DNA from: Patescibacteria group bacterium
GTDB lineage: Bacteria > Patescibacteriota > Patescibacteriia > GWA2-46-9
NCBI GenBank assembly: GCA_041675205.1
Contig: JBAYUF010000001.1
Coordinates: 84,863 to 148,862 of the forward strand
Direction of reading: 5' to 3'
Length of the DNA: 64,000 nucleotides
Part shown: positions 1 through 64,000 of the stretch, one piece after another
Numbering within the stretch: the stretch's first letter is position 1
Layout: each line of letters begins with the position of its first letter
The notes under the pieces: generated by a model
Seen by the model: only the letters and a program-made list of their open reading frames with translations
What the model was told of the DNA's origin: nothing
Database searches by the model: none
Program-made: the position numbers and the translations under genes

Positions 1-221
1 CCCAGGCGCTTCGAACCTTGCTGCGTGTTGTTGGCGCTAAGAATAATGCTCGGGTGAACCTAAAAATTTACGAGCCAGAGGAAGAGCGACAGGCTCGTTT
101 TGCGAAGCGTGATGCTGAGCGACCACAGGGTGAAGCACCAAGTCGTGCCCCTCGTGAAGCGGCACCAATGACGAGAGACGAAGACATCGACACTAGTGCG
201 GTGGACGACCTCAAGATTTAG
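1..221 (+). CDS. 3' end of a CDS running in from upstream of the window (charged C-terminal tail; possibly ribosomal protein bS16/KH-type, given trmD follows)
   Basis: The frame is open from the window edge to the stop at 219-221. It sits upstream of trmD, where rpsP/rimM usually lie. No strong motif was recognised. Confidence 0.3.
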   Translation, partial: QALRTLLRVVGAKNNARVNLKIYEPEEERQARFAKRDAERPQGEAPSRAPREAAPMTRDEDIDTSAVDDLKI

Positions 222-240
222 TTCGTTTTTGTAGAACGAT

Positions 241-284
241 AAACATACCCCGACGTACGTCGGGGTATGTTTTTGCTTTTTTTT
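241..284 (+). terminator. Rho-independent terminator (perfect palindrome aaacataccccgacgt/acgtcggggtatgttt plus T-run)
   Basis: A 16-bp-arm palindrome is followed by ttgctttttttt. Confidence 0.7.
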
Positions 285-307
285 CTTCAGTAGGTAATGA
301 TTGACTT

Positions 308-1015
308 ATGCTTACGATAGACATCCTTACCCTTTTTCCAAATATATTTGATTCGTACTATGGCGCGTCAATTTTAAAACGTGCGCAATCGAAGGGGGTT
401 GTTCGTATTGCCGCCCATAATATTCGTGATTTTACGGCTGGTCCGCAGCATATGACCGATGATCGACCATACGGAGGTGGGGCAGGCATGGTGATGTTGG
501 CAGAACCTATTTTGAAAGCGGTAGAGGCTGTGAAAAAAAACAGTAAGACTTCAGCAAAGCGACGAAAAATTATTGTTATGTCGGCCAAGGGAAAACCATT
601 TACTCAGAAAATGGCGTATACATGGGCGAAACAGTATGGTCACCTTGTTATTATTAGTGGTCGGTACGAAGGTATTGATGAACGAGTAACGAAAATTCTT
701 GCTGCCGAAGAAGTGTCGATTGGGCCCTATGTTCTGACCGATGGAGACGTGGCTGCTATGACTATCACTTCTGCGGTTACTCGGCTTTTGCCCGGTGCTA
801 TTCGACTGGAATCACTGGCTGAAGAATCTCACTGGGATGCACTCGTCAAAGAAGAGTCACAAGAGAATGGTTCGCTTGAGTACCCGCACTATACTCGACC
901 AGAAATCCTTACGTGGAAGCGCAAAAAGTACACGGTGCCGAAGGTCTTGCTTTCCGGAGATCATAAAAAAATTGACGAATGGCGTAAGAGTGAGCGACTA
1001 GAAAAAACCACTTGA
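308..1015 (+). CDS. trmD: tRNA (guanine37-N1)-methyltransferase TrmD
   Basis: 235-aa ORF with the TrmD signature segments (LTLFP..., PYGGGAGMVM, SGRYEGIDERV). Confidence 0.9.
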   Translation: MLTIDILTLFPNIFDSYYGASILKRAQSKGVVRIAAHNIRDFTAGPQHMTDDRPYGGGAGMVMLAEPILKAVEAVKKNSKTSAKRRKIIVMSAKGKPFTQKMAYTWAKQYGHLVIISGRYEGIDERVTKILAAEEVSIGPYVLTDGDVAAMTITSAVTRLLPGAIRLESLAEESHWDALVKEESQENGSLEYPHYTRPEILTWKRKKYTVPKVLLSGDHKKIDEWRKSERLEKTT

Positions 1016-1083
1016 CTGACTACGTAACGGCTTTTAGGATTAGTGCACTACGCAACGTCCTAAAAAAGAGGAGGAAAGGAACG

Positions 1084-1215
1084 ATGAAATCGAGCACCCG
1101 GCCGGTAGTCGTCTACGCCCGTAGTTACTGGTACAGTTTCCTGCGCTACTGGCGGAAACTGGAAGCCCGGTATGAAGAGTTTGATGCGACGTACCGTCGC
1201 ATCTATCCAAAGTGA
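1084..1215 (+). CDS. small basic W/Y/R-rich hypothetical protein (43 aa)
   Basis: Perfect SD AAGAGGAGG lies 8 nt upstream of the ATG. The ORF is followed by the stem-loop ggccgagggatgacgccgttgtctccctcggcc. Confidence 0.35.
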   Translation: MKSSTRPVVVYARSYWYSFLRYWRKLEARYEEFDATYRRIYPK

Positions 1216-1327
1216 GCCTTTGGGGCCGAGGGATGACGCCGTTGTCTCCCTCGGCCTCGGCACAATGGTTGACCGCTTTATGTAAACTCTGTATTATTTT
1301 TTCCAATCAAAGCGGAGGAGGATTGCG

Positions 1328-1447
1328 ATGGGTGTACTTGGAACCGTTGTGTTTGATGTAGTCATTGGGTGGCCGTTCGCCCTTGTGGCCTTTGTCCTCT
1401 GGAAAGACGGCGCATTCGATCAGCGCTCAAAGCCCCCAAAGGTTTGA
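1328..1447 (+). CDS. small hydrophobic peptide (39 aa, single TM-like segment)
   Basis: SD GGAGGAGGA lies 5 nt upstream of the ATG. The hydrophobic core is VVFDVVIGWPFALVAFVLW. Confidence 0.3.
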   Translation: MGVLGTVVFDVVIGWPFALVAFVLWKDGAFDQRSKPPKV

Positions 1448-1783
1448 GCAAAACCCGAGCCTGGAGGAGGCGAGGAATGGAAAAACTGAACCAGTTTTAC
1501 CACCTCGTTTCCTCCCGCGCTCGGCAAAAATGACCACTTGACACCCCCGGCTGGGGGTTTTATTATATGTAGGCTAACAAATTAATAGCAAAGGCTATTT
1601 ACTAGCTAGCCGTTACAAGTGTAGTGGTCCCCGAGAAGCTTTTTCGGAGGCAGACAAAAGGGCGAAACTTTGGTTTCTCTCTTTTTTCTTCCGACGAGAG
1701 CGATTACCCAGAGAACGTGCTACGCCGCTTCAATTGAAGCGGTCGAGGAGTTCTTCAATCGTTTTTTCGGAAGCTAACAGAAC

Positions 1784-1814
1784 ATTGACAACTGTACAGT
1801 GGTAAGGAAACTTC
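1784..1814 (+). promoter_or_regulatory. 5' arm of the 16S precursor processing stem (pairs with 3504-3534)
   Basis: attgacaactgtacagtggtaaggaaacttc is the near-perfect reverse complement of gaagtttccttccactgtacagattgttaat downstream of the 16S. This is the classic RNase III-type flanking helix. Confidence 0.7.
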
Positions 1815-1903
1815 ATTGATTTCTTTTCGCTGGATAAACGAGCCGGTGTGCTCGTGGACCAGCACCCTTCTTGGAAAGTATCGCAAGATATTTAAAAGAA
1901 GAT

Positions 1904-3388
<1,485 letters not shown>

Positions 3389-3503
3389 AAGGAGATATAT
3401 ATGTTTCGTTTCTCACAAATGAAAACATAGCCAGTCGACCCCACATCGTTCAACTTTGTTGAACTATGAGGGGCCCCGCAAGGGTGGCAACACGAGAGAT
3501 ATT

Positions 3504-3534
3504 GAAGTTTCCTTCCACTGTACAGATTGTTAAT
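3504..3534 (+). promoter_or_regulatory. 3' arm of the 16S precursor processing stem
   Basis: Reverse complement of 1784-1814 with two single-nucleotide bulges. Confidence 0.7.
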
Positions 3535-3574
3535 AAAAAACCACTCCGACAAGTAGTCGGAGTGGTTTTTGGTG
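3535..3574. terminator. bidirectional terminator hairpin between the 16S (+) and a convergent minus-strand CDS
   Basis: aaaaaaccactccgac-aagt-agtcggagtggttttt, with an A-run on one side and a T-run on the other. Confidence 0.7.
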
Positions 3575-3579
3575 TCTGT

Positions 3580-4415
3580 TTAGTTTTTTGAATCGTAGGT
3601 AGCGGAAAGAAAATTGAGTGATTTGCCACTGTCTTTGAGGAGTTTGGCGTTCAAAGCTTCAGCCGCTTTGAGGTAGGTTAGGAGTTCTGGCGGGCAGTCG
3701 GACGCTTCTAACGCCCGACGGTAGGCAGCGAAGTCTTTGATAAGGCAGTGCCCACCAACACCGCGACCATCGTCATGAATAACATCGGTAAAAGAGGATT
3801 CAATATTGGGGTCAGCCACGAGTGCCTCTCGCACGTCGTCGTATGAAACTTCGTAGTGCTGGCAGAGTTCGTAGAGTGAGTTAGCAAAAAGAATTTTTAA
3901 GTAGCGATACACATTGCCGCCGTACTTAACAAGCGCCGCCGCACGAGCGTCCATTATTTTTACGTACGGCGCGGGTGGGAGAATAGCAATGACTTCTTCG
4001 GCGTGTGGTCGTGAGATTTCTGTGACGCCAATGATATGTCGAGCTGGGTTCGCCACTTCTTCAGCTGCGTACAATGCTCGTAAAAATTCTGGCGCATGAA
4101 TGATGGCAACCCCTGGTCGGAGTGCCTGTAGTTTGTCGGTTGTTTCAGGGAGGATGGTTGATTTAATGACAAGCACAGCACCATCACGCACTAGCGGAAG
4201 GGCAGCGACTAGTGCGCTGTCGTCAAAGCCTTGTGGCGTGGTTGGTGTGGGGACAGCAATGAAAACGATGTCGCACGTTGCAATCGCCTCGCGGTTTTCG
4301 ATGAAGGCAGGTTCGAGGCTATAGCGAACAATGTCGTAACCTCGTGCGGCAAAATTGTCAGCGTACGCTTTGCCAACAAATCCTTGCCCAATGAAGCCGA
4401 TGCGTTTCGTCATGA
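3580..4415 (-). CDS. nucleotide-sugar (UDP-glucose/GDP-mannose family) dehydrogenase, short form lacking most of the C-terminal UDP-sugar-binding domain
   Basis: N-terminal Rossmann motif IGFIGQGFVGK. Catalytic-Cys motif GGHCLIKD. Only ~54 aa follow the Cys. Start chosen at MTKRIGF; an in-frame ATG exists 39 nt upstream. Confidence 0.6.
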
Positions 4416-4595
4416 ATTTATTATACAACGAGAAAGTGGGGATGGTCATCAAAAATAAAAAAGCCCTCGATGGTGGGAGGTCATTGACGGGATACTTTAA
4501 CTTTTACACTTCGGTCAAGAAACAAATTTTGATGGCTTTCTAAAGTGCTTTGATAGATATTTTAAGGCTTGCCGACGTACTTCGCGTCGGGCCAG

Positions 4596-4922
4596 TTATT
4601 CACGAGTTTCTAAAGAATAAAGATCGTAGGCAATTTCTTCGTAAGGATGAACTTTTTTCAATGCCACTAGAACATCATCGACAACTGCAGCATCGCATTG
4701 GCATTCAATACGTTCTTCTTCTACTTCTTCAAATTTTCCGACCTCGCCTATGGTGGGATTAGCACCTTTCTCCGGCTTAAAACGACCAATCCCTCTAGTA
4801 CTAAAAGAACAGAAAGAATAATTTCCTAGTTTTCCAGCTCCGGCTTCGGCAATGGCTTTTCGACATTCATCGGCATTTGCCAAGGGCACCGTAAAAATGA
4901 GTTTGTATTTATTGGCCGACAT
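4596..4922 (-). CDS. small conserved hypothetical protein (108 aa, alpha/beta, CutA/PII-like impression; HPYEE motif)
   Basis: Clean ORF with a hydrophobic beta-strand start (KLIFTVP) and protein-like composition. Confidence 0.45.
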   Translation of the reverse strand: MSANKYKLIFTVPLANADECRKAIAEAGAGKLGNYSFCSFSTRGIGRFKPEKGANPTIGEVGKFEEVEEERIECQCDAAVVDDVLVALKKVHPYEEIAYDLYSLETRE

Positions 4923-5114
4923 AAGGTCTCGATTGTTTGATAAGTATTATTGGTGGCTACGATGAATAGGGTCGAACCGTTCAAGGGAACTTTATTAGAT
5001 CCCGTCTTCAATTTCTCTCGGTATAAACCGAGCGAAGTTACTCGTAGTAAATCTATCGAACTATTCGAATGATGTTTTGGGTCCTCGTTCGAATAACTAA
5101 CCAAGCTGTAACTA

Positions 5115-5435
5115 TCATACAGAACGTATCCCTTTTTCCCGAAGAGCAGCGGTGACTTCTATGCGTTTTTTATTTTCTGGATCTTCAAACCCATTGGTAA
5201 ACGACACTGTTAAGCCACCTTCCCGATTGCGGCTGGCTCTGATGCCGTCCAGACCGTCATGGGCGATAGGAAATGTATAACGATTCTTAAGTTGTTCAAT
5301 TATTATTTCGTCTGAATATTCACGTGCGTTTAATCCGCACTCTGAAAGGACCTCTTTAATAATTGCTAGTGTACGGAAATACTCAGCATATTCTTGTGTT
5401 TCTAACCTTGGTTCCTGACTAGATTTTTCACCCAT
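5115..5435 (-). CDS. hypothetical protein (106 aa)
   Basis: ORF with protein-like composition. No motif recognised. Confidence 0.4.
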   Translation of the reverse strand: MGEKSSQEPRLETQEYAEYFRTLAIIKEVLSECGLNAREYSDEIIIEQLKNRYTFPIAHDGLDGIRASRNREGGLTVSFTNGFEDPENKKRIEVTAALREKGIRSV

Positions 5436-5581
5436 TATATTGAGGATTCAACTTTGAATAATATAAAGGTAAGACGTGATATTATTTTTAGCCATCCTTC
5501 GCCAAGGCTTCGGAGGACATTCTTCGCTTTTCTTCTTAACTACTTTATGGCTGTGCCATTCGTGGCTCGAAGAGCGAAGAA

Positions 5582-5658
5582 TGGTGGGCGTGGATGGACT
5601 CGAACCATCGACCTCTTCATTATCAGTGAAGTGCTCTAACCAACTGAGCTACACGCCC
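5582..5658 (-). tRNA. tRNA-Ile (anticodon GAT), CCA encoded
   Basis: Reverse complement folds as GGGCGTG/CACGCCC acceptor, anticodon loop CTGATAA, T-loop TTCGAGT. Confidence 0.9.
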
Positions 5659-5952
5659 TTATGAATGCGAAATCTCAAATGAACAATGTTTCCAGTCTAC
5701 TACTCTTTACTATTCGACAAACCCGTCACGATACGAAGCGATGAGCGGGTAATCTCCGCCAGAGGCGGATCCGCCGTTGGCGGAAGCTGCTTGTCCGCCG
5801 TAGTTCGCCGCGGCGAACGGAGGAGGGAGCTACACGCCCGTAATTTTCAATGTGGGGGCACTATAGCAGACGAGCTGGTGAGGTGCAATAATTGACCATT
5901 TCACCTTCTGTTCATTATGCTTGGCTCGAGGTCAGGAAGAGGAGGTGCCGCT

Positions 5953-6078
5953 GTGCCCAAGTTTCATTGGTACGAGGTAGTAACCTTGCCGATTCTTGCA
6001 GTCATCGGGCTGCTGGCCGCGGGCGCCTGTATGGCGTGGCTGTTCCAGCATCCCGAAGAGTGCAGAGGTCGTCGGTGA
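5953..6078 (+). CDS. candidate small membrane peptide (41 aa; GTG start)
   Basis: SD AGGAAGAGGAGGTG lies 5 nt upstream of the GTG. Hydrophobic core LPILAVIGLLAAGACMAWLF. It sits in an otherwise noncoding GC-rich region. Confidence 0.25.
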   Translation: MPKFHWYEVVTLPILAVIGLLAAGACMAWLFQHPEECRGRR

Positions 6079-6222
6079 ACTATCCGAGGGGGGGGGTATC
6101 CGAACACGGAGCCCCCCTCAATCCCTTTCGTCTTGCCTCATTGCCTGATATTGGGTACCTTTTGTCTACCCAATACTGCGTCGTTTTGTAGTTTTTATTG
6201 TTACATTTCCTGTTATGCCTCA

Positions 6223-6297
6223 TGCCGAGGTAGCTCAGTGGTAGAGCAGTGGTCTGAAGAACCACGTGTCGTCAGTTCGATTCTGACTCTCGGCACC
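6223..6297 (+). tRNA. tRNA-Phe (anticodon GAA), CCA encoded
   Basis: GCCGAGG/TCTCGGC acceptor, anticodon loop CTGAAGA, T-loop TTCGATT. Confidence 0.9.
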
Positions 6298-6485
6298 AAG
6301 ACGTTAAGGCAAACCTTCCGGTTTTCCTTAATATTCCTTTCCCTCAGCAGGAGGGCGTTCAAAAATTATTCCGTCGTCAGCGAACATAGTTCTACGGCCG
6401 ACGTACTCATAATTTTCTCACTCGCAGAAAACTCACTTTATGCAAAGAACCGTTCTGTTTTGCGCATAGGGTAGCTAAGTCTTAT

Positions 6486-6562
6486 CGGGGATTGGCGCAG
6501 TTGGCTAGCGCGCCTGCTTTGGGAGCAGGAGGCCGCCGGTTCGAGTCCGGCATCCCCGACCA
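6486..6562 (+). tRNA. tRNA-Pro (anticodon TGG), CCA encoded
   Basis: CGGGGAT/ATCCCCG acceptor, anticodon loop TTTGGGA, T-loop TTCGAGT. Confidence 0.9.
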
Positions 6563-6571
6563 CATTAATTT

Positions 6572-6600
6572 ACATTGCGACTTAGGTCGCAATGTTTTTA
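6572..6600 (+). terminator. terminator hairpin after tRNA-Pro
   Basis: acattgcgac-ttag-gtcgcaatgt followed by ttttta. Confidence 0.6.
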
Positions 6601-6602
6601 AT

Positions 6603-6784
6603 ATCAGTAGTCCCGCATCCTAAGTTTCCATTCCTGCTAAGCAGGAATGTATAGTAAGTCGGTAGTGCCGCTAGCGAGCGGCGCAGAAGGGCGGGGCCAC
6701 ACAGTGAGTTTAGTTCATAAAAAATTCCCTGACCCAATTTGGGTCAGGGAATTTTTGGTGTCCCGCTGTGGCGGGACTACTGAC
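6603..6784. repeat. MITE-like unit bounded by 13-bp inverted repeats tcagtagtcccgc / gcgggactactga, enclosing several hairpins and hairpin copy 1
   Basis: Exact inverted repeats lie at 6603-6615 and 6772-6784. A third gggactactga copy lies at 6841-6851. Confidence 0.5.
6719..6760. repeat. terminator-like hairpin, copy 1 (aaaaaattccctgaccca-att-tgggtcagggaatttttggtg)
   Basis: Near-identical 42-bp copy of 7081-7122. Confidence 0.8.
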
Positions 6785-6890
6785 TATTTAGAGTTATGGA
6801 CTTCGTCATAACTGAATTATTGAAGCCGCCCCACTACTGTGGGACTACTGATATTTTATACCTTTCGACCAGGTCGAAAGGATTGTTAAT

Positions 6891-6945
6891 GATGCGGGAG
6901 GGAATTCCGACGCCCTTCGTCGCCAGCAGTGCGACTCAGTGCTCT
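6891..6945. repeat. ~55-bp element: degenerate tRNA 3'-end copy (gcgggagggaattccgacgcc) fused to a conserved tail cgtcgccagcagtgcgactcagtgctct; related copy at 43360-43414
   Basis: About 80% identity to 43360-43414. The first 20 nt mimic the T-arm/acceptor 3' strand of the tRNA-Leu at 7118-7204. Confidence 0.6.
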
Positions 6946-7080
6946 GTCCTGGGCAGCGCTGAATGCTGCGCTTGCTCGCATCCATCGGCGCTCGCTTAAT
7001 TCGTCGCGTCTTCCGACGCTCCTCATTGCTTGCTGCTGCCCGCGACCGAAGGAAGTGCCTGTGGTATTCGATTCCCTCCG

Positions 7081-7122
7081 ATCGTACATAAAAAATTCCC
7101 TGACCCAAATTGGGTCAGGGAA
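7081..7122. repeat. terminator-like hairpin, copy 2. It abuts and overlaps the 3' CCA of tRNA-Leu(CAA) and works as a bidirectional terminator.
   Basis: 42-bp near-exact copy of 6719-6760. Confidence 0.8.
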
Positions 7123-7204
7123 TTTTTGGTGCCGCGGGAGGGAATCGAACCCTCACGAGGTTGCCCCCACAGGATTTTGAGTCCTGCGCGTATACCAGTT
7201 CCGC
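7118..7204 (-). tRNA. tRNA-Leu (anticodon CAA), long variable arm, CCA encoded
   Basis: Reverse complement has GCCGCGG/CCGCGGC acceptor, anticodon loop CTCAAAA, a long extra arm and T-loop TTCGATT. Confidence 0.9.
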
Positions 7205-7365
7205 CACCGCGGCAGCACTCAAACAATAGTTCCTCTTCAGCACTCGCCCATCAATTGTGCTCAAAAGCGTTGAAAGGCAGGTGAGGCGCATTGTATTTGT
7301 GTTCTGGTGCGTTGTCAAAGGGGCGCAAGTGAAGGTATACTGCCCCTCATTAATGTATACACAGT

Positions 7366-8157
7366 ATGTCTGAACTGCGTTCCGTTACCCTAGCCTCCAT
7401 AGATACAAATCCTTGGCAACCAAGGCACGATTTCGCCGTTGAAGAATTGGCTGGTCTGGCTGCTTCAATAAAAGAGCACGGCATTCTTCAGCCACTTGTT
7501 GTAACTGAACTACCAAGCGGTCGCTACCAACTTATTGCTGGTGAACGGAGGTTTCGGGCTGCGAAACAAGCCGGATTGTCGAAGGTATTTGTCATTGTGC
7601 GCGAAGCGAATAATCAACAGCGATTAGAATTGGCTCTCGTTGAAAACTTGCAGCGACAGGATTTAAACCCCATTGAACGAGCACTAGCATATCAGCGGCT
7701 GATGCAGGAGTTTCAACTAACGCAGGTTCAGGCGGGTGAACGGGTGGGAAAAACACGTTCGGCGGTTGCTAATGCCTTGCGACTCCTTGATTTACCGGCA
7801 AAGATTCAAGAAGCAGTCCGACAAGGTGTGCTTACTGAAGGGCATGCGAAAGTTATTGCTGGGTTACCTACAACACAGCAGATGAGTTTCTTTGAACGAG
7901 TAATGGCTGGAAATTTGTCTGTTAGAGAAACGGAACGAATTGGTCGCAAAGTTAAAGCTGGCCGCCCTGCCGCCCAAGCGTCAGTAAACGAGGATGAGAT
8001 AATCGATCACTACCGGGGACTACTCGAGGGGGAGCTAGCGACGAAGGTAGAAATTAATGACAAGGCTGGTTCAGGTGAGGTAACTATTCATTTTTATAGC
8101 GAAGAAGAATTGCAACGAGTGGTACGAAAGATTTTAGGCAAAGAAGAGGGGGAGTAA
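7366..8157 (+). CDS. parB: ParB/Spo0J family partition protein (no parA adjacent)
   Basis: ParB box motifs LQPLVV, GERRFRAAKQAGL and HTH region VGKTRSAVANALRLL. Confidence 0.85.
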   Translation: MSELRSVTLASIDTNPWQPRHDFAVEELAGLAASIKEHGILQPLVVTELPSGRYQLIAGERRFRAAKQAGLSKVFVIVREANNQQRLELALVENLQRQDLNPIERALAYQRLMQEFQLTQVQAGERVGKTRSAVANALRLLDLPAKIQEAVRQGVLTEGHAKVIAGLPTTQQMSFFERVMAGNLSVRETERIGRKVKAGRPAAQASVNEDEIIDHYRGLLEGELATKVEINDKAGSGEVTIHFYSEEELQRVVRKILGKEEGE

Positions 8158-8294
8158 TTTTTGACTATTTATTACCTCAGTTTTAAACCTATCCCACATT
8201 TATATTTCGTTTAGTTTATTGTTCACTTTCTTGCTTGTCCAAGAAAGTGGTCGCAAAGAAGGACACCCTCACTCCGACACTTACGCGACTTCTC

Positions 8295-8377
8295 GCACTC
8301 TGGCACAGACTGGTCATGAACTCCTCACTATTTGTTCGTCAGACAGCATGACCAGTGTTTTGTCTGTGCCAGAGTGC
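8295..8377. repeat. long imperfect inverted repeat (arms ~24-30 bp, ~28-nt loop) in the parB/rnj convergent intergenic region
   Basis: gcactctggcacagactggtcatg ... catgaccagtgttttgtctgtgccagagtgc. Confidence 0.5.
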
Positions 8378-8615
8378 TGGTCGCTGTGGTGCCTACGCTA
8401 AAGGGTTAAGAATCCAAAAAACCCGTTAGCGACGTCAGCCCAGCGGTGCTGCAAGAGCTTGCGCTTTGGAAACGGCCATGTGTTCGACAAAGCGGGAAGC
8501 TGAGAAGTTCATGGCCGAGCTGCAAGGTCGCGCAGCTAACCGCGTCGCTAGCGGCGCGAGGGCATCGTTCTTTTGGTAACTTTTCTTGGATGAGCAAGAA
8601 AAGTTACAGTATTCA

Positions 8616-10478
8616 TTACACTTGGTTTATAACGGGCAGCACCATTGGTCGACGACGAGTGGCGGCATACAGCATCTGTCCGACTTCGTTGCGAATCTTC
8701 TCATTGAGGTAGGATTCAATCGCTGGATTATCTGGTGTTGTTGCCTGGACAATCTTTTTCACTTTGTCCCTCACTCGGCCAACCAGTTGGGGTTGATCTT
8801 TCATGAATATAAAACCTCGAGAAATGATGTCTGGTTCACCAATAAGCGCATTAGTTTTTCTGTCGATGGTAACTATGACAACAAACATTCCTTCTTCAGC
8901 CATGGCTTGTCGTTCGCGAAGAACAACGCTAGAAACGTCACCAACCCCTAGGCCGTCGACAAAGACGTAGTCTGCGGGGACATGTCGCTTTGTTAGCGTT
9001 CCGCCATTCTTTGTGAATTCGATAATCTGTCCATTGTTGGCGATGAAAACATTTTTTGGATCAACCCCAGTTTGCACCGCTAACTCGCCTTGGGTCACAA
9101 GGCGGAAGTGATTGCCGTGCTGTGGAATGACATATTTGGGCTTGAGGAGTCGGTGCAGTAACTTCAGGTCTTCCTGCTTGGCGTGTCCGCCAGAGTGAAT
9201 GTCCATCATGGCGTTGTTGTAGACCTTGGCCCCACGGCGAACGAGGGAGTCCTGTAGTCGCTCGACCGTGCGCTCGTTTCCTGGAATGACCGATGAAGAA
9301 AATATGATGGTGTCACCTTTTCGTAAGGATACAATGCGATGCTCGTCACGAGCGATTCGCATAAGTGCAGAATTTTGCTGTCCCATAGCACCCGTGCATA
9401 TCACAATGAGTTTATTGTCTGGATAGCGACTAAATTCATCCTCTTCAATGAGAACACCCTTTGGTACCTTGAAGTATTTCAGGCGCTGCGCAATTTCGAC
9501 ATAGTTGTGAATACTGCGGCCGAGGAGCAACACTTTTTTCCCTAGGACGTTCGCAATGTCGATAACTTGCTGATGTCGGGTGAGGAGTGACGCAAAAGCC
9601 CCGATAATGACCCGACCTTCGGCTTTTCCAATGAGCTCTGCTAGATTTTCTCCAACCTCTTTTTCTGATATTTGGTATCCAGGTGAACTTGCGTTTGTGC
9701 TGTCTGGCATGAGCGCGAGAATACCTCGGTGGCCAAGGTCAGCGAGACGAGCGATATCGGCCGGTCGTTCATCAACCGGTGTGTAGTCAAATTTAAAGTC
9801 ACCAGTGTGGGCGACGGTACCAACTGGTGTGTGAATAGCCACACCGAAAGCATCGGTAATGTTGTGGTTTACGTGGAACGGCTCAACGACGAAGTGTTTT
9901 CCAATCGGCAATTTCTTTGTTGAGTCTACTTTAATGAGCTTTAATTTTGAGGCGCGCGGGAATTCATCTTGGCGACGTTGAATTATGCCCAGCGTTAAGG
10001 GGGCAGAATAAATTGGTGGGTTGCCAATCTTTTGAATGAGATACGGTATGGCACCCATGTGGTCCATGTGCCCGTGCGTGATAATGACTGCGCGGATTCG
10101 TTTTTCTTTCCCCTTGAGGTAGTCAAGATTGGGGATTATGAAATCGATGCCAGGCATGTCTTCTTCTGGAAACTGAATCCCCATGTCGACGATAATAATA
10201 TCGTCAGCATATTCGAAGATGCAGCAATTTCGGCCGATCTCTTCAAGTCCACCAATGGGAATAATACGAAGTGTGCCACGGGCAACTTCAGACTCCACGG
10301 CTGGTGTTGTTGGCTTCGGTTGAGTAACGGAAACTGGTGTTGCGACGCGTTTTACGTTCGCGGGAGTGGCCGTTGTTTTATTGATAGACGGCTGCTTGTC
10401 ATTGGGTCGTTCGTTGCTGCGGAAGCGATGATGCCCCTGGCCACGTGGTGGCCGACTACTAAAGCGGGACTGTTCCAT
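8616..10478 (-). CDS. rnj: ribonuclease J (metallo-beta-lactamase/beta-CASP RNase) with a ~75-aa low-complexity basic/Pro-rich N-terminal extension
   Basis: HxHxDH motif ITHGHMDHMG and the beta-CASP region. 620 aa. Confidence 0.85.
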   Translation of the reverse strand: MEQSRFSSRPPRGQGHHRFRSNERPNDKQPSINKTTATPANVKRVATPVSVTQPKPTTPAVESEVARGTLRIIPIGGLEEIGRNCCIFEYADDIIIVDMGIQFPEEDMPGIDFIIPNLDYLKGKEKRIRAVIITHGHMDHMGAIPYLIQKIGNPPIYSAPLTLGIIQRRQDEFPRASKLKLIKVDSTKKLPIGKHFVVEPFHVNHNITDAFGVAIHTPVGTVAHTGDFKFDYTPVDERPADIARLADLGHRGILALMPDSTNASSPGYQISEKEVGENLAELIGKAEGRVIIGAFASLLTRHQQVIDIANVLGKKVLLLGRSIHNYVEIAQRLKYFKVPKGVLIEEDEFSRYPDNKLIVICTGAMGQQNSALMRIARDEHRIVSLRKGDTIIFSSSVIPGNERTVERLQDSLVRRGAKVYNNAMMDIHSGGHAKQEDLKLLHRLLKPKYVIPQHGNHFRLVTQGELAVQTGVDPKNVFIANNGQIIEFTKNGGTLTKRHVPADYVFVDGLGVGDVSSVVLRERQAMAEEGMFVVIVTIDRKTNALIGEPDIISRGFIFMKDQPQLVGRVRDKVKKIVQATTPDNPAIESYLNEKIRNEVGQMLYAATRRRPMVLPVINQV

Positions 10479-10607
10479 GTATTTTTGCTGCGGTCATACC
10501 AAAGATTTGGTAGAGCCGACGGTTGTGGTAACGGTGAATAAAAAAACTGCGTTAACTTTCTAGTAATTGTGGTTGTTGACGATTCAGTACTGCTGTAGTC
10601 AACACCA

Positions 10608-10694
10608 TGGTGCCCTGGGAGGGACTCGAACCCTCAATCTCTTGCGAGAACTAGCTCCTGAAGCTAGCGCGTATACCAATTCCACCACCAGGGC
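10608..10694 (-). tRNA. tRNA-Leu (anticodon CAG), long variable arm, CCA encoded
   Basis: Reverse complement has GCCCTGG/CCAGGGC acceptor, anticodon loop TTCAGGA and a long extra arm. Confidence 0.9.
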
Positions 10695-10918
10695 AAGTGA
10701 GCGGGGGTGTTTTGTCGATGGCATTGTTCGATACGGCTTCGTTCGACGAGTAGTGCTCGAATGAAGCTGCGTATATCTACCGTAAGGGTACAACGTACAA
10801 CGTAGTGCTAATCTTTTAAAGATGAGCAGTTTTGTTCTGCGTTCTACTGATTCATTTTATAGCGTAGCATCTAACGAGCTCTATTTGTACCACGACTTTT
10901 CAGTTATGTCAAGAAATA

Positions 10919-12658
10919 TTAACGAGAAAAAGCTCGTTTCGTTTCGATATACCACGTGTTCAGTGTTGTAAATCGATCAGCCGGTATGGCCAGTTTTGGA
11001 ATGCTAACGCCGTGTATCTCGTGACTGATAAGATATTGGCGGATGGGTGAGTATAAGAATATGGCCGGTGTCTCGTCGCTAATTATTTTTCGTAGCGCCG
11101 TGAACAGCTCCTCCCTTGCCGCAGTGTCTTCTGAGCGACGAATGCGATCAATGAGTGTGTCGGCATCAGCATTTTCAAAGAGTGACAAGTTGAGTCCGGG
11201 ATCGTTTTTTTGCGACGAATGCCAGAAGGGATAAGGGTCAACAGTGGCAGCGTAAACAATAGTGTAAAGGAGTGCGTCATACGCACGTGGTCTGAGCACT
11301 GTATCGCGGACGTGGTCGGCGGTTGCTGGGGCAATGATGTTGATTTTAACGTCTACGCCAATCGTTCTCCAAGATTGTTGAATGAACTGGGCAACGTCGC
11401 GATCAGGTTGGCGATCTATGGCGGTGAGCGTGACACTGAGCGGCGTGCCTTGGCGATCTGAACGAAGGGTGTCGTTTACTTTCCAACCCGCACTGTCGAG
11501 CAAAGCTGCTGCCTGTGTTCTCTCAACTGTGCCTGTATCCGCCGCTTGTTTCGTACCCATGACATTTGTTGGAAATGGACCACGACTAACGTTTGCCTCG
11601 CCAACGATAGTACTTAGCACCAGTGCTCGGCGGTCAATTGCTAAATTTAGTGCTTCACGTACTCGCCCGTCGGCCAGTGGCCCTTTTTGACTGGTATTAA
11701 AAAAAACAGCAGTTATCGCAGGTAGCTGCATATCATAGCGGTTGAAACCTCGGCTTGTTTTGGCCAAAAGTTCAGCGTCACTGTTCGCTATCATAGCCAG
11801 GCCGTCGACCGTACGACTTTGCAGGGCGTCGAGCGCTGAAGTTTCGTCTGGATAGAATTTAAACGTCAGTCGTTCGATGTAGCCAGATTGATTGGTATTT
11901 TCGGTCGGCACGAATGAATAACTTCGCGTTGTTCCGTCACTATCTTTTGCCAATGAAGAAAATTGCCATGGACCACTGCCGATGGGTCGACTGTTGAAAT
12001 CGGATTGACGTACTTGATCGGTCGGTATTTCTTCCCAAATATGTTTTGGAATTATGCCAACGGTGAGGATTTCTAAAAACGCGGGGTACGGTTCGGGGAG
12101 AGTAAATCGAATTGTTTTATCATCGACTCGCTCTACGACAACCCCTTGAAGTGTCTGTGCCAACGGACTGCGTAGCGCCGGGTCTGTAAGTCGTTCGAAT
12201 GTAAAGACCACGTCGTCAATGGTGACCGGTTCGCCATCATGCCAAATAGCTGTTTGCTTAATAGTGATGGTGTATGTTTTTTCATTGTCCATTGAAATCG
12301 TATCCGCTAAGTCTGGCACTGGCTTTAGGGCAGCGTTGTAACGGAAGAGCCCCGAGAAGAGTAGTCGGGTTAAATCGGTATCAATAGCAGATGTTTGGGC
12401 CAGCAAAGGGTTAAGGTACGTTGGTTGGCCAATCAATCCTTCGCGATAGGTTCCACCAGTTTGTGGTGCGAGCGCGAGGTGTGTATTAAGTTGATTAACA
12501 CTAATCCAAATGCTCGAGACAGTAATTAATGTTAGACAGGTCGCAATAATGCGCCGCTCTTTTTTTGAAAATAAAGTTGTCGAATATAATAATTGCTGGC
12601 TACTCGGTAGCCAGGTTTTCACTCGCTTAATAAAACGAAGAATGGCGCCGTCGTTCAT
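10919..12658 (-). CDS. ABC transporter substrate-binding protein, family 5 (Opp/Dpp-like), membrane-anchored
   Basis: 579 aa. N-terminal TM segment. The GLIGQPTYLNPLLAQTSAIDTDLTRLLFSGLFRY block is typical of SBP_bac_5. Confidence 0.7.
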   Translation of the reverse strand: MNDGAILRFIKRVKTWLPSSQQLLYSTTLFSKKERRIIATCLTLITVSSIWISVNQLNTHLALAPQTGGTYREGLIGQPTYLNPLLAQTSAIDTDLTRLLFSGLFRYNAALKPVPDLADTISMDNEKTYTITIKQTAIWHDGEPVTIDDVVFTFERLTDPALRSPLAQTLQGVVVERVDDKTIRFTLPEPYPAFLEILTVGIIPKHIWEEIPTDQVRQSDFNSRPIGSGPWQFSSLAKDSDGTTRSYSFVPTENTNQSGYIERLTFKFYPDETSALDALQSRTVDGLAMIANSDAELLAKTSRGFNRYDMQLPAITAVFFNTSQKGPLADGRVREALNLAIDRRALVLSTIVGEANVSRGPFPTNVMGTKQAADTGTVERTQAAALLDSAGWKVNDTLRSDRQGTPLSVTLTAIDRQPDRDVAQFIQQSWRTIGVDVKINIIAPATADHVRDTVLRPRAYDALLYTIVYAATVDPYPFWHSSQKNDPGLNLSLFENADADTLIDRIRRSEDTAAREELFTALRKIISDETPAIFLYSPIRQYLISHEIHGVSIPKLAIPADRFTTLNTWYIETKRAFSR

Positions 12659-12723
12659 GATTGAGATCGCTAGTAGTTCTCAGTGAGTAAGCTGGCATGC
12701 GCCAGCACATCACTCCAGCGTCA

Positions 12724-12960
12724 TTAAAGAAGAACGCGAGCTAATGATACAGCAGCGAAAAGTATGCCGAGCGTAACCGTTACCCGGAAGAGTGAACGCT
12801 CGATGCCACGCTTGGCATAGGAGATGCCACCACTGTTGCCACCAAACGCACCACCAACATCACTACCACGTCGTTGCAAGAGAACGACGATTACTAAAAG
12901 TACAGCCAATATAATTTGGGCGTACGGGAGAAAAGGAAGAATTAATTCTACGTTTGCCAT
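12724..12960 (-). CDS. secG: preprotein translocase subunit SecG
   Basis: 78 aa with two TM helices and a glycine-rich loop (GGAFGGNSGG). Confidence 0.8.
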   Translation of the reverse strand: MANVELILPFLPYAQIILAVLLVIVVLLQRRGSDVGGAFGGNSGGISYAKRGIERSLFRVTVTLGILFAAVSLARVLL

Positions 12961-13305
12961 AGCTGCGTATGATAATTGGTATAGGTAATAGAATGAAGAA
13001 GTAGCAAGAATAGGCGTATACTATATCAGGGAATCACTCAGGGGTCAAAACGTTGCTTGCGTATTTTTAAGAGTCCTCGGGTGCCGCTTCCGGTTACTTT
13101 CATGCGCGGTGACTGTTTCCGCTGACGAGTTTTTTGTTTTTTCTCGACAGACCGAACAGTCGGATGGTCGAGATCGTAATCATGCAGTGGTCGCTCAAGC
13201 ATAACAGTAGACAGTGTGCCAGTTTGGTGGTACAGTTGGCAACTGTTTCAGGTTCCGTTTGTTGCTACGAATTCTTTTAACCAAGCCTTTCACTTGGTGC
13301 GTCCT

Positions 13306-13989
13306 ATGGATCAGCATTCGCAAGCAGTACCGAAGCGGTGGCGGCATTGGTTGGCGCTCATCGTTATAGTTGGCGTTTTTATAGGAGCACTGTTGCTTCG
13401 ATTATTTGGTTCGGGCGATACCTTGCCGTCCAGGTCTGGATTTACCGTTGGAACTGTTCCGACCAACAGTACGGGCGCTGGGTCGCTAACTCGCTCAAGT
13501 AATCCCACCCTTGGACCAATTGATGCCCCCGTTCAAATAATTGAATTTTCAGATTTTGAGTGCCCGTTTTGTCAGCAGTCTTATTCCGCTATTCGAACGT
13601 TGGCGTTGCGCTACCCAGAAAAAGTGCGCGTCGTTTACCGACACTTCCCCGTGGCGTCTATTCATCCAAACGCGGTAGCTGTGGCTGAAGCCGCTCAGTG
13701 TGCTGCAGCGCAGGGAAAATTTTGGCCGTATCACGATCGATTATTTCAGAATCAATCCGCTATGACGAAAGTTCATCTCATACGGTATGCCAGTCAGGTG
13801 GGTTTGAGCGAACAGCAATTTTTAACCTGTATTGAAACAAGAGCGCAGCAGGTAGTAGTGGAAGAAGATTTGGCTGATGGCGTACGCCTTGGGGTGCGTG
13901 GTACCCCGACGTGGTTTATAAATGGTGAAAAAATAGAGGGTGCGCTGACGCTCGAAGGACTTACGGGCGTGGTTGAGCAGTTTAAGTAA
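13306..13989 (+). CDS. DsbA-family thiol:disulfide oxidoreductase, N-terminal TM anchor (copy 1)
   Basis: CPFC active site within FSDFECPFCQQ. C-terminal GTPTWFING cis-Pro region. The ORF-track start at 13216 is probably too early. Confidence 0.75.
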   Translation: MDQHSQAVPKRWRHWLALIVIVGVFIGALLLRLFGSGDTLPSRSGFTVGTVPTNSTGAGSLTRSSNPTLGPIDAPVQIIEFSDFECPFCQQSYSAIRTLALRYPEKVRVVYRHFPVASIHPNAVAVAEAAQCAAAQGKFWPYHDRLFQNQSAMTKVHLIRYASQVGLSEQQFLTCIETRAQQVVVEEDLADGVRLGVRGTPTWFINGEKIEGALTLEGLTGVVEQFK

Positions 13990-13991
13990 GT

Positions 13992-14990
13992 ATGAAGCGT
14001 TTTTTTCTAACAAGTAGTCTTTCTGTTGCCATGCTGATGCCGCAGCTGGTAAGGGCAATTGAATTTGTGCCATCAATATCAATTCCTGGAGTCGCTACAG
14101 CTGGCGAAAAAATTACCATTACGGGCAGTACTTTTGGTGAGTATATTGTCGGTCTATACAGTACGTCGCTGTCCGTTGGTGCGATTCTTTCCACGATTGT
14201 TTTACTCGTAGCTGGTTTTATATGGCTGACAGCGGCCGGGAATGTTGGTCAAATCGAAACAGCCAAAGATGTCGCCGGTGGAGCTGTGTCAGGTTTAGCC
14301 TTACTTTTATTGTCGTGGGTATTACTCAACACCATTAATCCTAATTTGGTTAATTTTAAAACCCTCGATATTGAATCAATTGTTGAACGGCCACTTTTTG
14401 ACTCACAAACAACATATTGTTGTTTGTGTGGAGAAACAAACCCAACATGTTCTGATCGTGTTACCCCATCAAAGGGTGAATGTCGCTGTACTGATACGAG
14501 CCTTTCAAAACTGTACGTATCAGAAAGTGAATGTGCTGCTCTTGGAGTCGGCTGTCAGTACATTGCGCAAACGGAAGCTGTACAGCGGCAAAATGCTCTT
14601 TCAATTTGTCAAAAAGAAAATCCGAGTAAAACGTGTCGATTACATACTTCTTCAGCAACGTGTTCAAATGTGGCGGAATGCCAAGCTGACTTAATAAGTA
14701 GTGGACGTTCGGGGCCATGTACATTAGAGAATAGCTGCGCATCTACATATGCATGTAACAAGGCGTGGGATTGTAGTACCGCAACCCCGAAACTAATTGG
14801 ACCAGATGAGATGGGCTGGGCTGGTATAAGGGGGTGTTGCAGACCAGCCGGTCGCGACGGTGATGCGTGTGGTGATGACGGATTAATAGATACTGCAAAT
14901 GATGATTGTGCTTCTGGCTACCATTGTGTAGCTCCGGATACTCACTATGGGCCAGCTTTTGAAGTCGGTGTCTGTCGTCCGAACACGTAA
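13992..14990 (+). CDS. secreted VirB2/TrbC-like two-helix pilin domain fused to a ~190-aa Cys-rich (~26 Cys) extracytoplasmic domain (copy 1)
   Basis: Sec signal peptide (…LVRA). Hydrophobic helix [15 protein letters not shown]. Short polar loop. Second helix [23 protein letters not shown]. Paralog at 48130-49191. Confidence 0.6.
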
Positions 14991-14995
14991 TAATT

Positions 14996-17794
14996 ATGCC
15001 AACTGAAATTGTTGTAAAGGGCGCCCGCGTCCACAATTTAAAGAACATTGACGTCACTATTCCTCGAGACAAGCTGGTGGTTATTACTGGTTTGTCTGGT
15101 TCAGGAAAGTCATCATTGGCGTTTGACACAATCTACGCTGAAGGTCAGCGACGGTACGTTGAATCTTTGTCGGCGTACGCCCGACAATTTTTGGGGCTCA
15201 TGGATAAGCCAGACGTTGACCAGATTGACGGATTGTCACCAGCAATCTCTATTGACCAAAAGTCAGTTTCCCGGAATCCGCGCTCTACTGTCGGCACTGT
15301 AACGGAGATCTATGATTATCTGCGTTTACTTTTTGCTCGCATCGGTCAACCACACTGTCCAAAGTGTGGCCGTGAAATTAGTCCGCAAACTGTGCCACAA
15401 ATTGTTGAACGTATTTTAAAACTGAAAACCGGCCTTTTCTTAATACTGGCCCCGCTGGTGCGTGACCAGAAAGGTGAACACAAACGACTGCTTGATGAGG
15501 TTGAGAAAGCGGGCTACGCCCGAGTTCGCTATGACAAGCTTCTTTATACAATTGCGGAAGCGCGCGAGTTAGCCATTGATAAACAAAAGAAACATAGTCT
15601 GGAAGTTGTTATTGATAGACTTGAGGTGCATGAATCGGTGAGTGCCGAGCTTAAAACAAGACTTCGTGAGGCGCTTGAGCAAGCGCTGGATCTCGGCAAC
15701 GGGCTCGTCATTATTCATGAAACCGTGAATGAAACAGACCACCTTTTCAGCCAGCATTTGGCCTGTGCGCACTGTGGTCTGGATATACCACAATTAGAGC
15801 CAAGGAACTTCTCATTCAATAGCCCGCATGGTGCCTGTCCGACGTGTACGGGCCTTGGAACGAAACAAGAGATTGATCCAACCCTGGTTATGCCTAATCA
15901 GCGGTTGTCGATTGCGGAAGGAGCGGTTCGTCCATGGTCGCGTTCAGCGGCCAGTCAGTATTGGCATATGACCAAGCTTGAGGATGTCGCTCGCCGGCGA
16001 AAATTTTCTCTTACCGTGCCAGTGAGCGAGATGCGACAGCAAGATATAGATTTGGCTTTGTACGGCGATCCAGAAAATGATTTCGAAGGCGTTATACCGT
16101 TTCTCGAGCGACGGTATCAAGAGACGGATTCTGACTATTTCCGAAATGAGATTGAGGCGTACATGCGCATTACCCCTTGCCCGGTTTGCCGCGGACAACG
16201 ACTGAAACCAGAAGCGTTGGCCGTAACGGTTGCGGGTCAGTCTATTGCGGAGATAACGGGGCTCACCATTAAAGCGGCTCAGGCGTTTTTTGTTACCTTA
16301 GCCGCCCCAAACAGTTCATTTACCAAAAAAGAAAAAGAGATTGGTCGGCAGATTTTTAGAGAAATAAGCGCCAGACTCACTTTTCTTGTTGATGTTGGGT
16401 TGCCGTATCTCACCCTGCATCGGTCAGCCACTACGCTTTCCGGTGGTGAAGCGCAACGTATTCGATTAGCCACTCAAATCGGTTCGTCTCTCGTTGGCGT
16501 TGTGTACATACTTGACGAGCCATCAATTGGTTTACATCAACGAGATAATGCGCGACTCATTACCACCCTCAAAGCACTTCGAGATATGGGTAACACGGTG
16601 CTCGTTGTCGAACATGACGAAGAGACGATGCGCGCGGCTGATCACCTCATTGATATTGGGCCGGGAGCTGGAAAGCATGGTGGTGAGCTCGTTGCCCAAG
16701 GTACACCAGCGGCCGTTGCCAAGAATCCTAAGTCGCTGACGGGTCAGTACTTGTCTGGGAAGAAACGTATTGCCGTTCCGAAACGGTATCGGACAGGGTC
16801 TGGGGCGGCCATTGAAATTATTGGTGCCACTGAGCACAACTTGAAGAATATTGATGTCACTATTCCACTCGCTAAGTTTGTGGTCGTTTCTGGTGTGTCG
16901 GGTTCAGGGAAATCAACATTGATTACCGATATTCTTTCTAAGACCCTTGCCCAGCGTTTTTACGGAGCGAAAGATTCACCTGGTTCGTATAAAGAAATGA
17001 AGGGGCTTGAGCTGTTAGACAAAGTCATTACCATCGACCAGTCGCCGATCGGTCGAACGCCGCGGTCAAACCCTGCTACATATGTTGGTTTGTTTACCCC
17101 CATTCGTGATTTATTTGCCAACCTGCCTGAATCAAAGATTCGGGGGTATCAACCTGGTCGATTTAGCTTCAATGTGAAGGGTGGGCGTTGCGAAGCCTGT
17201 CAGGGCGAAGGTCAGGTGGCGATTGAAATGCAGTTTCTGGCTGATGTCTACGTTGATTGTGACGAGTGTCACGGAACACGGTATAACGCGTCAGCATTAG
17301 AGATTCATTATCGAGGAAAACACATCGCTGAAATCTTGAATATGACCGTCGAAGAAGCGCGATTATTTTTTACCAATATCCCATCTATTCGCATTAAGCT
17401 TGATACGCTTTTTGATGTTGGGCTTGGCTACCTTCGACTTGGACAACCAGCCACAACGCTTTCCGGCGGAGAAGCGCAACGGGTTAAATTGGCAACGGAG
17501 TTATCTCGCCGTGCCACAGGGAAAACACTCTACATATTAGATGAGCCAACAACGGGATTGCACTTCGAAGATATCAAGCATCTGCTCGACGTGCTGCAGC
17601 GGCTGGTTGATAAAGGAAACACTGTGCTGGTGATTGAGCACAACCTGGACGTGATTAAGTGTGCCGACTGGGTTATTGACCTTGGTCCAGAAGGAGGGGA
17701 CCAGGGGGGTGAGATTGTGGCAATTGGTACGCCAAAAGACATTGTTAAGGTGAAGCGGAGTTATACCGGACAGTTTTTGAAAAGCCTTGTGTAA
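14996..17794 (+). CDS. uvrA: excinuclease ABC subunit A
   Basis: 932 aa. Two ABC ATPase modules ([22 protein letters not shown]), zinc-finger Cys clusters, LSGGEAQR signatures. Confidence 0.95.
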
Positions 17795-20231
17795 AGACTC
17801 TATGTCACAACCGTATAATCATCGGGCAATTGAAAAGAAGTGGCAGGAACAGTGGGACGAAAAGGCCACCTTTAAAGTTGTTGAAGAGAAAAACCGGAAG
17901 AAGAGTTACCTGCTCGTAGAATTTCCTTACCCTTCCGCAGAAGGGTTACACGTTGGGCACCCGCGAAGTTACACCGCGATGGATGTGCTGGCTCGTAAAC
18001 GACGGGCACAAGGTGAGTTAGTACTTTTTCCAATGGGATTTGACTCGTTTGGTTTGCCGGCAGAAAATTATGCCATTAAAACTGGGCAGCACCCGGCGGT
18101 TATTACAAAAAAGAACATTGAGAATTTTCGGCGGCAGTTAAAAAGTCTGGGGTACTCGTTTGATTGGTCTCGGGAAGTTATTACCTCCGACCCCTCGTAC
18201 TATCGCTGGACACAGTGGATTTTTTTAAAGCTGTATGAGCGTGGGTTAGCGTACAAAGCAAAAAAAGCTATCAATTGGTGTCCGTCCTGTAAAATTGGGT
18301 TGGCACACGAGGAAGTCATAAATGGCAAATGTGAACGGTGCGGCACTGAGGTTCTACAGCGGGAAAAAGAGCAGTGGATGTTAAAGATTACTGCATATGC
18401 TGATAGGCTACTCGACGATCTAGACACCGTTGATTACTCATCACGCATTAAGATACAACAACAAAATTGGATTGGTCGTAGCGTAGGCACCCAATTTAGT
18501 TTTCGGTTGCGAGGAGTTACTGGTCAGGAAGATGATAAGCATGAGGTTCGTGTATTTACGACTCGACTCGATACTTTGTATGGGGTCACGTTTATAGTCG
18601 TGTCTCCCGAGGTTGCATCATTTTGGATGGATATAGGCTGGCAAGCGAGGGACGAAGTGCGAGACTATGTTTCAAAGAGTTTGGCAAAGCGTGAATTGGA
18701 ACGAACAGAAGCAAAAGATAAAACAGGTGTTGACGCTGGCATTCGGGCGGTACACCCATTGACCGGAGAAGAACTGCCCGTGTGGGTGGCTGATTACGTC
18801 CTTGGTGCGTACGGCACAGGGGCTATTATGGCAGTACCGGCGCATGATGAACGAGACGCGGCGTTTGCTGAAAAATTTCATTTGCCAGTTCGTCGTGTGC
18901 TCGTTAGTGATGCGGCCGCAGGTTTATGGACAGGGGAGAGTGTATTGGAAAATTCAGATAAATTTACTGGCATGACCTCCGCGGATGCTCGCCGCGCCAT
19001 TGCCACAAAAATTGGCGCCGAAGAAAAAACACAATATAAACTGAGAGATTGGGTTTTTTCACGACAGCGGTACTGGGGTGAGCCTATTCCAATGATACTG
19101 TGCCAGGGTTGTGGTTGGGTAGCAGTGCCCGAAGCGCAGTTGCCAGTTGAGCTTCCGAATGTAGAGCGATATCAGCCAACTGACAGTGGTGAATCACCAC
19201 TGGCCGCTATTACCGATTGGGTTCAAACGATTTGCCCCACCTGCGGCGGCTCGGCAGAGCGTGAGACTGACACCATGCCGAACTGGGCGGGTAGTTCTTG
19301 GTACTTCTTACGATATGCAGATCCAAAAAATACTACCGAGCTTGCCGCACTGGATAAGCTGGCCTATTGGACTCCGGTTGATTGGTACAACGGGGGAATG
19401 GAACATACGACGTTACATCTTTTGTATTCTCGTTTTTGGCATAAGTTTCTTTATGACCTTGGGTTGGTACCAACAGCAGAACCGTATGCGAAGCGTACGT
19501 CGCACGGTATGATTTTGGCTGAAGACGGGCAGAAGATGTCGAAGTCGCGCGGTAACGTGGTTAACCCTGACGAAGTGGTAGATGCTTTCGGTGCGGATAC
19601 GTTGCGGGTGTACGAAATGTTCATGGGACCATTTGAAGATGCTATACCGTGGAGCACAAAAAGCATGGGCGGCGTTCGCCGTTTTCTAGAACGCGTATGG
19701 AAGTTTGGTCAACAATTGCAGGATAGGTCGGTTGGTAGTGGAGAAGCACAGACAACAATACTGCGTCATGAAACAGCGCAAGCAGTTAAAAAGGTGACTG
19801 ATGACATTGAACAATTTCGTTTCAATACTGCGCTCTCTGGAATCATGGAATTTTTGAATGCGTTCACAGAGCAGAAGACTAGCAGTCGAGATGAACTCAT
19901 AGAACCGTTTAAAACATTGCTGGTTCTTTTGCAACCGTTTGCCCCACATGTGACGGCAGAGCTTTGGCAACAAATCGGTTCCGCTGGGTTCATCTGGGAA
20001 GCGCCGTGGCCAACGTATGATGAAGCAGATTTAGTGACCGACGAAGTCACCGTCGCCGTGCAAGTGAATGGGAAATTGAGAGGTACGATTATTATTGGTC
20101 GAGAACTTGATGAGCAGGCACTTTTGACCGCGGCTATGGCGCATCCAAATGTTTCCGTATGGTTATCTGGTAAAGCCATACGAAAGACAATCGTGCGCCC
20201 AGGTGCACTGGTGAACTTCGTTCTTGAGTAA
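17787..20231 (+). CDS. leuS: leucine--tRNA ligase
   Basis: HVGHPRSYT (HIGH) and KMSKS motifs. 814 aa. Overlaps uvrA by 8 nt. Confidence 0.95.
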
Positions 20232-20234
20232 GGT

Positions 20235-20831
20235 ATGGCGGTTGTTCAATTGAGCAGTATACAAGAATGTGTGCGAGCATTGCAGCAGGGTGGCCTTGTT
20301 GTTTACCCAACAGAAACAAGCTATGCGCTAGGGGCTGATCCTCGCAGTGCTAAAGGACTAAAGGCCATTTTCGAGGCAAAAAGTCGCTCAAAAAATATGC
20401 CTCTCTCACTCATCGCGTCTTCTGTTGCCTCGGCAGAACGCCTGGTTCGTTTTTCGTCGAAAGCAAAATTGTTGGCCGCACAGCATTGGCCGGGGCCACT
20501 GACGCTCGTCTTACCAGCAAAATCTTTATCTTTGGCTCGTCGATTGGGTAGCTTAGACGGCACCGTTGCCGTTCGTGTTTCTTCTTCTCCTGTTGCAATA
20601 GCACTCGCTCGGCGGATAGGTGGAGCAATCGTCGCGACGAGCGCGAACAAGAGCGGCGCGGGGGACAGTTATGATGCGCGTGCAATTGAAAAGTTCTTTG
20701 CCGCAGACGACGCACTTATTTTCTTTTTTTCGAGTGGTCGTTTACCGCGACGGTTGCCTTCGACCATAGGTCGAGTCGTCGGTGATGAAGTCACCGTGCT
20801 GCGCCAAGGATCCATTTCAATAAATTTTTAA
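20235..20831 (+). CDS. tsaC: L-threonylcarbamoyladenylate synthase (YrdC/Sua5 family)
   Basis: YPTETSYALG motif. 198 aa. Confidence 0.8.
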   Translation: MAVVQLSSIQECVRALQQGGLVVYPTETSYALGADPRSAKGLKAIFEAKSRSKNMPLSLIASSVASAERLVRFSSKAKLLAAQHWPGPLTLVLPAKSLSLARRLGSLDGTVAVRVSSSPVAIALARRIGGAIVATSANKSGAGDSYDARAIEKFFAADDALIFFFSSGRLPRRLPSTIGRVVGDEVTVLRQGSISINF

Positions 20832-20833
20832 TC

Positions 20834-21688
20834 ATGAACGCTAGTACAAAGGCTGCGAAGAACGAACAGCATGGTACGACCGAATTGCTTCGTCAGTATG
20901 GCGTCATGCCGAAGAAAAAATTTGGTCAAAATTTTTTGGTTGACGACGAGGTGTATGACAGCATCATGACGGCTGCTGCCGTTCAATCCTCAGACACAAT
21001 TTTAGAAATTGGCCCCGGTGTTGGATCGCTCACCGAACGACTCGTCGCAAAAGCGAATCGTGTTGTAGCAGTCGAGATTGATAGAGAGCTTGTTACCGTT
21101 TTGCGTGAACGGTTTGCGGCGGTCAGTAAACTCGAAGTGTGTGAAGGAGATATTTTGGCAAAGCCTCTGAAGGCGTTTAATGTGGCCGCACCATATCGCG
21201 TCGTAGCTAATATTCCGTACAACATCACCGCCGCGCTCATTCGTAAGTTTTTATCAGATGATGTGCAGCCACTATCTATGACGCTTCTTGTGCAGCGAGA
21301 GGTTGCCGAACGTATTGTGGCGGCGCCGGGAAAAATGAGCTTGCTCGGCCTCTCCGCCCAACTGTACGCCACCCCAGTTTTTGTTCGGTCAGTGCCACGG
21401 GAAAGTTTCTATCCACCGCCAAGTGTCATGAGCGCCGTTGTTCATTTTTCATTGGTACATTCGTATCCTTTCAGCGACGTTCCAGAAGCATTTTTTTGGC
21501 GGGTCGCAAAAATGGGTTTTGCCGGTAGAAGAAAGCAGCTACAAACAAATATTCGTGCTGGTTTTCAGCTCTCTCGAGAAGCGTGCGATGCTATTTTTAA
21601 AAAAAGTAACATTGCCGAGCGTGCCCGTGCCCAAGAGTTGACCGTTCTACAGTGGCACACGTTGTCACTGGCGCTACAAAAGTTGTAG
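20834..21688 (+). CDS. rsmA: 16S rRNA (adenine1518/1519-N6)-dimethyltransferase
   Basis: KKFGQNFL motif and the SAM-binding site LEIGPGVGSLT. Confidence 0.9.
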   Translation: MNASTKAAKNEQHGTTELLRQYGVMPKKKFGQNFLVDDEVYDSIMTAAAVQSSDTILEIGPGVGSLTERLVAKANRVVAVEIDRELVTVLRERFAAVSKLEVCEGDILAKPLKAFNVAAPYRVVANIPYNITAALIRKFLSDDVQPLSMTLLVQREVAERIVAAPGKMSLLGLSAQLYATPVFVRSVPRESFYPPPSVMSAVVHFSLVHSYPFSDVPEAFFWRVAKMGFAGRRKQLQTNIRAGFQLSREACDAIFKKSNIAERARAQELTVLQWHTLSLALQKL

Positions 21689-21765
21689 TTTTTCAAAGAA
21701 TAATGGTGCTTTATTTCCGAGTGGAAGCATAAAGGACGAAGAGTACTTTTTGACAGCGTTTTCCT

Positions 21766-21795
21766 TTGACGGGGAGGGTCATTCTCTGCTATAAT
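21766..21795 (+). promoter_or_regulatory. sigma70-type promoter for the giant-protein/T4SS-like operon
   Basis: TTGACG, 18-bp spacer, TATAAT. It lies ~60 nt upstream of the first gene, and a GGAAAG SD precedes the ATG at 21855. Confidence 0.55.
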
Positions 21796-21854
21796 GAGTG
21801 GGTGATTTCCACAATTCTTAAAATAAAAAGCTAGCGAACCATCAAGGAAAGTCG

Positions 21855-22562
21855 ATGATGGATTTTTTTCAAAAACTTGGCGTTCGATTTGATCAGCACA
21901 GCCAATCAATCCTGTTGGCGTTTCTGTTTTTTGTTGGTGGCGTTGGTCTCATTCTTGGTGGAATGAATTTGCGAAGCTCTTTACGAAATCCATTTATTGA
22001 AAAGGGTGTTGGCGCTCTTCAAACAGCCGAGGGAACAACAGCGCTGGTTGACACTGATGGTGATGGCTTAACCGACGAAGAGGAATTGGCGCAGTATGGC
22101 ACGAGTCCGTATTTGGCGGATTCTGACTCAGATGGCGCAAACGATGCCGATGAACTTGCTGCGAGCAGTGACCCCAATTGTCCAACTGGAAAAAATTGTC
22201 AGGCCGTGGCTGAACTTGATGTGCCGAGTAGCGCCGGTGATACCTTCTCGTCGCTCCTACAGGTTTCTGCAAATGGCACAACAGAACCAAGTGCGGCGCA
22301 GATTCGAGCGGCGTTGCTCACTTCCGGTGTGGCTGAATCAGAATTGGCAAAACTAACTGATGAAGAAATAGTTGCTGGGTATCGTAGCGCTGTGCAGGCT
22401 CAAACTTCAACGACAGCGAGTGATGGCGTTCAGAATCTTTCGACAGAAGAAATTCGAAAGGTACTTAAAGAGCAAGGAGTGACTGACGAGCAGCTCTCCA
22501 AAATTTCTGACACCGAACTGCTGAAACTTTACGAAGAGACGCTGCGTCAGACGCAGCCGTAG
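21855..22562 (+). CDS. membrane-anchored hypothetical protein with a DTDGDGLTDEEE calcium-binding-type motif and two tandem ~30-aa repeats (…EEIxxxLxxxGVxExxLxKxxDxE…)
   Basis: N-terminal TM segment. 235 aa. 9-nt gap to the giant gene. Confidence 0.6.
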   Translation: MMDFFQKLGVRFDQHSQSILLAFLFFVGGVGLILGGMNLRSSLRNPFIEKGVGALQTAEGTTALVDTDGDGLTDEEELAQYGTSPYLADSDSDGANDADELAASSDPNCPTGKNCQAVAELDVPSSAGDTFSSLLQVSANGTTEPSAAQIRAALLTSGVAESELAKLTDEEIVAGYRSAVQAQTSTTASDGVQNLSTEEIRKVLKEQGVTDEQLSKISDTELLKLYEETLRQTQP

Positions 22563-22570
22563 TTTTTTAT

Positions 22571-25500
22571 ATGCAGTTAGGATTACATAATCGGCAAAAG
22601 CGTCATCGGTTCGTGGGTGCACTACTCGCGCTTGTGTTTTTATTTACTGGCACGTTTGGAGCGCCGCAACGGGCGAATGCGCAAGCCATCAAGGCCTTTA
22701 CGACATCGGTTAGTGACATTTGGACTTCACTCCAAACTATTGGAGACAAAGCGGTGGCGGCGTACGAGAAAGCAGCAGATATAAAAACAGAAGCACTGAA
22801 AGAGTCGGCCGCGGTGAGCTTTCGTCAGGGCGTTAGTTATTTTTTAAATAAGATTGCCAGTGACACAGCCGTGTGGATTGCCAGCGGTGGGAAAGGGCAA
22901 AAGCCACTCTTTATTACGCAGGGGTGGGGTTCCTATTTGACCGATGCCGCAGAAGGGGCGGCCGGTGCTTTTGTTGATGGACTCATCACCGGCCCAGTGG
23001 CAAGTTGCCAATGTCGTGATCAATACGGCTCAATCGAACCAAATACGGCGACCGAGGAGGTGCAGTGTTTGACTACAACTACCATAAACGGAATTCCTGT
23101 TGAGTGTCAGTGGACCCCTGGTACGAAATCAGATTCAACAAATACGTTGGGACTTATTGCCCAAGGGTTATGTGCACCAGATGCTGATATTCAACTTTCC
23201 ATTAATTTAGGGTTAGCGAATTCCGGTCGACAGCGTGCCCCGAAGTGCACCTTTAGTCGCATTAAGCATAACTGGGAGCAATTAATTCGAGAGAAAAACT
23301 TTCTACCAACGCTTTCTCAGAGTTTTAACCCCAGTCAAAGCGACCTCGGCATTGCGTTGACACTGCAGTCAAATCTGTTGCTTGAAAAAAGAGAAGCCAA
23401 AGAGCGGGCAGAAAAAGAGCGACTTGAAGCTGGTGGGTATAAGCCAGTAACGGGCGGCGTAGGGGATGTTTTGAAGTTACCTGGTCAGACGGTGCGAGGT
23501 ATTTTTGACGGTGTTTTTAAAACGACAACTGAGCAGAATCAATCGCCGACCGGCACCATTATTGGTGATGCTGTTGATATTTTTGTGAATACATTGGCCA
23601 CTAACTTCTTGAAAAATCTTATCAGCGGTGGATTTAGTGGTAATACTTCTTCGAGCGGTGGGAATAAACCTAATTTGAGTAATTTTGAAGCCGAATCCGC
23701 CACTGAAGGGGTTCTTGGCGCGCAAGCTCGACTGGCGCAAGAGCTTCGTCCACGGTTTACTGTTCCTGGTCGGTATGACGTGTTGTCACAGCTCGTGAGT
23801 TGTCAGAATACAAAAAATCCAGGGCCGAATGATTGCGTCATTACTGATAGCTTTCGGAACGCCGTGTCGCAGCGCCTTACCGTTCGTGAAGCTGTTGATC
23901 GCGGACTCATTAACGCAGACGCACCGTTTGGATTTGTTGCGTGGGATCCACAATCAGTTGAGCCAAGTTACAATGAAGGGATACCGTATCGTTCAATTCT
24001 TATTCTACGAAAATATAGGATTGTACCAGTCGGGTGGGAGTTAGCCGCCCGCTACATTGAACGTTTTCAAGATGATTCCCCAAAACGAGTTACGCTTGGT
24101 GAGTTACTGAACCTTTACGATCAACCAGAGCTGCCGGGTGGAGCATTGAACCCATACTATCATTTAGTCGATCCGTCATGGGTGCTCGTGCCACCGGATT
24201 CGTTTTGCAAGTTGCAAGGTTCTGGTCCACAAATTCTAAGCCAGGATGTTTTGCCCGGTGTGGACTCTGACAATGATGGCAAGTTCACTTCAGTTGGTGA
24301 TACCGCCCCCAAAGTCGCGATTTCTCGAAATGCAAATTACTGTGCCGATGAACAGACCTGCATCGCTCGAGATAATGATGGGAACTGTAAGTTCTACGGG
24401 TATTGTACCGAAGAAAAACAAGTTTGGGATTTTGGTGGGAAGAGCTGTTCACCTCAGTTTTCAAGTTGTACCACATTAAAAAATGAACTCAGCGGTACTA
24501 CCGTCTCCTATCTCCTCAATACGGTTGATTTTTCTCCATGTGACGCTAGTTCCGTTGGTTGTGCCATGTATAGTGCAACACCATTGTCTGATACAGTCTG
24601 GAGCACGAGTGATGTCATATTCCTGAATAACCAAGCAGAAACGTGCAGTAAAGATGACGCGGGGTGCCGAAAGTTTATTCGTACCGGCGCGCAATTTCTA
24701 AATGGGTTAAGCACAAATTTAGTTCGTAATCCTGGATTTGAAGTGGTTGCAGAGGACAACAGCTTTACCGGATGGACCGCAAATGGCGGCGCCGTGGAGT
24801 CGGTCACCGAAGCGCAATTTAGTGGGAGCCGGTCACTCAAGGCAACAACACTTAGCGTGCTATCGCAGTCAGTTCTCACTGGGCCACTAGCCAATCAAAC
24901 CGTTACGCTTTCATTTGAAGCTCGTGGAGCCATTGCTGGTCAAGTTCTTGGTTATACCCTTGCGGCAGGTGATGCCATACAGACAGCCGCTACCCTTACC
25001 ACCGAGTGGCAGCACTATGAGGTGCGGAAAACCTATGGTGCCACAGCTGCTTCATCACTTACGCTGGAGCTGTCAGTCCTTACTGGTGTCGCAATTGACA
25101 ATGTAAAGATTCAGCTTGGTGCCGCGTCGGCGTATTCAGCATATGGCGAAGGGGCAAGTAATAGTTCGGTGTATTTAAAACGAGCACCGGCGTACCTCTC
25201 TGCGAAGACTGACATCGACTTTCTTGCAAGTAACGAACAGAGTTGTCGGCCCTCGGCGGTGGCTAGTGATGCCGTAGATGAGAATAGTGAACGGGCGGAA
25301 TGTCAGCCGTATGCCCGCTACTGCACACCGCAGGAAGCTGGTTGTCTGCGCTATACGCCCACCAATCGCACAACACCGGTAACGGCCGTGAGTGGTTCTT
25401 CGTGCCCGGGCGAGTGTGTTGGCTTTGACACCTACACCCAAGGGAAAACTTTCTTTGAGTCGGTAAAATTTGTTGACCTTATTCCTACCTCGGGAGAGCG

Positions 25501-28500
25501 TTGTTCAGCCGCCGCGGTTGGTTGTGATGAATTCACAAACTTAGACACAACAACGCAAGGCGGCGAATCGCGCGAGTTCTACCAACAGGTTCGATTCTGT
25601 GAATTACCAGGTAGAGCAGATGCCGGGACATTCTACACATGGGAAGGGTCAGACGACACCGGCTTCCAGTTGCGAGTCTTTACTTTAAAGAAAACGGATG
25701 TTGGAGTAGAAAATTATTTTGTAAACGATGTCGGTGACACCGGTGTTGACAGCGCCGCGCCGTGTACGAAAATTGATTGGTCCGACGATGGTCAGTCTGC
25801 GACCTGTGCTGATACAACGCAAACCGCTGACCCGGCGTGGCGAACCTGCAACGAGAACACCTATCAAGGGAATCCCGATTGTCGACAGTTTTATAATGAA
25901 GCTGGTTTAGTGTCGTACCGTTTGCTATCCCACACCATTAGCGTGACGGACCAATGTCGGCCATTACGGAAAACGACGTCCAACACCATAGATTGTGAGG
26001 CATCAAATGGTTGGTGGAACAGTGCGTTGCAGGCCTGCTTGTATCAAGCCGTGCCAGGTGAAGGTCGGCAGTGTAATGCGGCGGTTGCTGGCTGCCGTGA
26101 GTATCGAGGCGGCACAGCCGCTCGATATCGAACTATTTTAAATGACACCTTTGAGCGTGGCACTGGAAACTGGGAGGGTGGACGATTAAGCCCGGTGGCC
26201 AGTACAGTCGGCGGACATTCGTATGAAATACTTGATCGCACTACCCGTAAACCAGTAACGGTTTCTGATGGTAGCAGTACGGCAGTTGACGGCTCGGTTA
26301 CAAACGGGGCAACGTACGTCGTGAGTTTTTCAGCACGGGCACAAAATGGCGATACTGATTCAGCTTTCGTACTTTCTTTTGAAAGAAAGAGCGGGGAGGT
26401 CGACCTATTAATTACAGATTCTTTAACGAATGAGTGGCAAACATATCAGAGTGACCCAGTAACTATCTCTGTAGACCCTACTGACCCCCTGGTTGGTTTA
26501 CTTATAACGCATGCTGGTGCAGGTCGCGCTTATGTCGATAACGTTACATTACGCACCACGAGTGATACGCATTACCTCATTAAAAATTCTTGGCAAACAC
26601 CATCCGCTTGCTTTGCTCCGGACACTGGGGAACCCTATTTGGGTTGCCAATCATATAGAGTGAGTGACGGTTCGGAACGTTCTGTGTGGGAGTTTGGCGG
26701 AGCCTGTCATGATAAGGTCGTTGGCTGTGAAGCCGTCATCGACACGCAAAACACAACGATTGGTGAAGTAGCCCCCTTTGCTAAGACATTTGCTGAGGAC
26801 AGTGAAACAATCATTACCGTACCTGAAGACTCGCTCGACTATATCGTTAATGACCCAGCCAAAACATGTAAAGTAAGCGCCCAAGGGTGTGAGCTTTTGG
26901 GGAAAGCAAACCTTTCTACTGCGTCAGCATCTCCAACCCTTCCGTTGGCCTTAGCGGTTTTGCGATGCCACACACAAAGAAATTCTTGTGTTTCAGATTT
27001 GCGCATTAGATTAGTTGCCGCCGGGTATGATAAAGATTTGCTAACAACACCAGGTATTGATGAAAATTTAGTAGCGAAGTTTGACAGTAACGTTTTAGGC
27101 GCTAAGGATGCGTTACTCATCTTGCGCAATTCTGTTGGTCTTGGAGATCCAAACATTAGCACCTGGACGACAGGAGCTGTCTTAAATAATCCTGACACCT
27201 ACGACAGTATTCTTTGTCGAATTGATGAGCTTCAGTGTTCTGCCTTTACTGATAGCGGTGGCTCGACGTATTACTTTAAAGATCCAGGTAGCCAAATTTG
27301 TGAATACCGAACTGACAAACCAATCGCTGGTTGGTACGTTAAGGGAACCATAAGTCTGACCCCAGATTGTAACGCTAGTCAGAATGATCCTGACGTTAAC
27401 ATCCACATTGCCGGTGGCACTGCGCCTAGCCCGCAGTCTGGGTTTACTGGTGTGTGTCCGGCGCAGCAAAATAGTTGTCGCGAATTTATTGATCCTCGGT
27501 CTGATGGCAGCGCTAACATTCTCTATAACGGTGAGTTCATATTGAAAACTGATGACAAACCAGTTCGGTGGAAGGAAACGGTTCCTGGGGATATAGCTGA
27601 TGTAGAGGGTGGTGTTAAAATTATGGAGGGTGGTCTTGAGCAAGAGCGGGTGGCACTTCGAACGCGCACCCTGTACGTATTGTCAGCCGAGGTGAAAGCG
27701 GTAAATGCCGCCGCTACTAAAACAGCGGGCTATGTCGGTATAGATTGTGGCGTGGGTGAAGTGTTTACTGCTAGTGATATTCCCTATGCCTTTGCCGTGC
27801 CACGTTCTACGGAAACCTTCGAACGATTCAGTACACAGTTTTATGTTAGTGGTGACGACCAGGGTGATTGCACCGTTAGTGTTGGTTTGGCGGCAAGTTT
27901 GCTTCCTCGAGACAAAAGCGAATTTACCACAAATAGCGGTGTGATTGTTCGTGCCATTAGCTTACGCGAAGCAGGACTACACTATGAATTAGCCAATGGT
28001 GTATCGCAAAAAGATTGTGCTGGTACGGTAAACAATGCGAACTGCGTGCTGGTTGGTGTGCAGCAAGACTTCACCCAAAAAGGTATCACCGCCAATTTTG
28101 ATGCCGATACAAGCCCCACAAGTACGAAAGTGCCAAACAGCGATAGTCGGGGAGAGTATGTATGTATTACCGCCGAGAGCCGCTGTGTTGGAACTGATAG
28201 GGCGTGTACTAATGATAGCGACTGTCAGCTGCAAAAAGATGCAACGTTCATTGCTAGCGTGCAGCCAGGTCGCGAGTGTGGTGCATGGCTATCTTGCCGG
28301 ACGGCCAGAACAGTTGTCAAAGGTGGGGTTACTAATAACGTTTGTCTGGAGGTTGAAGGGTGCCAAGAGCTCGACGACAAGGGGAATTGTATTCGACGAG
28401 CCCCAGACGTTATTGATACTGACCTGACCTACACGGCAGCCACCGTCGACCTCTTGCGTAATCGGTCCGGGTATTCAAAGGTCGGCTTTGACTGGACAAC

Positions 28501-31036
28501 GGATCCGTTGAAGAAAAAAGTGATTCAGGGGTATTTAGCGCCAGGGATGATGAGCCAAATTGGTCAGTTAGCCGGGAATTTTAATGGTACCTTTGAGAGC
28601 GCTAGCATTGTTGGTGAACCGTTCGGGTGGGTTGGATGGGGGCAAGGCCAGAATATGCTGGTGATTGGTGACCCACTGGCTGCTCAGGATGCAGGCATTA
28701 GTTATCCTGCAGAAGGGAAGAATGTACTTGAGGTAAACGCCAATCATGCTGATCCAGACGCCAATCATGCTGATCCAGACGACGATTACGTGCTTAATGA
28801 TGCTTCAACAAATCTTTCTCGCTTTATTCCCGTTACACCAAACACCGAGTACGTGCTATCTGCTTTGGTGAACACAAGGCAATTCACTGGTGAAAGTAGC
28901 GAAGTTCGTGTCTTTGAATACAACGGCATTGCTGAAACTATTCCCAATGCCACGGGTGATAAGTTTTCTGCTCTACTTAACCTTGGTCGTGGGACTGAGT
29001 GGACTATTCGCACTGATAAATTTACAACAGCTAGCACTACGAGTTACGTGCGACTGCAACTTTCATGGGTGCCGCAGGCCGGTAAACCAGAGACTTCCGG
29101 GTTCTGGTATATTGATGATATTAAATTACAACCAGCACTTGAATATCAGAAAAATGAGTTTTATAACCCTAACGACCTGGCGGGTAGTAGGGTTGCTCCT
29201 GACTTTCCACCACTTGCCTATGAGCGAGGTTTAGAAACGCTTGATTATAAGTACGCTTCACAGTCATGCCGGCTTTACCCGCAGGCTGATGCCCTGTCGT
29301 GCTCCTACTTTGACGACAATGGATTAAAGCAGCGCGGTAAACTGGGTTATTGTTTGGAGTGGGACACGCAAAATAAGAATTACTGCATCCAGTGGTGGCC
29401 GGTGGACAATGTTATTGGTGAAGACAGTGAAGAAGATCGAGCCGGTTACGACGGCCCCGTTCCTTTGTACCAGTGCATTGAAACCTACGACGGCTTCTTA
29501 CCAGCCACCAGCAATAATTTTTACGGTGTCTATTACAATGGCAAACATTCCTCAATTAAAATAGAGGATCCGTGGGAAAGCTATCAGATAGAAGCAGATA
29601 GTACCGTTGTCATCGACCTCTTCAAGAGTGGCTTTGATGGTTTGCCAAATGTGTCATCCGGTGGCATTACTGATAAGCCTGGTACCTGCAACAGAGATGG
29701 CGGTGACATCACTGGGTGTGAAATCGCGATTCGTATATTGAAGGCTAGTGATGACGAGGATGAATGTGCCGAGGTGTATGTTGGTAACAAAATGGGACAG
29801 GTCGTTAATGGTGACGACAGTGAAGACGGGGATGTAAAAGTGAGAGCGGCAGAAGTGACAAGAGTTACAACCCGCAAGTCAGCCGCCTTTCTTGATTTAG
29901 CTGATCTTGGCCCTGAAAATAGTAAACGCAACTATCGGTATCTTAAAATTTCAACTATTGATACTGGTTGCGATCAATCAGAGATTCGGCTTTGGGTCCG
30001 TCCTAACTTTGCCTGCACGGCAGTGCTTCGAACAGTGGACGAGGATGGTACTAATAAGGCCTACGCCAGTCGGGTAACGTCTGGAGCTACCTACCCATTT
30101 AGTTTTCCAGGCGGTCTAACCTACGGGTATTCAACTGATAGCCCACCATTTGGTTCGGCGGTGCCGCCAGCCCCGGCGGGAGATCCCACGCAATGGGATA
30201 CCAATACTGAAGCTGGAAAACAGGCACTGTTCGCTATGCCGAAGCAGGTGAATACTAGCAACAAAGAGCTCGCCCGAGCTGGTGGCCCGTATAGCTGTCT
30301 TTCGATTGGTTCAGTGCAACCTTTCGTTGCCGAAGGTGAGCCATGGACCTGGGGAGGGACGGTTAGCATTAGGCAGCCAGCATGTGCTTCTTATCTTGGT
30401 GTACCTGGAGTAGTCGGGGGTCGTAATGAGGCGGTTAAACTGCTACAAAATTTATTTGTTAAGAGCTACGGGATGTGGGAGTGGAAGAATGAAGCATACA
30501 CTCCAGCAACTGGTGCTATTTTAACAGTACCGGATGAGCGGTGTAAGAATAATGTTCGACCCGAACCGGATGATCCTGATGCTGCCGATGCTTGCTTTGT
30601 GTATCCAGGTATTCCAAAGGCTGTGTTAGACACAACAACCGTTAAGGATGTCGGTGTTGTTGGTATTAGATTCACCGCCGTAGCTGACTCCGACCAGGAG
30701 CCTATTGTGCAGTACATAGTAGACTGGAGGGACGGCTCTAAGACTACGCAAACAGGCTTACGACTTTCCAGCCGTTCAGAAATTGCGCAGGCGATTTCGC
30801 TCACTCACAATTACTCTTTTGATCAAATCAGTCAGTGCAAAGAAAATGGTGATTGTGGGGATGTTGGCGGTACCGGTACCGATAGCAATCCGTTCACTGT
30901 CAAGCCACAGGTGCAAATTCTAGATAACTGGGGATTCTGTAGCGGTAGTACCCTTGGTTCGGGAGACAGCCTGAGCACGGGTGGCTGTACAGGCTCATGG
31001 AAAGAGACGGAAAACGAGGTAGAGATTACCAGATAG
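22571..31036 (+). CDS. giant secreted Cys-rich protein (2,821 aa) with several CBM4/9- or galactose-binding-like beta-sandwich segments
   Basis: Signal peptide with a …RANA|QA cleavage site. Uninterrupted 8.5-kb ORF. Recurring NPGFE…GW-type segments. High Cys content. Confidence 0.85.
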   Translation: MQLGLHNRQKRHRFVGALLALVFLFTGTFGAPQRANAQAIKAFTTSVSDIWTSLQTIGDKAVAAYEKAADIKTEALKESAAVSFRQGVSYFLNKIASDTAVWIASGGKGQKPLFITQGWGSYLTDAAEGAAGAFVDGLITGPVASCQCRDQYGSIEPNTATEEVQCLTTTTINGIPVECQWTPGTKSDSTNTLGLIAQGLCAPDADIQLSINLGLANSGRQRAPKCTFSRIKHNWEQLIREKNFLPTLSQSFNPSQSDLGIALTLQSNLLLEKREAKERAEKERLEAGGYKPVTGGVGDVLKLPGQTVRGIFDGVFKTTTEQNQSPTGTIIGDAVDIFVNTLATNFLKNLISGGFSGNTSSSGGNKPNLSNFEAESATEGVLGAQARLAQELRPRFTVPGRYDVLSQLVSCQNTKNPGPNDCVITDSFRNAVSQRLTVREAVDRGLINADAPFGFVAWDPQSVEPSYNEGIPYRSILILRKYRIVPVGWELAARYIERFQDDSPKRVTLGELLNLYDQPELPGGALNPYYHLVDPSWVLVPPDSFCKLQGSGPQILSQDVLPGVDSDNDGKFTSVGDTAPKVAISRNANYCADEQTCIARDNDGNCKFYGYCTEEKQVWDFGGKSCSPQFSSCTTLKNELSGTTVSYLLNTVDFSPCDASSVGCAMYSATPLSDTVWSTSDVIFLNNQAETCSKDDAGCRKFIRTGAQFLNGLSTNLVRNPGFEVVAEDNSFTGWTANGGAVESVTEAQFSGSRSLKATTLSVLSQSVLTGPLANQTVTLSFEARGAIAGQVLGYTLAAGDAIQTAATLTTEWQHYEVRKTYGATAASSLTLELSVLTGVAIDNVKIQLGAASAYSAYGEGASNSSVYLKRAPAYLSAKTDIDFLASNEQSCRPSAVASDAVDENSERAECQPYARYCTPQEAGCLRYTPTNRTTPVTAVSGSSCPGECVGFDTYTQGKTFFESVKFVDLIPTSGERCSAAAVGCDEFTNLDTTTQGGESREFYQQVRFCELPGRADAGTFYTWEGSDDTGFQLRVFTLKKTDVGVENYFVNDVGDTGVDSAAPCTKIDWSDDGQSATCADTTQTADPAWRTCNENTYQGNPDCRQFYNEAGLVSYRLLSHTISVTDQCRPLRKTTSNTIDCEASNGWWNSALQACLYQAVPGEGRQCNAAVAGCREYRGGTAARYRTILNDTFERGTGNWEGGRLSPVASTVGGHSYEILDRTTRKPVTVSDGSSTAVDGSVTNGATYVVSFSARAQNGDTDSAFVLSFERKSGEVDLLITDSLTNEWQTYQSDPVTISVDPTDPLVGLLITHAGAGRAYVDNVTLRTTSDTHYLIKNSWQTPSACFAPDTGEPYLGCQSYRVSDGSERSVWEFGGACHDKVVGCEAVIDTQNTTIGEVAPFAKTFAEDSETIITVPEDSLDYIVNDPAKTCKVSAQGCELLGKANLSTASASPTLPLALAVLRCHTQRNSCVSDLRIRLVAAGYDKDLLTTPGIDENLVAKFDSNVLGAKDALLILRNSVGLGDPNISTWTTGAVLNNPDTYDSILCRIDELQCSAFTDSGGSTYYFKDPGSQICEYRTDKPIAGWYVKGTISLTPDCNASQNDPDVNIHIAGGTAPSPQSGFTGVCPAQQNSCREFIDPRSDGSANILYNGEFILKTDDKPVRWKETVPGDIADVEGGVKIMEGGLEQERVALRTRTLYVLSAEVKAVNAAATKTAGYVGIDCGVGEVFTASDIPYAFAVPRSTETFERFSTQFYVSGDDQGDCTVSVGLAASLLPRDKSEFTTNSGVIVRAISLREAGLHYELANGVSQKDCAGTVNNANCVLVGVQQDFTQKGITANFDADTSPTSTKVPNSDSRGEYVCITAESRCVGTDRACTNDSDCQLQKDATFIASVQPGRECGAWLSCRTARTVVKGGVTNNVCLEVEGCQELDDKGNCIRRAPDVIDTDLTYTAATVDLLRNRSGYSKVGFDWTTDPLKKKVIQGYLAPGMMSQIGQLAGNFNGTFESASIVGEPFGWVGWGQGQNMLVIGDPLAAQDAGISYPAEGKNVLEVNANHADPDANHADPDDDYVLNDASTNLSRFIPVTPNTEYVLSALVNTRQFTGESSEVRVFEYNGIAETIPNATGDKFSALLNLGRGTEWTIRTDKFTTASTTSYVRLQLSWVPQAGKPETSGFWYIDDIKLQPALEYQKNEFYNPNDLAGSRVAPDFPPLAYERGLETLDYKYASQSCRLYPQADALSCSYFDDNGLKQRGKLGYCLEWDTQNKNYCIQWWPVDNVIGEDSEEDRAGYDGPVPLYQCIETYDGFLPATSNNFYGVYYNGKHSSIKIEDPWESYQIEADSTVVIDLFKSGFDGLPNVSSGGITDKPGTCNRDGGDITGCEIAIRILKASDDEDECAEVYVGNKMGQVVNGDDSEDGDVKVRAAEVTRVTTRKSAAFLDLADLGPENSKRNYRYLKISTIDTGCDQSEIRLWVRPNFACTAVLRTVDEDGTNKAYASRVTSGATYPFSFPGGLTYGYSTDSPPFGSAVPPAPAGDPTQWDTNTEAGKQALFAMPKQVNTSNKELARAGGPYSCLSIGSVQPFVAEGEPWTWGGTVSIRQPACASYLGVPGVVGGRNEAVKLLQNLFVKSYGMWEWKNEAYTPATGAILTVPDERCKNNVRPEPDDPDAADACFVYPGIPKAVLDTTTVKDVGVVGIRFTAVADSDQEPIVQYIVDWRDGSKTTQTGLRLSSRSEIAQAISLTHNYSFDQISQCKENGDCGDVGGTGTDSNPFTVKPQVQILDNWGFCSGSTLGSGDSLSTGGCTGSWKETENEVEITR
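28739..28780 (+). repeat. perfect 21-bp tandem duplication inside the giant gene (ANHADPD x2, in frame)
   Basis: gccaatcatgctgatccagac is repeated twice head-to-tail. Confidence 0.9.
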
Positions 31037-31039
31037 GGT

Positions 31040-31369
31040 ATGGCAAATACATTTAGCAGCGTTGACGAACAATTGCTTGCCCAAAATAGTGATGTGGGTG
31101 AACAAGAGCGCGCACAGCAACTGCGTGGGCTGCAGTCTATTGCCCGTCGGCAACTCGCCTCGCGGGCGGTGAAAAAGGGTGCTGGGGCAGCAGCCCGTTC
31201 GGGCGCCATGGGGGCCGCAAAAGCCGCTCGAACAATTTGGATTATTATGGCTGCTCTTGCCACCCCGGAAGTCTTGACGGTCGTTATCGTTTTGATGCTT
31301 CTTGTACTCTTCATGAATTACGCCTTATCGATACCAGTTGTCGGCGACATACTGAAGTGGTTTCTATGA
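31040..31369 (+). CDS. small membrane protein (109 aa, C-terminal TM hairpin)
   Basis: 4-nt gap after the giant gene. Its stop overlaps the next start (ATGA). Confidence 0.55.
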   Translation: MANTFSSVDEQLLAQNSDVGEQERAQQLRGLQSIARRQLASRAVKKGAGAAARSGAMGAAKAARTIWIIMAALATPEVLTVVIVLMLLVLFMNYALSIPVVGDILKWFL

Positions 31370-34300
31370 GTTTTCGTGATCTCTTAAAGAAGAAATATAT
31401 ACGTCGTCAGGTATTGATAGCTGCAATGCTCGGTTTCATTGTCATGCTTCCTATCGGTGTTAAGGCAGCAGGGATTGGTGACGGGATTCAGGGGACCATC
31501 TTCGGAGTACTTTCATGGGGCATTTATGGCATTGTGCTCTTTTTATCTCGTTTTACCGTTTGGCTTGTCGGTTTTTTAGTAAGCATCGGACAGTATAACG
31601 GATTTATTAATTCACCAGTTGTGTTGCAGGGTTGGGTGGTATTGCGAGATATATCGAACATGTTCTTTGTACTCATCCTACTTTTGATAGCGTTTGGCAC
31701 CATCCTTCATATTGAGCAATATCAAATGAAACGATTGCTGCCCAAAGTGCTCCTCATGGCAATCTTGGTTAACTTTAGTAAAGCCATCGCCGGGCTGCTG
31801 ATTGATTTCTCACAAGTTATAATGCTCACTTTTGTGGCGGCGTATCAGGCTGCCGGAGCGGGGAATTTAGCGCAGGCAATGCATCTAGATAAAATTTTAG
31901 CAATAAAAAATACAGAGGATGGTGGTTTGTTTGATGAAGCTGCTGCCGAGACGCTCGTGGCATTACTACTTGCACTTGTATACATAGTCGTTGCCTCGGT
32001 TGTTGTTGGGGCTTTTGCGGTGATACTTGTGGTACGAATGGTGATGTTGTGGTTGCTCATCATTTTTTCACCACTCGCCTACGTCCTTTCCGTTGTGCCT
32101 ATTGGGCAAAAGTATGCCAGTCAGTGGTGGGAAAATTTTGCAAAATATGTAATTTTAGGTCCGGTCATGGCATTTTTCTTGTGGCTATCACTCGCCACAC
32201 TGCCGACCCTTATTGCAAGTGACGCCGACCTTGCTGTTCGTACACAATCAAGCGGTAGCGCACAATCACTCGCCGAAGAGAAAGAGCAAGTCAAAACCAT
32301 CGGTATTACAGAGATTGGCTCTGGGTCTGTGATGTCCGGATTTCTCATCAGCATCGTTATGCTCTTTGCGTCGCTCATGTTTGCAATCCAGACTGGTGGC
32401 GTGGTTGGGAAGATTGCTGGTGGTGCCTATGGTCAATTACTGAGTAAAGGCACCACAGTGGCAAAGATACCATTAGGCCTTGCCAGTTGGGGAGAAAGAA
32501 AGGTTGCTCGCATGACGGGTGGTGTAACCGCATTTCTGAACCCAGTCCGGGTTGCTCGGGCTTGGCGTGGTTACGCTGCACACAAAGCGGGTCGTGAGGA
32601 GGCAGAAATTGGCTATCGAGCAGGGAGCGCCGCTAGTGCTCATTTTGCCGCTGGTCGAGGGGTGCGCGGCGCACTGCGATTAATGGCCGGAGCGCATGAA
32701 GATGCTTTTGAAACGTATATGGGAACGCATGGAGTGATGCGTTTTGTCAAAACCATGAGCGGCAACAGTAAAACAGGTACGAATGATTTTCTTGATGCGA
32801 AACGATTACAGCAAGAGGCAGATATTGAGCGGGAAACTTTCAATGCCGCAACTGATAAGGGGCGAGTAGATAAGATTCGGCAAATTGGAAAAGAGCACTA
32901 TGCCGACAAATTTCGTACCAAGATTATGAAGGAGGAAGTTGATCGCGTCAGTGTTATTCGTGGTTTTGGGAAAAGCGACAATAAACTTGACCCCTATAAT
33001 TCACGTAAAGAAATTAACGATGAAGGTAAGCAAGAAGTAGTTACCCTTAAAGACGCAGCAGAAAAAGCAGGCGTTGATTTAACAGACACTAGCAGTAGTA
33101 CAACACAGGCGTTTCTGCGTGAATGGGATGAAGATAATGCCCGTCGTGATTTAGGTAAGCGGCCAGGTGGTTTGGAGGGTCGGGTGAGCGCACTTGTTGC
33201 AAAAAAGGGCGATGCTGATATTTTGGACCAAGGCAAACGTACGCTCGGTGAGAAATTAAAAGCGCAAGAATCCTATGTTACGGAGCTTATGGCGGGTGGG
33301 CTTTCGAGCACAGAAAAAGCAACACGTGAGCAACAAGAAAAGACAGTAGATGAAGAATTACGACGTATTACTGCGGCGCTTAAAACGGCAAGTGGTGTTG
33401 AGAAACAATCACTCAACGCACTAAAGACAGAATTACAGAAAGAAAAAAAGAGTGGTCGATTTGATAAAGACACTGCAGGTAACTACTTACTGACCAAGAA
33501 AGAACGGGATGAAAATAAAGAGAAAATTAAAGACTTCAGTGATCCTCGCCGGGCTGATTACAGCAGTGCGCTTAAAGAGCAGAAAAAGCTTTACGGGATG
33601 ACGTTAGACCCAGCCGACGCCGCAGAAAAGATGGAAATTGACCGTGCGAAAGCGAAGGCAGATGAAATAATGGCTCGTAGAAAGGAGCCAGATGTGGCAC
33701 CTCGCCCGTATTTTGCCGAACAAGCATTCAGGCATTTAGAGTCGGAAGAATCGTCGAAATTACCGCGCGAAGCCATGGAGTACGACGAAATTGATGCATT
33801 ACTGAAAGATGCATTACATGAGGGGAACATCGTGAAAACATCAGCGCTCATGAAGAAAGCGGCGAAAGATGCTAACGACAACGAAATTTGGAATAGTTTC
33901 GGTTATGGTAGTGGGCCCGAAGGTGCTGAGCAATTTAGAAAGGCAAAACTTGTCCCATTAATGGGGGACCAGGCCTCAATGTCACTCATGAGTGAGCTGA
34001 ACTATATTAACGAAGATATTGGTCACACTAACACCACTCGTTCGTATGGGGTGAGGAATGGTTCATACTATAAGAAATCTGCAGCTGAGCAATCGGCATC
34101 CGCGGCGTGGGAAGTAACGAAACGGCAATCACGAAACTTTTTGCAAAATACAAACCGACTTGGTTTTGGGTATGAAGATACTGAAGGCAAGTTTCACCTT
34201 GATTTAACTGGCAAGCTTATCATTTCATCAATGCAAAATGACATGAATTACCGGTTGAATCGAAAAGAGTTTAACAACAACCTATTGTTGAAATTACTAG

Positions 34301-34455
34301 AAGACGTAGATTCGCTCGACGACATGGTACGACGGGGTCTATTGCGGAGAGATTTGGTTGATAATATGAAGTCGCTAGGCCGAGAACATGTGCGGCGCGG
34401 TGTACCGAATAGCCCGGGTGGTTTTGAGTCAATGGCACGGCAGCTTTCCGTTTAG
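31366..34455 (+). CDS. VirB6/TrbL-like polytopic membrane protein with a ~600-aa coiled-coil-rich hydrophilic C-terminal extension (TcpH/PrgH-like architecture)
   Basis: ≥7 TM segments in the first ~400 aa, then a K/E-rich region. Start chosen at the ATGA overlap rather than the track start 31237. Confidence 0.6.
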   Translation: MSFRDLLKKKYIRRQVLIAAMLGFIVMLPIGVKAAGIGDGIQGTIFGVLSWGIYGIVLFLSRFTVWLVGFLVSIGQYNGFINSPVVLQGWVVLRDISNMFFVLILLLIAFGTILHIEQYQMKRLLPKVLLMAILVNFSKAIAGLLIDFSQVIMLTFVAAYQAAGAGNLAQAMHLDKILAIKNTEDGGLFDEAAAETLVALLLALVYIVVASVVVGAFAVILVVRMVMLWLLIIFSPLAYVLSVVPIGQKYASQWWENFAKYVILGPVMAFFLWLSLATLPTLIASDADLAVRTQSSGSAQSLAEEKEQVKTIGITEIGSGSVMSGFLISIVMLFASLMFAIQTGGVVGKIAGGAYGQLLSKGTTVAKIPLGLASWGERKVARMTGGVTAFLNPVRVARAWRGYAAHKAGREEAEIGYRAGSAASAHFAAGRGVRGALRLMAGAHEDAFETYMGTHGVMRFVKTMSGNSKTGTNDFLDAKRLQQEADIERETFNAATDKGRVDKIRQIGKEHYADKFRTKIMKEEVDRVSVIRGFGKSDNKLDPYNSRKEINDEGKQEVVTLKDAAEKAGVDLTDTSSSTTQAFLREWDEDNARRDLGKRPGGLEGRVSALVAKKGDADILDQGKRTLGEKLKAQESYVTELMAGGLSSTEKATREQQEKTVDEELRRITAALKTASGVEKQSLNALKTELQKEKKSGRFDKDTAGNYLLTKKERDENKEKIKDFSDPRRADYSSALKEQKKLYGMTLDPADAAEKMEIDRAKAKADEIMARRKEPDVAPRPYFAEQAFRHLESEESSKLPREAMEYDEIDALLKDALHEGNIVKTSALMKKAAKDANDNEIWNSFGYGSGPEGAEQFRKAKLVPLMGDQASMSLMSELNYINEDIGHTNTTRSYGVRNGSYYKKSAAEQSASAAWEVTKRQSRNFLQNTNRLGFGYEDTEGKFHLDLTGKLIISSMQNDMNYRLNRKEFNNNLLLKLLEDVDSLDDMVRRGLLRRDLVDNMKSLGREHVRRGVPNSPGGFESMARQLSV

Positions 34456-34467
34456 GTAAATTTCACT

Positions 34468-35892
34468 ATGCCAATAACAAAAAAAAATGAAACAATCGAG
34501 GTGGTGGCGAAAGCGCTACCCAATCCAGCATATTTAGAATCGGTTACAAAATATTTCCACGAGCAAGTTTTCGTGGAAGATAATGCTCGAGAGGCCGATA
34601 GGTTTTATCGTGTTTTGGTCGAACTGTTACCGAAAGACTCTTTTAAAGAGCGATACCCAGAGCTCTACACTGGCTATGAAAAGCTGCTGTATGAATGTCA
34701 ATTCTATGCCTTTGCTTGGTTGACTGAAGATGAGGCTCTCAACCTAGTGCGTAATCATTTTTCCCTTGCGTTCCAGCTCTCCGCTATTTTAGAGCTCCGC
34801 CGGAAAATAAGAGTTAAACTTATCGCTGATTATCAGATAGAGGCACGTGATGCTTTCAAGGAAAAGTTACGGCGAGCAGCAGAACAAAATACTGAAGTCA
34901 TTACTGGTAAGCAGCTGCAGCAAGACGGAGCTGCTACAACAGCCCCTCCAACGGTTGGCAATTGGATCAGAAATTATGTGGGTGCTGTTGGTACAGCAGG
35001 GCCGGTGGACGCGCTCCGACAAGCCGAATATTTTACAAAAAATAAGAATTTTGACGCACTGACACAGACGGAGAAAGAGGGCATTCGGTGGTTATTGGAA
35101 ATATACGAGTCACTTCGGTGGTCGTCTTTGACACCGGAAGGTTTAGAGGAAGTACTCTCTACAAATATTGATGGGAAAGAGGTGCTCATTAGTGGAGGGG
35201 AGGTGGAGGAAATTTCTCCTGAAATCCGTAAGCTGGTGCAGAAATTTCAAGAAGTAGGGCTCATTTCTGAGAGTGAAAAACCTTCGCCTGCCGTGCTTGA
35301 AGCTGCTGTGGCGGCATCTACTGTTATTGCAGAAAAACCCGTCGCGATGCCGCCGCTTGTTCTCCCTGTTGCCCCTGCACTTGTGACTGGTGAATTGCCA
35401 CGCATTTCTGCCTTGCCTGCTCCGCCAGTGGTTTTACCATTACCTCCAGTTGCACCAATTATAATTCCAAAGCCACCTGCAGCTGAACCACGGGTTGAAA
35501 AAATTATTAATCCCACTCCGCAAAAGGTGGTGGTCACTAAAACGAGCGAGTCGCCATCAATGGTTGACGTGAAACGGTTTGGCGGTGCTGTTGGGCCAAT
35601 TGATGAGTTACGACTTTCGACACTGAATGATTTTCGTAAACTTGACCCAGATCCAGCTGAGGCGGCGAAGCGAATACTGCAAAAGATTCACCTCCTTGAA
35701 GATGAATCATATGATCGGAAGGCCGACGCCATTCGTGCCTGGCGACAAAGCCCCGTTCATCGATTGTATTTAGACGTCATCGACGAGAGTGTTCGCACAG
35801 GTATGCCAGTAACCGAACTCTTTGAGAAATACAACGTGCGCCAAACGGAATGGGAAGCACTTGGCACGTTATCTCGTGATTTGAGTAGCTAA
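34468..35892 (+). CDS. hydrophilic hypothetical protein (474 aa) with a Pro/Ala/Val-rich linker
   Basis: Clean ORF with no TM segment. PVAMPPLVLPVAPALV…PPVVLPLPPVAPIIIPKPPAAEP. Confidence 0.55.
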   Translation: MPITKKNETIEVVAKALPNPAYLESVTKYFHEQVFVEDNAREADRFYRVLVELLPKDSFKERYPELYTGYEKLLYECQFYAFAWLTEDEALNLVRNHFSLAFQLSAILELRRKIRVKLIADYQIEARDAFKEKLRRAAEQNTEVITGKQLQQDGAATTAPPTVGNWIRNYVGAVGTAGPVDALRQAEYFTKNKNFDALTQTEKEGIRWLLEIYESLRWSSLTPEGLEEVLSTNIDGKEVLISGGEVEEISPEIRKLVQKFQEVGLISESEKPSPAVLEAAVAASTVIAEKPVAMPPLVLPVAPALVTGELPRISALPAPPVVLPLPPVAPIIIPKPPAAEPRVEKIINPTPQKVVVTKTSESPSMVDVKRFGGAVGPIDELRLSTLNDFRKLDPDPAEAAKRILQKIHLLEDESYDRKADAIRAWRQSPVHRLYLDVIDESVRTGMPVTELFEKYNVRQTEWEALGTLSRDLSS

Positions 35893-35894
35893 GT

Positions 35895-36326
35895 ATGCAG
35901 CAGTTTATTATTCCCCAGTTCATTGATGAAGAACCCCATATTCTTGGGCCGATAACTGTTCGACAGTTTTTGCTGCTTCTCATTGCGGGCTTCTTTATTT
36001 TCCTCAGCTATCGACTCGCGGATACTGCCTTATTTATTGTGCTGACCATAGTACTACTCATCATAAGCATAACTTTGGCATTCGTTCGGGTGAACGGTCG
36101 CCCTTTTCATTTCTTTTTGCTAAATTTAGTGCAGACATTGCAACGTCCTCGGTTACGCATTTGGCGCAAAGAAGTGAGCAGAGAAGAAATTCAGGACGAA
36201 TCAAAAATGCCAGTCCTCGTCCCAACTGTCATAGTGGCGAAAGCGCCCATTAGTCGTTCCCGTTTGGCGGAACTCTCACTCATTGTTGATACGGGTGGGG
36301 CATATGCTGGTACTGAAGGTAATTAG
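35895..36326 (+). CDS. VirB3/TcpE/PrgI-like small membrane protein (143 aa, two TM helices)
   Basis: Size, two-helix topology and its position immediately upstream of VirB4. Confidence 0.45.
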   Translation: MQQFIIPQFIDEEPHILGPITVRQFLLLLIAGFFIFLSYRLADTALFIVLTIVLLIISITLAFVRVNGRPFHFFLLNLVQTLQRPRLRIWRKEVSREEIQDESKMPVLVPTVIVAKAPISRSRLAELSLIVDTGGAYAGTEGN

Positions 36327-36343
36327 CGTGTAATTGAAAATAA

Positions 36344-37045
36344 GTGGCTAAAAGAAAGGCAAACAAGGCAACACTGAGTACCCAGCGATTTCTAGAAATC
36401 GCTGAAGTGCATGATGATACCGTTGTCCTTAAGGATGGTAGCCTGCGTGCGGTACTACTTGTTTCGTCAATCAATTTTGCCTTGAAGTCAGACGATGAAC
36501 AGGAAGCGATTATTCAGGGATATATGAGCTTCTTGAACTCTATCGATTTTTCGCTTCAAGTGGTTATGCAATCTCGCCAGCTGAATATCGCTGGCTACCT
36601 TGATAAGTTAACAGCCATTGAGCGTGAGCAGACTAACGAGCTCTTAAAGATGCAGACGGGTGAGTACCGTCAATTTATTAGAGAATTGGTTGAATTGGGG
36701 CAGATTATGAATAAGCGGTTCTATGTGGTGGTGCCATATCAACCTGGGAGCGACAGTCAAAAGCCATTTTTTGCACGACTCCGTGAGGTGTTGCGACCAG
36801 CTTCAATCTTGCGTCTCAGTGAGGATCGGTATCTTCGGCATCGACATGAATTAATGCAGCGGGTTGATCATGTGACGAGCGGGCTTAATTCTTTAAGCCT
36901 CGAAGTTCGCATGCTTGATACACAGACGTTAGTTGAACTGTATTATGGAACGTATAATCCTGAGAGTGCGCGGTTAGCGCCACTTGTTGATCTCCATGAT
37001 TTGCAGGTCGATGATACGGCGTTCCGTTCTACACCATCACTATGA
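36344..37045 (+). CDS. N-terminal domain of a Gram-positive-type VirB4 ATPase, encoded as a separate ORF
   Basis: The [38 protein letters not shown] … RFYVVVPYQP pattern matches what I recall of TcpF/PrgJ N-termini (uncertain). Stop overlaps the next ATG (ATGA). Confidence 0.5.
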   Translation: MAKRKANKATLSTQRFLEIAEVHDDTVVLKDGSLRAVLLVSSINFALKSDDEQEAIIQGYMSFLNSIDFSLQVVMQSRQLNIAGYLDKLTAIEREQTNELLKMQTGEYRQFIRELVELGQIMNKRFYVVVPYQPGSDSQKPFFARLREVLRPASILRLSEDRYLRHRHELMQRVDHVTSGLNSLSLEVRMLDTQTLVELYYGTYNPESARLAPLVDLHDLQVDDTAFRSTPSL

Positions 37046-38898
37046 TTACCTTGAATCGAAATAAAAAAAAGATTGCTGCCGCTGCTGAATCCGTTTCGGT
37101 CGAATCTTCAGCGCAGAGCCGAGAGGCGTTGGAGATCGCAAGAGTTTACCAGAAAGGCGTTATTCGATTGCGTGATATTGTCGCGCCGACTGCGTTTGAG
37201 GTTGAAGCATCGTATATTAAGTTGAATGACCAGTACGTGCGCACACTCTTCATAACAGAGTATCCACGGTACATCTCGGTTGGTTGGTTCGCACCACTCA
37301 TCAATGTTAGTACAACCATTGATCTGGCACTCTATATTTACCCAGTGAGTTCGGGAATTGTTTTAAAGCAACTCCGAAACAAGGTGGGGTCACTGGAAGC
37401 AGAAATTATCGCGGAGCACGAAAAGGGTGCACCGCGCGATCCTATTAAAGAAACAGCATTAAAGGATATTGAACGACTCAGAGATGACCTGACACAGGGG
37501 GTAGAGAAGTTCTTTCAATTTGGGCTTTATGTGACGTTGTACGCTGATACGCTTGAGCATCTTGATAGGACAACAGGGGATATCGTGCAGCTGCTTGGCA
37601 CGAAGCTTGTCTATGCTCGAAAGGTGCTCTATCAGGCAGAGCAAGGCTTTATTTCAACCGTCCCACTTGGCGTTGATGAACTGCAGATTACCTTCAACAT
37701 GAACACGTCACCTATTTCTTCTGCGTTTCCCTTTGTTTCTTCAGAACTGACTAGTGACGACGGCATACTGTACGGTATCAATAGGCACAATAACAGCCTC
37801 ATTCTCTTTGATCGGTTCTCGCTGCAGAATGCGAATACGGTCGTGTTCGCCACCTCTGGAGCTGGAAAATCGTACACTATTAAGCTTGAGGTACTGCGGT
37901 CCCTTATGCTTGGGGTGGACGTTATTGTGATTGACCCTGAAAAGGAATATCAACACCTTTCTGAAGCGGTCGGTGGCACCTACTTAAATATTTCATTGGC
38001 CAGCGAAAGCAAGGTAAACCCTTTTGATTTACCGCGCGGTATTGGTGACGATATACAGACAGGGGACGTCATTCGTAGTGCCGTCATTACGCTGAAGGGA
38101 TTACTTCGTATCATGCTCGGTACGTTAACAAGCGAAGAGGATTCGCTGCTTGATCGCGCCCTCTTGGAAACATATGCCAAAAAAGACATTACACCCGAAT
38201 CTGACTTAACCCGAGTAGAGCCACCAATTTTGGCCGACCTGGAAGACGTTTTGAACGGTATGCAAGGCACGCAAGATATGGTGGCCCGGTTGCAAAAATA
38301 TACCAAGGGGACGTTTGCCGGACTTTTGAATAGCACAACAAACGTCGTCACTGATAATCAACTAATTGTTTTTTCAATCCGAGATTTGGAAGATGAATTG
38401 CGACCAATTGCAATTTACACAATTATAAACCACATTTGGAATTTGGTTCGCAGCGAGCGAAAGAAGCGGATTCTTGTAATTGATGAAGCCTGGTGGATGA
38501 TGCAGCACGAAGACAGCGCCAAGTTTATATTTGCGTTAGTGAAACGGGCTCGTAAATACTATCTTGGGGTAACGACTATCACGCAAGACGTCAGCGACTT
38601 TTTAAGTTCACCGTATGGATTAGCGGTAGTGAATAACTCAGCGATGCAACTCTTGTTGAAACAGTCACCAGCCGCCATTGATTTGGTACAGAAGACATTT
38701 CTTTTGACTGAAGGCGAGAAGTACCTGCTACTGGAGGGCAGTGTTGGTGAAGGCATTTTCTTTGCTGGGCCGAAGCATGCGGCTATTAAAGTTGTGGCTT
38801 CGTATACGGAAGATCGTTTGATTACAACTGACCCACGGCAACTCTTAGAAATGGAGGCGGCGGCAAAGCGCGACAACGCTACACCGCCAGTAGCATAA
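37042..38898 (+). CDS. VirB4/TrbE/CagE-family T4SS ATPase (C-terminal 618 aa including ATPase core)
   Basis: YVRTLFITEYPRYISVGWFAPLIN block. Walker A FATSGAGKSYT. Walker B/DEAW block ILVIDEAWWMM. Confidence 0.8.
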   Translation: MITLNRNKKKIAAAAESVSVESSAQSREALEIARVYQKGVIRLRDIVAPTAFEVEASYIKLNDQYVRTLFITEYPRYISVGWFAPLINVSTTIDLALYIYPVSSGIVLKQLRNKVGSLEAEIIAEHEKGAPRDPIKETALKDIERLRDDLTQGVEKFFQFGLYVTLYADTLEHLDRTTGDIVQLLGTKLVYARKVLYQAEQGFISTVPLGVDELQITFNMNTSPISSAFPFVSSELTSDDGILYGINRHNNSLILFDRFSLQNANTVVFATSGAGKSYTIKLEVLRSLMLGVDVIVIDPEKEYQHLSEAVGGTYLNISLASESKVNPFDLPRGIGDDIQTGDVIRSAVITLKGLLRIMLGTLTSEEDSLLDRALLETYAKKDITPESDLTRVEPPILADLEDVLNGMQGTQDMVARLQKYTKGTFAGLLNSTTNVVTDNQLIVFSIRDLEDELRPIAIYTIINHIWNLVRSERKKRILVIDEAWWMMQHEDSAKFIFALVKRARKYYLGVTTITQDVSDFLSSPYGLAVVNNSAMQLLLKQSPAAIDLVQKTFLLTEGEKYLLLEGSVGEGIFFAGPKHAAIKVVASYTEDRLITTDPRQLLEMEAAAKRDNATPPVA

Positions 38899-39455
38899 TG
38901 TATATGACTCGACGAACAAAGATAATAATAGGTGTTGGGTTCTTGTTGGGCGTTGGAGTGCTCCTATACTTTCTCTTTCAATCTCGACAAACCCCGCCAG
39001 AGGTTACTCCGCCACCGGCAAAGCCAGCAGTTGAAAATAGAGACGATGGTACTGCCCAGGTGATTGGTGGCGTCGAACCTACCCCAGAAAGCACAGCGCT
39101 TCGAACTGCCCGGTTTGTCGCAGAGCGGTACGGTACGTTTTCGAGTGATGAAGGTCTGAATGGGGTGCAAGAATTAGTCGCTGTTTCTACGCCTCAAACC
39201 ACTGAATGGCTAACGGGAATCTACATACCGCAAGTAACATCGCGAATGAAAACTAGTGTATTTTACGCTGAATCTGCTCGCGTGCTTGCGGCAACAATCA
39301 TTACGATAAACGATACAACCGCCGGCGTTCATATTCGTCTACAGCGTCAAATTACTGAAGGGAGCGAAGAACGGATGAATAATGCTGAATTGGATATTGA
39401 ACTGACGCGAAGTGGGAACACGTGGCTTGTTTCAGGCATTTTTGAAGACCGCTGA
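38898..39455 (+). CDS. bitopic membrane protein (N-in, single TM, ~150-aa extracytoplasmic domain), VirB8-like in architecture
   Basis: Start overlaps the VirB4 stop (TAATG). 185 aa. Possibly NTF2-like. Confidence 0.4.
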   Translation: MYMTRRTKIIIGVGFLLGVGVLLYFLFQSRQTPPEVTPPPAKPAVENRDDGTAQVIGGVEPTPESTALRTARFVAERYGTFSSDEGLNGVQELVAVSTPQTTEWLTGIYIPQVTSRMKTSVFYAESARVLAATIITINDTTAGVHIRLQRQITEGSEERMNNAELDIELTRSGNTWLVSGIFEDR

Positions 39456-40168
39456 TGAGCGCAGTTGTTGAAGTATGGCGCTGGCTTACAGACGTAATCC
39501 AGCGTTTACTTTTTCCAGTGTTTTGTTTGCGCTGCGGCGTGGAAGGTGATTTTTTATGTGCTGCTTGTCAAAAAACTGTGCCACCGGTGCCGGTTCAAGT
39601 CTGTGTTTTTTGCTCGGTGTCCAGCCCCAATGGGCGTACGTGCAGTGCCTGCAGCCGACATGCGCTTGACGGCGTTTGTGTGCGTGGCATGTACGATGAC
39701 TGGAGTTGGCGGGTGCTCATTACGGCCTGGAAATTTCATGGTGCAGCAATCACGCCGCTCCTCAGTCGGCTTCTTGAGGATAGTATCGCCGTGCTTCCAG
39801 AAAGTTATCGGACTGGGAAGTTTATGGTAGTTCCAGTACCGCTTGCTAGACGTCGACAACGTGAGCGGGGTCGAAATCAATCAGCGGAGCTCGCGAATGC
39901 GCTTGTCGGTCATCAGTTGATTGTAGCTGCGCTTACTCGTGTTCGAGAGACCGCCCAACAATCGCAGTTATCAAAAAAAGATAGGATACGAAATGTTCAT
40001 GCTGCCTTCAAAGCTAATCCTGCGCTTGTGCAACCGGACACAAACTATCTGCTCATCGACGACGTAGTCACTACTGGGGCTACGCTTGAACAAGCGGCGC
40101 AGGCGCTTAAAGAAGTCGGCGCAACGTCTGTTTGGGCAGTTACTCTAGCAAGAAGTCGCTTGCTTTAA
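39455..40168 (+). CDS. comFC: ComF family protein (ComFC): N-terminal 4-Cys zinc finger plus phosphoribosyltransferase-type domain
   Basis: CLRCG…CAAC / CVFC…CSAC cysteine pairs. PRTase motif LLIDDVVTTGATL. Start overlaps the previous stop. Confidence 0.8.
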   Translation: MSAVVEVWRWLTDVIQRLLFPVFCLRCGVEGDFLCAACQKTVPPVPVQVCVFCSVSSPNGRTCSACSRHALDGVCVRGMYDDWSWRVLITAWKFHGAAITPLLSRLLEDSIAVLPESYRTGKFMVVPVPLARRRQRERGRNQSAELANALVGHQLIVAALTRVRETAQQSQLSKKDRIRNVHAAFKANPALVQPDTNYLLIDDVVTTGATLEQAAQALKEVGATSVWAVTLARSRLL

Positions 40169-40369
40169 GTGCTAGTGAGAAAGAAGAAACAAAAAAAGTT
40201 TCTAACGGGTACTTCATCTATTTGCCGTCGCATGGTAGGGACGATTGGCGGAACTTTGAACCAAAAGAACGGCTTAACTTCGCGATTATCGATAAAAGAA
40301 AAGGAAAATTAAGACGAATTTACGAGGAAAATCTAAACTGCTTTGAAATTCCAAAGCTCGCGCTTAAAA

Positions 40370-40987
40370 TTATTGAAGAATGATCGATTTTAACTCGGCA
40401 ATGTTATTAATTATAAAATCTGGTTTTAAAGCTTCGAGTCTTTCTTTTGTGAAAAATCCCCACGTTACCGCTCCAGTCTTTACTCCCGCGTTTTTGCCTG
40501 CTTCTATTTCATGATTTGAATCGCCGATAAAGATAGTTTCTTCCAATTTAAAATTATTTCTTTTTGTTAATTCATATAGACTTTCGGTTTTGTCATACGC
40601 ATTGGTGATAACATCATAAAAAATATCTTGGAGTCCAAAACTGACAATTTCTGGCAAAAGAGTTTCAGGGAAATCAGAACTTAAAACTGCAATTTTAATT
40701 CCCTTTCTTTTAAAATCTTTAATGCTTTCTACAATTCCAGGATAAGATTTTCCTTTTGGGGATTTAGCGACCGCGCGTCTGTAAGCAGTCTGTTCTTCTT
40801 CAAGAGTAAGATGGGGTGCATATTTATTATAAAAACGCATGTAGGGTTGTTCCCATTCTTCCTTCAACTCTATTAATGAAATTGGTTTCAAGTCTAATTC
40901 CTCAAAAATTCGATTAACAACAATTAGCTGATTTTCAACTGAATCGTTTATCACTCCTGACCAATCAAAAATTATATTTTTAAACAT
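40370..40987 (-). CDS. HAD-superfamily hydrolase (phosphatase-like), in an AT-rich islet
   Basis: Motif I IIFDWSGVI, motif IV IGDSNHEIEAG. Local GC is markedly lower than the window average. Confidence 0.7.
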   Translation of the reverse strand: MFKNIIFDWSGVINDSVENQLIVVNRIFEELDLKPISLIELKEEWEQPYMRFYNKYAPHLTLEEEQTAYRRAVAKSPKGKSYPGIVESIKDFKRKGIKIAVLSSDFPETLLPEIVSFGLQDIFYDVITNAYDKTESLYELTKRNNFKLEETIFIGDSNHEIEAGKNAGVKTGAVTWGFFTKERLEALKPDFIINNIAELKSIILQ

Positions 40988-41133
40988 ACGTATCTATTTT
41001 AAACTTGGATATCTGACGGTGGTGGCCCGCCAAATCAAAGGAATTTCTTCGGACAAGGATTAGTTCACTCCTTCGGCGTGCTCAAAATACATCTTTAGCT
41101 CTAATATTTTACGAAGTTCGCTCTAGTCGACAC

Positions 41134-41211
<78 letters not shown>

Positions 41212-41222
<11 letters not shown>

Positions 41223-41358
41223 ACTACCGACTAGTTTTTCCACCAGAGGCGGATCCACCCTTGGTGGACAAGACTGTCGCCATTGTAACCACCGACTACC
41301 TAGAAGTCCCGCGAAGGCGGGGTCGGACACCTCTCCGCACTACCGACTAGTTTTTCCG
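41212..41358. repeat. direct ~30-bp repeat of the tRNA-Ser(TGA) 5' end plus flank (cacctctccgcactaccgactagtttttcc x2), with a partial anticodon-arm copy between
   Basis: Exact copies at 41212-41243 and 41328-41358. gactgtcgccat recurs at 41272-41283. Confidence 0.7.
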
Positions 41359-41446
41359 CTTTTGGCTGAGCCACTTCTTTACGAGGTAAATATACCAGTG
41401 ATTATGGCGTCGGCATAGTTTAGCTACTTCCCGATCGAATGGCAAA

Positions 41447-43234
41447 TTAACTTTCTAAAAATCCACCAGACTGATGTTCCCATAGTTTTACATAGAGTCC
41501 TTTCTGGTGAATCAATTCCTCGTGTGTGCCATCTTGAACGATTCTTCCTTGGTCTAGAACAATGATTCTATCTAAGTGTTTGATGGTAGAAAGTCGGTGA
41601 GCAATAACCAAAGCGGTTTTTCCTTTCATTAATTCCCAAAGTCCTTCTTGAATATATTTTTCTGACTCAGAATCTAGTGAGCTCGTCGCTTCATCTAAGA
41701 TGAGAATAGGTGCGTTCTTCAGCAGTGCCCGAGCAATGGCGATTCGCTGCCTTTGTCCGCCACTTAACTTGACACCACGTTCACCAACCAGAGTTTCATA
41801 CCCTTGCGGCAGTTGGTTGATGAATTCATCAGCGTGGGCGATTTTTGCTGCTCGTACTATCTCTTTTTTGCTTGCCTTACTATTTCCATAGGCAATATTT
41901 TCAAGCAAAGAACGGTGAAAAAGTAGTGGTTCTTGGGGAACATAACCAATCGCTTCTCGGAGTGAAACCTGACTAACCTTCTGGATATCTGTGTCATCAA
42001 TTGTAATCGTACCTGAGTTAACATCAACAAATCGAAGAAGTAACTTTGTCATCGTTGTCTTTCCGCCACCGCTTGGACCGACTAAACCAATTTTTTGATG
42101 CCCTTCAATTTGAAGGCTAAGGTCACGAAGGAAGGGCGTATGTTCATCATTCCCCGAATAGGTAAAGGTAATTTTGTTGAAACGTATTGCACCGTTTTTA
42201 ACATGAAGCGTGGTTGCTCGGGGAGCGTCTTCAATAAGTGGTGCGGTTAGAAAAAGTTGCGTTAGCTCAGCCGCTTCGCTAACAGAAGATTCAAATTGAC
42301 GGTAGACCTTGTTGATTTCCCAAAGGACTCGCGTAGTGAGAGCGTAGTAGGAAAAAATAATCATAATTGCACCGGCGGACAACCCTAGTTGTTCTGCAAA
42401 TAGTACGGCAGCGATGAGCCCGCAGGTGTTGGTGAGCACATAAATAGGTGAGATTACCGTGTCGAATCTCAGGTTTTGAAAATTTGCTGCCCGTCTGTAT
42501 TTATCAGTAAAGTCAGCAACGTAGGTGCTAAAATTTTCTAATTCCCATTTTTCTTTTGCAAAGGACTTAATAATAATCATGTTGCCGATGGCGTCAGATA
42601 ATTTTCCAGCAACTCTGCTGCTGGCATCATGACGAAGGGATACCAAGTGAGCGCGGCGGCGAATAATTGGTAGAGCGACAACGAGAGCAATCACGATCCA
42701 CATTACAAGTATGAATGGCAGCCACGGTGAGTACTGCCATAGGACAATGAGCGCAAAAAGTATTGGGAAAATATTATTTGTCACACTGAACGCCAGTGTA
42801 TCGGTGAACGTTTCGAAATTTCTAGAGAAGGCCATAGCCTTCTTGGTTAATGAACCAACAAAGTTATTAGCGTAGAAGTCATAATCTCGGTCAGAAAGTC
42901 GTTTAAAAACAATTCTGCCAAGGTTGTAAAAAGCATTGGCTTCGATTTTTACCAAATAATGAAAACCAATTCTCCAAAAAATTTCACCGAGCATCCATAA
43001 ACTTGCAAAAGCAAAGATGTATGGCGCAGCGGTTGTAAGTGAGATGGTGCCATCAGCGACAAAAATGTTAATGAGTCGGCCGACAATGAGTGGGGGGACA
43101 AAAAAAACGAAAATCGTACCAGTTGCTGGCATAAGAAACGCTGCCAGCGAGTACCAGGGGTAGGCCCGGTATTGATCGGTAAAGTCCCGCAGTACTTGTC
43201 GTACTGCATCAGGAGTAATAAGTTGCTCTGCCAT
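41447..43234 (-). CDS. ABC exporter, fused permease/ATPase (MsbA-like multidrug/lipid exporter family)
   Basis: Six TM segments followed by an NBD with Walker A GPSGGGKTT, signature LSGGQRQRIAIARAL and Walker B ILILDEATS. Confidence 0.85.
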   Translation of the reverse strand: MAEQLITPDAVRQVLRDFTDQYRAYPWYSLAAFLMPATGTIFVFFVPPLIVGRLINIFVADGTISLTTAAPYIFAFASLWMLGEIFWRIGFHYLVKIEANAFYNLGRIVFKRLSDRDYDFYANNFVGSLTKKAMAFSRNFETFTDTLAFSVTNNIFPILFALIVLWQYSPWLPFILVMWIVIALVVALPIIRRRAHLVSLRHDASSRVAGKLSDAIGNMIIIKSFAKEKWELENFSTYVADFTDKYRRAANFQNLRFDTVISPIYVLTNTCGLIAAVLFAEQLGLSAGAIMIIFSYYALTTRVLWEINKVYRQFESSVSEAAELTQLFLTAPLIEDAPRATTLHVKNGAIRFNKITFTYSGNDEHTPFLRDLSLQIEGHQKIGLVGPSGGGKTTMTKLLLRFVDVNSGTITIDDTDIQKVSQVSLREAIGYVPQEPLLFHRSLLENIAYGNSKASKKEIVRAAKIAHADEFINQLPQGYETLVGERGVKLSGGQRQRIAIARALLKNAPILILDEATSSLDSESEKYIQEGLWELMKGKTALVIAHRLSTIKHLDRIIVLDQGRIVQDGTHEELIHQKGLYVKLWEHQSGGFLES

Positions 43235-43359
43235 AGACAGTTACTTTAGCCAATTTCGTGAATATGTCCATTATAATAGAAAAAACTTCTGCAATGTGGC
43301 AGAAGAAGTTCAGCTGGTGAGGTAGGTGGAGGATTGTTTCGAAATGATTTCTGAACGAC

Positions 43360-43789
43360 CCTGAGGGAGGGATTTCCGGCGTGTCTCGTCGTCAGCAGTA
43401 CGACTCAGTGCTCTAATTTGAAGGGGAGGGATTCGCCTACAAATCGCTTCGGCTTCCGCCTCAGCGTTCGCAGGCCGCCCCTCGCGGTCTTCGTCGTCAG
43501 CAATACTCCTCAGACATCGCTGCGGGCTTCTCACCCCTCACACGAGCAAATCAATTTGCTCGTTCCCTTCCTCGGAACACTGACATTATTATATTTATCT
43601 TTTGGTATGTTCCTCGGAAGGTGGGTCGGGAATCGGTCACAACTCTCGTCGGCTTCCGCCTCCTCGGTCGCGACCCCGCCTCACGGTCTTCGTCGTCAGC
43701 AATACTCCTCAGACATCGTTCCGGCTTTCGAATCCCTCACGCGAATGAAGCAGTTCATTCGCTCCCTTCCTCGTTCACAAAGTTCACTT
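43360..43789. repeat. array of degenerate tRNA-Ser(GCT) 3'-end copies (43420, 43608) with a 28-31-bp repeat family (43384-43414, 43489-43518, 43690-43720) and repeated hairpin+tcccttcctcg blocks, 3' of the intact tRNA
   Basis: cgtcgtcagcaatactcctcagacatcg occurs twice, ~200 bp apart. gaaggggagggattcgcc and ggaaggtgggtcgggaatcgg mimic the tRNA 3' end. Confidence 0.65.
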
Positions 43790-43879
43790 CGGAAGGGGAG
43801 GGATTCGAACCCTCGGTACGGAAAAAAACCGTACAACGGTTTAGCAAACCGTCGCCTTAGGCCACTCAGCCACCCTTCC
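43790..43879 (-). tRNA. tRNA-Ser (anticodon GCT), long variable arm, CCA not encoded
   Basis: Reverse complement has GGAAGGG/CCCTTCC acceptor, anticodon loop TTGCTAA, a long extra arm and T-loop TTCGAAT. Confidence 0.85.
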
Positions 43880-44099
43880 GTATGCATCTGGCTACGCCAG
43901 ATTATAAAAAACCGTCGGCTTCGTGCCCCCGGGGTTGTTTTTTACAACCCGCCGAATGCTGCGCCTTCTCGCATTCAGCCCACTCAGCCACCCTTCCATC
44001 AAGTATTTAACGTCTGCCAAGTGTAGCCGCGAGGGGTCGATTCGTCAATTGACAAAATTGACCCAACACAGGCATTTCCGTATACTTCTCAAGTAAACT

Positions 44100-44594
44100 A
44101 TGGAAGAGCAAACAGATACAGATAGAAAGCCAGTTCGTTTTCAATGGGTGGTACCGGAGTACCACGAGTATGACCGTAGTCGGGAATGGTATATTGTTGC
44201 GGGGCTATGCGCTCTTTTTTTTCTGGGCATTGCCATTTGGTATCAAAATTTTCTCGGTGCAGTTTTGGTGCTCATCCTGACCATTATTGTGGTTGCCCAG
44301 CATGGTCAAACACCAATTGACGTAGCCGTTGAGCTAAGGGAAGACGGTATTCAGATAGGATCCGCCTTCTTTCATTATCGCGACTTGCAAAGTTTTTGGT
44401 TCATTTATGAGCCGCCTGATGTGAAAACCCTCTACTTTGATTTCCGCAGTCAATGGAGGGTTCGATTGCCTGTTCCATTGCAGGATATGGACCCAGTCGC
44501 CATTCGTGCTATGCTGCTGCAGTATCTTGAGGAGAATTTGGAACGTGAAGCAGAGCCAACCAGTGATTCCTTAAGTCGTTGGTTACAATTATAG
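44100..44594 (+). CDS. hypothetical membrane protein (164 aa, two TM helices)
   Basis: Clean ORF with a hydrophobic hairpin (IVAGLCALFFLGIAIWY / LGAVLVLILTIIVV). Confidence 0.5.
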   Translation: MEEQTDTDRKPVRFQWVVPEYHEYDRSREWYIVAGLCALFFLGIAIWYQNFLGAVLVLILTIIVVAQHGQTPIDVAVELREDGIQIGSAFFHYRDLQSFWFIYEPPDVKTLYFDFRSQWRVRLPVPLQDMDPVAIRAMLLQYLEENLEREAEPTSDSLSRWLQL

Positions 44595-44615
44595 AAACAA
44601 CGTTCTTCGTTGTGC

Positions 44616-44689
44616 GTCCCTGTAGCTCAGCTGGATAGAGCGCAAGCTTGCGGAGCTTGAGGTCGCAGGTTCGACCCCTGCCGGGGACG
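44616..44689 (+). tRNA. tRNA-Arg, anticodon reads GCG, CCA not encoded
   Basis: GTCCCTG/CGGGGAC acceptor, D-arm GCTC/GAGC, anticodon stem CAAGC/GCTTG with loop TTGCGGA, T-loop TTCGACC. Confidence 0.7.
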
Positions 44690-44710
44690 CAGAGCGCGGA
44701 ACATTAAAGC

Positions 44711-46777
44711 GTGAAGTACCATACGTTAACCAGTTCAATTGCAATACTTTCCGGCGTGGGGCCGAAGCGTGCTGCTTTGTTTGCGCAGCTTGGTATTAAC
44801 ACCATTGAAGATTTGCTATTGCATGCCCCCAGCGGCTATGTTGATTATTCACACCTGGCCACGATTGCAGAAGCCGGAGCAGGCGAACCCATTGCGCTGC
44901 GGGGTGAACTATCAAGCGTAAAATCTCGTCGCAGCTTTCGAAATAGAAAAGTATCGATTCATACAGCCACATTTTCAGACGATACTGGCAGCATTCAGGT
45001 AACGTGGTTTAATCGGTTTTCTATTCCTGCACTGCGTAGTGGCCCTGTGTATTTGACGGGTGTAATGCAGCTGGTTGACGGTAAGAAGCAAATTAGTAAC
45101 CCAATCGTTGAATCTGGGGACTGTGAACCGGTCGTCGCAAATCACATACTTGCGGTTTATCCTTTAACAAAAGGGCTTCAGCAGTGGCACGTCCGTCATG
45201 CAGTAGCTGCGGCGTTACCACTGCTTTCTAAATGCACTGACCCACTGCCTGGTCAGATTCGTGTGGCAAATAAGCTCGTTACTTGGTTGGAGTCGATACG
45301 AGATATTCATGCCCCACGTGACTTGCAAGTCGTTTTAACTGCCAGGCGACGGTTGGCCTTTGATGAATTACTAACATTTCGATTGGCACAGGCATTTGTG
45401 GCTCGAGATGCGGGCAAACAACGTTCGCATAAAATTACGGTTTCAGCTTCAAAGCGAGCAACGTTGTTGGCGCAGCTACCATTTCAGTGCACGCCTGAGC
45501 AGCAGCAAGTGCTTGAGGCTGTTTTTGAGGACATTGCGAAATCCAAGCCAGCCCGTCGATTAATTCAGGGTGAAGTAGGAACTGGCAAAACCGTGATTGC
45601 TGGTATGGCGCTTGCGGCTACTGTCCAGCAAGGCTTACAGGGATTGTATCTAACCCCGACCGATGTACTGGCCCGTCAACAGTATGAAACCCTGCATACG
45701 TGGCTAGAAGGCCTTGGGGTTAAGGTTGCCCTACTGACAGCTCGGACAGGCCTGTATGCTGGTCTCCCCGCCACGCCGCTAGCAGTACGAAGGCTTGCAG
45801 CTAGTGGAGAGCCAGTACTATTTGTTGGAACTCATGCGGCTGTTACCCACAAAACGACATTTTTAAAACTCGGGTTGGTTGTAATTGATGAGCAGCACCG
45901 TTTTGGCGTTGGACTTCGTCATCGAGCGTTTCAATCAACCGGCCGTTCACTCGTTCCCCATACTATTTCTATGACCGCCACACCAATTCCGCGAACATTA
46001 CAGCGAGCTATGCTGGAAGGCTTTGTTTATTCGACGCTTCATACGCCGCCGTTTGGTAAGCGACGAGTACACACTGCCATTGTGCCCACAGACAAACGTT
46101 CGATTGCTGAGGCCCGTTTACGAAAACGTTTACAGACAGGTGAGCAGGCCTTTGTTGTTTGTCCGCTCATTGACCCATCAGATGTGCTGGGTGTTCAGTC
46201 AGTGCAGGAAATGTTGCTGCACCTTCGGCACGTTTTACCAGACAGCACTATTGCCGCAGTACATGGGCGTCTTTTGCCGGCGGAAAAAGTGTCTATTTTT
46301 GCTGATTTTAAAGCAGGTAAGATTCAGGTTTTAGTAGCAACAACAGTAATTGAAGTTGGTATTGATGTTCCAGCCGCGACAATAATGGTGATCGAGGGCG
46401 CGGAACGATTTGGCTTAGCACAGCTGCACCAATTGCGTGGACGAGTTGGTCGTGCGGGCGGTGAAGGTTTCTGTTTGCTGTACGTAACCAAAATGACTGC
46501 TCGGGTACTTCACAGGCTGCGTTTATTTGCGAAGACCGATGACGCTTTCCGTTTGGCCGAGTTGGATTTATCACTGCGCGGTCCGGGTGAATGGTTTGGC
46601 TTTCGACAATCTGGTTTTCCTGAGCTGCGATTTGCCGACCTTTCAGATTCCGAAACACGTGCCCTGGCTGATTCAGCGGCGGAGACACTTTTGCGCATTG
46701 ACCCTAAGGGAGCGACGTATCGAAAATATTATGAGGCTGCGCAAAAGCTATGCAGCAGCGCCGATACTGGTCTTTAG
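44711..46777 (+). CDS. recG: ATP-dependent DNA helicase RecG
   Basis: Walker A GEVGTGKT. RecG-type motif VVIDEQHRFGV. Wedge-domain N-terminus. 688 aa. Confidence 0.9.
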   Translation: MKYHTLTSSIAILSGVGPKRAALFAQLGINTIEDLLLHAPSGYVDYSHLATIAEAGAGEPIALRGELSSVKSRRSFRNRKVSIHTATFSDDTGSIQVTWFNRFSIPALRSGPVYLTGVMQLVDGKKQISNPIVESGDCEPVVANHILAVYPLTKGLQQWHVRHAVAAALPLLSKCTDPLPGQIRVANKLVTWLESIRDIHAPRDLQVVLTARRRLAFDELLTFRLAQAFVARDAGKQRSHKITVSASKRATLLAQLPFQCTPEQQQVLEAVFEDIAKSKPARRLIQGEVGTGKTVIAGMALAATVQQGLQGLYLTPTDVLARQQYETLHTWLEGLGVKVALLTARTGLYAGLPATPLAVRRLAASGEPVLFVGTHAAVTHKTTFLKLGLVVIDEQHRFGVGLRHRAFQSTGRSLVPHTISMTATPIPRTLQRAMLEGFVYSTLHTPPFGKRRVHTAIVPTDKRSIAEARLRKRLQTGEQAFVVCPLIDPSDVLGVQSVQEMLLHLRHVLPDSTIAAVHGRLLPAEKVSIFADFKAGKIQVLVATTVIEVGIDVPAATIMVIEGAERFGLAQLHQLRGRVGRAGGEGFCLLYVTKMTARVLHRLRLFAKTDDAFRLAELDLSLRGPGEWFGFRQSGFPELRFADLSDSETRALADSAAETLLRIDPKGATYRKYYEAAQKLCSSADTGL

Positions 46778-48126
46778 GAAGAGAGCGTTTTAAGAAGTGT
46801 GGTCGCTTCTAGAAGTGTTTGTGCGATGAGTTTCTTTGGTTGACTTGGTAATTTTTCGTCCACTCGGGGGCTCGCAATGATTGCTGCAGTAATACCGAGC
46901 CGTTTGGCTGTTTCTAGGCGCCGAGCGGCTTCTGATACAGGACGAACGTCACCGTGCAACCCTAACTCGCCGTACGCCATAAGTGTTCGCGGGACCGGCA
47001 GATTGTGTATGGCACTAATGATTGCAAGCGCTACTGGCAAATCAAGCGCCGGCTCGGTTACTTTTAGTCCTCCAACTAAGTTACAGTGAATATCAAAGTT
47101 CGAAAGTGACTTCCGAAACTGTTTTTCTATAACCGCAGTTATAAGCTGCAAACGATTCGTATCAAAGCCGCTACTCCGTCGTTTGGCATTACCAGAGCGG
47201 GTCGGGGATAGCAAGGCCTGTACCTCGACCAGAAAAACCCGTGAGCCTTGCACAAGCGGCGCAAGCATTGTGCCAGGGACGGGACGTTTCGTGAGATCGA
47301 TGAAGGTAGCCGAAGGGTTTTGTACAGGACACAAACCTGCGGCCGCCATTTGCCACACACCAATTTCTGTAATACCGCCAAATCTATTTTTAATAGCTCG
47401 AAGTATTCGATGTAAGCCGTCGTCGCTTTTTTCAAAGTATAGAACAGTATCAACCGTGTGCTCGATTAGTTTTGGTCCAGCGATGCCGCCGGTTTTTGTA
47501 ACGTGTCCAATGATGACAATGGGTGTTGCTGTATGTTTGGCAATCTCAAGCAGCGCATCTGTTGCATCGGCCAGGTCTCTCGGTCGGTTTGCCGTAGCAC
47601 CGCGTTCTGTGCGCATGGTTTGTAAAGAATCAATAACGACGAGTGCGGGTTTTAGGGTTGCAATGCCATGAGTAATATTTGCAATCGTTGGTTCGTCGAG
47701 AAAGTGCAGTGCGTCATTTGTAATGCCTCCCAAACGGTTCAGACGAAGCCGAACCTGCTCACCTGATTCTTCACCTGAGACGTAGAGAATAGAGCGATTA
47801 GCCAGTGCCAAGTGTCGAGCAATTTGCAGCAGGAGTGTTGATTTTCCTACACCAGGGTCGCCGCCAATCAGAATAAGTGCGCCGGCCACAACTCCACCAC
47901 CCAAGACCCTGTCGAATTCTTCGTCGCCAGTGGGGAAACGGGTTGCGCCTTGTGGTGAGGAAAAATTACGAAGCGACGTTGCCGCCTTTGTGGCAGTAGT
48001 CTTTGCCGCTTTTACAGGCGCTGAAACGATAAGCGTACCCCAGGCTTCACAGTTGCGACATTTACCTTCCCATTTTGGGAAGTGGGCGTTGCAGGCTGCG
48101 CAGGAATAAGAAGCGACCTGTTTCAT
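46774..48126 (-). CDS. radA: DNA repair protein RadA/Sms
   Basis: N-terminal C4 zinc finger (CSAC…CRNC). Walker A GDPGVGKSTLLLQ. Lon-like C-terminal domain. 450 aa. Confidence 0.9.
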   Translation of the reverse strand: MKQVASYSCAACNAHFPKWEGKCRNCEAWGTLIVSAPVKAAKTTATKAATSLRNFSSPQGATRFPTGDEEFDRVLGGGVVAGALILIGGDPGVGKSTLLLQIARHLALANRSILYVSGEESGEQVRLRLNRLGGITNDALHFLDEPTIANITHGIATLKPALVVIDSLQTMRTERGATANRPRDLADATDALLEIAKHTATPIVIIGHVTKTGGIAGPKLIEHTVDTVLYFEKSDDGLHRILRAIKNRFGGITEIGVWQMAAAGLCPVQNPSATFIDLTKRPVPGTMLAPLVQGSRVFLVEVQALLSPTRSGNAKRRSSGFDTNRLQLITAVIEKQFRKSLSNFDIHCNLVGGLKVTEPALDLPVALAIISAIHNLPVPRTLMAYGELGLHGDVRPVSEAARRLETAKRLGITAAIIASPRVDEKLPSQPKKLIAQTLLEATTLLKTLSS

Positions 48127-48129
48127 GAG

Positions 48130-49191
48130 CTATTTTGTCGCTGTGCAGTCGTTCATTTCAATGTGCATATGGGGTGGTTTCGTTTCCCAGAGTGGGGGTT
48201 CATACCCACCACCGATATTTGGACACTTTGCTACTATAATGTCGCGTATCCTATCAAAGTCTTCAAACGTTCTTGCTCGTATATCGACTGCGCATGAGAA
48301 TCCCGATGGTAGAGAGCCAGATGAAAGCTCACCATAGTGCTTAGAGCCACGGTGATGTTGGCAGTTTGTACTGCTACTGTACGTTTCGTTTGGGTCCCAA
48401 GGGGTGCAGGTTCCTTTGGCAATATTATCGTCAGAGATGCTGTTAAATGTTACGTCTACATTGGACTTGATACAGCTCATCAATTCAGCTAGTTGTTTTG
48501 TTGCGTGCGCTCCTTGGTCAGAAGCAATTGGTAAATCGGAGAAGGTATCTTCGCCAAGTGTGACCTTTGTGCAACAGCAAACGTTTGTTCCCTCTGTTGG
48601 TTGTGGCTGGGGGCAAGAGGAGAAATTGGCGTAGGCCGCGCCTGGGCATTGCTCACTGCCGGCTGGGAATTTTTCTAAATCGCGCCATGAACAAAATTGC
48701 GCAGCATCAATGATGGCCTTTTGTTCGAGTGGTACATTAGCAATATATGCTAAGTTCAGCGCAGTGAACTTCGTTAGCTGGGGGTTAACCGTGTAGAGGA
48801 TTACATATGAACCGAGCATGAGTACAAGCCCTATGACAGCGCCGCCAGCGTAGGTCTGGGCGAGGGAGATTCTATTCGTGTTTCCCGCAGCCGTTAGCCA
48901 TATAAAACCAGAAACTAGTAACACTATGGCCGCAAGTAGTGTAGCGGCGCTAACCGCTAGAATATATAAACTGGCTATGTATTCGCCAATCCAGGGTATG
49001 CCGATGCACCTTTGAGTGGGATTTGAAATATCCGAGCATGCAGTGGGCGCTCCAATAGCTGAAAAGTCTACGATTTTAAACGTTAAATCAGGTACTTTAA
49101 ATTTCGGCTCTTCAGCCTTCGCTACTGTGCCAACGAAAGAAATGGTCAACGACGCAACGAGTACCGCCAGTGCTATGAAGCGCCGGTTCAT
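48130..49191 (-). CDS. secreted VirB2/TrbC-like two-helix pilin domain fused to a Cys-rich extracytoplasmic domain (copy 2, paralog of 13992-14990)
   Basis: Signal peptide. [16 protein letters not shown] … AGGAVIGLVLMLGSYVILYTVNP is conserved with copy 1. The C-terminal domain is divergent and carries ~12 Cys. Confidence 0.6.
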   Translation of the reverse strand: MNRRFIALAVLVASLTISFVGTVAKAEEPKFKVPDLTFKIVDFSAIGAPTACSDISNPTQRCIGIPWIGEYIASLYILAVSAATLLAAIVLLVSGFIWLTAAGNTNRISLAQTYAGGAVIGLVLMLGSYVILYTVNPQLTKFTALNLAYIANVPLEQKAIIDAAQFCSWRDLEKFPAGSEQCPGAAYANFSSCPQPQPTEGTNVCCCTKVTLGEDTFSDLPIASDQGAHATKQLAELMSCIKSNVDVTFNSISDDNIAKGTCTPWDPNETYSSSTNCQHHRGSKHYGELSSGSLPSGFSCAVDIRARTFEDFDRIRDIIVAKCPNIGGGYEPPLWETKPPHMHIEMNDCTATK

Positions 49192-49192
49192 A

Positions 49193-49891
49193 TTATTGCT
49201 TCGTAGCGTGGAGATTAATGACTTGTGTCAGTTCTTCGCTCGTAATGAGGCCGGACACTCGCTGGTCATTTATGAATAGATACGGAGTACCATCCACACC
49301 AAGCGCGTTACCTTCTTGTACGTTTCGCAATACCATATTTTTCGCTTCAGTACTTTCCATGCAAGCCGTAAAGGTATTCGATTTCAAACCCAACGCTGAC
49401 CCAAGGGCTAGTAGGTTGTCTTGGTAGTGGTTTGTGGTAGCAAATAGCGCATCGTGAAATTCCCAGAACTTACCTTCTTTACCGGCACACCAGGCAGCTG
49501 TGTGGGCTACGAGCACATTTGGGTGTACAGACGAAACAGGAAAATCGCGCCAAACGAGACGTGCTTTTTTATTCGTGTCCACCTCACTCTTTAAAAGCGT
49601 CGCCATGTCCCGACAGTAGGGGCAATCAAAGTCAGAAAAAATAACAATTTTTACCGGTGCGTCTGAAGCGCCGTATGAAAAATCATCAGACCGTGTGGTG
49701 GGTTCGGTTATCGTGGGCGTTCTTGTCCCAGTGACAAGTGGGTTACCAGCAGGCTCGAACGTACTCCCGGTGTTTATGGGTTGGGATGTTGTTGGTAGAA
49801 GCGTAAAGCGTAAAAAGAGGTATAACGTAACAATGGCTGCTAACAGTATGGCACCGACAAACGGGAGAAGGGTTGTTTGTGATTGTTTCAT
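49193..49891 (-). CDS. DsbA-family thiol:disulfide oxidoreductase, N-terminal TM anchor (copy 2)
   Basis: CPYC active site within FSDFDCPYCRD. GVDGTPYLFIND cis-Pro region. Paralog of 13306-13989. Confidence 0.75.
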   Translation of the reverse strand: MKQSQTTLLPFVGAILLAAIVTLYLFLRFTLLPTTSQPINTGSTFEPAGNPLVTGTRTPTITEPTTRSDDFSYGASDAPVKIVIFSDFDCPYCRDMATLLKSEVDTNKKARLVWRDFPVSSVHPNVLVAHTAAWCAGKEGKFWEFHDALFATTNHYQDNLLALGSALGLKSNTFTACMESTEAKNMVLRNVQEGNALGVDGTPYLFINDQRVSGLITSEELTQVINLHATKQ

Positions 49892-51069
49892 AGACGTAGA
49901 CGAGAAATCCCGCCAAAAATAGTTTCAATAGTTAGCCACAGTCCGTCAGTGCTGACCGAGAGCTGCCGAACTGTTTCAATGGGAACATCTGGGCCAATCT
50001 GTTCACGGGTGCCAGTGGCAAGATCAATTGCAAAAAGGTTATCGCGGTAGCTATCAGCAATACTTGGCGAAAGCCCTGCCCCTTCGGGTAGTTCTGTTGG
50101 AACAGCGCAGACAACTTTTGTCTGGCTGGAGAAGGTGCATTTGTCGGCCCACGTTGTAACGCCAATGCTGTGCCTGTTAGCGCCAATAGCTTCACCACTG
50201 GCATCAACCAACCACACCGTCGGCCGGTAACCTGTTGCGGCAGACGAGACACTGTAGAGCAACCGTTGCCCATCTGGCGTCCATTTGGCTTGCATGCCGA
50301 CACCTGGAACAGTGAGTGATCGGTAGTTCTCTCCATTGAGGCCAATCAGGAAGATATCTTGCTGGTCAGCGGCAGACGGGGTGTGCTGATACCCAAGTAT
50401 GTCCCCTCGAGGGGACCACAGCACGTCAACTGAGGCAGCATTCCTACCGAGTGGTTCAATTGCTTTTGCGGCTGTGCCGTCGACATTTGCTGTGCCCAGC
50501 CAGTTATTATCTGGGTCGAGTGCCAAACTTTTGAAGGCGAGAGATTCACCAGTTTTGTTAAAAGAAAAATCTTCCCAGTGTTTTGGGAGGGTGTACTGCG
50601 TATCCGATTGAAAATCATAGACAATATTTGCGCCGTCCGGAAATTCAATAACTGCCTGCTCGCTCGTAGGTGACCAGGTAACATTTTCTGCGCCCAAAAA
50701 TGATTTTTCTCCAAGTTGTTTGATTGTTCCGTCTATAGCAACTTGCTGAAATTCGCCGCTTCTGGGTTGATAGAAGCGAACGTTACCAGTGTTGGCGGTG
50801 GTGCTAAATACTGAACCAGTTGTGGTAATTGCCGTTGGTGCTTCGACTGCTGTGCCGTCTGCGCCAATCAGTACAGTTCTGCCGTCGACAGTTGTTCTTG
50901 GTGCACCAGGTCGAGCCGTAGGCAGCGTGGCGGAGGGGGTGGGGGTGGGCGCACTAGGGGGCGTTGGTGTTTTTTTGAAAGCGATACTATAAAGGAGCGT
51001 TGCTATAAGAGCAACGAGCAGGAGGAAACCAGTGATGAGCAGTATTTTTCTAAGTGAAATATGTGGCAT
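49888..51069 (-). CDS. membrane-anchored beta-propeller protein with TolB/PD40-like repeats
   Basis: N-terminal TM segment and Pro/Thr-rich linker. Repeated WSP/WTPDGQRLLY-type motifs. Confidence 0.55.
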   Translation of the reverse strand: MPHISLRKILLITGFLLLVALIATLLYSIAFKKTPTPPSAPTPTPSATLPTARPGAPRTTVDGRTVLIGADGTAVEAPTAITTTGSVFSTTANTGNVRFYQPRSGEFQQVAIDGTIKQLGEKSFLGAENVTWSPTSEQAVIEFPDGANIVYDFQSDTQYTLPKHWEDFSFNKTGESLAFKSLALDPDNNWLGTANVDGTAAKAIEPLGRNAASVDVLWSPRGDILGYQHTPSAADQQDIFLIGLNGENYRSLTVPGVGMQAKWTPDGQRLLYSVSSAATGYRPTVWLVDASGEAIGANRHSIGVTTWADKCTFSSQTKVVCAVPTELPEGAGLSPSIADSYRDNLFAIDLATGTREQIGPDVPIETVRQLSVSTDGLWLTIETIFGGISRLRL

Positions 51070-51071
51070 AG

Positions 51072-53495
51072 CTAGGCGAGTCGCCAGCGATTGCCATGCT
51101 TCGTCAAAGCGAGGGTAAGCGGCTTCACGCCGCGTCGAGCGAGCAGCCGTTTGGCAAGCGCTTCCTCTACAGTACCACGGAGCACATGTTGAATGCTACG
51201 GGCGCCGTTGCCGTGCACTGTTGCGGCTGTTAAGAGGGCAGTGCGCGCGGCGTCAGGCACCAGCAGTGTTACGCCGCGCTCTGCTAAACGTTCGTTGAGT
51301 AAAGCAACCTCTCTCTCGAGTAACGTTGCGAGCTCGTCATTTGCAAGAGACGTTAAGGATAGTACAGCGTCAAAACGTTCGCGAAGCTCTCCAGGCAGGA
51401 GTTTGGCCGTAGCTTCGAGAATATCTTCACTAGCGGCTGTTGCGTTATGCGTACCAAAGCCCAGCGAACTGGCCTCCTTGGGGAGCGGGTTCATGGTGGC
51501 GACTATTATGGTTTGTCGAAAGCTGATGACTCGTCCCGCACCATCTCGGAGAGACCCTTCGCTTAGTATTTGTAGGAGCAATTGGTAGACATCCCTATGG
51601 GCACGGTTAAGTTCGTCAAAGAGGATGACGCGATACGGTCGCCGTCGTACAGCCTCCGTTAGTGCGCCGCTTTCCTTGTAGCCAACGTAGCCAGCTGGTG
51701 CGCCAATAAGTTTCGCGACCGTGTGTCCCTCGGTGTACTCACTCATATCAAAGCGAAGCAGGGCATCCTCGGATTGGAAAAGTGTTTGGGCCAACGCTTT
51801 CGCCAGCGTTGTTTTTCCGACGCCGGTAGGACCAGCCAGGAGAAACGAGGCCAGGGGACGATGCCTATCAGATAAACCTAACGACGAGCGGCGGATTGTT
51901 TCTGAAACGGTTCGTCGAACATGCTCATGACCAATAAAACGTTCACCAAGCGACGCTTCTAAATTATTGAGTCGGGCGTGCTCGTCGAGGGCGAGTTCAC
52001 GCACGGGTACACCTGTCCAGGCGGTGAGGATTTCGGCCACCGTCTTTGCCGTCACTGTTGGTAGGTCAGTTGAATCATCGGCCGCAAATGAGGCTTCAAG
52101 CTCCAGCCGACGAGCATGGTGGTCGCGTGCTTCGTCGCGCCAACGAATCGCTTCTTCAAATCGTTCCTGTGTTGTGGCCGTTTCTTTGCGTTTTGTGGCC
52201 GTTCGTTCAGCGGCGGTGACTTCTTGAATGCGACCAATGAGGGCTGGCGTTGCACTTTTTAGTGCTGCTCGAGCGGCTGCTTCATCAATAAGATCGATTG
52301 CCTTGTCAGGGAGAAACCGTTCTGGTAGGTAGCGTTCGCTAAAGCGGATGGCGGCGTCAATGGCTTCATCAGTAATACGAACACCATGGTGCATTTCATA
52401 GCGACGACGAAGTGCGTGGAGAATATCACGGGTCGCGCTTGGGGTTGGTTCAGACACGCGTACTGGTTGGAAGCGTCGTTCAAGCGCGCCATCAGATTCA
52501 ATATGCTGGCGATACTCTTCGAGAGTTGTGGCACCAATGCAGCGAAGTTCTCCACGAGCCAGCGCTGGTTTTAGAAGATTAGCCGCATCAATAGAGCCTG
52601 TGGCAGCGCCGGCGCCCACAATGGTGTGTAATTCGTCGATGAATATAATGATGTCTGTGTTGCGTTTCAGTTCGTCTAAGACCTGCCGTATGCGGTTTTC
52701 AAATTCACCTCTAAACATTGTACCCGCAATAAGTGAACCAACGTCGAGCGATACGATGCGCTTGCCTTTGAGTGCTGTGGGAACGTTCCCTTCGGCAATC
52801 CGTTTAGCGAGCCCTTCGACAATGGCAGTTTTACCTACGCCCGGATCGCCAAGGAGGACGGGGTTATTTTTTGTGCGACGAAGTAGTATTTGCATGACCC
52901 GTTCTATTTCTAGTTCACGGCCAATGACCGGGTCGATTGCCGCCGCTCGTTCAGGATTTGTTAAATGAGTACCAAACCCCTTAATGACGCTTGGTAACTC
53001 ATCAAGCTCGTCGCTTGTTGTCGCGGTATCAATAAAGGTTTCCGTTAGTTCGGTTAACTTTGCGTCACTCTTCATAACGAGCTCGAGTTGTTTTGCTAGC
53101 TCACGAGTATCCCAATGACTGTGGCGAAATAGTCGAAGCGCTTCCCCCGGACGGTCGAGGATGGCCTGTAGGAGATGTTCAGTTCCTATATACGTGTGCT
53201 GTGCACGGTAGGCAATGGCGGTTGCCCGCATCAGTGCTCGACGCGCATCAGCAGACAGGAGTGGCGTTGCGGTGCTTGTTGCTGTTGTTTGCTCAATTAA
53301 GAAGGAACGCAACGCTTCAATGTCGAGTTTTGCACTTGCTAGCAGCTCAGCTGACAGGGAACCACGAGTTTCTGCCAAGGCGAGGAGCAGGTGAATCGGC
53401 TCAACGGTTGCCTGCTTCGCTTCCCGTGCTAGCGTATTTGCTCGACGGAGCGCGAGAGAAAGGTAGCCGCTGAATTTTGTAGATTTAGTAGACAT
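51072..53495 (-). CDS. clpC: Clp/Hsp100 AAA+ ATPase (ClpC-like: two Clp_N repeats, two AAA modules, short middle domain)
   Basis: Walker A motifs [15 protein letters not shown] and [15 protein letters not shown]. 807 aa. Confidence 0.85.
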
Positions 53496-53497
53496 AC

Positions 53498-54385
53498 TTA
53501 TGCTCCGCCACCCATTGTCCGGAGCGCGGTAATCCGCTCTTCCAGGGGTGGGTGGGTAGAAAATAGAGAAGCGAGTCGTCGGGATGAGCGTGGGAAGGGG
53601 CTGGCAAAATAGAGTGAGGCTGTGGCGTTTGAGGCGCTCGTTGTCATTTGGTTAGCGTCAGCAATTTTTTCTAGCGCCGAAGCCAGCCCTTCAGGATAGC
53701 GACTGAGCAGCGCGCCATCAGCATCGGCTAGAAATTCACGGCGGCGTGAGATGGCCAGTTGTAATAATTTGGCAATAATCGGGCTTAGTACAGCCAGTGC
53801 CAATCCGACGATAATCAAAATTGGTGGGGTGTTCTTTGTGTCCCGATTCCTGCCAAAGAGGTGGGAGTGAATGAAGAAGTCTGAAGCGATAGCAATGAAG
53901 CCAACCAGTGTAATGGCCAGCATGAGATACCGCGTGTCGAAGTTTTTAATGTGAGAAAGTTCGTGTGCCAGGACACCTTCAAGCTCATTCTTGCTTAATG
54001 TCTGTCGGAGCCCTGCAGTAACCGCGATACTTGCGTGCGCTGGGTCACGACCAGTGGCAAATGCGTTCAGGGCGCTGTCTGGCAAGAGATACAATTTTGG
54101 CGTTGGTATACCGGCAGTAATGGCCAAGTTTTCAACTATGCGGTGTAGTTCAGGGTCTGCGTCGTAGGGCAGCGACACAGCACCGGATCCTGTAAGAGCG
54201 ATTTTATCACCCGCGAACCAGCTCGTGAGCGTACTGGTGAGTGCCAAGAAACCAGCCATGACTAACAGTGCTGGAGTGTTGCCACTAATCGTACCGAAGA
54301 CGTAGCCAATAAGAAGCACCAAAGCAACTACCGCACTGATCAGCAGTATAGACCGTCGTTTATTCGCAACAATTTGTTGATACAT
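53498..54385 (-). CDS. htpX: M48 zinc metalloprotease HtpX
   Basis: HEXXH motif AHELSHIKN. Multiple TM segments. 295 aa. Confidence 0.85.
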   Translation of the reverse strand: MYQQIVANKRRSILLISAVVALVLLIGYVFGTISGNTPALLVMAGFLALTSTLTSWFAGDKIALTGSGAVSLPYDADPELHRIVENLAITAGIPTPKLYLLPDSALNAFATGRDPAHASIAVTAGLRQTLSKNELEGVLAHELSHIKNFDTRYLMLAITLVGFIAIASDFFIHSHLFGRNRDTKNTPPILIIVGLALAVLSPIIAKLLQLAISRRREFLADADGALLSRYPEGLASALEKIADANQMTTSASNATASLYFASPFPRSSRRLASLFSTHPPLEERITALRTMGGGA

Positions 54386-54942
54386 TAGGTAAAGGAAACA
54401 GCAACAGGTTCACGACTGGCCGTTGCATCAAGCTCAAAGAACTCTGCTTGGTGGAAACCAAGTGGGCCAGCAATGAGGTTGGTCGGGAAGACAGTTTGTT
54501 TAATGTTGTAGTCTCGCACCAGTCCGTTATAGAACCGTCGGGCAGCTTGTACTTTGTTTTCTGTATCAGCCAGTTCACGCTGCAGCTCAACAAAATTGGT
54601 GGATGCTTTGAGGTCTGGGTAGCTTTCTGCGACCGCAAATAAGCCACTGAGACTGTTTCCGAGTGCCGCTTCTGCTATGCCTCGTTCCGCCATGGTGGCG
54701 GCTTGCAGGGCAGCTGCTCGGGCCGCGGTTACTTTTTCTAATGTACCAGCTTCATGCGCCTTGTACCCCTTAACGGTTTCGACAAGATTTGGAATAAGGT
54801 CAGAGCGTCGTTTCAGTTGGATATCGATATCCGCCCAGGCCTCAGTCACGTGGGTGCGGGCACGAATCAATCCATTGTAAAAAGAAATGATTCCTAAAAT
54901 AATGACGACAGCAATAATGGCAAAAATACTTAGTGGTGTCAT
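54385..54942 (-). CDS. lemA: LemA family protein
   Basis: N-terminal TM segment and LemA-type conserved region (NGLIRARTHVTEAWADIDIQLKRRSDLIPNLVETVKGY). The lemA-htpX pairing is common. Confidence 0.8.
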   Translation of the reverse strand: MTPLSIFAIIAVVIILGIISFYNGLIRARTHVTEAWADIDIQLKRRSDLIPNLVETVKGYKAHEAGTLEKVTAARAAALQAATMAERGIAEAALGNSLSGLFAVAESYPDLKASTNFVELQRELADTENKVQAARRFYNGLVRDYNIKQTVFPTNLIAGPLGFHQAEFFELDATASREPVAVSFT

Positions 54943-55093
54943 AGGAATTTTCTTGTAATGTGTGGTATAATAAATTTTGAGCGAACCATATTTTCAATCA
55001 TTTTCTTTTGCAATCGTACCGAAAAAACAAGCAAACGTCAACGTTTGCGGAATTTATTTCTCGCCCTGTTGTTCGGGGTATGTATACAAACGC

Positions 55094-56107
55094 ATGCGGC
55101 CTACGAGTTATCTTGGATTAGATATTGGCTCAACGAGTATAAAGCTCGTTGAGTTGCGAGCCACCGCTGGCGTGCCTGAGCTAGCAACCTACGGCATGGT
55201 GACCGTACCAACGCTTCCAGCTGCTCGTCAGTATGATACGGGTCAGTTGGCTGCCACTGTAGCCACGTTACTGAAACAAAGCCGAGCAACAGCTCGGGGA
55301 GTGTACAGTGCCTTACCAACAGAATCAGTCTTTACCTCAATCATTACTGTACCGCAGGGGAATGCGAAAGCTGTGGCAGCGGCAGTTCACACGGAAGCCG
55401 CGAAACTGCTTCCTCGGCCAATTGACGAGATGGTGCTTGATCCACAACAACTTAGCGTGAGCGCTGATAAACACTCCGTTCGTATACTGCTCGTGGCGGC
55501 TCCACGCGAGTTGGTTGAGCGATACGATACTATTTGTCGATTGGCCGGAATTGAATTGCTTGGTCTGGAAGTCGAGAGCTTTGCTATGGTGCGTTCCTTG
55601 GTTGGTAAAGACCCTGCTTCGGTAGCGATTGTAGACTTTGGTGCGACAACAACAGACATCATCGTTGTGGCCAATGGGGTGCCAGTTCTTTCTCGCAGTG
55701 TACGCATTGGTGGCCGAGACTTAACTAGTGCGCTGCAGTCGGTGCTGGGCGTTGACGTTGCGCTAGCCGAACAAGCAAAGCGAGATGCTGGTTTGGCTGC
55801 CGGAAACGTTGGTTTGGCTGGTGTCTATAAAAAAACAATTGAACCCGTAGTCCACGAGTTGCGTTACACGCTTGATACCTATTTCGAGCAATCCCAGCGA
55901 CGGGTTGAGAAGATAATTCTCACTGGCGGCTCGTCATTACTGGTTGGGCTTCCTGAATACATTTTTCAAGAGACGGGGTTGCGCACGTTTGTTGGTAATC
56001 CATGGTCTCGGGTTCGCTATCCATTAGAACTTGAGAAGGTGCTGTCAGAAACAGCCGGACAGTTTAGCGTGGCGATTGGTCTGGCGCTCCGACCATTTAA
56101 ATCATAA
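55094..56107 (+). CDS. pilM: type IV pilus assembly ATPase-like protein PilM
   Basis: Actin-like fold start YLGLDIGSTSIKLVEL. ~338 aa from the chosen ATG; the track start 54977 is probably too early. Confidence 0.75.
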   Translation: MRPTSYLGLDIGSTSIKLVELRATAGVPELATYGMVTVPTLPAARQYDTGQLAATVATLLKQSRATARGVYSALPTESVFTSIITVPQGNAKAVAAAVHTEAAKLLPRPIDEMVLDPQQLSVSADKHSVRILLVAAPRELVERYDTICRLAGIELLGLEVESFAMVRSLVGKDPASVAIVDFGATTTDIIVVANGVPVLSRSVRIGGRDLTSALQSVLGVDVALAEQAKRDAGLAAGNVGLAGVYKKTIEPVVHELRYTLDTYFEQSQRRVEKIILTGGSSLLVGLPEYIFQETGLRTFVGNPWSRVRYPLELEKVLSETAGQFSVAIGLALRPFKS

Positions 56108-56113
56108 CGAACT

Positions 56114-57052
56114 ATGGATGTTAATTTCCTGTCTTCTGAACGTCGTAAACGGGAAGTTGAAGAACGTGAACGTTTAGCAAAACAGCTATTGCCAGCTGAA
56201 CTACATGAAGCCGAGGGGCTGTCGAATTCGCCACAATTAAAAACGGTGCGAGCAGTACCGACGAAGACCGAAGCAGAGCCGGCTAAAATTGAATTGAGTG
56301 AAGTCGTGCAGCCAGTTATACCAACGGTGATGCATCCTGCAGCGGTGGCAAGCACCATCAGCATGCATGAGCCTGAGACGCAGCAGGCGAAGCCAGCAGT
56401 AGACCGGTCGATTTCCGTTCCGCCGCCTGTGGCGAAAAAAAATAGTGCTCCACACAGTGCAACAGTCGAGATGGTGCGAGGGCCAGAGGCAAAAAAACAT
56501 AAAACAGGAATGACACGAACCGCCGGAAGGCTCGTCGAATACGCCGCTTTACTTAGTATCGTTGTCGTTGTGTTTGTAAGCGGGGTAGCCATTGGCGTGT
56601 CTATGCGTCGTTCACCAGCACCGGTTGCTCCCGTGGTGTCAGGTATTTCGCTCATAGAACACGAAGCAGCCATGGCCTCGGCTCGAGATGTGCTTCGTCT
56701 CGCGCACGTTGCTTTGATTCAAGAGTCGCTTGATGAATATTGGCGTCAAAATGAAGCTCGCTTTCCAAGCGGCGTTGAAATTGTGCTGGGGACCGACACA
56801 ACGCAGTGCCTGGGTGCGGCCGGTTGGATTAGTAGAGATAGTTGTATTCTTCCAGTTAATCCTTCGGACAATAGAATATATTTGAGTGCCATGCCGCGTG
56901 ATCCGGGTACTGGTACCTACCGGTACACGGTGCTCGAAGCCGGCCGGGCCTATCGACTTGAATTTACGCTTGAAACAGATGCGCCGGGGTTTAAGGCCGG
57001 TCCACAGCAGCGGACGGGCGGCGCTGTGCCAGCAGCGGAAGTTGCGTCATAG
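56114..57052 (+). CDS. bitopic membrane protein downstream of pilM, PilN/PilO-like (atypical: ~135-aa cytoplasmic N-region before the TM)
   Basis: Position after pilM. N-terminus MDVNFLSSERRKRE loosely resembles the PilN INLLP start. Single TM LVEYAALLSIVVVVFVSGVAIGV. Confidence 0.35.
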   Translation: MDVNFLSSERRKREVEERERLAKQLLPAELHEAEGLSNSPQLKTVRAVPTKTEAEPAKIELSEVVQPVIPTVMHPAAVASTISMHEPETQQAKPAVDRSISVPPPVAKKNSAPHSATVEMVRGPEAKKHKTGMTRTAGRLVEYAALLSIVVVVFVSGVAIGVSMRRSPAPVAPVVSGISLIEHEAAMASARDVLRLAHVALIQESLDEYWRQNEARFPSGVEIVLGTDTTQCLGAAGWISRDSCILPVNPSDNRIYLSAMPRDPGTGTYRYTVLEAGRAYRLEFTLETDAPGFKAGPQQRTGGAVPAAEVAS

Positions 57053-57054
57053 CC

Positions 57055-57447
57055 ATGCCAGGGAACGAGCAACAGGCGAAGGTGTTATTAGTTGAGGATG
57101 ATGTAGGAATTTCTGAAATGTATGCGACGGCACTCCGTATGGCTGGGTACACTGTGCAGACAGCCCTTGACGGAGCAGCCGGACTTGTTGCCGCGATCAC
57201 CGAACCACCCGACGTTGTACTTCTTGACATCATTTTGCCAGAGCTCGATGGGTTTGATGTGCTGCAGCGACTAAAGGGAAACAGTAAGACAGCACAGATT
57301 CCCGTTCTCCTTTTGTCTAATCTCAGCCAACCAGAGCAGGTGGAGCGGGGTAAAGTACTTGGCGCTGTGGATTATTTTGTAAAAGCGAACCACATTCCAG
57401 CAGATATCGTTCGTCGACTGGGTGAATTGTTGCCTGGTCGTTTGTAA
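57055..57447 (+). CDS. single-domain response regulator (CheY-like receiver), no output domain, no kinase adjacent
   Basis: Receiver motifs LLVEDD, LLDIILP (phospho-Asp site), S…K. 130 aa. Confidence 0.8.
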   Translation: MPGNEQQAKVLLVEDDVGISEMYATALRMAGYTVQTALDGAAGLVAAITEPPDVVLLDIILPELDGFDVLQRLKGNSKTAQIPVLLLSNLSQPEQVERGKVLGAVDYFVKANHIPADIVRRLGELLPGRL

Positions 57448-57552
57448 ACCGTTGCGAAGAAGTTGTATGACTGGTAAACTACTCTCGTGCATTTACGCAC
57501 TTGTGCATAGTGATATGATTCAAAATTTTCAACTGAAAGGGGGTGAACACGC

Positions 57553-57981
57553 ATGACGATAGTTCGAAAAGGTTTCACCTTAATTGAGCTGTTGGTGGTC
57601 ATCGCCATTATTGCGTTGCTTTCGACCCTCGCAGTAGTTGCTTTGAACAACGCTCGACAGAAATCACGGGACGCCAAGCGCGTTGCAGACGTGAAGCAAG
57701 TACAGACGGCATTGGAGCTTTACTTCGCTGATCAGAACGCTTACCCAATCGCAACAGTTACGCTCGGTGGTGCATCGGCCACTTGTCTCTCTTCTGGAGG
57801 CGGCATCAGTGGTTCTTGCTCTGGTACGACTTACATGGGTCAAGTTCCATCAGCGCCAACTGGTACGTATGATTACGATTCTACGGCTGGCACTGACTAC
57901 ACTATTGACTTCACCCTCGAAGGTCAGACCGGCAGTCTCGCTTCCGGTTCGCATACTGCTAACCCAAGCGGCATCCAATAG
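57553..57981 (+). CDS. pilA: type IV pilin (class III signal peptide, prepilin-type N-terminal methylation domain)
   Basis: MTIVRKG|[21 protein letters not shown] leader with conserved Glu. 142 aa with C-terminal Cys residues. A strong terminator follows. Confidence 0.85.
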
Positions 57982-58007
57982 TTTTCGATTCACTATTTCG
58001 TTTTCAT

Positions 58008-58044
58008 AAAGTACACCCCAGAACTTCTGGGGTGTACTTTATTC
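58008..58044 (+). terminator. Rho-independent terminator after the pilin gene
   Basis: aaagtacaccccag-aact-tctggggtgtacttt followed by att. Confidence 0.7.
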
Positions 58045-58057
58045 GTCGTAACTGTTT

Positions 58058-59697
58058 GTGACTGCTAGAATACGATGTATGAGCATAGTACTCGTCAAGG
58101 TGCGGCAGTACGCCATTCGTCATACGTCGAGCATATTTCTTGCTGGCGTCGTCATTCTCGGTGGGGTGCTGCGCGCTATACATCTTGGCACCGAGCCTTT
58201 TTGGGGTGACGAAGCCTTGAGTTTTGATATCGCAACTAATTTTTCAAGTGCCGCTGCGTTAATCGACTACCTCAAGTTAGTTGAAGTGCATCCGCCGTTG
58301 TACTACTTGCTTTTGCAATGGTGGACGGTTTTCGGTGAGGGCGAATTCATTGCTCGGTTACCCTCGTTTATTGCTGGCCTCGGTGTTGTTCTCGCCACGT
58401 ATGGTGTGACGCATTCTTTTTTTAAATCCCGCACAGCGGCAATTGTAGCGGCCTTGATTACTGCGCTCCTTCCTTCACAAATTGAATTTAGCCAAGAGGC
58501 AAGGCCTTACGCACTTTTTACGTTAATCGGTTTAATCACCCTCTGGTGTTACTCCCGGTATCGGCGGTCGGGGAATCGGTATTTTTTGGTTGGTTATGGT
58601 GCCGCGATGCTCGCTGGCCTGTATGTACACTACTCGTTTTTATTCTTTGCGGCTTCTCTGGCTGTGGTGTGGCTCTTTGACGCCGCGTATCCAGAATCCA
58701 GCATTGAAAAGCGGCGCAATTGGTTTCTGGCTTGGTTTTATACGCACGTCGCAATTGCACTTGGGTTCATGCCGTGGCTGAGTACTGTATTTTATAAATT
58801 GTTTCTTGGGGAGTATGAACTATGGGGCGTCGCCAGAAGCATTGGTAATGGCGTACGCTCAGTTAGTTTTCCGAGCGTCGTTAGTGACCAGCTGCTGTGG
58901 CTAAATGATTTTACAAAAGTGGCGCCGGTCGTTACCTTCGCTGTGTTCTTCTGGAAGCTTGTTTTTCTTTTGTGCCTTGCGTACACCGTGCGTAATCTGT
59001 GGCGTCGTGGCGAATTACCAGAAAGTCGAGGGGCAGTGCTTTTGTTGGCCGTCGCCGTATTGTCGCTTACCGGTTTTCTATTTTCACCCCAGTCCATCAG
59101 TTACACGCCCAAGTTGCAGGAGCACATACTCATCAATAGTGTTCTCTTTGCAATGCTCATTGGGTATGCACTGTCGCTTATGGCCGTGAAATTGCGATTG
59201 CTCTGTCTTGCTTTGTTTATCATTAGTACGGTGCCGTTCACTGTGCAAGTCGTCGGGAACGACGAGGTGTGGGATACCCATCATCGCCTGCGGATAGTCG
59301 CCAATTTTATCAACGAATCGTTTCAACCAGGAGACGTCGTTATCACTGAGTCTGCTTTTCTGCGCACTGATATAAATCATTATCTGCGCACCGACATCGA
59401 AACGCATTCCATTTTACCCATTGGCTACTTTGGTAATGATTTGGGACAATCCCGACAGACGCTTGGGTTAGTAGAAAACGAGTCTCAATTTCGTATTTTT
59501 CGTCCGACCAACGCTGCGGTAGTTGGTCAGCTTGAACAGGTATTGGAGCGTGAGCAGGCAAAGCGTGTTTGGTTGGTATTTTTTATCGACCCGAGCACAC
59601 TTACGGTCTGGCTAGAAGCTAATGGCTGGCGGGCTAGCTTTCTTTCCCCAAGTTCGAGCTTGTTACCAGTGAACATGTATACGAAGCGTACACAGTT

Positions 59698-59701
<4 letters not shown>
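58058..59701 (+). CDS. GT-C superfamily glycosyltransferase (ArnT/PMT-like, polytopic)
   Basis: ~12 TM segments. An N-terminal first-loop (D/E)E-containing region typical of GT83/GT39. 547 aa. Overlaps pilD (ATGA). Confidence 0.5.
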
Positions 59702-62480
<2,779 letters not shown>

Positions 62481-62501
62481 TTGCGTACCATTGGGACTCA
62501 T

Positions 62502-62795
62502 ATGGCATTAACGAAAGAGGACGTCATTCATATTGCAACGCTCGCTAGGCTTGACTTAAGTGAAGCCGAAATCGACAGCATACAAGGTGAGCTGTCTAAA
62601 ATTATTGCCTACATTGATGAGCTGCAAGAAGTTGTTGTCACGGGTGTCGAAGAAACAGCGCAGGTAACGGGGCTAACGAATCGTTTGGCAGCAGACGTCG
62701 CCAGCCCATCAGACACAGCAACCCGCCAGCTCCTCCTTGAGGCTTTTCCTCTGCGCGAAGGGGACTACCTCAAAGTGAAGGCAGTGTTTGAATAG
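62502..62795 (+). CDS. gatC: Asp/Glu-tRNA amidotransferase subunit C
   Basis: MALTKEDVIHIATLARLDLSEAEI… ~97 aa. Directly upstream of gatA. Confidence 0.8.
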   Translation: MALTKEDVIHIATLARLDLSEAEIDSIQGELSKIIAYIDELQEVVVTGVEETAQVTGLTNRLAADVASPSDTATRQLLLEAFPLREGDYLKVKAVFE

Positions 62796-62806
62796 TATGG
62801 CGAAAC

Positions 62807-64000
62807 TGCATGAATTAACGCTGGTTGAAACAGTGGCTGGTTTATCGGCTGCTGAGTTTAGTGCTGTAGACGTTACGAAAGCATATCTCGATCGCATTGA
62901 TGCCTTGAATCCAACACTGAACGCCTATCTTACTGTGGCGCATGAATCTGCCTTGGCTGCAGCTGAGGATGCCGACAAGAAACGCGGAGAAGGAGAGAGC
63001 GCGCCACTTCTAGGCGTTCCGATTGCTGTTAAAGACGTCATTATGACGCTTGGCATGCGCACCACGGCCGCTTCAAAAATGCTGGAGCACTACCAATCGT
63101 CGTTTGATGCGACAGCAGTGAAGCGATTGCGTGCGGCGGGTGCTGTTATTTTGGGTAAGACCAATCTTGATGAATTTGCTCACGGTGCTTCTACTGAGAA
63201 TTCTGCGTATGGCCCAACCAAGAATCCTTGGGACACCTCACGCGTACCTGGTGGCTCTTCGGGCGGTTCAGCTGCGGCGGTAGCAGCTGATTTATGCGCC
63301 GCCGCCATTGGAACGGACACCGGTGGTTCTATTCGGCATCCTGCAAGTTTTTGTGGTGTGCTTGGTATGAAACCAAGCTATGGGAGAGTTTCGCGTTCCG
63401 GTCTTCTTTCTATGACGTCTTCCACTGACGTCATAGGTCCCATGACGAAAACGGTTCTGGACGCCGCGCATATGCTTGAAAGTATGGCCGGCGGGGACGA
63501 TGCTGACCAAACGACTTCACCGGAGGCGGTCTTAGGTGGCACGTACACTACAGCCATTACTGCGTTGCAAGATTTACGAGGCAAAAAGATTGGCGTACCA
63601 AGAGATTTTATTGCGACCGGTATGCTGCCAGCAGTGGCTGAACGGTTCGAGCAAGCACTGGCGGCTGCGAAAGTATTAGGCGCAGAAATAGTTGATATAC
63701 AATTACCAACCGCACGGTACGGTATTGCCGCATATTACGTTATTACACCCTGCGAAGTGAGTTCTAACCTGGCTCGATTCGATGGCATTCGCTATGGACA
63801 CCAAAGTAAGGCTGCTGACTCGCTTTTTGGAGTGTATGCAAAATCACGTGGTGAAGGTCTTGGGCCAGAGGTGAAACGACGGGTTATGCTTGGTACCTAT
63901 GCCCTGTCGGCTGGGTACTATGACGCATACTATAAAACTGCCCAGAAGGTGCGCACCGTCATTGTTCGAGAATTGGAGGCAGCGCTTACGCAGTGTGATT
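62807..64000 (+). CDS. gatA: Asp/Glu-tRNA amidotransferase subunit A, 5' portion (runs off the window end)
   Basis: Amidase signature GGSSGGSAAAVA and the Ser-cisSer-Lys region. ATG at 62807, frame open to 64000. This ORF is not in the supplied track. Confidence 0.85.

Follow-up and report, generated by a model that had tools for sequence, protein, structure and literature searches.

What occupies the 560-base spacer on which tRNA-Pro(TGG) and tRNA-Leu(CAA) converge in an uncultured Patescibacteria (CPR) bacterium? The genomes of CPR/Patescibacteria are small and densely packed with genes, and how they take up and lose DNA is poorly understood. The spacer lies in a 64-kb stretch of DNA, the whole of which is called the window here, and is a mosaic in which terminator hairpins are duplicated and short stretches of tRNA ends are copied, a pattern that is real and not random (Table 1). 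An original prediction saw in it a decayed att-site duplication at a tRNA 3' end with a MITE-like insertion on top. The reading that we favor, with slightly better than even confidence, is that the spacer is non-coding scar tissue at a tRNA insertion/rearrangement hotspot, and neither a functioning gene nor a mobile element that is still active.

Table 1. Features of the spacer, its borders and the tRNA-Ser(GCT) array, in window coordinates
Feature	Position	Strand	Description
tRNA-Pro(TGG)	6486-6562	+	left boundary of spacer; ARAGORN; Rfam tRNA 67.9 bits
H1	6572-6595	+	terminator-like hairpin of tRNA-Pro; 10-bp stem, then TTTTT
M1	6604-6616	+	TCAGTAGTCCCGC; with flanks, left 17-nt inverted end ATATCAGTAGTCCCGCA (6601-6617)
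H4	6620-6658	+	imperfect hairpin
M4	6659-6671	+	degenerate 13-mer TCGGTAGTGCCGC, 11/13; 3' part begins small hairpin
Copy 1 of 53-nt segment	6713-6765		bidirectional terminator-type hairpin 6720-6756; center of large degenerate palindrome
M2 and 7-bp minihelix	6761-6783	-	minus strand TCAGTAGTCCCGC-CACA-GCGGGAC, then ACCA and hairpin copy 1
H3	6792-6813		imperfect hairpin agttatggacttcgtcataact; read from sequence, fold computed
M3	6839-6851	-	GTGGGACTACTGA, 12/13; within right 17-nt inverted end (6838-6854)
H2	6861-6881		hairpin CCTTTCGACC-A-GGTCGAAAGG; mirror counterpart of H1
E1b repeat unit	6874-6945	-	homologous to 43339-43414; hairpin GTCGC-ACTGCTG-GCGAC; T-arm-like 3' end
12-nt direct copy of tRNA-Leu(CAA) nt 69-80	6894-6905	-	exact; GCGGGAGGGAAT; left end of E1
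Conserved E core	6945-6966		TGTCCTGGGCAGCGCTGAATGC; common to same-position element in relative L015 (169-190)
13-nt inverted copy of tRNA-Leu(CAA) nt 65-77	7067-7079	+	exact; TTCGATTCCCTCC; right end of E1
Copy 2 of 53-nt segment	7084-7136		hairpin 7091-7127 abuts CCA end of tRNA-Leu
tRNA-Leu(CAA)	7127-7213	-	right boundary of spacer; ARAGORN, Rfam
tRNA-Leu promoter-like site	7290-7318	-	TTGACA-17-TACAAT
E2	43339-43414	-	paralog of E1b; far end of array downstream of tRNA-Ser(GCT)
tRNA-Ser(GCT) 3' fragment	43420-43435		16 nt, exact, direct; within B1/B2 region
Tandem units B1 (43423-43574), B2 (43623-43773)	43420-43773	-	78% identical
tRNA-Ser(GCT) T-arm fragment	43727-43738		12 nt, exact, inverted; within B1/B2 region
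Copy of tRNA-Ser(GCT) nt 2-19	43980-43997	-	exact, 18 nt; 100 nt upstream of gene

A protein-coding role can be rejected. The ORFs of at least 40 aa that overlap the spacer are all arginine-rich or low-complexity and none has a Pfam match, nor does any small ORF in 6563-7127. Neither the spacer nor the window ORFs of at least 150 aa yielded an integrase, a transposase or a homing endonuclease, and a tblastn search of the window with the GIY-YIG sequence of the relative L020 (related and other loci carry L numbers) gave no remnant of such a gene. At the gathering threshold of Rfam 15 only tRNAs and the 16S rRNA pass, and no other RNA family does; long-stemmed microRNA models account for the sub-threshold matches on the hairpins, which are regarded as spurious. 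Three further candidates, an SRP-like GGAA hairpin, a tmRNA and, after the terminator, a group II intron 5' end, do not fit. A 30-mer of the tRNA-Leu 3' half, used to search for attP, has 0 matches in viral contigs, and when the entire spacer was compared with phage genomes by distant BLAST, the tRNA itself was the sole match. The promoter-like site of tRNA-Leu is divergent from a parB promoter-like site at 7312-7341, and its 'gttgtcaaag' is conserved in relatives L002, L006 and L008.

The duplicated terminator and the degenerate palindrome

The largest direct repeat is a 53-nt segment whose two copies are 92% identical. Each includes a 37-nt perfect palindromic terminator and the last 5 nt of tRNA-Leu(CAA); in all, 48 nt of tRNA 3' flank and 5 nt of tRNA were duplicated, the opposite of a classical att duplication. 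The original prediction had recognized the duplicated hairpin, and both copies stand within this longer duplication, but at 6720-6756 and 7091-7127, not at 7081-7122. The two hairpins differ solely in the central loop base, and 0 matches are expected in shuffled sequence. The edges of the duplicate are sharp and the adjoining sequence is unrelated; together with 92% identity, this argues against simple decay. Copy 2 is also the center of a mirror, in which 7067-7079 matches 7137-7149 at 13/13 positions in the T-arm while the adjoining 10 nt are unrelated, a pattern that simple duplication followed by neutral decay does not fit.

The palindrome has the features of an intrinsic terminator, a G+C-containing stem-loop with a U run directly 3' of the gene, and termination is predicted. 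Because its arms are A5-6/T5-6, a T run lies 3' of the palindrome on both strands. A simple terminator scanner lists H1 and H2 and passes over the 37-nt palindrome, the T run of which belongs to the stem.

Copy 1 is the center of a far larger structure, since 6563-6892 forms one degenerate palindrome of 330 nt. Its arms (6548-6719 and 6757-6910) match with z=14.1, and still with z=10.1 when the 13-mers are masked. The 13-mer TCAGTAGTCCCGC occurs four times in the region, degenerate copies included. The exact inverted pair described earlier, TCAGTAGTCCCGC (6604-6616) and GCGGGACTACTGA (6771-6783), is confirmed, and a third and a degenerate fourth copy accompany it. At 13/13, 12/13 and 11/13, the 13-mers are better conserved than the surrounding arms, which are about 70% identical. 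The 13-mer has four matches in the 64-kb window, all within the region itself, and is absent from the 12 related or other loci scanned for it, out of 36 in the analysis. The 53-nt segment is present twice. The hairpin core has 0 matches in GTDB species genomes, one in JGI metagenomes, which is an unrelated terminator (L009), and one in IMG/VR, which is coding (L010).

This architecture replaces the single pseudo-tRNA end, split by an insert of about 125 bp, that had been proposed: the supposed insert lies within one degenerate palindrome, and the 12-mer taken for the resumed tRNA end belongs to a repeat unit that recurs beside tRNA-Ser(GCT). An exact 12-nt tRNA copy does lie at 6894-6905, close to the predicted 6893, but instead of continuing copy 1 it ends the repeat unit 6874-6945. 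Outside the shared TTTTTGGTG, 'tcccgc...' resembles the tRNA 3' end no more than chance would allow, and the tRNA-Leu 5' end fits better (6763-6778, plus strand, against nt 2-17 of tRNA-Leu(CAA) in opposite orientation, 14/16, p about 0.01 uncorrected). The 13-mer also resembles the tRNA-Pro T-arm (11/12, p=0.03). Nine segments were tested and neither derivation is significant after correction; on sequence similarity, an origin of the 13-mer from one of these tRNA parts is suggestive.

Could the palindrome instead be a foldback MITE? Such an element would span 6603-6852 (about 250 bp) at a TA just downstream of the tRNA-Pro terminator, with 14-17-bp TIRs TCAGTAGTCCCRCA and hairpin copy 1 inside, and 6659-6783 may be a smaller nested copy. 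The inverted ends ATATCAGTAGTCCCRCA (6601-6617 and 6838-6854) agree at 16/17 positions with TA on both sides, the strand folds extremely well (z=-13.9), and the unit is small and non-coding. The inverted homology, however, runs about 40 nt past these ends, through the tRNA-Pro terminator and into the last 15 nt of tRNA-Pro, which an inserted element would not show, and the TA flanks are uninformative because they lie inside an AT-rich palindrome. No further copy exists in the 64-kb window or the 12 loci, and no transposase was found in the window. The 17-mer end has two matches in viral scans, both the same phage coding sequence and regarded as chance. The MITE-like insertion of the original prediction is thus unlikely.

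Three other identities for the 13-mer region were rejected. The 13-mers are inverted, not direct, and only four in number, unlike a CRISPR-like array; a replication origin, considered because dnaA adjoins the locus in L020, is disfavored by a cumulative GC skew that climbs steadily from one end of the window to the other and by the poor fit of the 13-mer to a DnaA box; and there is no resemblance to a parS site for the adjacent ParB.

Element E1 and displaced tRNA fragments

Between the palindrome and hairpin copy 2 lies E1, a 186-nt element (about 6894-7079) bracketed by two copies of the tRNA-Leu T-arm, one direct (12 nt) and one inverted (13 nt). The direct copy covers the T-loop end, the 3' strand of the T-stem and part of the acceptor, and is thus internal to the 87-nt tRNA; the inverted copy consists of the T-loop and the 3' strand of the T-stem. 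E1 is not a pseudo-tRNA, as the covariance model does not detect it even at E<=5. Its left part overlaps a unit with a homolog 36 kb away: gcgggagggaat belongs to a repeat unit that also lies beside tRNA-Ser(GCT), where E2 is 78% identical to E1b over 76 nt (E=6e-10). There, three units stand in tandem with tRNA-Ser 3' fragments between them, an arrangement whose sequence is the pattern that successive insertions would leave.

Displaced fragments are not confined to tRNA-Leu(CAA). Exact fragments of at least 12 nt occur within 400 nt of their own gene at 4 of the 8 tRNAs; seven such fragments are near and three elsewhere in the 64 kb, against an expected near fraction of 1.25%. The near ones belong to Ile (13 nt), Leu-CAA (12 nt direct, 13 nt inverted), Ser-TGA (15 nt) and Ser-GCT (16 nt, 18 nt and 12 nt inverted), and each 3' fragment has one boundary in or at the T-loop. 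The 5'-end duplication at tRNA-Ser(TGA) is missing in L028, a 92% relative, and these events are therefore recent and lineage-specific.

Several properties bear on whether E1 is neutral junk. An element at the same position between two terminators is found in L015 (ParB 62%), and the 22-nt core common to both is 20/22 identical, with no mismatch to the degenerate pattern. The end sequence follows the T-loop found at each locus, with ATT in both the window and L006 and ACT in L015 and L020. Together with the conservation of the 13-mers, the core and the tracking ends hint at constraint or ongoing conversion, and there is a minority chance that conserved core and tRNA-matched ends denote a functional or mobile mini-element.

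One form of this idea, to which we give as little credence as to the MITE, is that E1, E2, B1 and B2 represent an undescribed family of gene-less miniature elements of 120-200 nt, linked, in Uhrbacteria-like CPR, to long-variable-arm tRNA genes (Leu, Ser). Each copy would be closed by a helix of the neighboring tRNA's T-arm, direct and inverted, and its ends would therefore track the local tRNA, while the internal core TGYCCTGGGCAGCGSTGAATGC would be conserved across lineages. Such units may be non-autonomous elements for which the near-symmetric T-arm serves as recombination site in both orientations, with the tRNA restored each time; alternatively, they may encode a trailer RNA that pairs with the T-arm in read-through transcripts.

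A little less likely still is that E, possibly with the minihelix-ACCA module, functions as a structured RNA or cis-element tied to tRNA-Leu(CAA). Its closing helix, made of the tRNA's own T-arm and the complement, might act on read-through precursors or as an antisense or decoy RNA. Besides the shared position and core, this helix persists in both the window and L015, where one A-U pair has given way to G-C in agreement with the T-loop of each genome; the window, L006 and L002 all retain the inverted T-arm fragment and the spacer GAYYRTACAT; folding z is -6.4 in the window (hairpin included) and -3.7 on the L015 plus strand; and the internal hairpin covaries from GTCGC/GCGAC in E1b to GTCGT/ACGAC in E2. 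Yet only two full examples are available, their BLAST homology is marginal (E=0.004-0.007), and the consensus fold is weak (-7.6 kcal/mol). The element has no promoter-like site and no Rfam family, it is absent or decayed in L002, L020, L026 and L016, and several diverged copies in one genome resemble a repeat family and not a housekeeping RNA. The six matches to the core in viral scans are coding, four of them in one phage gene, and are attributed to chance.

Related loci and a proposed history

Comparison with related genomes for presence/absence polymorphism, the check proposed at the outset, shows that the spacer downstream of tRNA-Leu(CAA) varies in content and length in L002, L004, L006, L008, L015 and L020. 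In L006 a homologous hairpin is followed by an exact 43-nt 3' half of tRNA-Leu, 45 nt from the intact gene, and the tRNA 5' end is also duplicated. In L015 a 17-nt 3' copy and an inverted T-arm copy bracket the E homolog. L002 carries a decayed hairpin with a tRNA remnant, and L004, with the same ParB as L002, has a different left flank whose breakpoint falls inside a palindromic terminator. Even the closest relative, L008 (ParB 92%), has a non-homologous 3' flank. In the more distant L016-L019, L026, L027, L029 and L030 the spacer is missing or not syntenic.

In L020-L025 a 30-nt 5' copy of tRNA-Leu is displaced by a 390-nt insert containing a frameshifted GIY-YIG ORF (Pfam GIY-YIG, E=1e-12). 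As this ORF lies between the intact gene and the displaced copy, a nuclease cassette was inserted into this gene and the gene regenerated; we infer that a nuclease of this type cleaves the tRNA gene. The att-site idea of the original prediction thus survives in outline, since the spacer holds tRNA-end material as left by insertions and L006, L015 and L020 show such events at this same tRNA-Leu(CAA), but is not supported in its details.

The same comparisons bear on two weaker explanations. It is very improbable that the four GTAG-plus-hairpin modules constitute a REP/BIME-like cluster, mobilized by a RAYT-type transposase and alternating at gene 3' ends. In three of the four 13-mers GTAG does lead straight into a tetraloop hairpin with a stem of 5-7 bp, the GTAG and imperfect palindrome of REP sequences (GTAG-TCCCGC-CACA-GCGGGA, GTAG-TCCCAC-AGTA-GTGGGG and GTAG-TGCCGCT-AGCG-AGCGGC), the modules alternate in orientation and are extragenic, and a similar hairpin, AGTCCCGC-GAAG-GCGGG (41305-41321), lies in an insert upstream of tRNA-Ser(TGA). 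REP families, though, number tens to hundreds of scattered copies, while the 13-mers of the spacer all fall within 250 nt, with one related hairpin elsewhere in 64 kb and none in the related loci, and no RAYT-like gene or Y1 transposase was found in the window. Chance similarity or an assembly artefact is hardly credible: the source is a metagenome-assembled genome, palindromes and short repeats can confuse assemblers, and L001, an independently assembled Logan contig, is interrupted within hairpin copy 2, but a true 37-nt duplication predicts a break there, most of the repeats (12-18 nt) are below assembly k-mer length, shuffles give 0 expected hairpin matches against a palindrome z=14, and the hairpin, the mirror fragment and the E core recur at the same locus in independently assembled relatives.

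Against the reading as scar tissue at a tRNA hotspot, neither the spacer nor the window ORFs of at least 150 aa gave an integrase, and the classical criteria fail: the copy at 6894-6905 is internal, that at 7067-7079 runs in inverse orientation, and the 'islands' measure just 50-400 nt. The sharp edges of the hairpin duplicate and the hints of constraint also count against it. From the repeats and their statistics, their clustering beside their own tRNA genes, the homolog at tRNA-Ser(GCT) and the differences among relatives, we infer the order of events and their enzymology as follows. In an Uhrbacteria-like CPR lineage, tRNA genes would time and again have received inserted DNA or had DNA duplicated beside them. 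Each event would keep an intact tRNA and push the older gene piece aside with its terminator, with a boundary usually in or at the T-loop. The ancestral order at tRNA-Leu(CAA) was presumably inverted T-arm fragment, long palindromic terminator and tRNA, kept in the window as hairpin copy 2. E1, bounded by its direct and inverted T-arm copies, would be the next layer outward. Beyond it, the 330-nt degenerate inverted duplication may have arisen from modules of tRNA 3' end, terminator hairpin, AT-rich spacer and TCAGTAGTCCCGC, with hairpin copy 1 as its axis; copy 1 itself, 53 nt long and with sharp borders, would be ACCA plus terminator, duplicated or carried over by gene conversion. As to mechanism, the symmetric T-arm may have been the target of a tyrosine integrase, a homing endonuclease may have cut both strands and the breaks been repaired, or replication may have switched templates at long palindromes.

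One and the same tRNA-Leu gene carries an insertion scar that differs among almost all relatives examined and in one case includes a GIY-YIG nuclease gene. Together with the displaced fragments at four of eight tRNA genes, these scars suggest that small-scale DNA turnover in this lineage has its main breakpoints at tRNA genes and their long palindromic terminators, even without recognizable integrases. Such scars break short-read assemblies and can pass for pseudo-tRNAs, MITEs or small RNA genes, while the conserved E element, if truly functional or mobile, would be a new kind of tRNA-linked element.

Comparison with known systems

Displaced tDNA fragments mark integrase-mediated integrations, the Islander principle (PMC4383910). 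Like Islander tDNA islands, the loci described here have an intact tRNA with short copies of its own ends nearby, 3' fragments downstream and 5' fragments upstream; boundaries fall in the T-loop/T-stem region, one known crossover sub-site; and fragments accumulate in tandem at one tRNA, tRNA-Ser(GCT), while relatives differ at the site, as the tRNA-Leu spacers and the tRNA-Ser(TGA) duplicate, compared with L028, illustrate. A cognate end fragment in the Islander sense is present in L006, with its 43-nt 3' end. In the window, 6894-6905 is direct and downstream but internal, copy 1 contains only the last 5 nt, and 7067-7079 is inverted. Unlike Islander islands, the locus has no cargo and no integrase, with no recombinase domain in window ORFs of at least 150 aa, and its intervals, 48, 222 and 371 nt at this spacer and 50-400 nt overall, fall short of the at least 2 kb (2-200 kb with cargo) of such islands. 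One fragment is internal and two are inverted, and the largest duplication is of the tRNA flank, the terminator, and not of the tRNA. Here 5' fragments are as common as 3' fragments, unlike the Islander ratio of 159 to 3760 (PMC4383910).

A parallel in genome type is found in Prochlorococcus tycheposons, where partial tRNAs build up as remnants as elements pile up at one tRNA (bioRxiv 10.1101/2020.12.28.424599). In both cases a streamlined genome has its older material pushed outward as one tRNA is used again and again for integration, and partial tRNAs are left. Unlike tycheposon islands, the spacer has no tyrosine recombinase fragments or cargo genes and measures hundreds of bases, not kilobases; inverted T-arm copies and palindromic-terminator axes are not in the tycheposon description.

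The palindrome shares with foldback MITEs, compared here by description only, a length of about 250 bp, lack of coding sequence, strong self-complementarity and 14-17-bp TIRs flanked by TA. Foldback MITEs with a TA target duplication, such as Correia elements, are derivatives of IS630/Tc1-mariner type elements. Unlike them, the palindrome is a single copy in the 64-kb window, with no parent transposase found and no resemblance in sequence to any known element, and the TA on both sides is followed by inverted homology for about 40 nt further.

Free-standing GIY-YIG homing endonuclease genes occur in tRNA gene regions, as does phage T4 SegB. The ORF of L020-L025, between an intact tRNA-Leu(CAA) and its displaced 30-nt 5' copy, resembles such a cassette, although it is frameshifted in L020 and the window has no GIY-YIG remnant.

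Finally, fold-back priming or template switching at hairpins yields inverted duplication centered on a palindrome. The 13/13 mirror of copy 2, with its unrelated adjoining 10 nt, differs from what such duplication plus neutral decay would leave. As in fold-back duplication, both copies of the 37-nt palindrome are centers of larger inverted homology (6548-6719/6757-6910 for copy 1 and 7067-7079/7137-7149 for copy 2).

Duplicated hairpin and palindrome beside tRNA-Leu(CAA)

The repeats in the spacer between the converging tRNA-Pro(TGG) and tRNA-Leu(CAA) genes are real and far from chance. All sequences quoted in the original prediction are present in the window, and the hairpin does occur twice, as a 37-nt perfect palindrome with A/T-run arms at 6720-6756 (copy 1) and 7091-7127 (copy 2); the position first given for the latter, 7081-7122, was slightly off. 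The duplicated segment spans 53 nt (6713-6765 and 7084-7136, 92% identical, a match that no shuffle gave) and comprises the last five tRNA nucleotides (CACCA on the gene strand), the hairpin and ATG(A/T)AC. A separate Logan contig carrying the same ParB (L001) starts within hairpin copy 2, which a genuine repeat of the hairpin in that genome would predict.

The predicted 13-mer inverted repeat is exact, with TCAGTAGTCCCGC and its complement at 6604-6616 and 6771-6783, and further copies match at 12 of 13 (6839-6851) and 11 of 13 positions (6659-6671). These 13-mers sit in four modules, two per strand, each consisting of a variable hairpin, 8-9 nt of AT-rich sequence and TCAGTAGTCCCRC, and three of the four lead into a tetraloop hairpin of 5-7 bp. 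The reverse complement of 6757-6910 can be aligned with 6548-6719 (z=14.1, still 10.1 once the 13-mers are masked), making 6563-6892 a single degenerate palindrome centred on hairpin copy 1. Both arms begin with a tRNA-like 3' end followed by CATTAA, and the region as RNA has a folding z of -13.9. Other gene ends also carry long palindromes, at 241-272, 3536-3570 and 58006-58042, which measure 32-37 nt and are 91-100% self-complementary; this genome seems to favour long terminators that are perfect palindromes.

The 12-mer GCGGGAGGGAAT at 6894-6905 reproduces tRNA-Leu nt 69-80 exactly. It had been read as the remainder of a pseudo-tRNA end split by a ~125-bp insert. The segment that holds it, 6874-6945, recurs at 43339-43414 adjoining tRNA-Ser(GCT) (78% over 76 nt, E=6e-10), so the 12-mer closes off a repeat unit and does not continue copy 1. 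Sequence 6957-6984 matches 43950-43977, on the opposite side of tRNA-Ser(GCT) from that recurrence. Across hairpin copy 2 the T-arm is mirrored by TTCGATTCCCTCC (7067-7079), which repeats tRNA-Leu nt 65-77 exactly in inverted orientation.

Fragments at other tRNA genes of the window

Copies of a tRNA's own ends are present at four of the window's eight tRNAs. Of the exact matches that a tRNA has in non-tRNA sequence (12 nt or longer), seven fall no more than 400 nt from the tRNA concerned and three are elsewhere in the window, a very strong excess over the ~1% expected nearby under a uniform distribution. Fragments of 3' ends start within the T-loop or at its edge.

Genes around the spacer in their order, followed by tRNA-Ser(GCT) and the tRNA fragments outside the spacer
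Feature	Position	Strand	Description
trmD			
16S rRNA	1904-3386		unlinked
UDP-glucose-dehydrogenase-like ORF	3580-4452		truncated
tRNA-Ile		-	
tRNA-Phe		+	
tRNA-Pro	6486-6562	+	
Spacer			564 nt
tRNA-Leu(CAA)	7127-7213	-	
Promoter-like sites			divergent
parB	7366-8157		
tRNA-Ser(GCT)	43789-43880	-	embedded in array 43339-43998
tRNA-Ile(GAT) nt 1-13	5827-5839		exact 13-nt 5'-end copy, 169 nt upstream
tRNA-Ser(TGA) nt 22-36	within 41221-41374		15-nt copy, upstream
tRNA-Ser(TGA) 5' end and leader	within 41221-41374		52-nt copy, 85% identical, upstream
tRNA-Ser(GCT) nt 2-19			18-nt copy, 100 nt upstream
tRNA-Ser(GCT) nt 74-89			direct, 354 nt downstream
tRNA-Ser(GCT) nt 72-83	43727-43738		inverted T-arm copy, 51 nt downstream

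The inverted tRNA-Ser(GCT) fragment is arranged in the same way as its inverted counterpart at tRNA-Leu, 48 nt downstream of that gene; in the tRNA-Ser(GCT) case a 24-nt hairpin interrupts it before an acceptor-like TCCCTTCC. Downstream of tRNA-Ser(GCT), two units of ~200 nt each (B1 and B2, 78% identical) and the recurring unit at 43339-43414 (E2) stand in tandem with tRNA-Ser 3' fragments between them, an array resembling the outcome of one insertion after another, with older material displaced outward each time. The gene strand has its single strong terminator beyond E2, so these units may be co-transcribed with tRNA-Ser(GCT).

Two inserts upstream of tRNAs (5755-5784 and 41239-41268) share the palindromic motif CCAGAGGCGGATCCRCC..GG, which is also intergenic in an Uhrbacteria relative (L002, 1070-1132) and may represent a small dispersed palindrome family. 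The tRNA-Ser(TGA) upstream insert also holds AGTCCCGC-GAAG-GCGGG (41305-41321), whose stem is that of the minihelix at 6762-6778; at up to two mismatches this sequence has 8 matches in the window against 1.07 expected.

The tRNA-Leu(CAA) locus in relatives

The window's genome is that of a Patescibacteria (CPR) bacterium. The best named matches of its ParB are 'Patescibacteria group bacterium' MAGs, and among GTDB species genomes the tRNA-Leu 30-mer occurs only in a Patescibacteria MAG and Candidatus Uhrbacteria CG10_..._48_11. In loci carrying ParB homologs (percentages given for these are ParB identities), tRNA-Leu(CAA) beside parB is conserved and the surrounding DNA is not. The closest relative (92%) differs in the 3' flank. 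In one MAG at 73% (L006) both ends of the tRNA are duplicated (7595-7900): the homologous hairpin, with the same inverted TTCGATTCCCTC ahead of it, leads into an exact 43-nt tRNA 3' half, then 45 nt and the intact gene, and ~16 nt of the 5' end plus leader are duplicated as well. The tRNA-Ile/Phe/Pro block of this MAG is arranged differently from that of the window. Two other loci at 73% (L002 and L012) have a decayed hairpin, equally decayed on both its flanks, ~105 nt away from the intact gene. L004 has a ParB identical to that of L002 and a different left flank with a converging tRNA-Leu(TAA); the breakpoint (L004 6830-6925, L002 7720-7790) lies within the left arm of a palindromic terminator whose stem is ~22 bp long.

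At 62% (L015), an element between two terminators shares its core, TGCCCTGGGCAGCGGTGAATGC, with the window at 20 of 22 positions; the element also carries the local tRNA 3' end as a 17-nt direct copy, and its inverted TTCGACTCCCT matches the local T-loop variant. Six loci at 64% (L020-L025) carry a 390-nt insert (L020 2010-2401) with a frameshifted GIY-YIG ORF of ~87 aa (Pfam E=1e-12), with the intact tRNA-Leu on one side of the insert and, on the other, the conserved promoter and 30 nt copied from the gene's 5' part; here dnaA lies ~1.7 kb from the tRNA cluster. These differing flanks and fragments show that small insertions and duplications sparing the tRNA have struck this locus repeatedly and in a lineage-specific way. 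At the tRNA-Ser(TGA) locus, a 92%-identical relative (L028 1920-2460) is without the copy of the 5' end plus leader and retains a decayed version of the internal fragment.

Elsewhere in the window, 23S and 5S rRNA genes are absent from the 64 kb, marking the 16S rRNA gene as part of an unlinked rRNA operon; the ORF that follows it is UDP-glucose/GDP-mannose dehydrogenase-like and is without the C-terminal domain. The interval between parB and the RNase J gene (8227-8601) shows weak long self-complementarity (62% over 390 nt), and relatives carry periplasmic-binding-protein gene fragments at this position. A cluster at 21855-40168 encodes very large proteins with few or no Pfam matches (2821 aa with one CBM_4_9 domain, 1072 aa and 474 aa); with the neighbouring TraG/VirB4-like ATPase (37042-38898) and ComF-like phosphoribosyltransferase protein it may form a surface or DNA-uptake apparatus.

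Origin of the repeats

The spacer repeats are most likely scars of events at the tRNA gene. The original prediction captured this in spirit; its specific reconstruction, a split pseudo-tRNA with a MITE on top, did not hold, a MITE not being demonstrated at the spacer. No integrase, transposase or homing endonuclease was found in the spacer or among window ORFs of at least 150 aa; comparison with phage records matched only the tRNA itself, and searches for a widespread repeat in GTDB species genomes, JGI metagenomes and IMG/VR gave chance matches only.

There is a minority chance that the spacer holds a functional RNA or cis-element, or a small mobile element. Several possible signs of constraint keep both alive: the 13-mer is more conserved than its surroundings, the core of the 186-nt element at ~6894-7079 is kept between lineages whose other intergenic DNA cannot be aligned, and the ends of this element, of which there are two full examples, track the local T-loop variant. 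In addition, the mirror fragment matches at 13 of 13 positions and the adjoining 10 nt are unrelated, yet conserved (GAYYRTACAT) in three lineages. A known RNA finds no place, Rfam thresholds being passed only by tRNAs and 16S rRNA, and neither does coding sequence, the spacer's ORFs having no Pfam match and an odd composition.

As to how such scars arise, tRNA ends are observed as copies with sharp boundaries, in direct or inverted orientation, beside their own genes, together with duplicated terminators. Palindromic terminators centre larger inverted homology and, in one case, mark a rearrangement breakpoint (L004 against L002); an insert with a nuclease gene is seen once. Insertion or repair events at tRNA genes would regenerate the gene and displace a fragment. 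The T-arm, GAGGG-TTCGAWT-CCCTC, has stems identical in both orientations and a nearly palindromic loop, so a candidate recombinase that targets it could act both ways round, and this would account for the inverted fragments. In another scenario, the mirror copies and the 330-nt palindrome may stem from double-strand breaks and subsequent fold-back or template switching at the 37-nt palindromes. For the 53-nt hairpin duplicate, a short conversion or recombination tract fits better than decay because of its sharp edges.

The feature is of moderate interest, mainly for the recurrence of such scars at half of the window's tRNAs and across relatives in a streamlined CPR genome. The proposed regeneration of the gene with displacement of a fragment follows the logic of tDNA integration (PMC4383910) and of the build-up of remnants at tRNA-anchored islands (bioRxiv 10.1101/2020.12.28.424599), and the feature is a miniature, integrase-less variant of this known phenomenon.

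Follow-up and report, generated by a model that had tools for sequence, protein, structure and literature searches.

The gene pair at 13306-14990 encodes a membrane-anchored DsbA-like oxidoreductase and, directly downstream of it, PILF1, a fusion of a pilin-type transmembrane hairpin with a Cys-rich C-terminal head that is hypervariable between strains. We consider it moderately probable that PILF1 is a pilin-scaffold surface protein, whose head, folded with the help of the adjacent DsbA, mediates strain-specific contact with the host.

The DsbA gene and the anatomy of PILF1

The features of this locus in the window (the whole analyzed stretch of Patescibacteria DNA, 64,000 nt) are as follows.

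13306..13989, + strand: membrane-anchored DsbA-like thiol:disulfide oxidoreductase, 227 aa (Pfam, hydropathy, public gene call)
13992..14990, + strand: pilin-hairpin fusion PILF1, 332 aa (ORF and homologues; PF18895 established at the family level)
13992..14057, + strand: Sec-type signal peptide, residues 1-22, n-region MKR, predicted cleavage between VRA and I (read from sequence)
14058..14156, + strand: N-terminal scaffold segment, residues 23-55, predicted extracytoplasmic, motifs F.P.ISIPG and GEYI (alignment)
14157..14339, + strand: two-helix TM hairpin, residues 56-116, the PF18895 core, with TM1 56-81, predicted cytoplasmic loop 82-96 and TM2 97-116 (hydropathy, AlphaFold, Pfam)
14337..14348, + strand: N-P-N-L motif, residues 116-119, at the predicted outer end of TM2 (alignment A4)
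14377..14976, + strand: hypervariable cassette (sliding-window DNA identity vs related strain L093)
14418..14987, + strand: Cys-rich predicted ectodomain, residues 143-332, 22 Cys (11.6%), with two subdomains, an alpha/beta one at the N-terminal side and a putatively disulfide-knotted one at the C-terminal side
14835..14975, + strand: Dickkopf/colipase-like terminal subdomain, approximately residues 282-328 (CC..G..GD.C..D..C.SGY.C...G.C)

The ATG at 13306 is also the DsbA start chosen by the public gene caller. In its translation, CPFC forms the active site and GTP (GTPT) the cis-Pro-type motif, and the protein matches PF13462 (E 2.9e-26, 93 bits, cut-off 23.2) and PF01323 (E 1.6e-20, 74.1 bits, cut-off 25.6). 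Its one N-terminal hydrophobic segment according to the hydropathy profile (residues 12-38), preceded by KRWRH, is compatible with an N-in anchor that would leave the catalytic domain outside the cell. The TAA stop codon ends at 13989 and the ATG of the fusion gene is at 13992, so that the spacer is 2 nt, while 5 nt separate the end of PILF1 from uvrA. Both ORFs are located as in the original prediction, with the CPFC DsbA immediately upstream on the same strand. No member of the DsbB or VKOR families was detected among the scanned ORFs of the window, which is a part of a 213-kb contig.

The public gene call for PILF1 starts at Met14 (319 aa); homologues, e.g. P0002, favor Met1, and an equivalent of the signal-peptide N-terminus is present in all of them. 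P32, G33, Y51 and I52 are invariant across the homologues (alignment A2). In the hydropathy profile, residues 52-88 and 93-120 stand out as two strongly hydrophobic segments, rather than a single one, consistent with the signal peptide and two-helix hairpin initially proposed for this 332-aa protein, and all peptide strings quoted in that proposal are found in PILF1. AlphaFold places helices at residues 48-80 and 85-115 (low confidence); the full-length model, built from six sequences, is poor (pLDDT 51), and helix positions are the only use made of it. There are 216 residues beyond the hairpin.

Homology of the hairpin to the PF18895 pilin family

PILF1 matches PF18895 (T4SS_pilin) over residues 61-115, scoring 18.2 bits at full length and 20.9 bits as the hairpin alone, both below the gathering score (26.6). 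Close homologues score higher (29-32 bits for P0007, P0008, P0010 and P0009), L027 reaches 44 bits, and PF18895 is the top family for all 15 aligned hairpins (best E 4.7e-9). Moreover, a profile constructed from the fused proteins only (80 aa) retrieves canonical PF18895 pilins of 100-140 aa with the best E 2e-25. Among the matches listed, all of which are at most 140 aa long, 204 short proteins have E <= 1e-3 and most had been previously annotated as PF18895; the architecture counts given below come from genome-contig loci instead. The short pilins share the N-terminal motif PLE.IPG ... FP.Y, related to that of PILF1, and stop 5-25 residues past the same NP(N/D)L motif, and therefore the 190-aa domain of PILF1 is a genuine C-terminal addition. 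The sequence data support homology between the PILF1 hairpin and predicted T4SS pilins from Patescibacteria.

Similarity to PF04956 (TrbC/VirB2) is marginal: two of the 15 hairpins match at E 0.028 and one further relative at E 0.0084, all below the 27.9-bit cut-off. The hairpin profile finds no solved pilins (VirB2/TraA) among PDB sequences, the only matches being photosystem and rhodopsin-transducer helices at the chance level. The initial description of the hairpin as VirB2/TrbC-like is supported with regard to PF18895, but not demonstrably with regard to PF04956.

Like PILF1, members of the PF18895 family have a signal peptide, the N-terminal IPG/Y motif, the two-helix hairpin and the NPxL end, and come from Patescibacteria. 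Unlike it, canonical members are 100-140 aa long and end after the hairpin, whereas PILF1 adds 190 aa with 22 Cys, is co-transcribed with DsbA, and resides in a housekeeping locus instead of a T4SS cluster. With VirB2, TrbC and TraA of diderm T4SSs it shares the signal peptide, two hydrophobic helices, a short loop and termini predicted to be outside; still, it is three times longer, belongs to a monoderm, has no linked cyclisation or maturation enzymes, and lacks significant HMM or PDB-sequence matches to these proteins.

VirB2-like PF18895 pilins of Patescibacteria have been surveyed by Quinonero-Coronel et al. 2025 (PMC12102498); PF18895 pilins and VirB4 occur together in 1,948 Patescibacteria assemblies, the pilin gene being near virB4 in 1,135 of them (PMC12102498). 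Wang et al. 2023 (PMC10633639) found an array of predicted pilin genes in the T4SS cluster of Ca. Southlakia epibionticum to be essential, and T4SS pilins are among the top-expressed genes of unknown function in Patescibacteria parasitising methanogens (PMC10936435). In the literature searched, we found no PF18895 filament with an experimentally determined structure.

Positions N69, P70 and L72 of alignment A4, forming the NPxL motif, are invariant and, judging from the alignment and the short pilins, show where the pilin module ends on its C-terminal side. This location, exactly at the junction and about 10 residues before the cassette boundary, is also what one would expect if the hairpin were an export or carrier module and PILF1 a precursor, cleaved near NPxL to free a soluble, disulfide-knotted toxin, bacteriocin or signalling factor acting on host or competitor cells. 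C-terminal processing is known for TrbC/VirB2 pilins, and the head resembles Dickkopf/colipase and knottins in a manner typical of secreted factors. However, the short pilins also have NPxL at their end, although they contain nothing that could be released, and hence NPxL belongs to the pilin module; moreover, no linked protease gene was found at the loci, and alignment A2 contains no cleavage-site consensus past NPxL. We regard such a precursor as very unlikely.

The Cys-rich head domain

All 22 Cys of PILF1 follow residue 142, none preceding it, and thus they are confined to the part of the protein predicted to be outside; the initial estimate of about 26 was too high. The 22-Cys framework is retained in four homologues having 33-41% identity, and therefore is not accidental. 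The domain is rare: six representatives of head-domain relatives were found among 1.84 billion proteins, and only one of the 118 hairpin relatives carries the PILF1 head.

Searches of Pfam and NCBIfam with the Cys-rich domain yielded no matches even at E <= 1, and the domain alone found nothing among PDB sequences. The profile from alignment A3 matched only DKK1/DKK2 chains among 177,635 PDB sequences (E 9.3e-8 to 2.6e-5), though Cys-richness may inflate this score. The resemblance to the Dickkopf CRD2/colipase/prokineticin fold is limited to about a quarter of the head, its structural score is weak, and neither a Wnt-related nor a lipase function is implied. No known overall fold could be assigned to the whole head, and nothing known is related to its N-terminal alpha/beta subdomain.

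Hypervariability of the head between strains

Comparison with the related strain L093 shows that the divergence is concentrated in the head. DNA identity at the PILF1 locus is approximately 80-90% before the cassette, 35-57% inside it, and 83% after it. At the protein level, identity is 87% for DsbA, 88% for the hairpin and 100% for UvrA, while being only 28.5% for the C-terminal domain, which has 14 Cys in L093 vs 22 here. The limits of the cassette are sharp (about 14377 and 14976), the first one being approximately 10 residues past NPxL.

A constant scaffold combined with a strain-variable exposed module is also a feature of type IV pilin hypervariable regions and of VirB5/tip adhesins, and the sharp, recombination-like boundaries resemble those in polymorphic surface and tip proteins. 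Arrays of VirB2 paralogues in Bartonella and Anaplasma (cited in PMC12102498) provide another comparison of this kind, as tandem arrays of hairpin genes are observed in some relatives of PILF1 as well. The resemblance to these systems is in logic only, since the variable part of PILF1 is an entire disulfide-rich domain on a VirB2-like hairpin.

Between the alleles, indels and differences in Cys number extend over the full 600 nt, which makes a diversity-generating-retroelement origin unlikely. Neither silent cassettes nor repeated copies of the head were found elsewhere in the window.

Conservation and linkage to DsbA across Patescibacteria

The survey set comprised 118 hairpin genes from 80 species genomes/loci. 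Extensions of at least 100 aa are present in 105 of the 118 genes; the Cys content of the extensions is 6.7%, compared to 0.95% in neighboring proteins, and the number of Cys is even in 106 of the 118. Hence, the architecture, initially not recognized from characterized systems, is not rare, being dominant in this hairpin subfamily across Patescibacteria; on the other hand, no paper describing the module of DsbA and a Cys-rich pilin-hairpin protein in Patescibacteria was found in the literature searched.

The gene order SBP-SecG-DsbA-fusion-UvrA-LeuRS recurs in relatives with 34-47% protein identity. A DsbA-like gene is found within 6 kb in 51 of the 80 species loci (directly adjacent in 24), upstream and on the same strand in 49 of these 51. 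The linkage is observed in three different conserved contexts. The proposed pairing with DsbA is therefore conserved in relatives, and so the gene pair is not a chance arrangement, although a large part of the 80 loci are related by descent and the counts are not independent events.

The same observations can be read differently, DsbA being a general extracytoplasmic oxidase, whose adjacency to the fusion gene is inherited synteny and not a sign of a dedicated pair. The synteny blocks are old and shared, so that the 51 loci are not independent; Cys-rich relatives embedded in T4SS clusters (L036, L072, L080) have no adjacent DsbA; and CxxC has been lost in some partners. On the other hand, the linkage is kept in three contexts and survives the insertion of three por genes between the partners, the upstream same-strand arrangement holds in 49 of the 51 linked loci, both DsbA genes of the window directly precede fusion genes (2-nt and 1-nt spacers), and no other products of these loci approach the fusion proteins in Cys content. 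Given these data, a merely general oxidase seems unlikely, and we favor DsbA as the enzyme that folds the head.

About nine DsbA-like partners have CxxS/T or lack the motif altogether, and thus oxidation is not the only role of the partner everywhere. Selenocysteine was considered for the CxxC-less partners and rejected, as in-frame upstream translation gives CxxS/T or no motif, and not TGA.

DsbA proteins with dedicated or virulence-associated substrates, such as DsbA-requiring subunits of pili and adhesins, and the membrane-anchored MdbA/DsbA of Actinobacteria serve as comparison systems (for example PMC9974433, PMC5478893, PMC8405906). As in these systems, we observe a CPxC thioredoxin-fold oxidase, predicted to be extracytoplasmic, with an N-terminal helix anchor, in a monoderm, beside a Cys-rich protein that is predicted to be exported as a surface or pilus component. 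The present case differs in the translational coupling of the oxidase gene to just one substrate gene and in the presence of two such pairs in the genome; furthermore, neither DsbB nor VKOR is seen in the window, and some orthologous partners have CxxS/T.

The second DsbA-fusion pair

The window contains a paralogous pair on the opposite strand.

49193..49891, - strand: second DsbA-like gene, 232 aa, CPYC, N-terminal TM anchor (PF13462 E 6.2e-27, hydropathy)
48130..49191, - strand: paralogous fusion PILF2, 353 aa, same scaffold (hairpin HMM E 1e-29, phmmer E 1e-22)

The spacer between the two genes is 1 nt, and the gene order ClpC-bprop-DsbA-PILF-RadA-RecG is kept in relatives. The C-terminal domain of PILF2 differs from that of PILF1, having 12 Cys and H..D / HxH-type motifs, and its profile finds nothing among PDB sequences. 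Judging by these motifs, it may be a candidate LAS-type zinc peptidase. On this scaffold, relatives in the same genomic position carry peptidoglycan hydrolase domains, Amidase_2 (L091, E 1.2e-18) or M23 (P0009, E 7e-6).

[quoted passage not shown]

The core of a monoderm-type T4SS operon is located on the same strand as PILF1.

35895..38898, + strand: T4SS operon core (Pfam PrgI E 2.2e-8, P-loop_TraG E 4.1e-29)
35895-36326: PrgI/VirB3-like gene
36344-37045: VirB4 N-terminal part
37042-38898: VirB4 ATPase

PILF1 is approximately 17 kb from the nearest gene of this VirB6-like/PrgI/VirB4 operon. No PF18895 gene was found in or beside the operon, the hairpin HMM detecting only PILF1 and PILF2 in the window. 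Most fusion genes, including PILF1, are among housekeeping genes and not in T4SS operons, but in seven loci relatives are directly after virB4 or beside VirB6-like/PrgI genes, and in two more they lie within 6 kb of virB4 (placement in T4SS clusters is seen in L010, L036, L062, L072 and L080). Supply of PILF1 in trans as the VirB2 component of the operon at 31-39 kb, as suggested originally, is only circumstantially supported, and its incorporation into a T4SS pilus is speculative. A 20-kDa head on each subunit might be hard to pack in a VirB2-type filament.

Such observations fit a plain membrane-anchored surface protein, in which the PF18895 hairpin is only a two-helix anchor, never extracted by a T4SS or polymerised, and the ectodomains act at the cell's own envelope (in wall remodelling, if they are hydrolases, or as structural or receptor domains, if they are Cys-rich). 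Indeed, most loci are housekeeping ones (SecG/UvrA, the por operon, ClpC/RadA) that lack T4SS genes within 6 kb, the heads are large, the Amidase_2 and M23 cargos are typical of membrane-anchored autolysins, and solved VirB2/TraA pilins are not significantly matched. However, the whole scaffold, that is, the signal peptide, IPG/FP.Y, the GG..W/YLTAAGN turn and NPxL, is common to the fused and short forms, and such conservation exceeds the needs of a simple anchor. Moreover, in several genomes fused genes directly follow virB4, and strain-level hypervariability is unusual among housekeeping envelope proteins. A simple anchor hence appears somewhat unlikely.

Returning to the pilin-scaffold surface protein with a host-contacting head, the Sec pathway would insert PILF1 and the signal peptide would be removed. 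The hairpin would leave the short loop in the cytoplasm and both ends outside, including the 190-aa domain with its 22 Cys. The CPFC DsbA, made from the same transcript, would oxidise the emerging domain, forming up to 11 disulfides, and the oxidised head is expected to be compact and protease-resistant on a cell without a periplasm. The head would then be shown at the cell surface; possibly, the VirB4 machine also feeds PILF1 into a VirB2-like filament, where its C-terminus would face outwards. Strain-specific binding to the surface of the host cell would be the function of the head, and its Dickkopf/colipase-like C-terminal part would be the binding or membrane-contacting element. Strains would swap the head, or diversify it, as a cassette, keeping the scaffold and DsbA constant.

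A bolder and more doubtful generalization, which we put forward tentatively, is that the fused proteins are host-specificity determinants of Patescibacteria, borne on a scaffold that is polymerised or exposed by VirB4, with disulfide-knotted, DsbA-folded heads whose exchange switches the host range. The scaffold would form a short filament or be exposed at the contact site, with the head on each subunit or on the tip subunit. The head would bind a particular structure of the host envelope, while the hydrolase-bearing paralogues would breach the host wall, and cassette exchange, as seen between two strains with approximately 85% identical flanks, would change the host range. If true, this would be a pilin-borne modular display of adhesins and effectors without a characterized counterpart among T4SSs.

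Recognition of hosts, attachment to them and their exploitation are central problems in the biology of Patescibacteria, whose T4SS and "pilin" genes, lacking an assigned function, have been found to be essential or highly expressed (PMC10633639, PMC11665869, PMC10936435). The module defined here combines a conserved scaffold of the pilin type with a hypervariable head, either disulfide-rich or enzymatic, and with a DsbA made from the same transcript. It is widespread and occupies a few fixed genomic positions, so that it can readily be located in any Patescibacteria genome and compared between strains. It provides candidates for host-range determinants, as well as a rationale for at least one DsbA gene in organisms without a periplasm or a respiratory chain. 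Finally, when "VirB2" genes are counted, PF18895 matches need to be sorted by length and architecture.

Organization of Module 1

Module 1 is located in a segment of a Patescibacteria (CPR) chromosome, and a sequence identical to the whole window is included in a 213-kb metagenome contig (ERZ27247358 k141_1393887). The module comprises a DsbA-like gene and PILF1, a fusion gene encoding a pilin-type hairpin and a Cys-rich C-terminal domain (the head).

Features of Module 1
13306-13989, +: DsbA-like protein, 227 aa (PF13462, E 2.9e-26; PF01323, E 1.6e-20)
13992-14990, +: 332-aa fusion ORF, with the ATG 2 nt past the TAA stop of dsbA
332-aa protein, N-terminus: Sec-type signal peptide (MKR...VRA/IEF), then a conserved 33-residue segment
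332-aa protein, residues 52-88 and 93-120: two strongly hydrophobic helices (hydropathy)
332-aa protein, after the hairpin: N-P-N-L motif, then a 190-residue domain holding all Cys residues

The DsbA-like protein has the CPFC active site, a GTP cis-Pro-type motif and a single N-terminal hydrophobic anchor. No terminator-like site was found between the two genes, a weak promoter-like site is located upstream of dsbA (13208-13236), and uvrA begins 5 nt after the end of the fusion ORF. A low-confidence model of the 332-aa protein places the helices at residues 48-80 and 85-115. All peptide strings quoted in the original prediction are correct, while its estimate of about 26 Cys is too high, the actual number being 22. 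The public gene call of the fusion protein (P0001) starts at Met14 (14031 versus 13992) and has 319 aa; this deposited protein is probably N-terminally truncated, since homologues align from Met1 and a proper n-region of the signal peptide is obtained only with the Met1 start.

The hairpin as a T4SS pilin module

Taken alone, the 332-aa protein scores 18.2 bits against PF18895 (T4SS_pilin), below the gathering score of 26.6, while its homologues score above the cut-off. PF18895 is the top family for 15 of 15 aligned hairpins, including the one of the window paralogue, and a profile constructed from fused proteins only recovers canonical 100-140-aa PF18895 proteins with E down to 2e-25; the family-level evidence is much stronger than the single-protein match. 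Common to the short and fused forms are the signal peptide, the motif 'PLE.IPG ... FP.Y', the 'GG..YLT.AGN' turn and the 'TINP(N/D)L' end, and the short proteins terminate 5-25 residues past the latter, which indicates that the window protein consists of an entire pilin module extended at the C-terminus by a large domain. Classical TrbC/VirB2 is matched directly by 2/15 hairpins, at a marginal E of 0.028, and none of the solved pilins was matched by the hairpin profile. The putative 'VirB2-like' label comes from Pfam and from annotation based on structure in the literature (PMC10633639, PMC12102498, PMC12857230).

Homology makes the window protein a PF18895 family member, but its length, its architecture, its genomic position and its partner gene all differ from those of the family. 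The pilins of this family, the arrays they form and their connection to an essential monoderm-type T4SS have been published (PMC12102498, PMC10633639, PMC12857230), but a search of the open-access literature found no account of the long fused forms, the DsbA partner or the cassette-like variability.

The Cys-rich head domain and its variability

The head domain is rare. Scanned exhaustively with HMMER, 1.84 billion representatives yielded only six proteins at E <= 1e-3, all of them of 320-360 aa and with the same architecture, and four of the six keep the 22-Cys framework at 33-41% identity. Searches of Pfam, NCBIfam and, with the single sequence, PDB gave no matches. The only chains matched by a profile of eight head domains were those of Dickkopf-1/2 CRD2, with E from 9.3e-8 to 2.6e-5, over the last ~45 residues. 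In the AlphaFold model of the head (pLDDT 77, pTM 0.58), the N-terminal half is alpha/beta, and the C-terminal half is small, rich in beta structure and dense in disulfides; Foldseek with this model retrieved nothing from PDB and viral models. The terminal subdomain is plausibly of the Dickkopf/colipase type.

Moreover, the head is highly variable: among the best 80 of at least 439 loci, only 1 of 118 relatives shares it at E < 1e-3. In the contig of a closely related strain (the source of P0002), protein identity to the window is 87% for DsbA, 88% for the signal peptide and hairpin, and 100% for the UvrA start, versus 28.5% for the head, which has 14 Cys in P0002. At the DNA level, identity is ~80-90%, drops to 35-57% at ~14377-14976 and then returns to 83%. 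Such a sharp drop and recovery bears the signature of allelic cassette replacement, not of gradual drift. No silent copies of the head were found within the window.

Conservation of the DsbA-fusion pair

The gene order SBP_bac_5(-)-SecG(-)-DsbA-fusion-UvrA-LeuRS is kept in contigs where the identity of the fusion protein is only 34% and 47%. A hairpin-motif scan of one genome per GTDB species yielded at least 439 stretches encoding a relative, and the best 80 loci, all in Patescibacteria-type MAGs, were analyzed. In these loci, 105 of the 118 hairpin genes code for 100 or more residues past the hairpin (median 196); the extensions contain 6.7% Cys, compared to 0.95% in neighbouring proteins, and 106/118 have an even Cys number. 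A DsbA-like gene occurs within 6 kb in 51 of these 80 loci, in 49 of the 51 upstream on the same strand; it directly adjoins the fusion gene in 24 loci and is separated from it by three por genes in the remaining ones.

Contexts of the fusion gene (PILF) in the best 80 of at least 439 loci (counts include shared ancestry and hence are not independent)
Context A (like Module 1), ~13 loci: SecG(-), DsbA, PILF, UvrA
Context B, ~34 loci: DsbA, porG, porD, porA, PILF, porB
Context C (like Module 2), ~15 loci: ClpC, beta-propeller-like, DsbA, PILF, RadA, RecG(-)
Context D, ~7 loci: PILF directly 3' of PrgI, TraC-N, VirB4, or 5' of VirB6-like and PrgI

In context B the fusion gene lies inside the 2-oxoacid:ferredoxin oxidoreductase operon, between porA and porB (L004, 4001-5110; L013, L016, L017, L021, L025, L029 and ~28 more). 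Locus L042 combines features of contexts A and B, demonstrating that these represent one ancestral locus, and VirB4 is joined to context C in L027 and L077. Despite the shared ancestry within the counts, the DsbA-fusion linkage has outlasted deep divergence, gene insertion and duplication.

A DsbA not dedicated to the fusion protein seems unlikely in view of this linkage. A caveat is that ~9 DsbA-like partners elsewhere have CxxS/T or lack the motif. A single active-site Cys (CPYT, CPNS, CPYS, CPFS) is observed in L017, L044, L045, L090 and L092, and the motif is lost in L065, L077 and L087. These variants point to an isomerase-type or chaperone-like function in those lineages, or to one that has decayed; selenocysteine (in-frame TGA) was excluded. 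A second caveat is that neither DsbB nor VKOR was detected among the genes of the window.

In L034 (3032-8222), L017, L063, L050 and L073, 2-4 fused pilin genes stand in tandem, and from the second member on they often have a long Cys-rich region (8-17 Cys) before the hairpin as well as after it. Many MAGs with these loci, which are clearly of the Patescibacteria type, carry the title 'uncultured Gammaproteobacteria bacterium' (L013, L016, L021, L031, L032, L034, L040 and others), and one each is called 'Pacearchaeota archaeon', 'Binatia' and 'Humimicrobiaceae'; taxonomic mislabelling or faulty binning is the probable cause.

Module 2 and its cargo

Genes of Module 2
49193-49891, -: CPYC DsbA-like gene, with the paralogue directly 3'
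48130-49191, -: PILF2, 353-aa paralogue with the same scaffold and a different C-terminal domain

Module 2 is flanked by a beta-propeller-like gene and ClpC on one side and by RadA and RecG on the other. The cargo at this position differs between genomes. In the window it is His-rich, with H..D/HxH motifs and no database match, while peptidoglycan hydrolase cargo is observed in other genomes: L091 has an unambiguous Amidase_2 domain (E 1.2e-18), and P0009 has a domain resembling M23 peptidases (E 7e-6, slightly under the cut-off).

The T4SS-like operon and the putative role of the fusion protein

Genes of the T4SS-like operon (31040-39455, +)
Small membrane ORF, 109 aa
Polytopic protein, ~1,030 aa, VirB6-like by position only, without a Pfam match
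474-aa protein, then PrgI
36344-37045, +: TraC-N-like ORF of the split VirB4
37042-38898, +: ATPase ORF of the split VirB4 (4-nt overlap)
Membrane-anchored protein, 185 aa
39455-40168, +: ComF

Neither a relaxase nor a coupling protein was detected. Directly upstream of the operon (21855-31036, +) are genes for a 235-aa protein carrying a bacterial TSP3 repeat and a 2,821-aa secreted giant protein containing Cys, for which the public record gives a weak match to CBM_4_9; the two may be a giant adhesin of the same host-contact apparatus.

The best-supported reading of the fusion protein, whose function we infer, is that of a surface-displayed, DsbA-oxidised variable head for host contact. The hairpin would be inserted by Sec with both termini outside, the co-translated membrane-anchored DsbA would oxidise the emerging head, forming up to 11 disulfides, and the variable head, once displayed on the surface, would provide strain-specific contact with the host. 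The module is a concrete and broadly conserved candidate for the way in which Patescibacteria recognise their hosts.

The VirB4 machine at 35.9-38.9 kb may also extract and polymerise the fusion scaffold, given that conservation extends over the entire pilin scaffold, that some relatives reside within T4SS operons, and that the window, where PILF1 and PILF2 are the only two PF18895 hairpins, has no other pilin gene. However, most loci have housekeeping contexts, the heads are bulky, and a PF18895 filament has not been demonstrated. Of the further alternatives, a pure membrane anchor is less probable than the reading given above, and a cleaved precursor is quite improbable.

Separate from the T4SS pilin-like genes, the window carries a type IV pilus gene set (54977-60471, +).

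Type IV pilus gene set
54977-56107, +: PilM
57055-57447, +: response regulator
57553-57981, +: prepilin with N-methylation motif
58058-59701, +: PMT_2 glycosyltransferase
59698-60471, +: prepilin peptidase

The window also contains eight tRNA genes and a complete 16S rRNA gene (1904-3386, +), with no 23S or 5S rRNA gene anywhere in the 64 kb; the tRNA-Ile nearest to 16S (5582-5658) lies on the other strand. The rRNA operon seems to be unlinked, a feature often noted in Patescibacteria.

Follow-up and report, generated by a model that had tools for sequence, protein, structure and literature searches.

A probable Patescibacteria-type chromosomal type IV secretion system encoded together with a TSP3 membrane protein and a giant Cys-rich secreted protein

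Ten co-directional ORFs (A to J) were called at 21855-40168 of the 64-kb stretch of DNA that was analysed as a whole (the window), and the same ten genes were present in an independent public gene call of the same contig. The genes and the associated features are as follows.

21766-21795, + strand: sigma-70-like promoter candidate, TTGACG-18(TG)-TATAAT, in the 166-nt gap between KsgA and A
21855-22562, + strand: gene A, 235-aa bitopic membrane protein with TSP3 Ca-binding repeats (Pfam TSP3_bac)
22541-22557, + strand: terminator-like hairpin with T-run at the 3' end of A (pattern match only)
22571-31036, + strand: gene B, 2,821-aa Sec-exported giant protein (signal peptide, CBM_4_9)
31040-31369, + strand: gene C, 109-aa small membrane protein (topology prediction)
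31366-34455, + strand: gene D, 1,029-aa extended VirB6/TrbL-like polytopic protein (family-level Pfam matches and fold)
34468-35892, + strand: gene E, 474-aa cytoplasmic protein (sequence)
35895-36326, + strand: gene F, PrgI/VirB3-like protein with two TM segments (Pfam PrgI PF12666)
36344-37045, + strand: gene G, TrsD/TraC-like protein, homologous to the N-terminal domain of VirB4 but encoded separately (NCBIfam)
37042-38898, + strand: gene H, VirB4 ATPase (NCBIfam and Pfam)
38898-39455, + strand: gene I, 185-aa bitopic protein, PrgL/VirB8-like candidate (family profile)
39455-40168, + strand: gene J, ComF/ComFC with double zinc ribbon and PRTase (Pfam DZR_2 and Pribosyltran)

None of the ten ORFs is disrupted, and they are closely packed, with intergenic spacings of -4 to +17 nt. 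The junctions from A to J are, in order, +8, +3, -4 (ATGA), +12, +2, +17, -4 (ATGA), -1 (TAATG) and -1 (TGATG) nt. The tight coupling on one strand is as stated in the original prediction, which had, however, counted eleven genes instead of ten. The TTGACG-18-TATAAT promoter that it had placed upstream, with its TG extension, is the top predicted match in 21400-41200 (11/12; the consensus is sigma-70-like, and CPR promoters are uncharacterised), while the total of promoter-like sites in the region (23 found, 24.6 expected) was not above chance. The terminator-like hairpin lies 14 nt ahead of the B start and is possibly an attenuation point. The gene layout suggests co-transcription of A to J, and this hairpin between A and B counts against it.

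Genes D, F, G, H and, less firmly, I encode a type IV secretion system (T4SS) core. H scored above the cutoff of the NCBIfam CD1110-family VirB4 model (344 bits, cutoff 325; model positions 177-729), matched Pfam P-loop_TraG (4e-29), and showed the Walker A motif ATSGAGKS and the Walker B motif ILVIDEAWW. G matched NCBIfam VirB4_plasma (3e-9), TrsD (6.7e-7) and positions 6-120 of the CD1110 model, with a precomputed PF26593 TraC-like match. F exceeded the cutoff of PrgI PF12666 (35 bits, cutoff 27). D has a long K/R-rich helical tail, which is probably cytoplasmic, and a C-terminal globular domain (780-1010) that was modelled confidently. D, F, G and H were collinear in 55/55 related loci, a set that was selected on similarity to D and over-represents close relatives. 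A bitopic ORF of 182-211 aa followed VirB4 in 37/38 loci. For I, the profile of its C-terminal domain family gave PrgL (7AED) as the top PDB match with E=0.0051 and an hhalign probability of 59%, under standard significance thresholds, and Pfam gave no match; I is probably a PrgL/VirB8-like protein with an NTF2-type domain. J, whose start overlaps the I stop, also matched TIGR00201 comF (8e-26, under the curated cutoff).

These results bear out most of the components named in the original prediction, namely a VirB6-like polytopic protein with a long tail, a VirB3/TcpE-like protein, a split VirB4 with Walker A and DEAW motifs, and ComFC as the last gene. Its VirB8-like bitopic protein is indeed bitopic, whereas the VirB8 identity is weaker. 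The Firmicutes-style core that it proposed was recovered by HMM and fold as MPF_FATA-like VirB3, VirB4, VirB6 and, less firmly, VirB8 analogues. Two further proteins accompany this core. C is predicted to have a charged cytoplasmic N-terminus with a 'DEQLL' motif and then a C-terminal TM hairpin. Its position, topology and N-terminal motif were seen again in many relatives; phmmer gave no relatives, and a faint match to the NCBIfam CD1108 conjugation family was obtained (E=0.031). In E, a Pro-rich linker connects conserved modules at 1-270 and 360-474, and in relatives these two modules are separate ORFs; E has no relatives in Pfam, NCBIfam or PDB. No VirB1-like protein or cell-wall hydrolase was recognised at the locus.

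The two proteins at the head of the cluster are of a different kind. A matched Pfam TSP3_bac above its cutoff (37.7 bits, cutoff 25) and has a single TM segment (15-39), with the TSP3 repeats predicted to be extracellular, in agreement with the Ca-motif membrane protein proposed earlier; its C-terminus carries repeats of a ~35-aa motif, 'LRxLL..G....L..ISDxxL..Y'. Likewise, the predicted signal peptide (ANA-QA site) and 82 Cys of B confirm the 2,821-aa Cys-rich secreted giant. CBM_4_9 beta-sandwich domains (residues 716-834 and 1188-1300) are interleaved in B with Cys-rich connector modules, mostly C-x6-C, and a PKD-like motif lies close to the C-terminus. An NCBI entry named 'carbohydrate binding domain-containing protein' matches B at 100% identity, and the N-terminal domain family of B comprises 1,286 representative clusters. 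The N-terminal 640 aa were modelled poorly (pLDDT 61.6) and gave no structural match.

Pilin-like candidates were found on both sides of the cluster, each beside a DsbA-like gene:

13216-13989, + strand: DsbA-like oxidoreductase (DsbA 4e-26)
13992-14990, + strand: secreted 332-aa pilin-like protein (T4SS_pilin PF18895)
48130-49191, - strand: second pilin-like paralogue, 353 aa with 14 Cys (similarity to 13992-14990)
49193-49891, - strand: second DsbA-like gene, adjoining the second pilin-like gene (DsbA match)

In the first candidate, a two-TM core resembling VirB2/T4SS pilins is combined with a C-terminal domain rich in Cys, and the protein matched T4SS_pilin PF18895 under the cutoff (E=0.0026, 18.2 bits, cutoff 26.6). 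The core of the second is 53% identical to it over 87 aa (E=8e-26). Homologues of the first core lay inside or adjoining a T4SS locus in 9 related genomes, and those of the second lay close to T4SS genes in 8 loci. The two dispersed VirB2-like candidates probably belong to the T4SS.

The cluster is flanked by housekeeping genes (UvrA, LeuRS, TsaC, KsgA, RecG and RadA). As the original prediction had noted for relaxase, VirD4 and integrase, a Pfam scan that covered all ORFs of 200 aa or longer and the majority of those of 100-200 aa showed no relaxase, VirD4/FtsK-like ATPase or integrase in the 64-kb window; the remaining ORFs are all too short for relaxase, VirD4 or integrase, and mobility genes are therefore absent from the 64 kb. 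Bracketing att sites, which the prediction would have taken as the mark of an ICE or plasmid remnant, were likewise sought, and no bracketing direct repeats were found. A decayed ICE or plasmid, now devoid of relaxase, coupling protein and integrase, might be suspected, since the top VirB4 scores were to models of conjugative elements (CD1110, Mbov_0397 ICE), the PrgI-TrsD-VirB4 order mirrors TrsC-TrsD-TrsE of pGO1/pIP501, and a tRNA-Ser gene lies ~1 kb downstream. However, the absence of these mobility genes and repeats, a GC content that is uniform between cluster and flanks, and ten intact, packed ORFs make this origin extremely improbable. Moreover, several candidate-phylum-level lineages have LeuRS/KsgA upstream and ComF/RecG downstream of the cluster, a shared chromosomal setting that indicates old vertical inheritance. 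The genome could still carry a coupling protein gene outside the window; many distant VirD4 homologues are known in Patescibacteria (PMC12102498).

The conservation of the neighbourhood, which the original prediction had proposed to survey, extends to the head of the cluster. The order KsgA-TSP3-giant-small-VirB6...PrgI-TrsD-VirB4-bitopic-(ComF) recurred in Uhrbacteria and other MAGs, a Candidatus Uhrbacteria MAG being the nearest relative, and homologues of A with the same architecture lay directly upstream of the giant gene. We considered whether A and B are an independent surface-adhesin module that merely shares a chromosomal position with the T4SS. CPR genomes in general commonly encode large extracellular proteins rich in Cys (PMC4736985; PMC8080830), B carries a Sec signal and is thus not a classical T4SS substrate, the terminator-like hairpin precedes B, and in 9/54 loci the position directly upstream of VirB6 was not occupied by a B homologue. 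In the other 45/54 loci, from divergent lineages, a CBM/Cys-rich secreted protein of 2,300-3,900 aa and a TSP3 membrane protein directly preceded VirB6, with the B homologue adjacent and on the same strand. Furthermore, 3/3 contigs picked via B alone carried the T4SS downstream, the B-C and C-D gaps are only 3 and -4 nt, and some relatives have pilin-like genes between the B homologue and VirB6. A separate module is therefore doubtful. B is a candidate adhesin on account of its export signal, its CBM domains and the conservation of its position. In the 2025 survey, the giant protein is unmentioned and PrgB-like adhesins are reported as undetected (PMC12102498). The conserved link of the giant and TSP3 proteins to the T4SS appears to be the sole new element here, seemingly undiscussed in T4SS papers.

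With these gene identities, this synteny and this lack of mobility genes in 64 kb, the locus is very likely the chromosomal T4SS of ultra-small, host-dependent Patescibacteria (CPR) in its ABY1/Uhrbacteria-like form. Homologue names and synteny would also place its VirB4 in the Patescibacteria clade. The architecture, regarded as undescribed in the original prediction, has already been published (PMC7427843, PMC10633639, PMC12102498). The T4SS of TM7x contains VirB4, VirB6, PrgI and GntX/ComF (McLean 2020, PMC7427843); that of S. epibionticum is essential for epibiotic growth and has no coupling protein or relaxase (Wang 2023, PMC10633639). A phylum-wide survey described TrsD beside VirB4, the TrsD, VirB4, PrgI and VirB6 set, the KsgA neighbourhood and, in class ABY1, linkage to comF/recG/radA (Quinonero-Coronel 2025, PMC12102498). 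The missing relaxase, the component set and the KsgA/comF/recG/radA neighbourhood are thus known from those papers. The suggestion of small-genome, host-dependent bacteria agrees with the CPR origin, and the doubt about conjugation is shared by the literature, in which a non-conjugative role in host interaction is favoured.

Alternatively, the VirB4 channel might import host or environmental DNA for processing by ComFC, RecG and RadA, in the manner of Helicobacter ComB or archaeal Ced. Translational coupling joins ComFC to the last T4SS gene, RecG and RadA lie 4.5-8 kb downstream in the linkage typical of ABY1, GntX occurs in the TM7x locus, ComF directly followed the I-like gene in 11/44 related loci, and VirB4 weakly matched CedB (1e-13, far under the cutoff). 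However, ComF was absent from that position in 33/44 loci, and the CedB match reflects generic VirB4 similarity only. S. epibionticum cannot do without its T4SS, but comEC, comF and dprA are dispensable there, and competence needs ComEC; in the present window, type IV pilus competence genes are encoded separately. We therefore regard DNA uptake as distinctly unlikely.

By analogy with S. epibionticum, whose homologous system is indispensable when it grows on its host, the present apparatus would be non-conjugative and would most likely carry macromolecules, such as proteins, between the epibiont and the host cell. VirB4 (H) would act with TrsD (G), be docked at the membrane by PrgI/VirB3 (F), and energise a channel formed by the extended VirB6 (D) and the PrgL/VirB8-like I, with C and E as lineage-specific accessories. 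A and B would form the extracellular, host-contacting part. B, presumably disulfide-stabilised and with several carbohydrate-binding modules, most likely binds host-surface glycans and holds both envelopes together, a role that would parallel PrgB-type adhesins of Gram-positive conjugation. The DsbA-paired pilin candidates may contribute a short pilus or stalk.

Among known systems, Bordetella Ptl and Brucella VirB also lack a T4CP at the locus and encode Sec-exported proteins with the apparatus, a comparison drawn with Ptl for TM7x by McLean 2020 (PMC7427843). However, both are MPF_T systems of diderms that include VirB7/9/10 and have toxins or effectors as defined substrates, none of which is present here. 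Helicobacter ComB and archaeal Ced are VirB4-based, free of relaxase and linked to DNA-processing genes (ComF, RecG, RadA), but the specific sequence relation ends at VirB4 (CedB 50 bits, cutoff 700), and Saccharibacteria genetics separates T4SS essentiality from competence. The CD1110 family of Clostridioides CTn-type conjugative transposons provided the top curated VirB4 model, spanned jointly by G and H, and C faintly resembles CD1108; here, VirB4 is two ORFs, and transposon functions are absent. The MPF_FATA systems (pGO1/pSK41/pIP501 Trs/Tra; pCF10 Prg/Pcf) share with the present locus the order VirB3-like, TrsD, VirB4, a VirB6 analogue that is polytopic and has a cytoplasmic tail, a PrgL-like protein that is bitopic, and a large surface protein, the adhesin PrgB in pCF10 and the presumed adhesin B here, whose gene accompanies those of the apparatus. 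B lacks an LPXTG motif, is two to three times the size of PrgB and is unrelated to it in sequence; in contrast to these plasmid systems, the locus is chromosomal and vertically inherited, with no relaxase, T4CP, oriT or recognisable cell-wall hydrolase. Compared with the Patescibacteria T4SSs (S. epibionticum SEML1_0006-0019; N. lyticus TM7x; the 2025 survey), the present operon has no tandem pilin array, the two pilin-like genes with Cys-rich tails being DsbA-paired and 7-9 kb off, no VirB1-like hydrolase was recognised, and the TSP3 and giant CBM/Cys-rich proteins at its head are unmentioned in those papers. It shares with them a chromosomal location, adjoining VirB4, TrsD, PrgI/VirB3 and VirB6 genes with no nearby relaxase, the KsgA and comF/recG/radA neighbours (ABY1), ComF/GntX in the locus, and VirB2-like pilin candidates.

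The operon lies in chromosomal DNA of a small-genome bacterium, and the window contains a lone 16S rRNA gene, eight tRNA genes and housekeeping genes (trmD, parB, RNase J, uvrA, leuS, tsaC, ksgA, recG, radA, clpB and ligA). Ten same-strand ORFs, designated A to J, are bounded by ksgA and a convergent HAD hydrolase gene, and the same ten genes are called in a public copy of this contig.

Genes of the operon and its surroundings (coordinates, strand where assigned, product)
20834-21688, KsgA, upstream neighbour
21855-22562, +, A, bitopic protein with calcium-binding repeats
22571-31036, +, B, giant secreted protein
31040-31369, +, C, small membrane protein
31366-34455, +, D, VirB6-like protein
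34468-35892, +, E, two-module fusion
35895-36326, +, F, PrgI/VirB3
36344-37045, +, G, TrsD of the TrsD+VirB4 pair
37042-38898, +, H, VirB4
38898-39455, +, I, bitopic protein following VirB4
39455-40168, +, J, ComF, last operon gene
40370-40987, -, HAD hydrolase
44711-46777, RecG, downstream neighbour
46774-48126, RadA, downstream neighbour
54977-60471, type IV pilus cluster: PilM, unknown 312-aa membrane protein, response regulator, N-methylation-motif pilin, PMT_2 glycosyltransferase, prepilin peptidase

The tight packing described in the original prediction was confirmed, with junctions of +8, +3, -4, +12, +2, +17, -4, -1 and -1 nt in order (range -4 to +17 nt), although the genes number ten and not eleven. 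The predicted TTGACG-18-TATAAT promoter site is present at 21766-21795 and is the best sigma-70-like match in 21400-41200, although this region holds no overall excess of such matches. The GC content is flat, at 0.46-0.50 within the cluster versus 0.47-0.53 in the flanks. A GC-rich hairpin followed by a T-run is located at the very end of A (22541-22557), 14 nt before the start codon of B, and may be an attenuator setting the A:B expression ratio. Elsewhere in the window, the 16S rRNA gene (1904-3386) is solitary, with no 23S or 5S gene in the window and a UDP-glucose dehydrogenase-like gene following it on the other strand. The type IV pilus cluster is ~15 kb from the T4SS. A ~200-nt tandem repeat at 43423-43773, with two copies 76-80% identical, overlaps a mechanical ORF (43418-44026) that is probably not a gene, because it has no family match and an odd composition.

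The core T4SS proteins were assigned by profile and structure searches. H scored 344 bits against the NCBIfam model NF045971 of the CD1110-family VirB4 (cutoff 325), matched Pfam P-loop_TraG at 4e-29, and carries Walker A (ATSGAGKS) and Walker B (ILVIDEAWW) motifs. G, which overlaps H by 4 nt, matched TrsD, VirB4 N-domain and TraC-like models, and G and H jointly covered positions 6-120 and 177-729 of the CD1110 model. The "split VirB4" proposed earlier is therefore a TrsD+VirB4 pair: the two genes do cover the VirB4 model, but they are the same pair as that known from pGO1-type systems. F has two TM segments and matched PrgI (PF12666) with 35 bits, above the Pfam cutoff of 27, in agreement with its prediction as the VirB3-like partner next to VirB4. 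J is ComF, as predicted.

No direct Pfam match was obtained for D. However, 10 of the 37 members of its family match TrbL/VirB6, and several homologues carry precomputed TrbL_3 matches. The AlphaFold model of D was confident in the membrane domain, and the best five Foldseek hits of this model in the PDB were chains of R388 stalk-complex entries, with probabilities of 0.97-1.00 as opposed to 0.41 or less for the next hits; these matches apply to the model as a whole and are not assigned to its C-terminal domain. Four of the five chains should be TrwI/VirB6, because they have 260-272 resolved residues. By family matches and predicted fold, D is thus an extended VirB6 with the character of a VirB6/TrbL-like polytopic channel, and the original assignments of both VirB4 and VirB6 hold. 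The tail of D, ~650 aa long, is K/R-rich and helical and ends in a confidently folded domain. This C-terminal globular domain (residues ~780-1010, window 33700-34400) has a pLDDT of 92-98. It is probably cytoplasmic and, in a system that lacks a coupling protein, might serve to recruit the substrate instead.

I is a bitopic protein without a Pfam match, and a word-indexed homologue search with it returned the identical NCBI protein alone. A bitopic counterpart of 182-211 aa follows VirB4 in 37 of 38 related loci, which were collected with D as the seed. The top PDB match of the profile of its C-terminal domain was PrgL, the VirB8-like protein of pCF10 (E=0.0051; hhalign probability 59%), which is supportive, not conclusive, of I being a PrgL/VirB8-like protein.

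The original prediction stated that a relaxase, VirD4 and an integrase were lacking. Indeed, no relaxase (MOB), VirD4/TcpA/FtsK-like coupling ATPase or integrase was found by Pfam in the 64-kb window, where the scan took in all ORFs of 200 aa or longer and most of the shorter ones. A search for att-like direct repeats bracketing the cluster, in which the nearby tRNA-Ser was also considered as an integration site, found none. Furthermore, MAGs of Uhr-, Falkow-, Buchanan-, Magasanik-, Kerfeld- and Veblenbacteria share this chromosomal neighbourhood. The reading of the locus as an ICE remnant was rejected on these three grounds. At 41185-41374 and 43859-43997, the 5' end of the two tRNA-Ser genes and the sequence upstream of it are partly duplicated (52 nt, 85% identical and separated by 116 nt; 21 nt, 95% identical and separated by 118 nt), in neither case bracketing the cluster.

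We surveyed the conservation of the neighbourhood across CPR, as had been proposed, by scanning species-representative genomes with D as the seed. Of 54 loci that extended far enough upstream, 45 had a homologue of B upstream of VirB6 on the same strand; these homologues were ORFs of ~870-3,230 aa, many of them truncated where the fetched sequence ended, with 27-128 Cys. All three contigs picked only for a B homologue showed the order KsgA, TSP3, giant, small, TrbL_3, two unassigned genes, PrgI and TraC-like. In two of the three, an annotated VirB4 came next, then a gene of 190-225 aa, with ComF after it in one; the third had no gene called over the ~2-kb stretch expected for VirB4, and a 221-aa gene beyond. 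From this gene order, B and A therefore appear to be stable operon members in these lineages. The homologues of D and B with a named organism were nearly all from Patescibacteria/CPR and shared the synteny, and a few records had generic or evidently wrong titles.

The predicted giant Cys-rich secreted protein, B, carries a Sec signal peptide but no C-terminal anchor, and most of its 82 cysteines are arranged as C-x6-C pairs. A Pfam search of ten overlapping 400-aa pieces gave two significant CBM_4_9 domains, at 716-834 and 1188-1300, and nothing else; by eye, two further CBM_4_9 domains look likely, and a PKD-like motif is close to the C-terminus. The identical NCBI entry is named "carbohydrate binding domain-containing protein". 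The family of residues 1-640 comprised 1,286 clusters at 50% identity (799 with E<=1e-30), and the members listed were mostly 2,300-3,700 aa long and matched at the N-terminus. The AlphaFold2 model of residues 1-640 had a mean pLDDT of 61.6, was confident only at ~400-545, and gave no Foldseek match in the PDB at E<=0.001; phmmer with full-length B against the PDB gave none either. The idea that B doubles as a cell-wall hydrolase was dropped, because no peptidoglycan hydrolase (VirB1-like) domain was found in it. The B gene contains a perfect 21-nt tandem duplication at 28737-28778, resulting in the repeated peptide NHADPDA in a region variable among homologues.

The remaining operon products are A, C and E. 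A, predicted as a Ca-motif membrane protein, is bitopic and carries TSP3 calcium-binding repeats. For C, relatives repeat the position, the topology and the N-terminal DEQLL motif as seen by eye, whereas phmmer against the same-position ORFs of relatives gave no match. In E, two conserved modules (residues 1-270 and 360-474) are fused; relatives encode them as separate genes, as in the related locus L003 (13448-15528), and have anywhere from none to seven or more additional genes in between. The family profile of neither module found a PDB relative or a Pfam match. The locus of this genome is the most compact version.

Outside the operon, two genes for secreted pilin-like proteins are each paired with a DsbA-like gene.

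DsbA-paired pilin-like genes (coordinates, strand, content)
13216-14990, +, DsbA-like gene and secreted pilin-like protein (13992-14990)
48130-49891, -, DsbA-like gene and secreted pilin-like paralogue (48130-49191)

The two paralogues share a two-TM VirB2/T4SS-pilin-like core that is 53% identical, and both have a Cys-rich C-terminal domain. PF18895 (T4SS_pilin) matched one of them only (13992-14990), weakly, with 18.2 bits against a cutoff of 26.6. Homologues of the core were found within or beside the T4SS locus in nine related genomes, and in one of these loci (L007) between the giant gene and VirB6. The two paralogues are probably VirB2-like pilins of this T4SS, dispersed in this genome.

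The best-supported model is a non-conjugative, host-contact machine. VirB4, TrsD and PrgI (H, G and F) would energise a membrane channel of VirB6 and the PrgL-like protein, and A, B and the pilin-like proteins, which would be Sec-exported, DsbA-dependent, and calcium- and glycan-binding, would form the extracellular part engaging the host envelope. The linkage with ComF, RecG and RadA would also suit a DNA-uptake T4SS of the ComB or Ced type, and H resembles CedB, at the generic VirB4 level only. However, ComF is adjacent in only 11 of 44 loci, and the experiments in Saccharibacteria argue against an essential link with ComEC: ComEC, ComF and DprA are dispensable in S. epibionticum (Wang 2023, PMC10633639). 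The DNA-uptake reading is thus weakened. Within the host-contact model, we consider it possible, somewhat short of probable, that A and B are integral extracellular parts of the ABY1-type T4SS, namely a glycan-binding stalk or adhesin, stabilised by Ca and disulfides, by which the VirB6 channel, perhaps with the DsbA-dependent pilin-like proteins, is docked onto the host envelope. If so, they would represent the "missing adhesin" of such systems and would help to determine host range.

The original prediction was right in substance but wrong in regarding the architecture as not a described system, since the literature already describes it (McLean 2020, Wang 2023 and Quinonero-Coronel 2025). 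A T4SS region with VirB4, VirB6, PrgI and GntX/ComF was reported in TM7x and other CPR (McLean 2020, PMC7427843). S. epibionticum cannot grow as an epibiont without its T4SS, which has neither a coupling protein nor a relaxase and for which protein export or another role was suggested (Wang 2023, PMC10633639); before the Patescibacteria T4SS, no T4SS had been shown to be essential to its carrier. In the phylum survey (PMC12102498), VirB4 sequences of Patescibacteria group in a clade of their own, related to MPF_FATA, and are adjoined by TrsD, PrgI and VirB6; G and H likewise pair a TrsD homologue with a VirB4 of MPF_FATA affinity. The survey found VirB8/PrgL homologues almost confined to ABY1, and it often met VirB2-like pilins but seldom relaxases. 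KsgA is often close by in the surveyed loci, with comF, recG and radA nearby in ABY1, and the same four genes lie close to virB4 here. A 2025 review counts the Patescibacteria systems among the newest T4SS types.

The 2025 survey detected no adhesins such as PrgB and does not mention giant or large proteins, and PF02018 and PF18884 are absent from its text supplements (PMC12102498). Large Cys-rich extracellular proteins of CPR are known in general terms only (PMC4736985, PMC8080830), and we found no paper linking giant or Cys-rich proteins to the Patescibacteria T4SS in the literature searched. The TSP3 and giant CBM module heading the ABY1-type operon therefore seems undescribed and is a modest addition. 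The giant lectin-like B is an under-reported accessory and, together with its TSP3 partner A and the DsbA-paired pilin-like proteins, provides concrete candidates for the host-contact part. Nearly all experimental work concerns Saccharibacteria, and the locus gives the form of the system in uncultivated ABY1 lineages. Both the core system and its non-conjugative character had been published before, so no new category is opened: the locus is an ABY1/Uhrbacteria-like form of the published Patescibacteria T4SS.

Follow-up and report, generated by a model that had tools for sequence, protein, structure and literature searches.

A giant cysteine-rich exported protein with carbohydrate-binding-type modules encoded beside type IV secretion genes in Patescibacteria

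Gene content of the locus and integrity of the giant gene

The window considered here (the whole 64,000-nucleotide stretch of DNA analysed) contains an 11-gene block, 21855..40168, in which neighbouring genes overlap or lie 3-17 nt apart and which includes VirB6-, VirB3- and VirB4-like genes together with a gene for a giant protein (Table 1). An earlier note, made from the sequence alone, had placed this 2,821-residue open reading frame at the head of a T4SS-like operon. The reading frame is indeed uninterrupted and lies inside the secretion block, but the giant is the second gene rather than the strict operon head, because it is preceded both by a TSP3-repeat gene and by the region's strongest promoter-like site. 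That site is a candidate operon start predicted from its match to the consensus only, and the total number of such sites in the region is no greater than in shuffled sequences. The TSP3-repeat protein has an N-terminal transmembrane (TM) anchor (aa 15-37), two TSP3-type calcium-binding repeats and two C-terminal helical repeats; the hairpin at the end of its gene is a possible attenuator, or may be there by chance. Further downstream, we considered and rejected a frameshift between the ORFs at 31040..31369 and 31237..34455: these are two genes joined by an ATGA overlap. The orthologue of the VirB6-like protein in one relative (L001) has a weak match to TrbL_3.

Table 1. Features of the giant gene and of its surroundings in the window (aa, residues of the giant unless a protein length)
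Feature	Coordinates	Strand	Remarks
DsbA-like oxidoreductase and 332-aa VirB2-like pilin with 22-Cys tail	13216..14990	+	
Sigma-70-like promoter match, TTGACG-18-TATAAT with TG	21766..21795	+	KsgA-TSP3 gap; best of the region
TSP3-repeat protein, 235 aa	21855..22562	+	Pfam TSP3_bac, E 1.8e-9; 8 nt upstream of giant
GC-rich hairpin and T-run, end of TSP3 gene	22541..22557	+	Top terminator-like site; 14 nt before ATG of giant
Giant gene	22571..31036	+	Single open frame, 2,821 codons and stop
Signal peptide, aa 1-37, ANA↓QA	22571..22681	+	
N-terminal domain, aa 38-590	22682..24340	+	Helical aa 38-400; small alpha/beta core aa ~405-540
Cys-rich module 1, aa 591-705	24341..24685	+	10 near-invariant Cys, three CX6C
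Beta-sandwich 1, CBM_4_9	24716..25150	+	Pfam E 4.4e-6, above gathering score
Cys-rich module 2, aa 885-1180	25223..26110	+	
Beta-sandwich 2, CBM_4_9, best match	26132..26545	+	Pfam E 8.8e-9; PDB profile matches CBM22, CBM4
Cys-rich module 3, aa 1340-1645	26588..27505	+	Lineage-specific insert at aa ~1446-1540
Beta-sandwich 3, fold predicted only	27518..28000	+	AF2 pLDDT 70-85, ~10 strands
Cys-rich module 4, aa 1811-1945	28001..28405	+	
Beta-sandwich 4, CBM4/16/22-like	28571..29155	+	hhalign 97.4% to sandwich 1; Foldseek TM 0.6-0.76 to CBM16, CBM4
Cys-rich module 5, aa 2225-2305	29243..29485	+	CRLYP...GYCLxxD...CLxWxP; among best-conserved stretches
Hypervariable insert, aa 2306-2480	29486..30010	+	
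C-terminal beta-rich region	30011..31033	+	AF2 pLDDT 75-90; end domain VDWxDG...HxY...DNWG conserved; no anchor signal
109-aa protein, two TM segments	31040..31369	+	Small genes at same position in L001, L005
Extended VirB6-like polytopic membrane protein, ~1,029 aa	31366..34455	+	Nine TM; real start ATG 31366
474-aa conserved protein, no assigned function	34468..35892	+	
PrgI/VirB3-like protein	35895..36326	+	Pfam PF12666, E 2.2e-8
TrsD/TraC-like, similar to VirB4 N-terminus	36344..37045	+	PF26593 on orthologues
VirB4 ATPase	37042..38898	+	P-loop_TraG, E 4e-29
185-aa membrane-anchored protein and ComF-like PRTase	38898..40168	+	Tight block ends here
353-aa VirB2-like pilin paralogue with Cys-rich tail and second DsbA-like gene	48130..49891	-	

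A pseudogene or a misassembly was rejected as an explanation for the giant because its homologues, which range from 2,300 to 3,900 aa, are everywhere intact and collinear. The signal peptide proposed in the earlier note also stood up to comparison with relatives: a basic n-region (NRQKRHR) and a 17-residue h-region precede A35-N36-A37↓Q38, an N-terminal hydrophobic segment occurs in 108 of 118 homologues, and an AxA↓Q-type cleavage site recurs in most of the homologue N-termini inspected. The signal peptide is the only hydrophobic stretch in the whole protein, which has no second membrane segment. As that note had supposed, the C-terminus has no anchor, whether a hydrophobic stretch or an LPXTG motif (found in the last 60 residues of 0 of the 118 homologues), so the giant is not an LPXTG-anchored surface adhesin of the PrgB type.

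Cysteine-rich scaffold and beta-sandwich modules

Behind a conserved N-terminal domain, the giant carries five Cys-rich modules, conserved as well, that are interleaved with four beta-sandwiches. The cysteine density claimed for it is borne out: its 82 cysteines make up 2.9% of residues, compared to 0.88% over the 32 other ORFs of the window. CX6C is present in fourteen copies, whereas 2,000 shuffles averaged 2.3 and never exceeded 9. Across the 118 homologues, 61 of the 82 cysteine columns reach a conservation of 70% or more. Comparison of the Cys-rich modules by hhalign detected no homology among them beyond the short CX6C hairpin motif (best pairs 78% over 22 columns and 43% over 73 columns, all others ≤19%). 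Relatives have genes for membrane-anchored DsbA-like oxidoreductases, and the window has two, each adjacent to one of the Cys-rich pilin paralogues; together with the export signal and the conserved cysteine columns, they lead us to predict from sequence an extracytoplasmic, disulfide-bonded protein.

Pfam, profile and fold searches all returned carbohydrate-binding module (CBM) matches. Where at least three CBM4/9-like segments had been proposed, sandwiches of the CBM type are present, but their number is four: the third and fourth segments of the earlier list fall within one and the same module (sandwich 4, aa ~2001-2195), and sandwich 2 was absent from that list. Sandwiches 1 (aa 716-835, 27.5 bits) and 2 (aa 1188-1300, 36.3 bits) match CBM_4_9 (PF02018; gathering score 25.9 bits), for which the whole giant scores 45.9 bits. 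Sandwich 4 has PDB profile matches to the CBM16 chains 2zey and 2zew. Sandwich 3 (the 'NGEFILKTDD' segment, aa ~1650-1810) is assigned from its predicted fold alone, because hhalign reached only 31% and its sequence homology to the other sandwiches is not significant; a tandem CBM22 alignment found by Foldseek covers two sandwiches, including this one. AF2 predicts all-beta structure at aa 1650-1810 and 2001-2195, consistent with jelly-roll folds in both modules that have no Pfam match, and Foldseek searches with the model of aa 1640-2821 retrieved CBM22, CBM16 and CBM4 structures at E-values down to 1.6e-8. Confidence in the structure models, which were built from alignments of 29-30 sequences, is modest (mean pLDDT 58 and 67). 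In NCBIfam the only match to the giant was Mep72, sub-threshold and over the CBM region.

Scaffold and sandwiches differ in conservation. Mean identity is 38-47% for scaffold segments (33% for Cys-rich module 4) versus 26-31% for the sandwiches; in the nearest homologue the corresponding ranges are 53-68% and 38-51%.

CBM folds are found also in enzymes and toxins. The giant adjoins secretion genes, and its Foldseek matches include the CBM-like C-terminal domains of Vip3A and Cry, as might be expected of a T4SS substrate or effector toxin delivered into the host cell. We nevertheless judge such a role to be highly improbable: the conserved Sec signal peptide routes the protein via Sec and not through the T4SS channel, a chain of this size with ~40 possible disulfides would be hard to fit through that channel, and neither a toxin domain nor a cognate immunity gene was seen when the giant and the window genes were compared to Pfam and NCBIfam.

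The N-terminal 550 residues are the best-conserved part of the giant. Their core carries the motif ILRKxRIxPVGWExAA and the invariant residues R474, R480, W489, E490 and W537, and searches of Pfam, NCBIfam and PDB found no known family or fold for the domain. Foldseek against PDB gave a best E-value of 1.9, which is weak evidence for the lack of a structural match because the domain was modelled poorly (mean pLDDT 58, confident only over aa ~405-540). An enzymatic possibility is that this domain is a previously undescribed hydrolase that the CBMs direct to its target, so that the giant would be a secreted glycan- or wall-degrading enzyme that opens a wall, either the host's or that of the cell itself, for the T4SS and stands in for VirB1. 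The invariant core residues fit this idea, as does the company that CBM4/9/22 modules typically keep: they are usually joined to glycoside hydrolases, and the PDB matches of the giant are modules of a xylanase, a laminarinase and an endoglucanase. No VirB1-like gene was found in the block 21855..40168, and VirB1 is rare near virB4 in CPR genomes (PMC12102498). We regard the enzyme reading as improbable all the same.

At the other end of the protein, a PKD assignment for the C-terminal domain, suggested by the motif WxDG...HxY, was not supported: 18 family members gave no PKD match in Pfam; there was no other Pfam match, and comparison to PDB sequences returned nothing at E-values up to 10.

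Conservation of the giant and its neighbours in relatives

The family of the giant has no name; it comprises 1,292 clusters at 50% identity, and we found it only in Patescibacteria, with lineage names that include Falkow-, Uhr- and Buchananbacteria. We found no description of it in the literature. In all seven relatives whose loci were looked up from the giant, the TSP3 gene lies directly upstream (it was also detected in 17 further loci) and ksgA is likewise always upstream. T4SS genes follow downstream in six of these seven loci, encoding proteins that are 25-32% identical; in the exception (L004), genes for LexA and SecA, and no T4SS genes, come after the TSP3-giant pair. When loci were instead anchored on the VirB6-like protein, the giant was found upstream in 37 of 50 GTDB species genomes, every time as an intact ORF, and was missing there in the remaining 13; because of the choice of anchor, this count is conditional on the presence of the T4SS and not on that of the giant. 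The order giant, VirB6-like, PrgI, TrsD, VirB4 is kept across several candidate phyla.

The linkage to T4SS genes on which the earlier note depended thus extends to relatives by both anchors, and it places the giant within a conserved VirB4-containing cluster by a strong, although not universal, association. Membership of the cluster does not extend to kinship with its known parts: no homologue of the giant was found among the described T4SS subunits (VirB1-11, VirD4, PrgA/B/C, TraG and others), and searches of Pfam, NCBIfam, PDB and Foldseek found no resemblance to any T4SS subunit or adhesin in sequence or fold.

These patterns could also be read as those of a general surface fibre or adhesin that acts with the TSP3-repeat membrane protein independently of the T4SS, whose adjacency would then be an inherited neighbourhood downstream of ksgA. 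The unchanging partner of the giant is the TSP3 gene, with ksgA equally constant; the pair stands apart from T4SS core genes in L004; 13 of the 50 T4SS loci do without the giant upstream; and another CPR lineage has large, exported, Cys-rich proteins for which a link to a T4SS is unmentioned (PMC4736985). Against this, the gene order from giant to VirB4 survives at 25-30% protein identity in several candidate phyla, the coding gaps in the window are 3-17 nt or give way to overlaps, and conservation of gene order to this degree without co-function is unusual. We consider a T4SS-independent fibre rather unlikely; were it correct, the giant would still be among the costliest conserved genes of these reduced genomes.

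Our principal proposal, in which our confidence is evenly balanced, is that the giant is an extracellular protein, exported by Sec and predicted to be disulfide-stabilised, that works with the Patescibacteria T4SS encoded just downstream.

Proposed role and comparison with known systems

Within this T4SS-linked proposal, the role best inferred for the giant is that of an adhesin or host-contact factor, on the basis of its architecture and neighbourhood only; the protein is probably the host-contact part of the T4SS machine. After cleavage of the signal peptide, the N-terminal domain would dock the giant to conserved partners in the envelope; the candidates are the VirB6-like protein, the VirB2-like pilins with their Cys-rich tails, and the TSP3-repeat protein with its membrane anchor. 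The Cys-rich modules, locked by disulfides, would form a rigid stalk, and the fast-evolving sandwiches would bind glycans of the host cell surface, so that the giant would hold the T4SS channel against the host. Its part would then resemble that of the PrgB-type adhesins or VirB5 tip proteins of other T4SSs, without kinship to either. More tentatively, and as a possibility that we would not call probable, the giant and its TSP3-repeat membrane partner may constitute a lineage-specific structural part of the T4SS: a stalk that presents variable glycan-binding modules, determines the range of hosts and holds the channel in place for DNA or nutrients to be taken up or delivered.

The only published survey of CPR T4SSs that we found describes them as similar to the monoderm MPF-FATA type and without a relaxase, and detected no adhesin, PrgB-like ones included (PMC12102498). 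A Saccharibacterium cannot grow epibiotically without its T4SS and its glycan-binding surface proteins (PMC10633639). The giant family could supply the missing adhesin of a T4SS that the one culturable model needs in order to grow on its host. It is a concrete candidate for host recognition because it is a conserved family that carries variable lectin-type modules on an invariant scaffold, directly before T4SS genes, and it offers four separable putative binding modules as well as an N-terminal domain without a matching fold.

The window matches the CPR T4SSs of Quinonero-Coronel et al. 2025 and Wang et al. 2023 in its PrgI/VirB3, TrsD, VirB4, VirB6-like and VirB2-like pilin genes, and comF, recG and radA, the neighbours reported as typical of the class ABY1, are present here too. 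Those papers do not mention the giant or its TSP3 partner, however, and the words 'giant', 'carbohydrate' and 'CBM' are absent. Large, signal-peptide-bearing, Cys-rich extracellular proteins have been described in Peregrinibacteria, where variation is concentrated in them and a role in attachment was proposed (Anantharaman et al. 2016, PMC4736985). Compared by description, those proteins belong to a different lineage and a multi-gene cluster, with a T4SS link unmentioned, whereas the giant is one conserved single-copy gene.

With CBM families 4, 9, 16 and 22 the giant shares a predicted fold (target-normalised TM 0.56-0.76 to CBM16, CBM4-2 and CBM22), but its modules have no attached catalytic domain and are placed between disulfide-rich modules, and their ligand binding is putative. 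Reelin repeats, which are among the Foldseek matches of aa 1640-2821, likewise alternate jelly-roll sandwiches with a small disulfide-rich module; the likeness is an architectural analogy only, with a whole-alignment TM of ~0.1 and no sequence relation. Closest in proposed function are PrgB of pCF10 and the VirB5 tip proteins, which like the giant are Sec-exported, encoded in a T4SS cluster and plausibly in contact with the target cell. The giant, in contrast, is several times larger than adhesins of these types, is unrelated to them in sequence and fold, lacks LPXTG, and carries CBM-type sandwiches on Cys-rich modules.

Reading frame, export and gene block

The giant gene is one unbroken frame (2,821 codons and a stop), and its product starts with a basic n-region followed by a hydrophobic core of 17 residues and the motif A35-N36-A37|Q38; a hydropathy scan of the whole protein found no second membrane-like stretch. 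Its 82 cysteines make up 2.9% of residues, compared with a mean of 0.88% across the 32 other ORFs of the window, and CX6C spacing occurs 14 times (mean 2.3, maximum 9, in 2,000 shuffles). A Pfam scan returned CBM_4_9 as the sole family (E 9.7e-12, two stretches), to which NCBIfam added nothing useful. Given the intact frame, signal sequence, cysteine enrichment and Pfam result, the observation is real and not a product of chance, and the earlier note's view of a giant secreted, Cys-rich protein is borne out. The idea that the giant is itself a translocated effector is scarcely credible in view of its Sec signal and probable disulfides.

The gene lies among eleven plus-strand genes at 21855..40168 that overlap or are separated by gaps of ≤17 nt, downstream of the housekeeping genes UvrA, LeuRS, Sua5 and KsgA. 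The earlier note had made it the first large ORF of the operon: it does belong to a block of T4SS genes, but its place was slightly off, because the TSP3 gene precedes it. The top promoter-like site of the region falls in the KsgA-TSP3 gap, and the last nucleotides of the TSP3 gene include a GC-rich hairpin of 7 bp and then TTTTT, 14 nt ahead of the giant's start codon; both are consensus matches only. The hairpin could reduce read-through into the 8.5-kb giant gene, or could be a chance occurrence.

Features of the window (coordinates in the window)
Feature	Position	Strand	Remarks
16S rRNA gene	1904..3386	+	complete; 23S not adjacent
tRNA genes (eight)	5585, 6224, 6486, 7130, 10611, 41136, 43790, 44616		
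DsbA-like oxidoreductase and VirB2-like pilin	13216..14990	+	membrane-anchored DsbA-like; Cys-rich pilin tail
235-aa TSP3 protein	21855..22562	+	first of block; TM anchor, TSP3 calcium-binding repeats
Hairpin and TTTTT	22541..22557	+	
Giant	22571..31036	+	8 nt after TSP3 gene
109-aa protein	31040..31369	+	two TM
Extended VirB6-like protein	31366..34455	+	start ATG 31366; ~9 TM segments, 650-aa highly charged tail
474-aa protein	34468..35892	+	between VirB6-like gene and PrgI
PrgI/VirB3, TrsD/TraC-like, VirB4	after 474-aa gene	+	in this order
185-aa anchored protein, ComF	end of block	+	in this order
Second DsbA-like and VirB2-like pilin pair	48130..49891	-	membrane-anchored DsbA-like; Cys-rich pilin tail
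PilM	54977..56107	+	type IV pilus
Prepilin peptidase A24	59698..60471	+	type IV pilus

In the mechanical ORF list the 109-aa ORF is overlapped by one of 1,072 aa (31237..34455). A frameshift here is ruled out, since the VirB6-like gene truly starts at the ATG where the 109-aa gene ends in an ATGA overlap. The 474-aa protein matched no Pfam family; with its proline-rich stretch and single hydrophobic segment (aa ~315), it occurs in nearly all related loci and is a conserved uncharacterised component of the T4SS cluster.

Both DsbA-pilin pairs flank the block. Their paralogous pilin domains share 53% identity; the long C-terminal tails, with 22 and 14 Cys, are unrelated. Comparable DsbA and T4SS_pilin neighbours occur in two related loci, L004 and L005. 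RecG and RadA are also nearby. The type IV pilus genes, found 15-20 kb downstream of the T4SS block, enclose a PMT_2 glycosyltransferase. A further mechanical ORF (43418..44026) is probably not a gene, because it contains a tRNA (43790..43879, -).

A conserved family and its gene order

Database searches returned more than 176 giant homologues of 2,300-3,900 aa. Wherever a source is named, it is given as Patescibacteria, one of its candidate phyla or an unclassified 'bacterium', and existing annotations read only hypothetical or 'carbohydrate binding domain-containing'; the window giant itself already has an NCBI protein entry, from a MAG contig of 246 kb. A signal-like N-terminal segment is present in 108 of 118 homologues, with an AxA|Q-type site in most N-termini inspected, and none of the 118 has an LPXTG motif. 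Searched with aa 38-715, a set of 1.84 billion cluster representatives gave 1,292 matching clusters (E ≤1e-3), of which the best 150 were all giants or fragments, with the domain always N-terminal. The giant family is large, conserved and unstudied.

BLAST coverage and a MAFFT alignment of 118 sequences showed the family to be collinear over almost its full length, with cysteine kept in ≥70% of sequences (mostly near 100%) at 61 of the 82 Cys columns. Identity alternates regularly between a conserved scaffold (N-core, inside the N-terminal domain, 44%; Cys modules, 33-47%) and four variable inserts of 140-200 aa each (26-31%), a contrast repeated in the nearest homologue (scaffold 53-68%, inserts 38-51%). 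Two stretches, aa 1446-1540 and aa 2306-2480, are hypervariable. In the region matching the latter, 23 of 118 homologues (for example P0048, P0094, P0062, P0070 and P0041, in the variable C-terminal insert) have strongly hydrophobic stretches rich in Gly, one to three per protein, which may be membrane-active segments; the window giant has none there.

Seven divergent homologues (25-32% identity) could be located on long contigs; each is directly preceded by a TSP3-repeat gene, itself preceded by ksgA, and six have VirB6-like, PrgI, TraC-like and VirB4 genes downstream. In the exception, L004, the downstream genes are LexA and SecA, and upstream lie a DsbA gene and an SLT-pilin fusion. A wider scan was anchored on the VirB6-like protein, not the giant, so its counts are conditional on that T4SS gene. 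At least 449 relatives exist in GTDB species genomes, including Candidatus Falkow-, Uhr-, Komeili-, Kerfeld-, Veblen- and Buchananbacteria and generically labelled or mislabelled MAGs; 80 loci were fetched. Of the 50 whose upstream sequence spans at least 8.8 kb, 37 have a giant directly upstream, always one intact ORF (2,300-3,100 aa, 2.9-4.6% Cys) where the locus spans the whole gene. Both flanks were available for 36: 21 with giant and VirB4, 10 with VirB4 only, 5 with giant only.

No giant was found upstream in 13 of the 50 (L016, L018, L021-L023, L026, L027, L036, L042, L050, L055, L056, L085). Six or more of these (e.g. L021-L023, L026, L036, L055) share alternative upstream ORFs of ~510, 470 and 556 aa, and in L056 a pair of Cys-rich ORFs (921 aa, 42 Cys; 875 aa, 27 Cys) takes the giant's place. 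Linkage to the T4SS holds in most, not all, relatives. L004 and the 13 giant-less loci speak for a surface fibre that would pair with the TSP3 protein and act independently of the T4SS, a reading we consider rather unlikely.

Sandwich modules

Scanned singly, inserts 1 and 2 both exceeded the CBM_4_9 gathering score, and profile-profile comparison found insert 4 homologous to insert 1 (97.4%). Against the PDB, the family profile matched only CBM chains: CBM22 and CBM4 at insert 2, CBM16 at insert 4. An AlphaFold2 model of aa 1640-2821 is nearly all-beta (mean pLDDT 67; inserts 3 and 4, 70-89); Foldseek aligned it with a CBM22 tandem across two sandwiches (E 1.6e-8) and with CBM16, CBM4-2 and a porphyran-binding CBM (TM 0.56-0.76, relative to target). 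The sandwiches are CBM_4_9 members. Insert 3 had no significant profile-profile match to the others, so its assignment as CBM-type rests on the predicted fold. By Pfam, profile and predicted fold there are four sandwiches, more than the earlier note had counted. Visual inspection suggested a PKD-like C-terminal domain, which Pfam and PDB sequence searches did not confirm.

The usual company of CBMs and the invariant polar residues are the two points in favour of a wall-degrading enzyme, whose new catalytic N-domain would substitute for VirB1; this we regard as improbable.

Proposed role and known systems

The reading we prefer, with about even confidence, is that the Sec-exported giant docks at the envelope and that its stalk and variable CBM-type modules hold the T4SS at host glycans. 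This reading builds on the signal peptide, the missing anchor, the conservation of the cysteines, the module arrangement, the close packing of the operon, the synteny that recurs in relatives and the DsbA genes nearby. Once exported by Sec and cleaved at A37|Q38, the protein would fold oxidatively; its invariant N-domain would dock to conserved partners in the envelope (the TSP3 protein, VirB6-like protein and pilins are candidates), the scaffold would form a rigid disulfide-locked stalk, and the variable modules would bind host-surface glycans, holding the T4SS at the host.

The block and its surroundings agree with the published ABY1-class Patescibacteria T4SS locus, with its comF, recG and radA neighbours (PMC12102498), and the genes downstream of the giant are the described MPF-FATA-like T4SS of Patescibacteria (PMC12102498; PMC10633639; PMC12857230). 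Those sources describe no adhesin, and the giant is absent from them. The giant may act like PrgB- or VirB5-type contact factors, but it belongs to neither family, as it has no homology to them and no LPXTG. As a type of protein it is similar to the large, exported, Cys-rich proteins described from Peregrinibacteria (PMC4736985), and the glycan-binding surface proteins essential in a cultured Saccharibacterium (PMC10633639) offer functional precedent. The earlier description was correct in outline, and the giant would be a secretion-system-associated surface adhesin of previously undescribed build.
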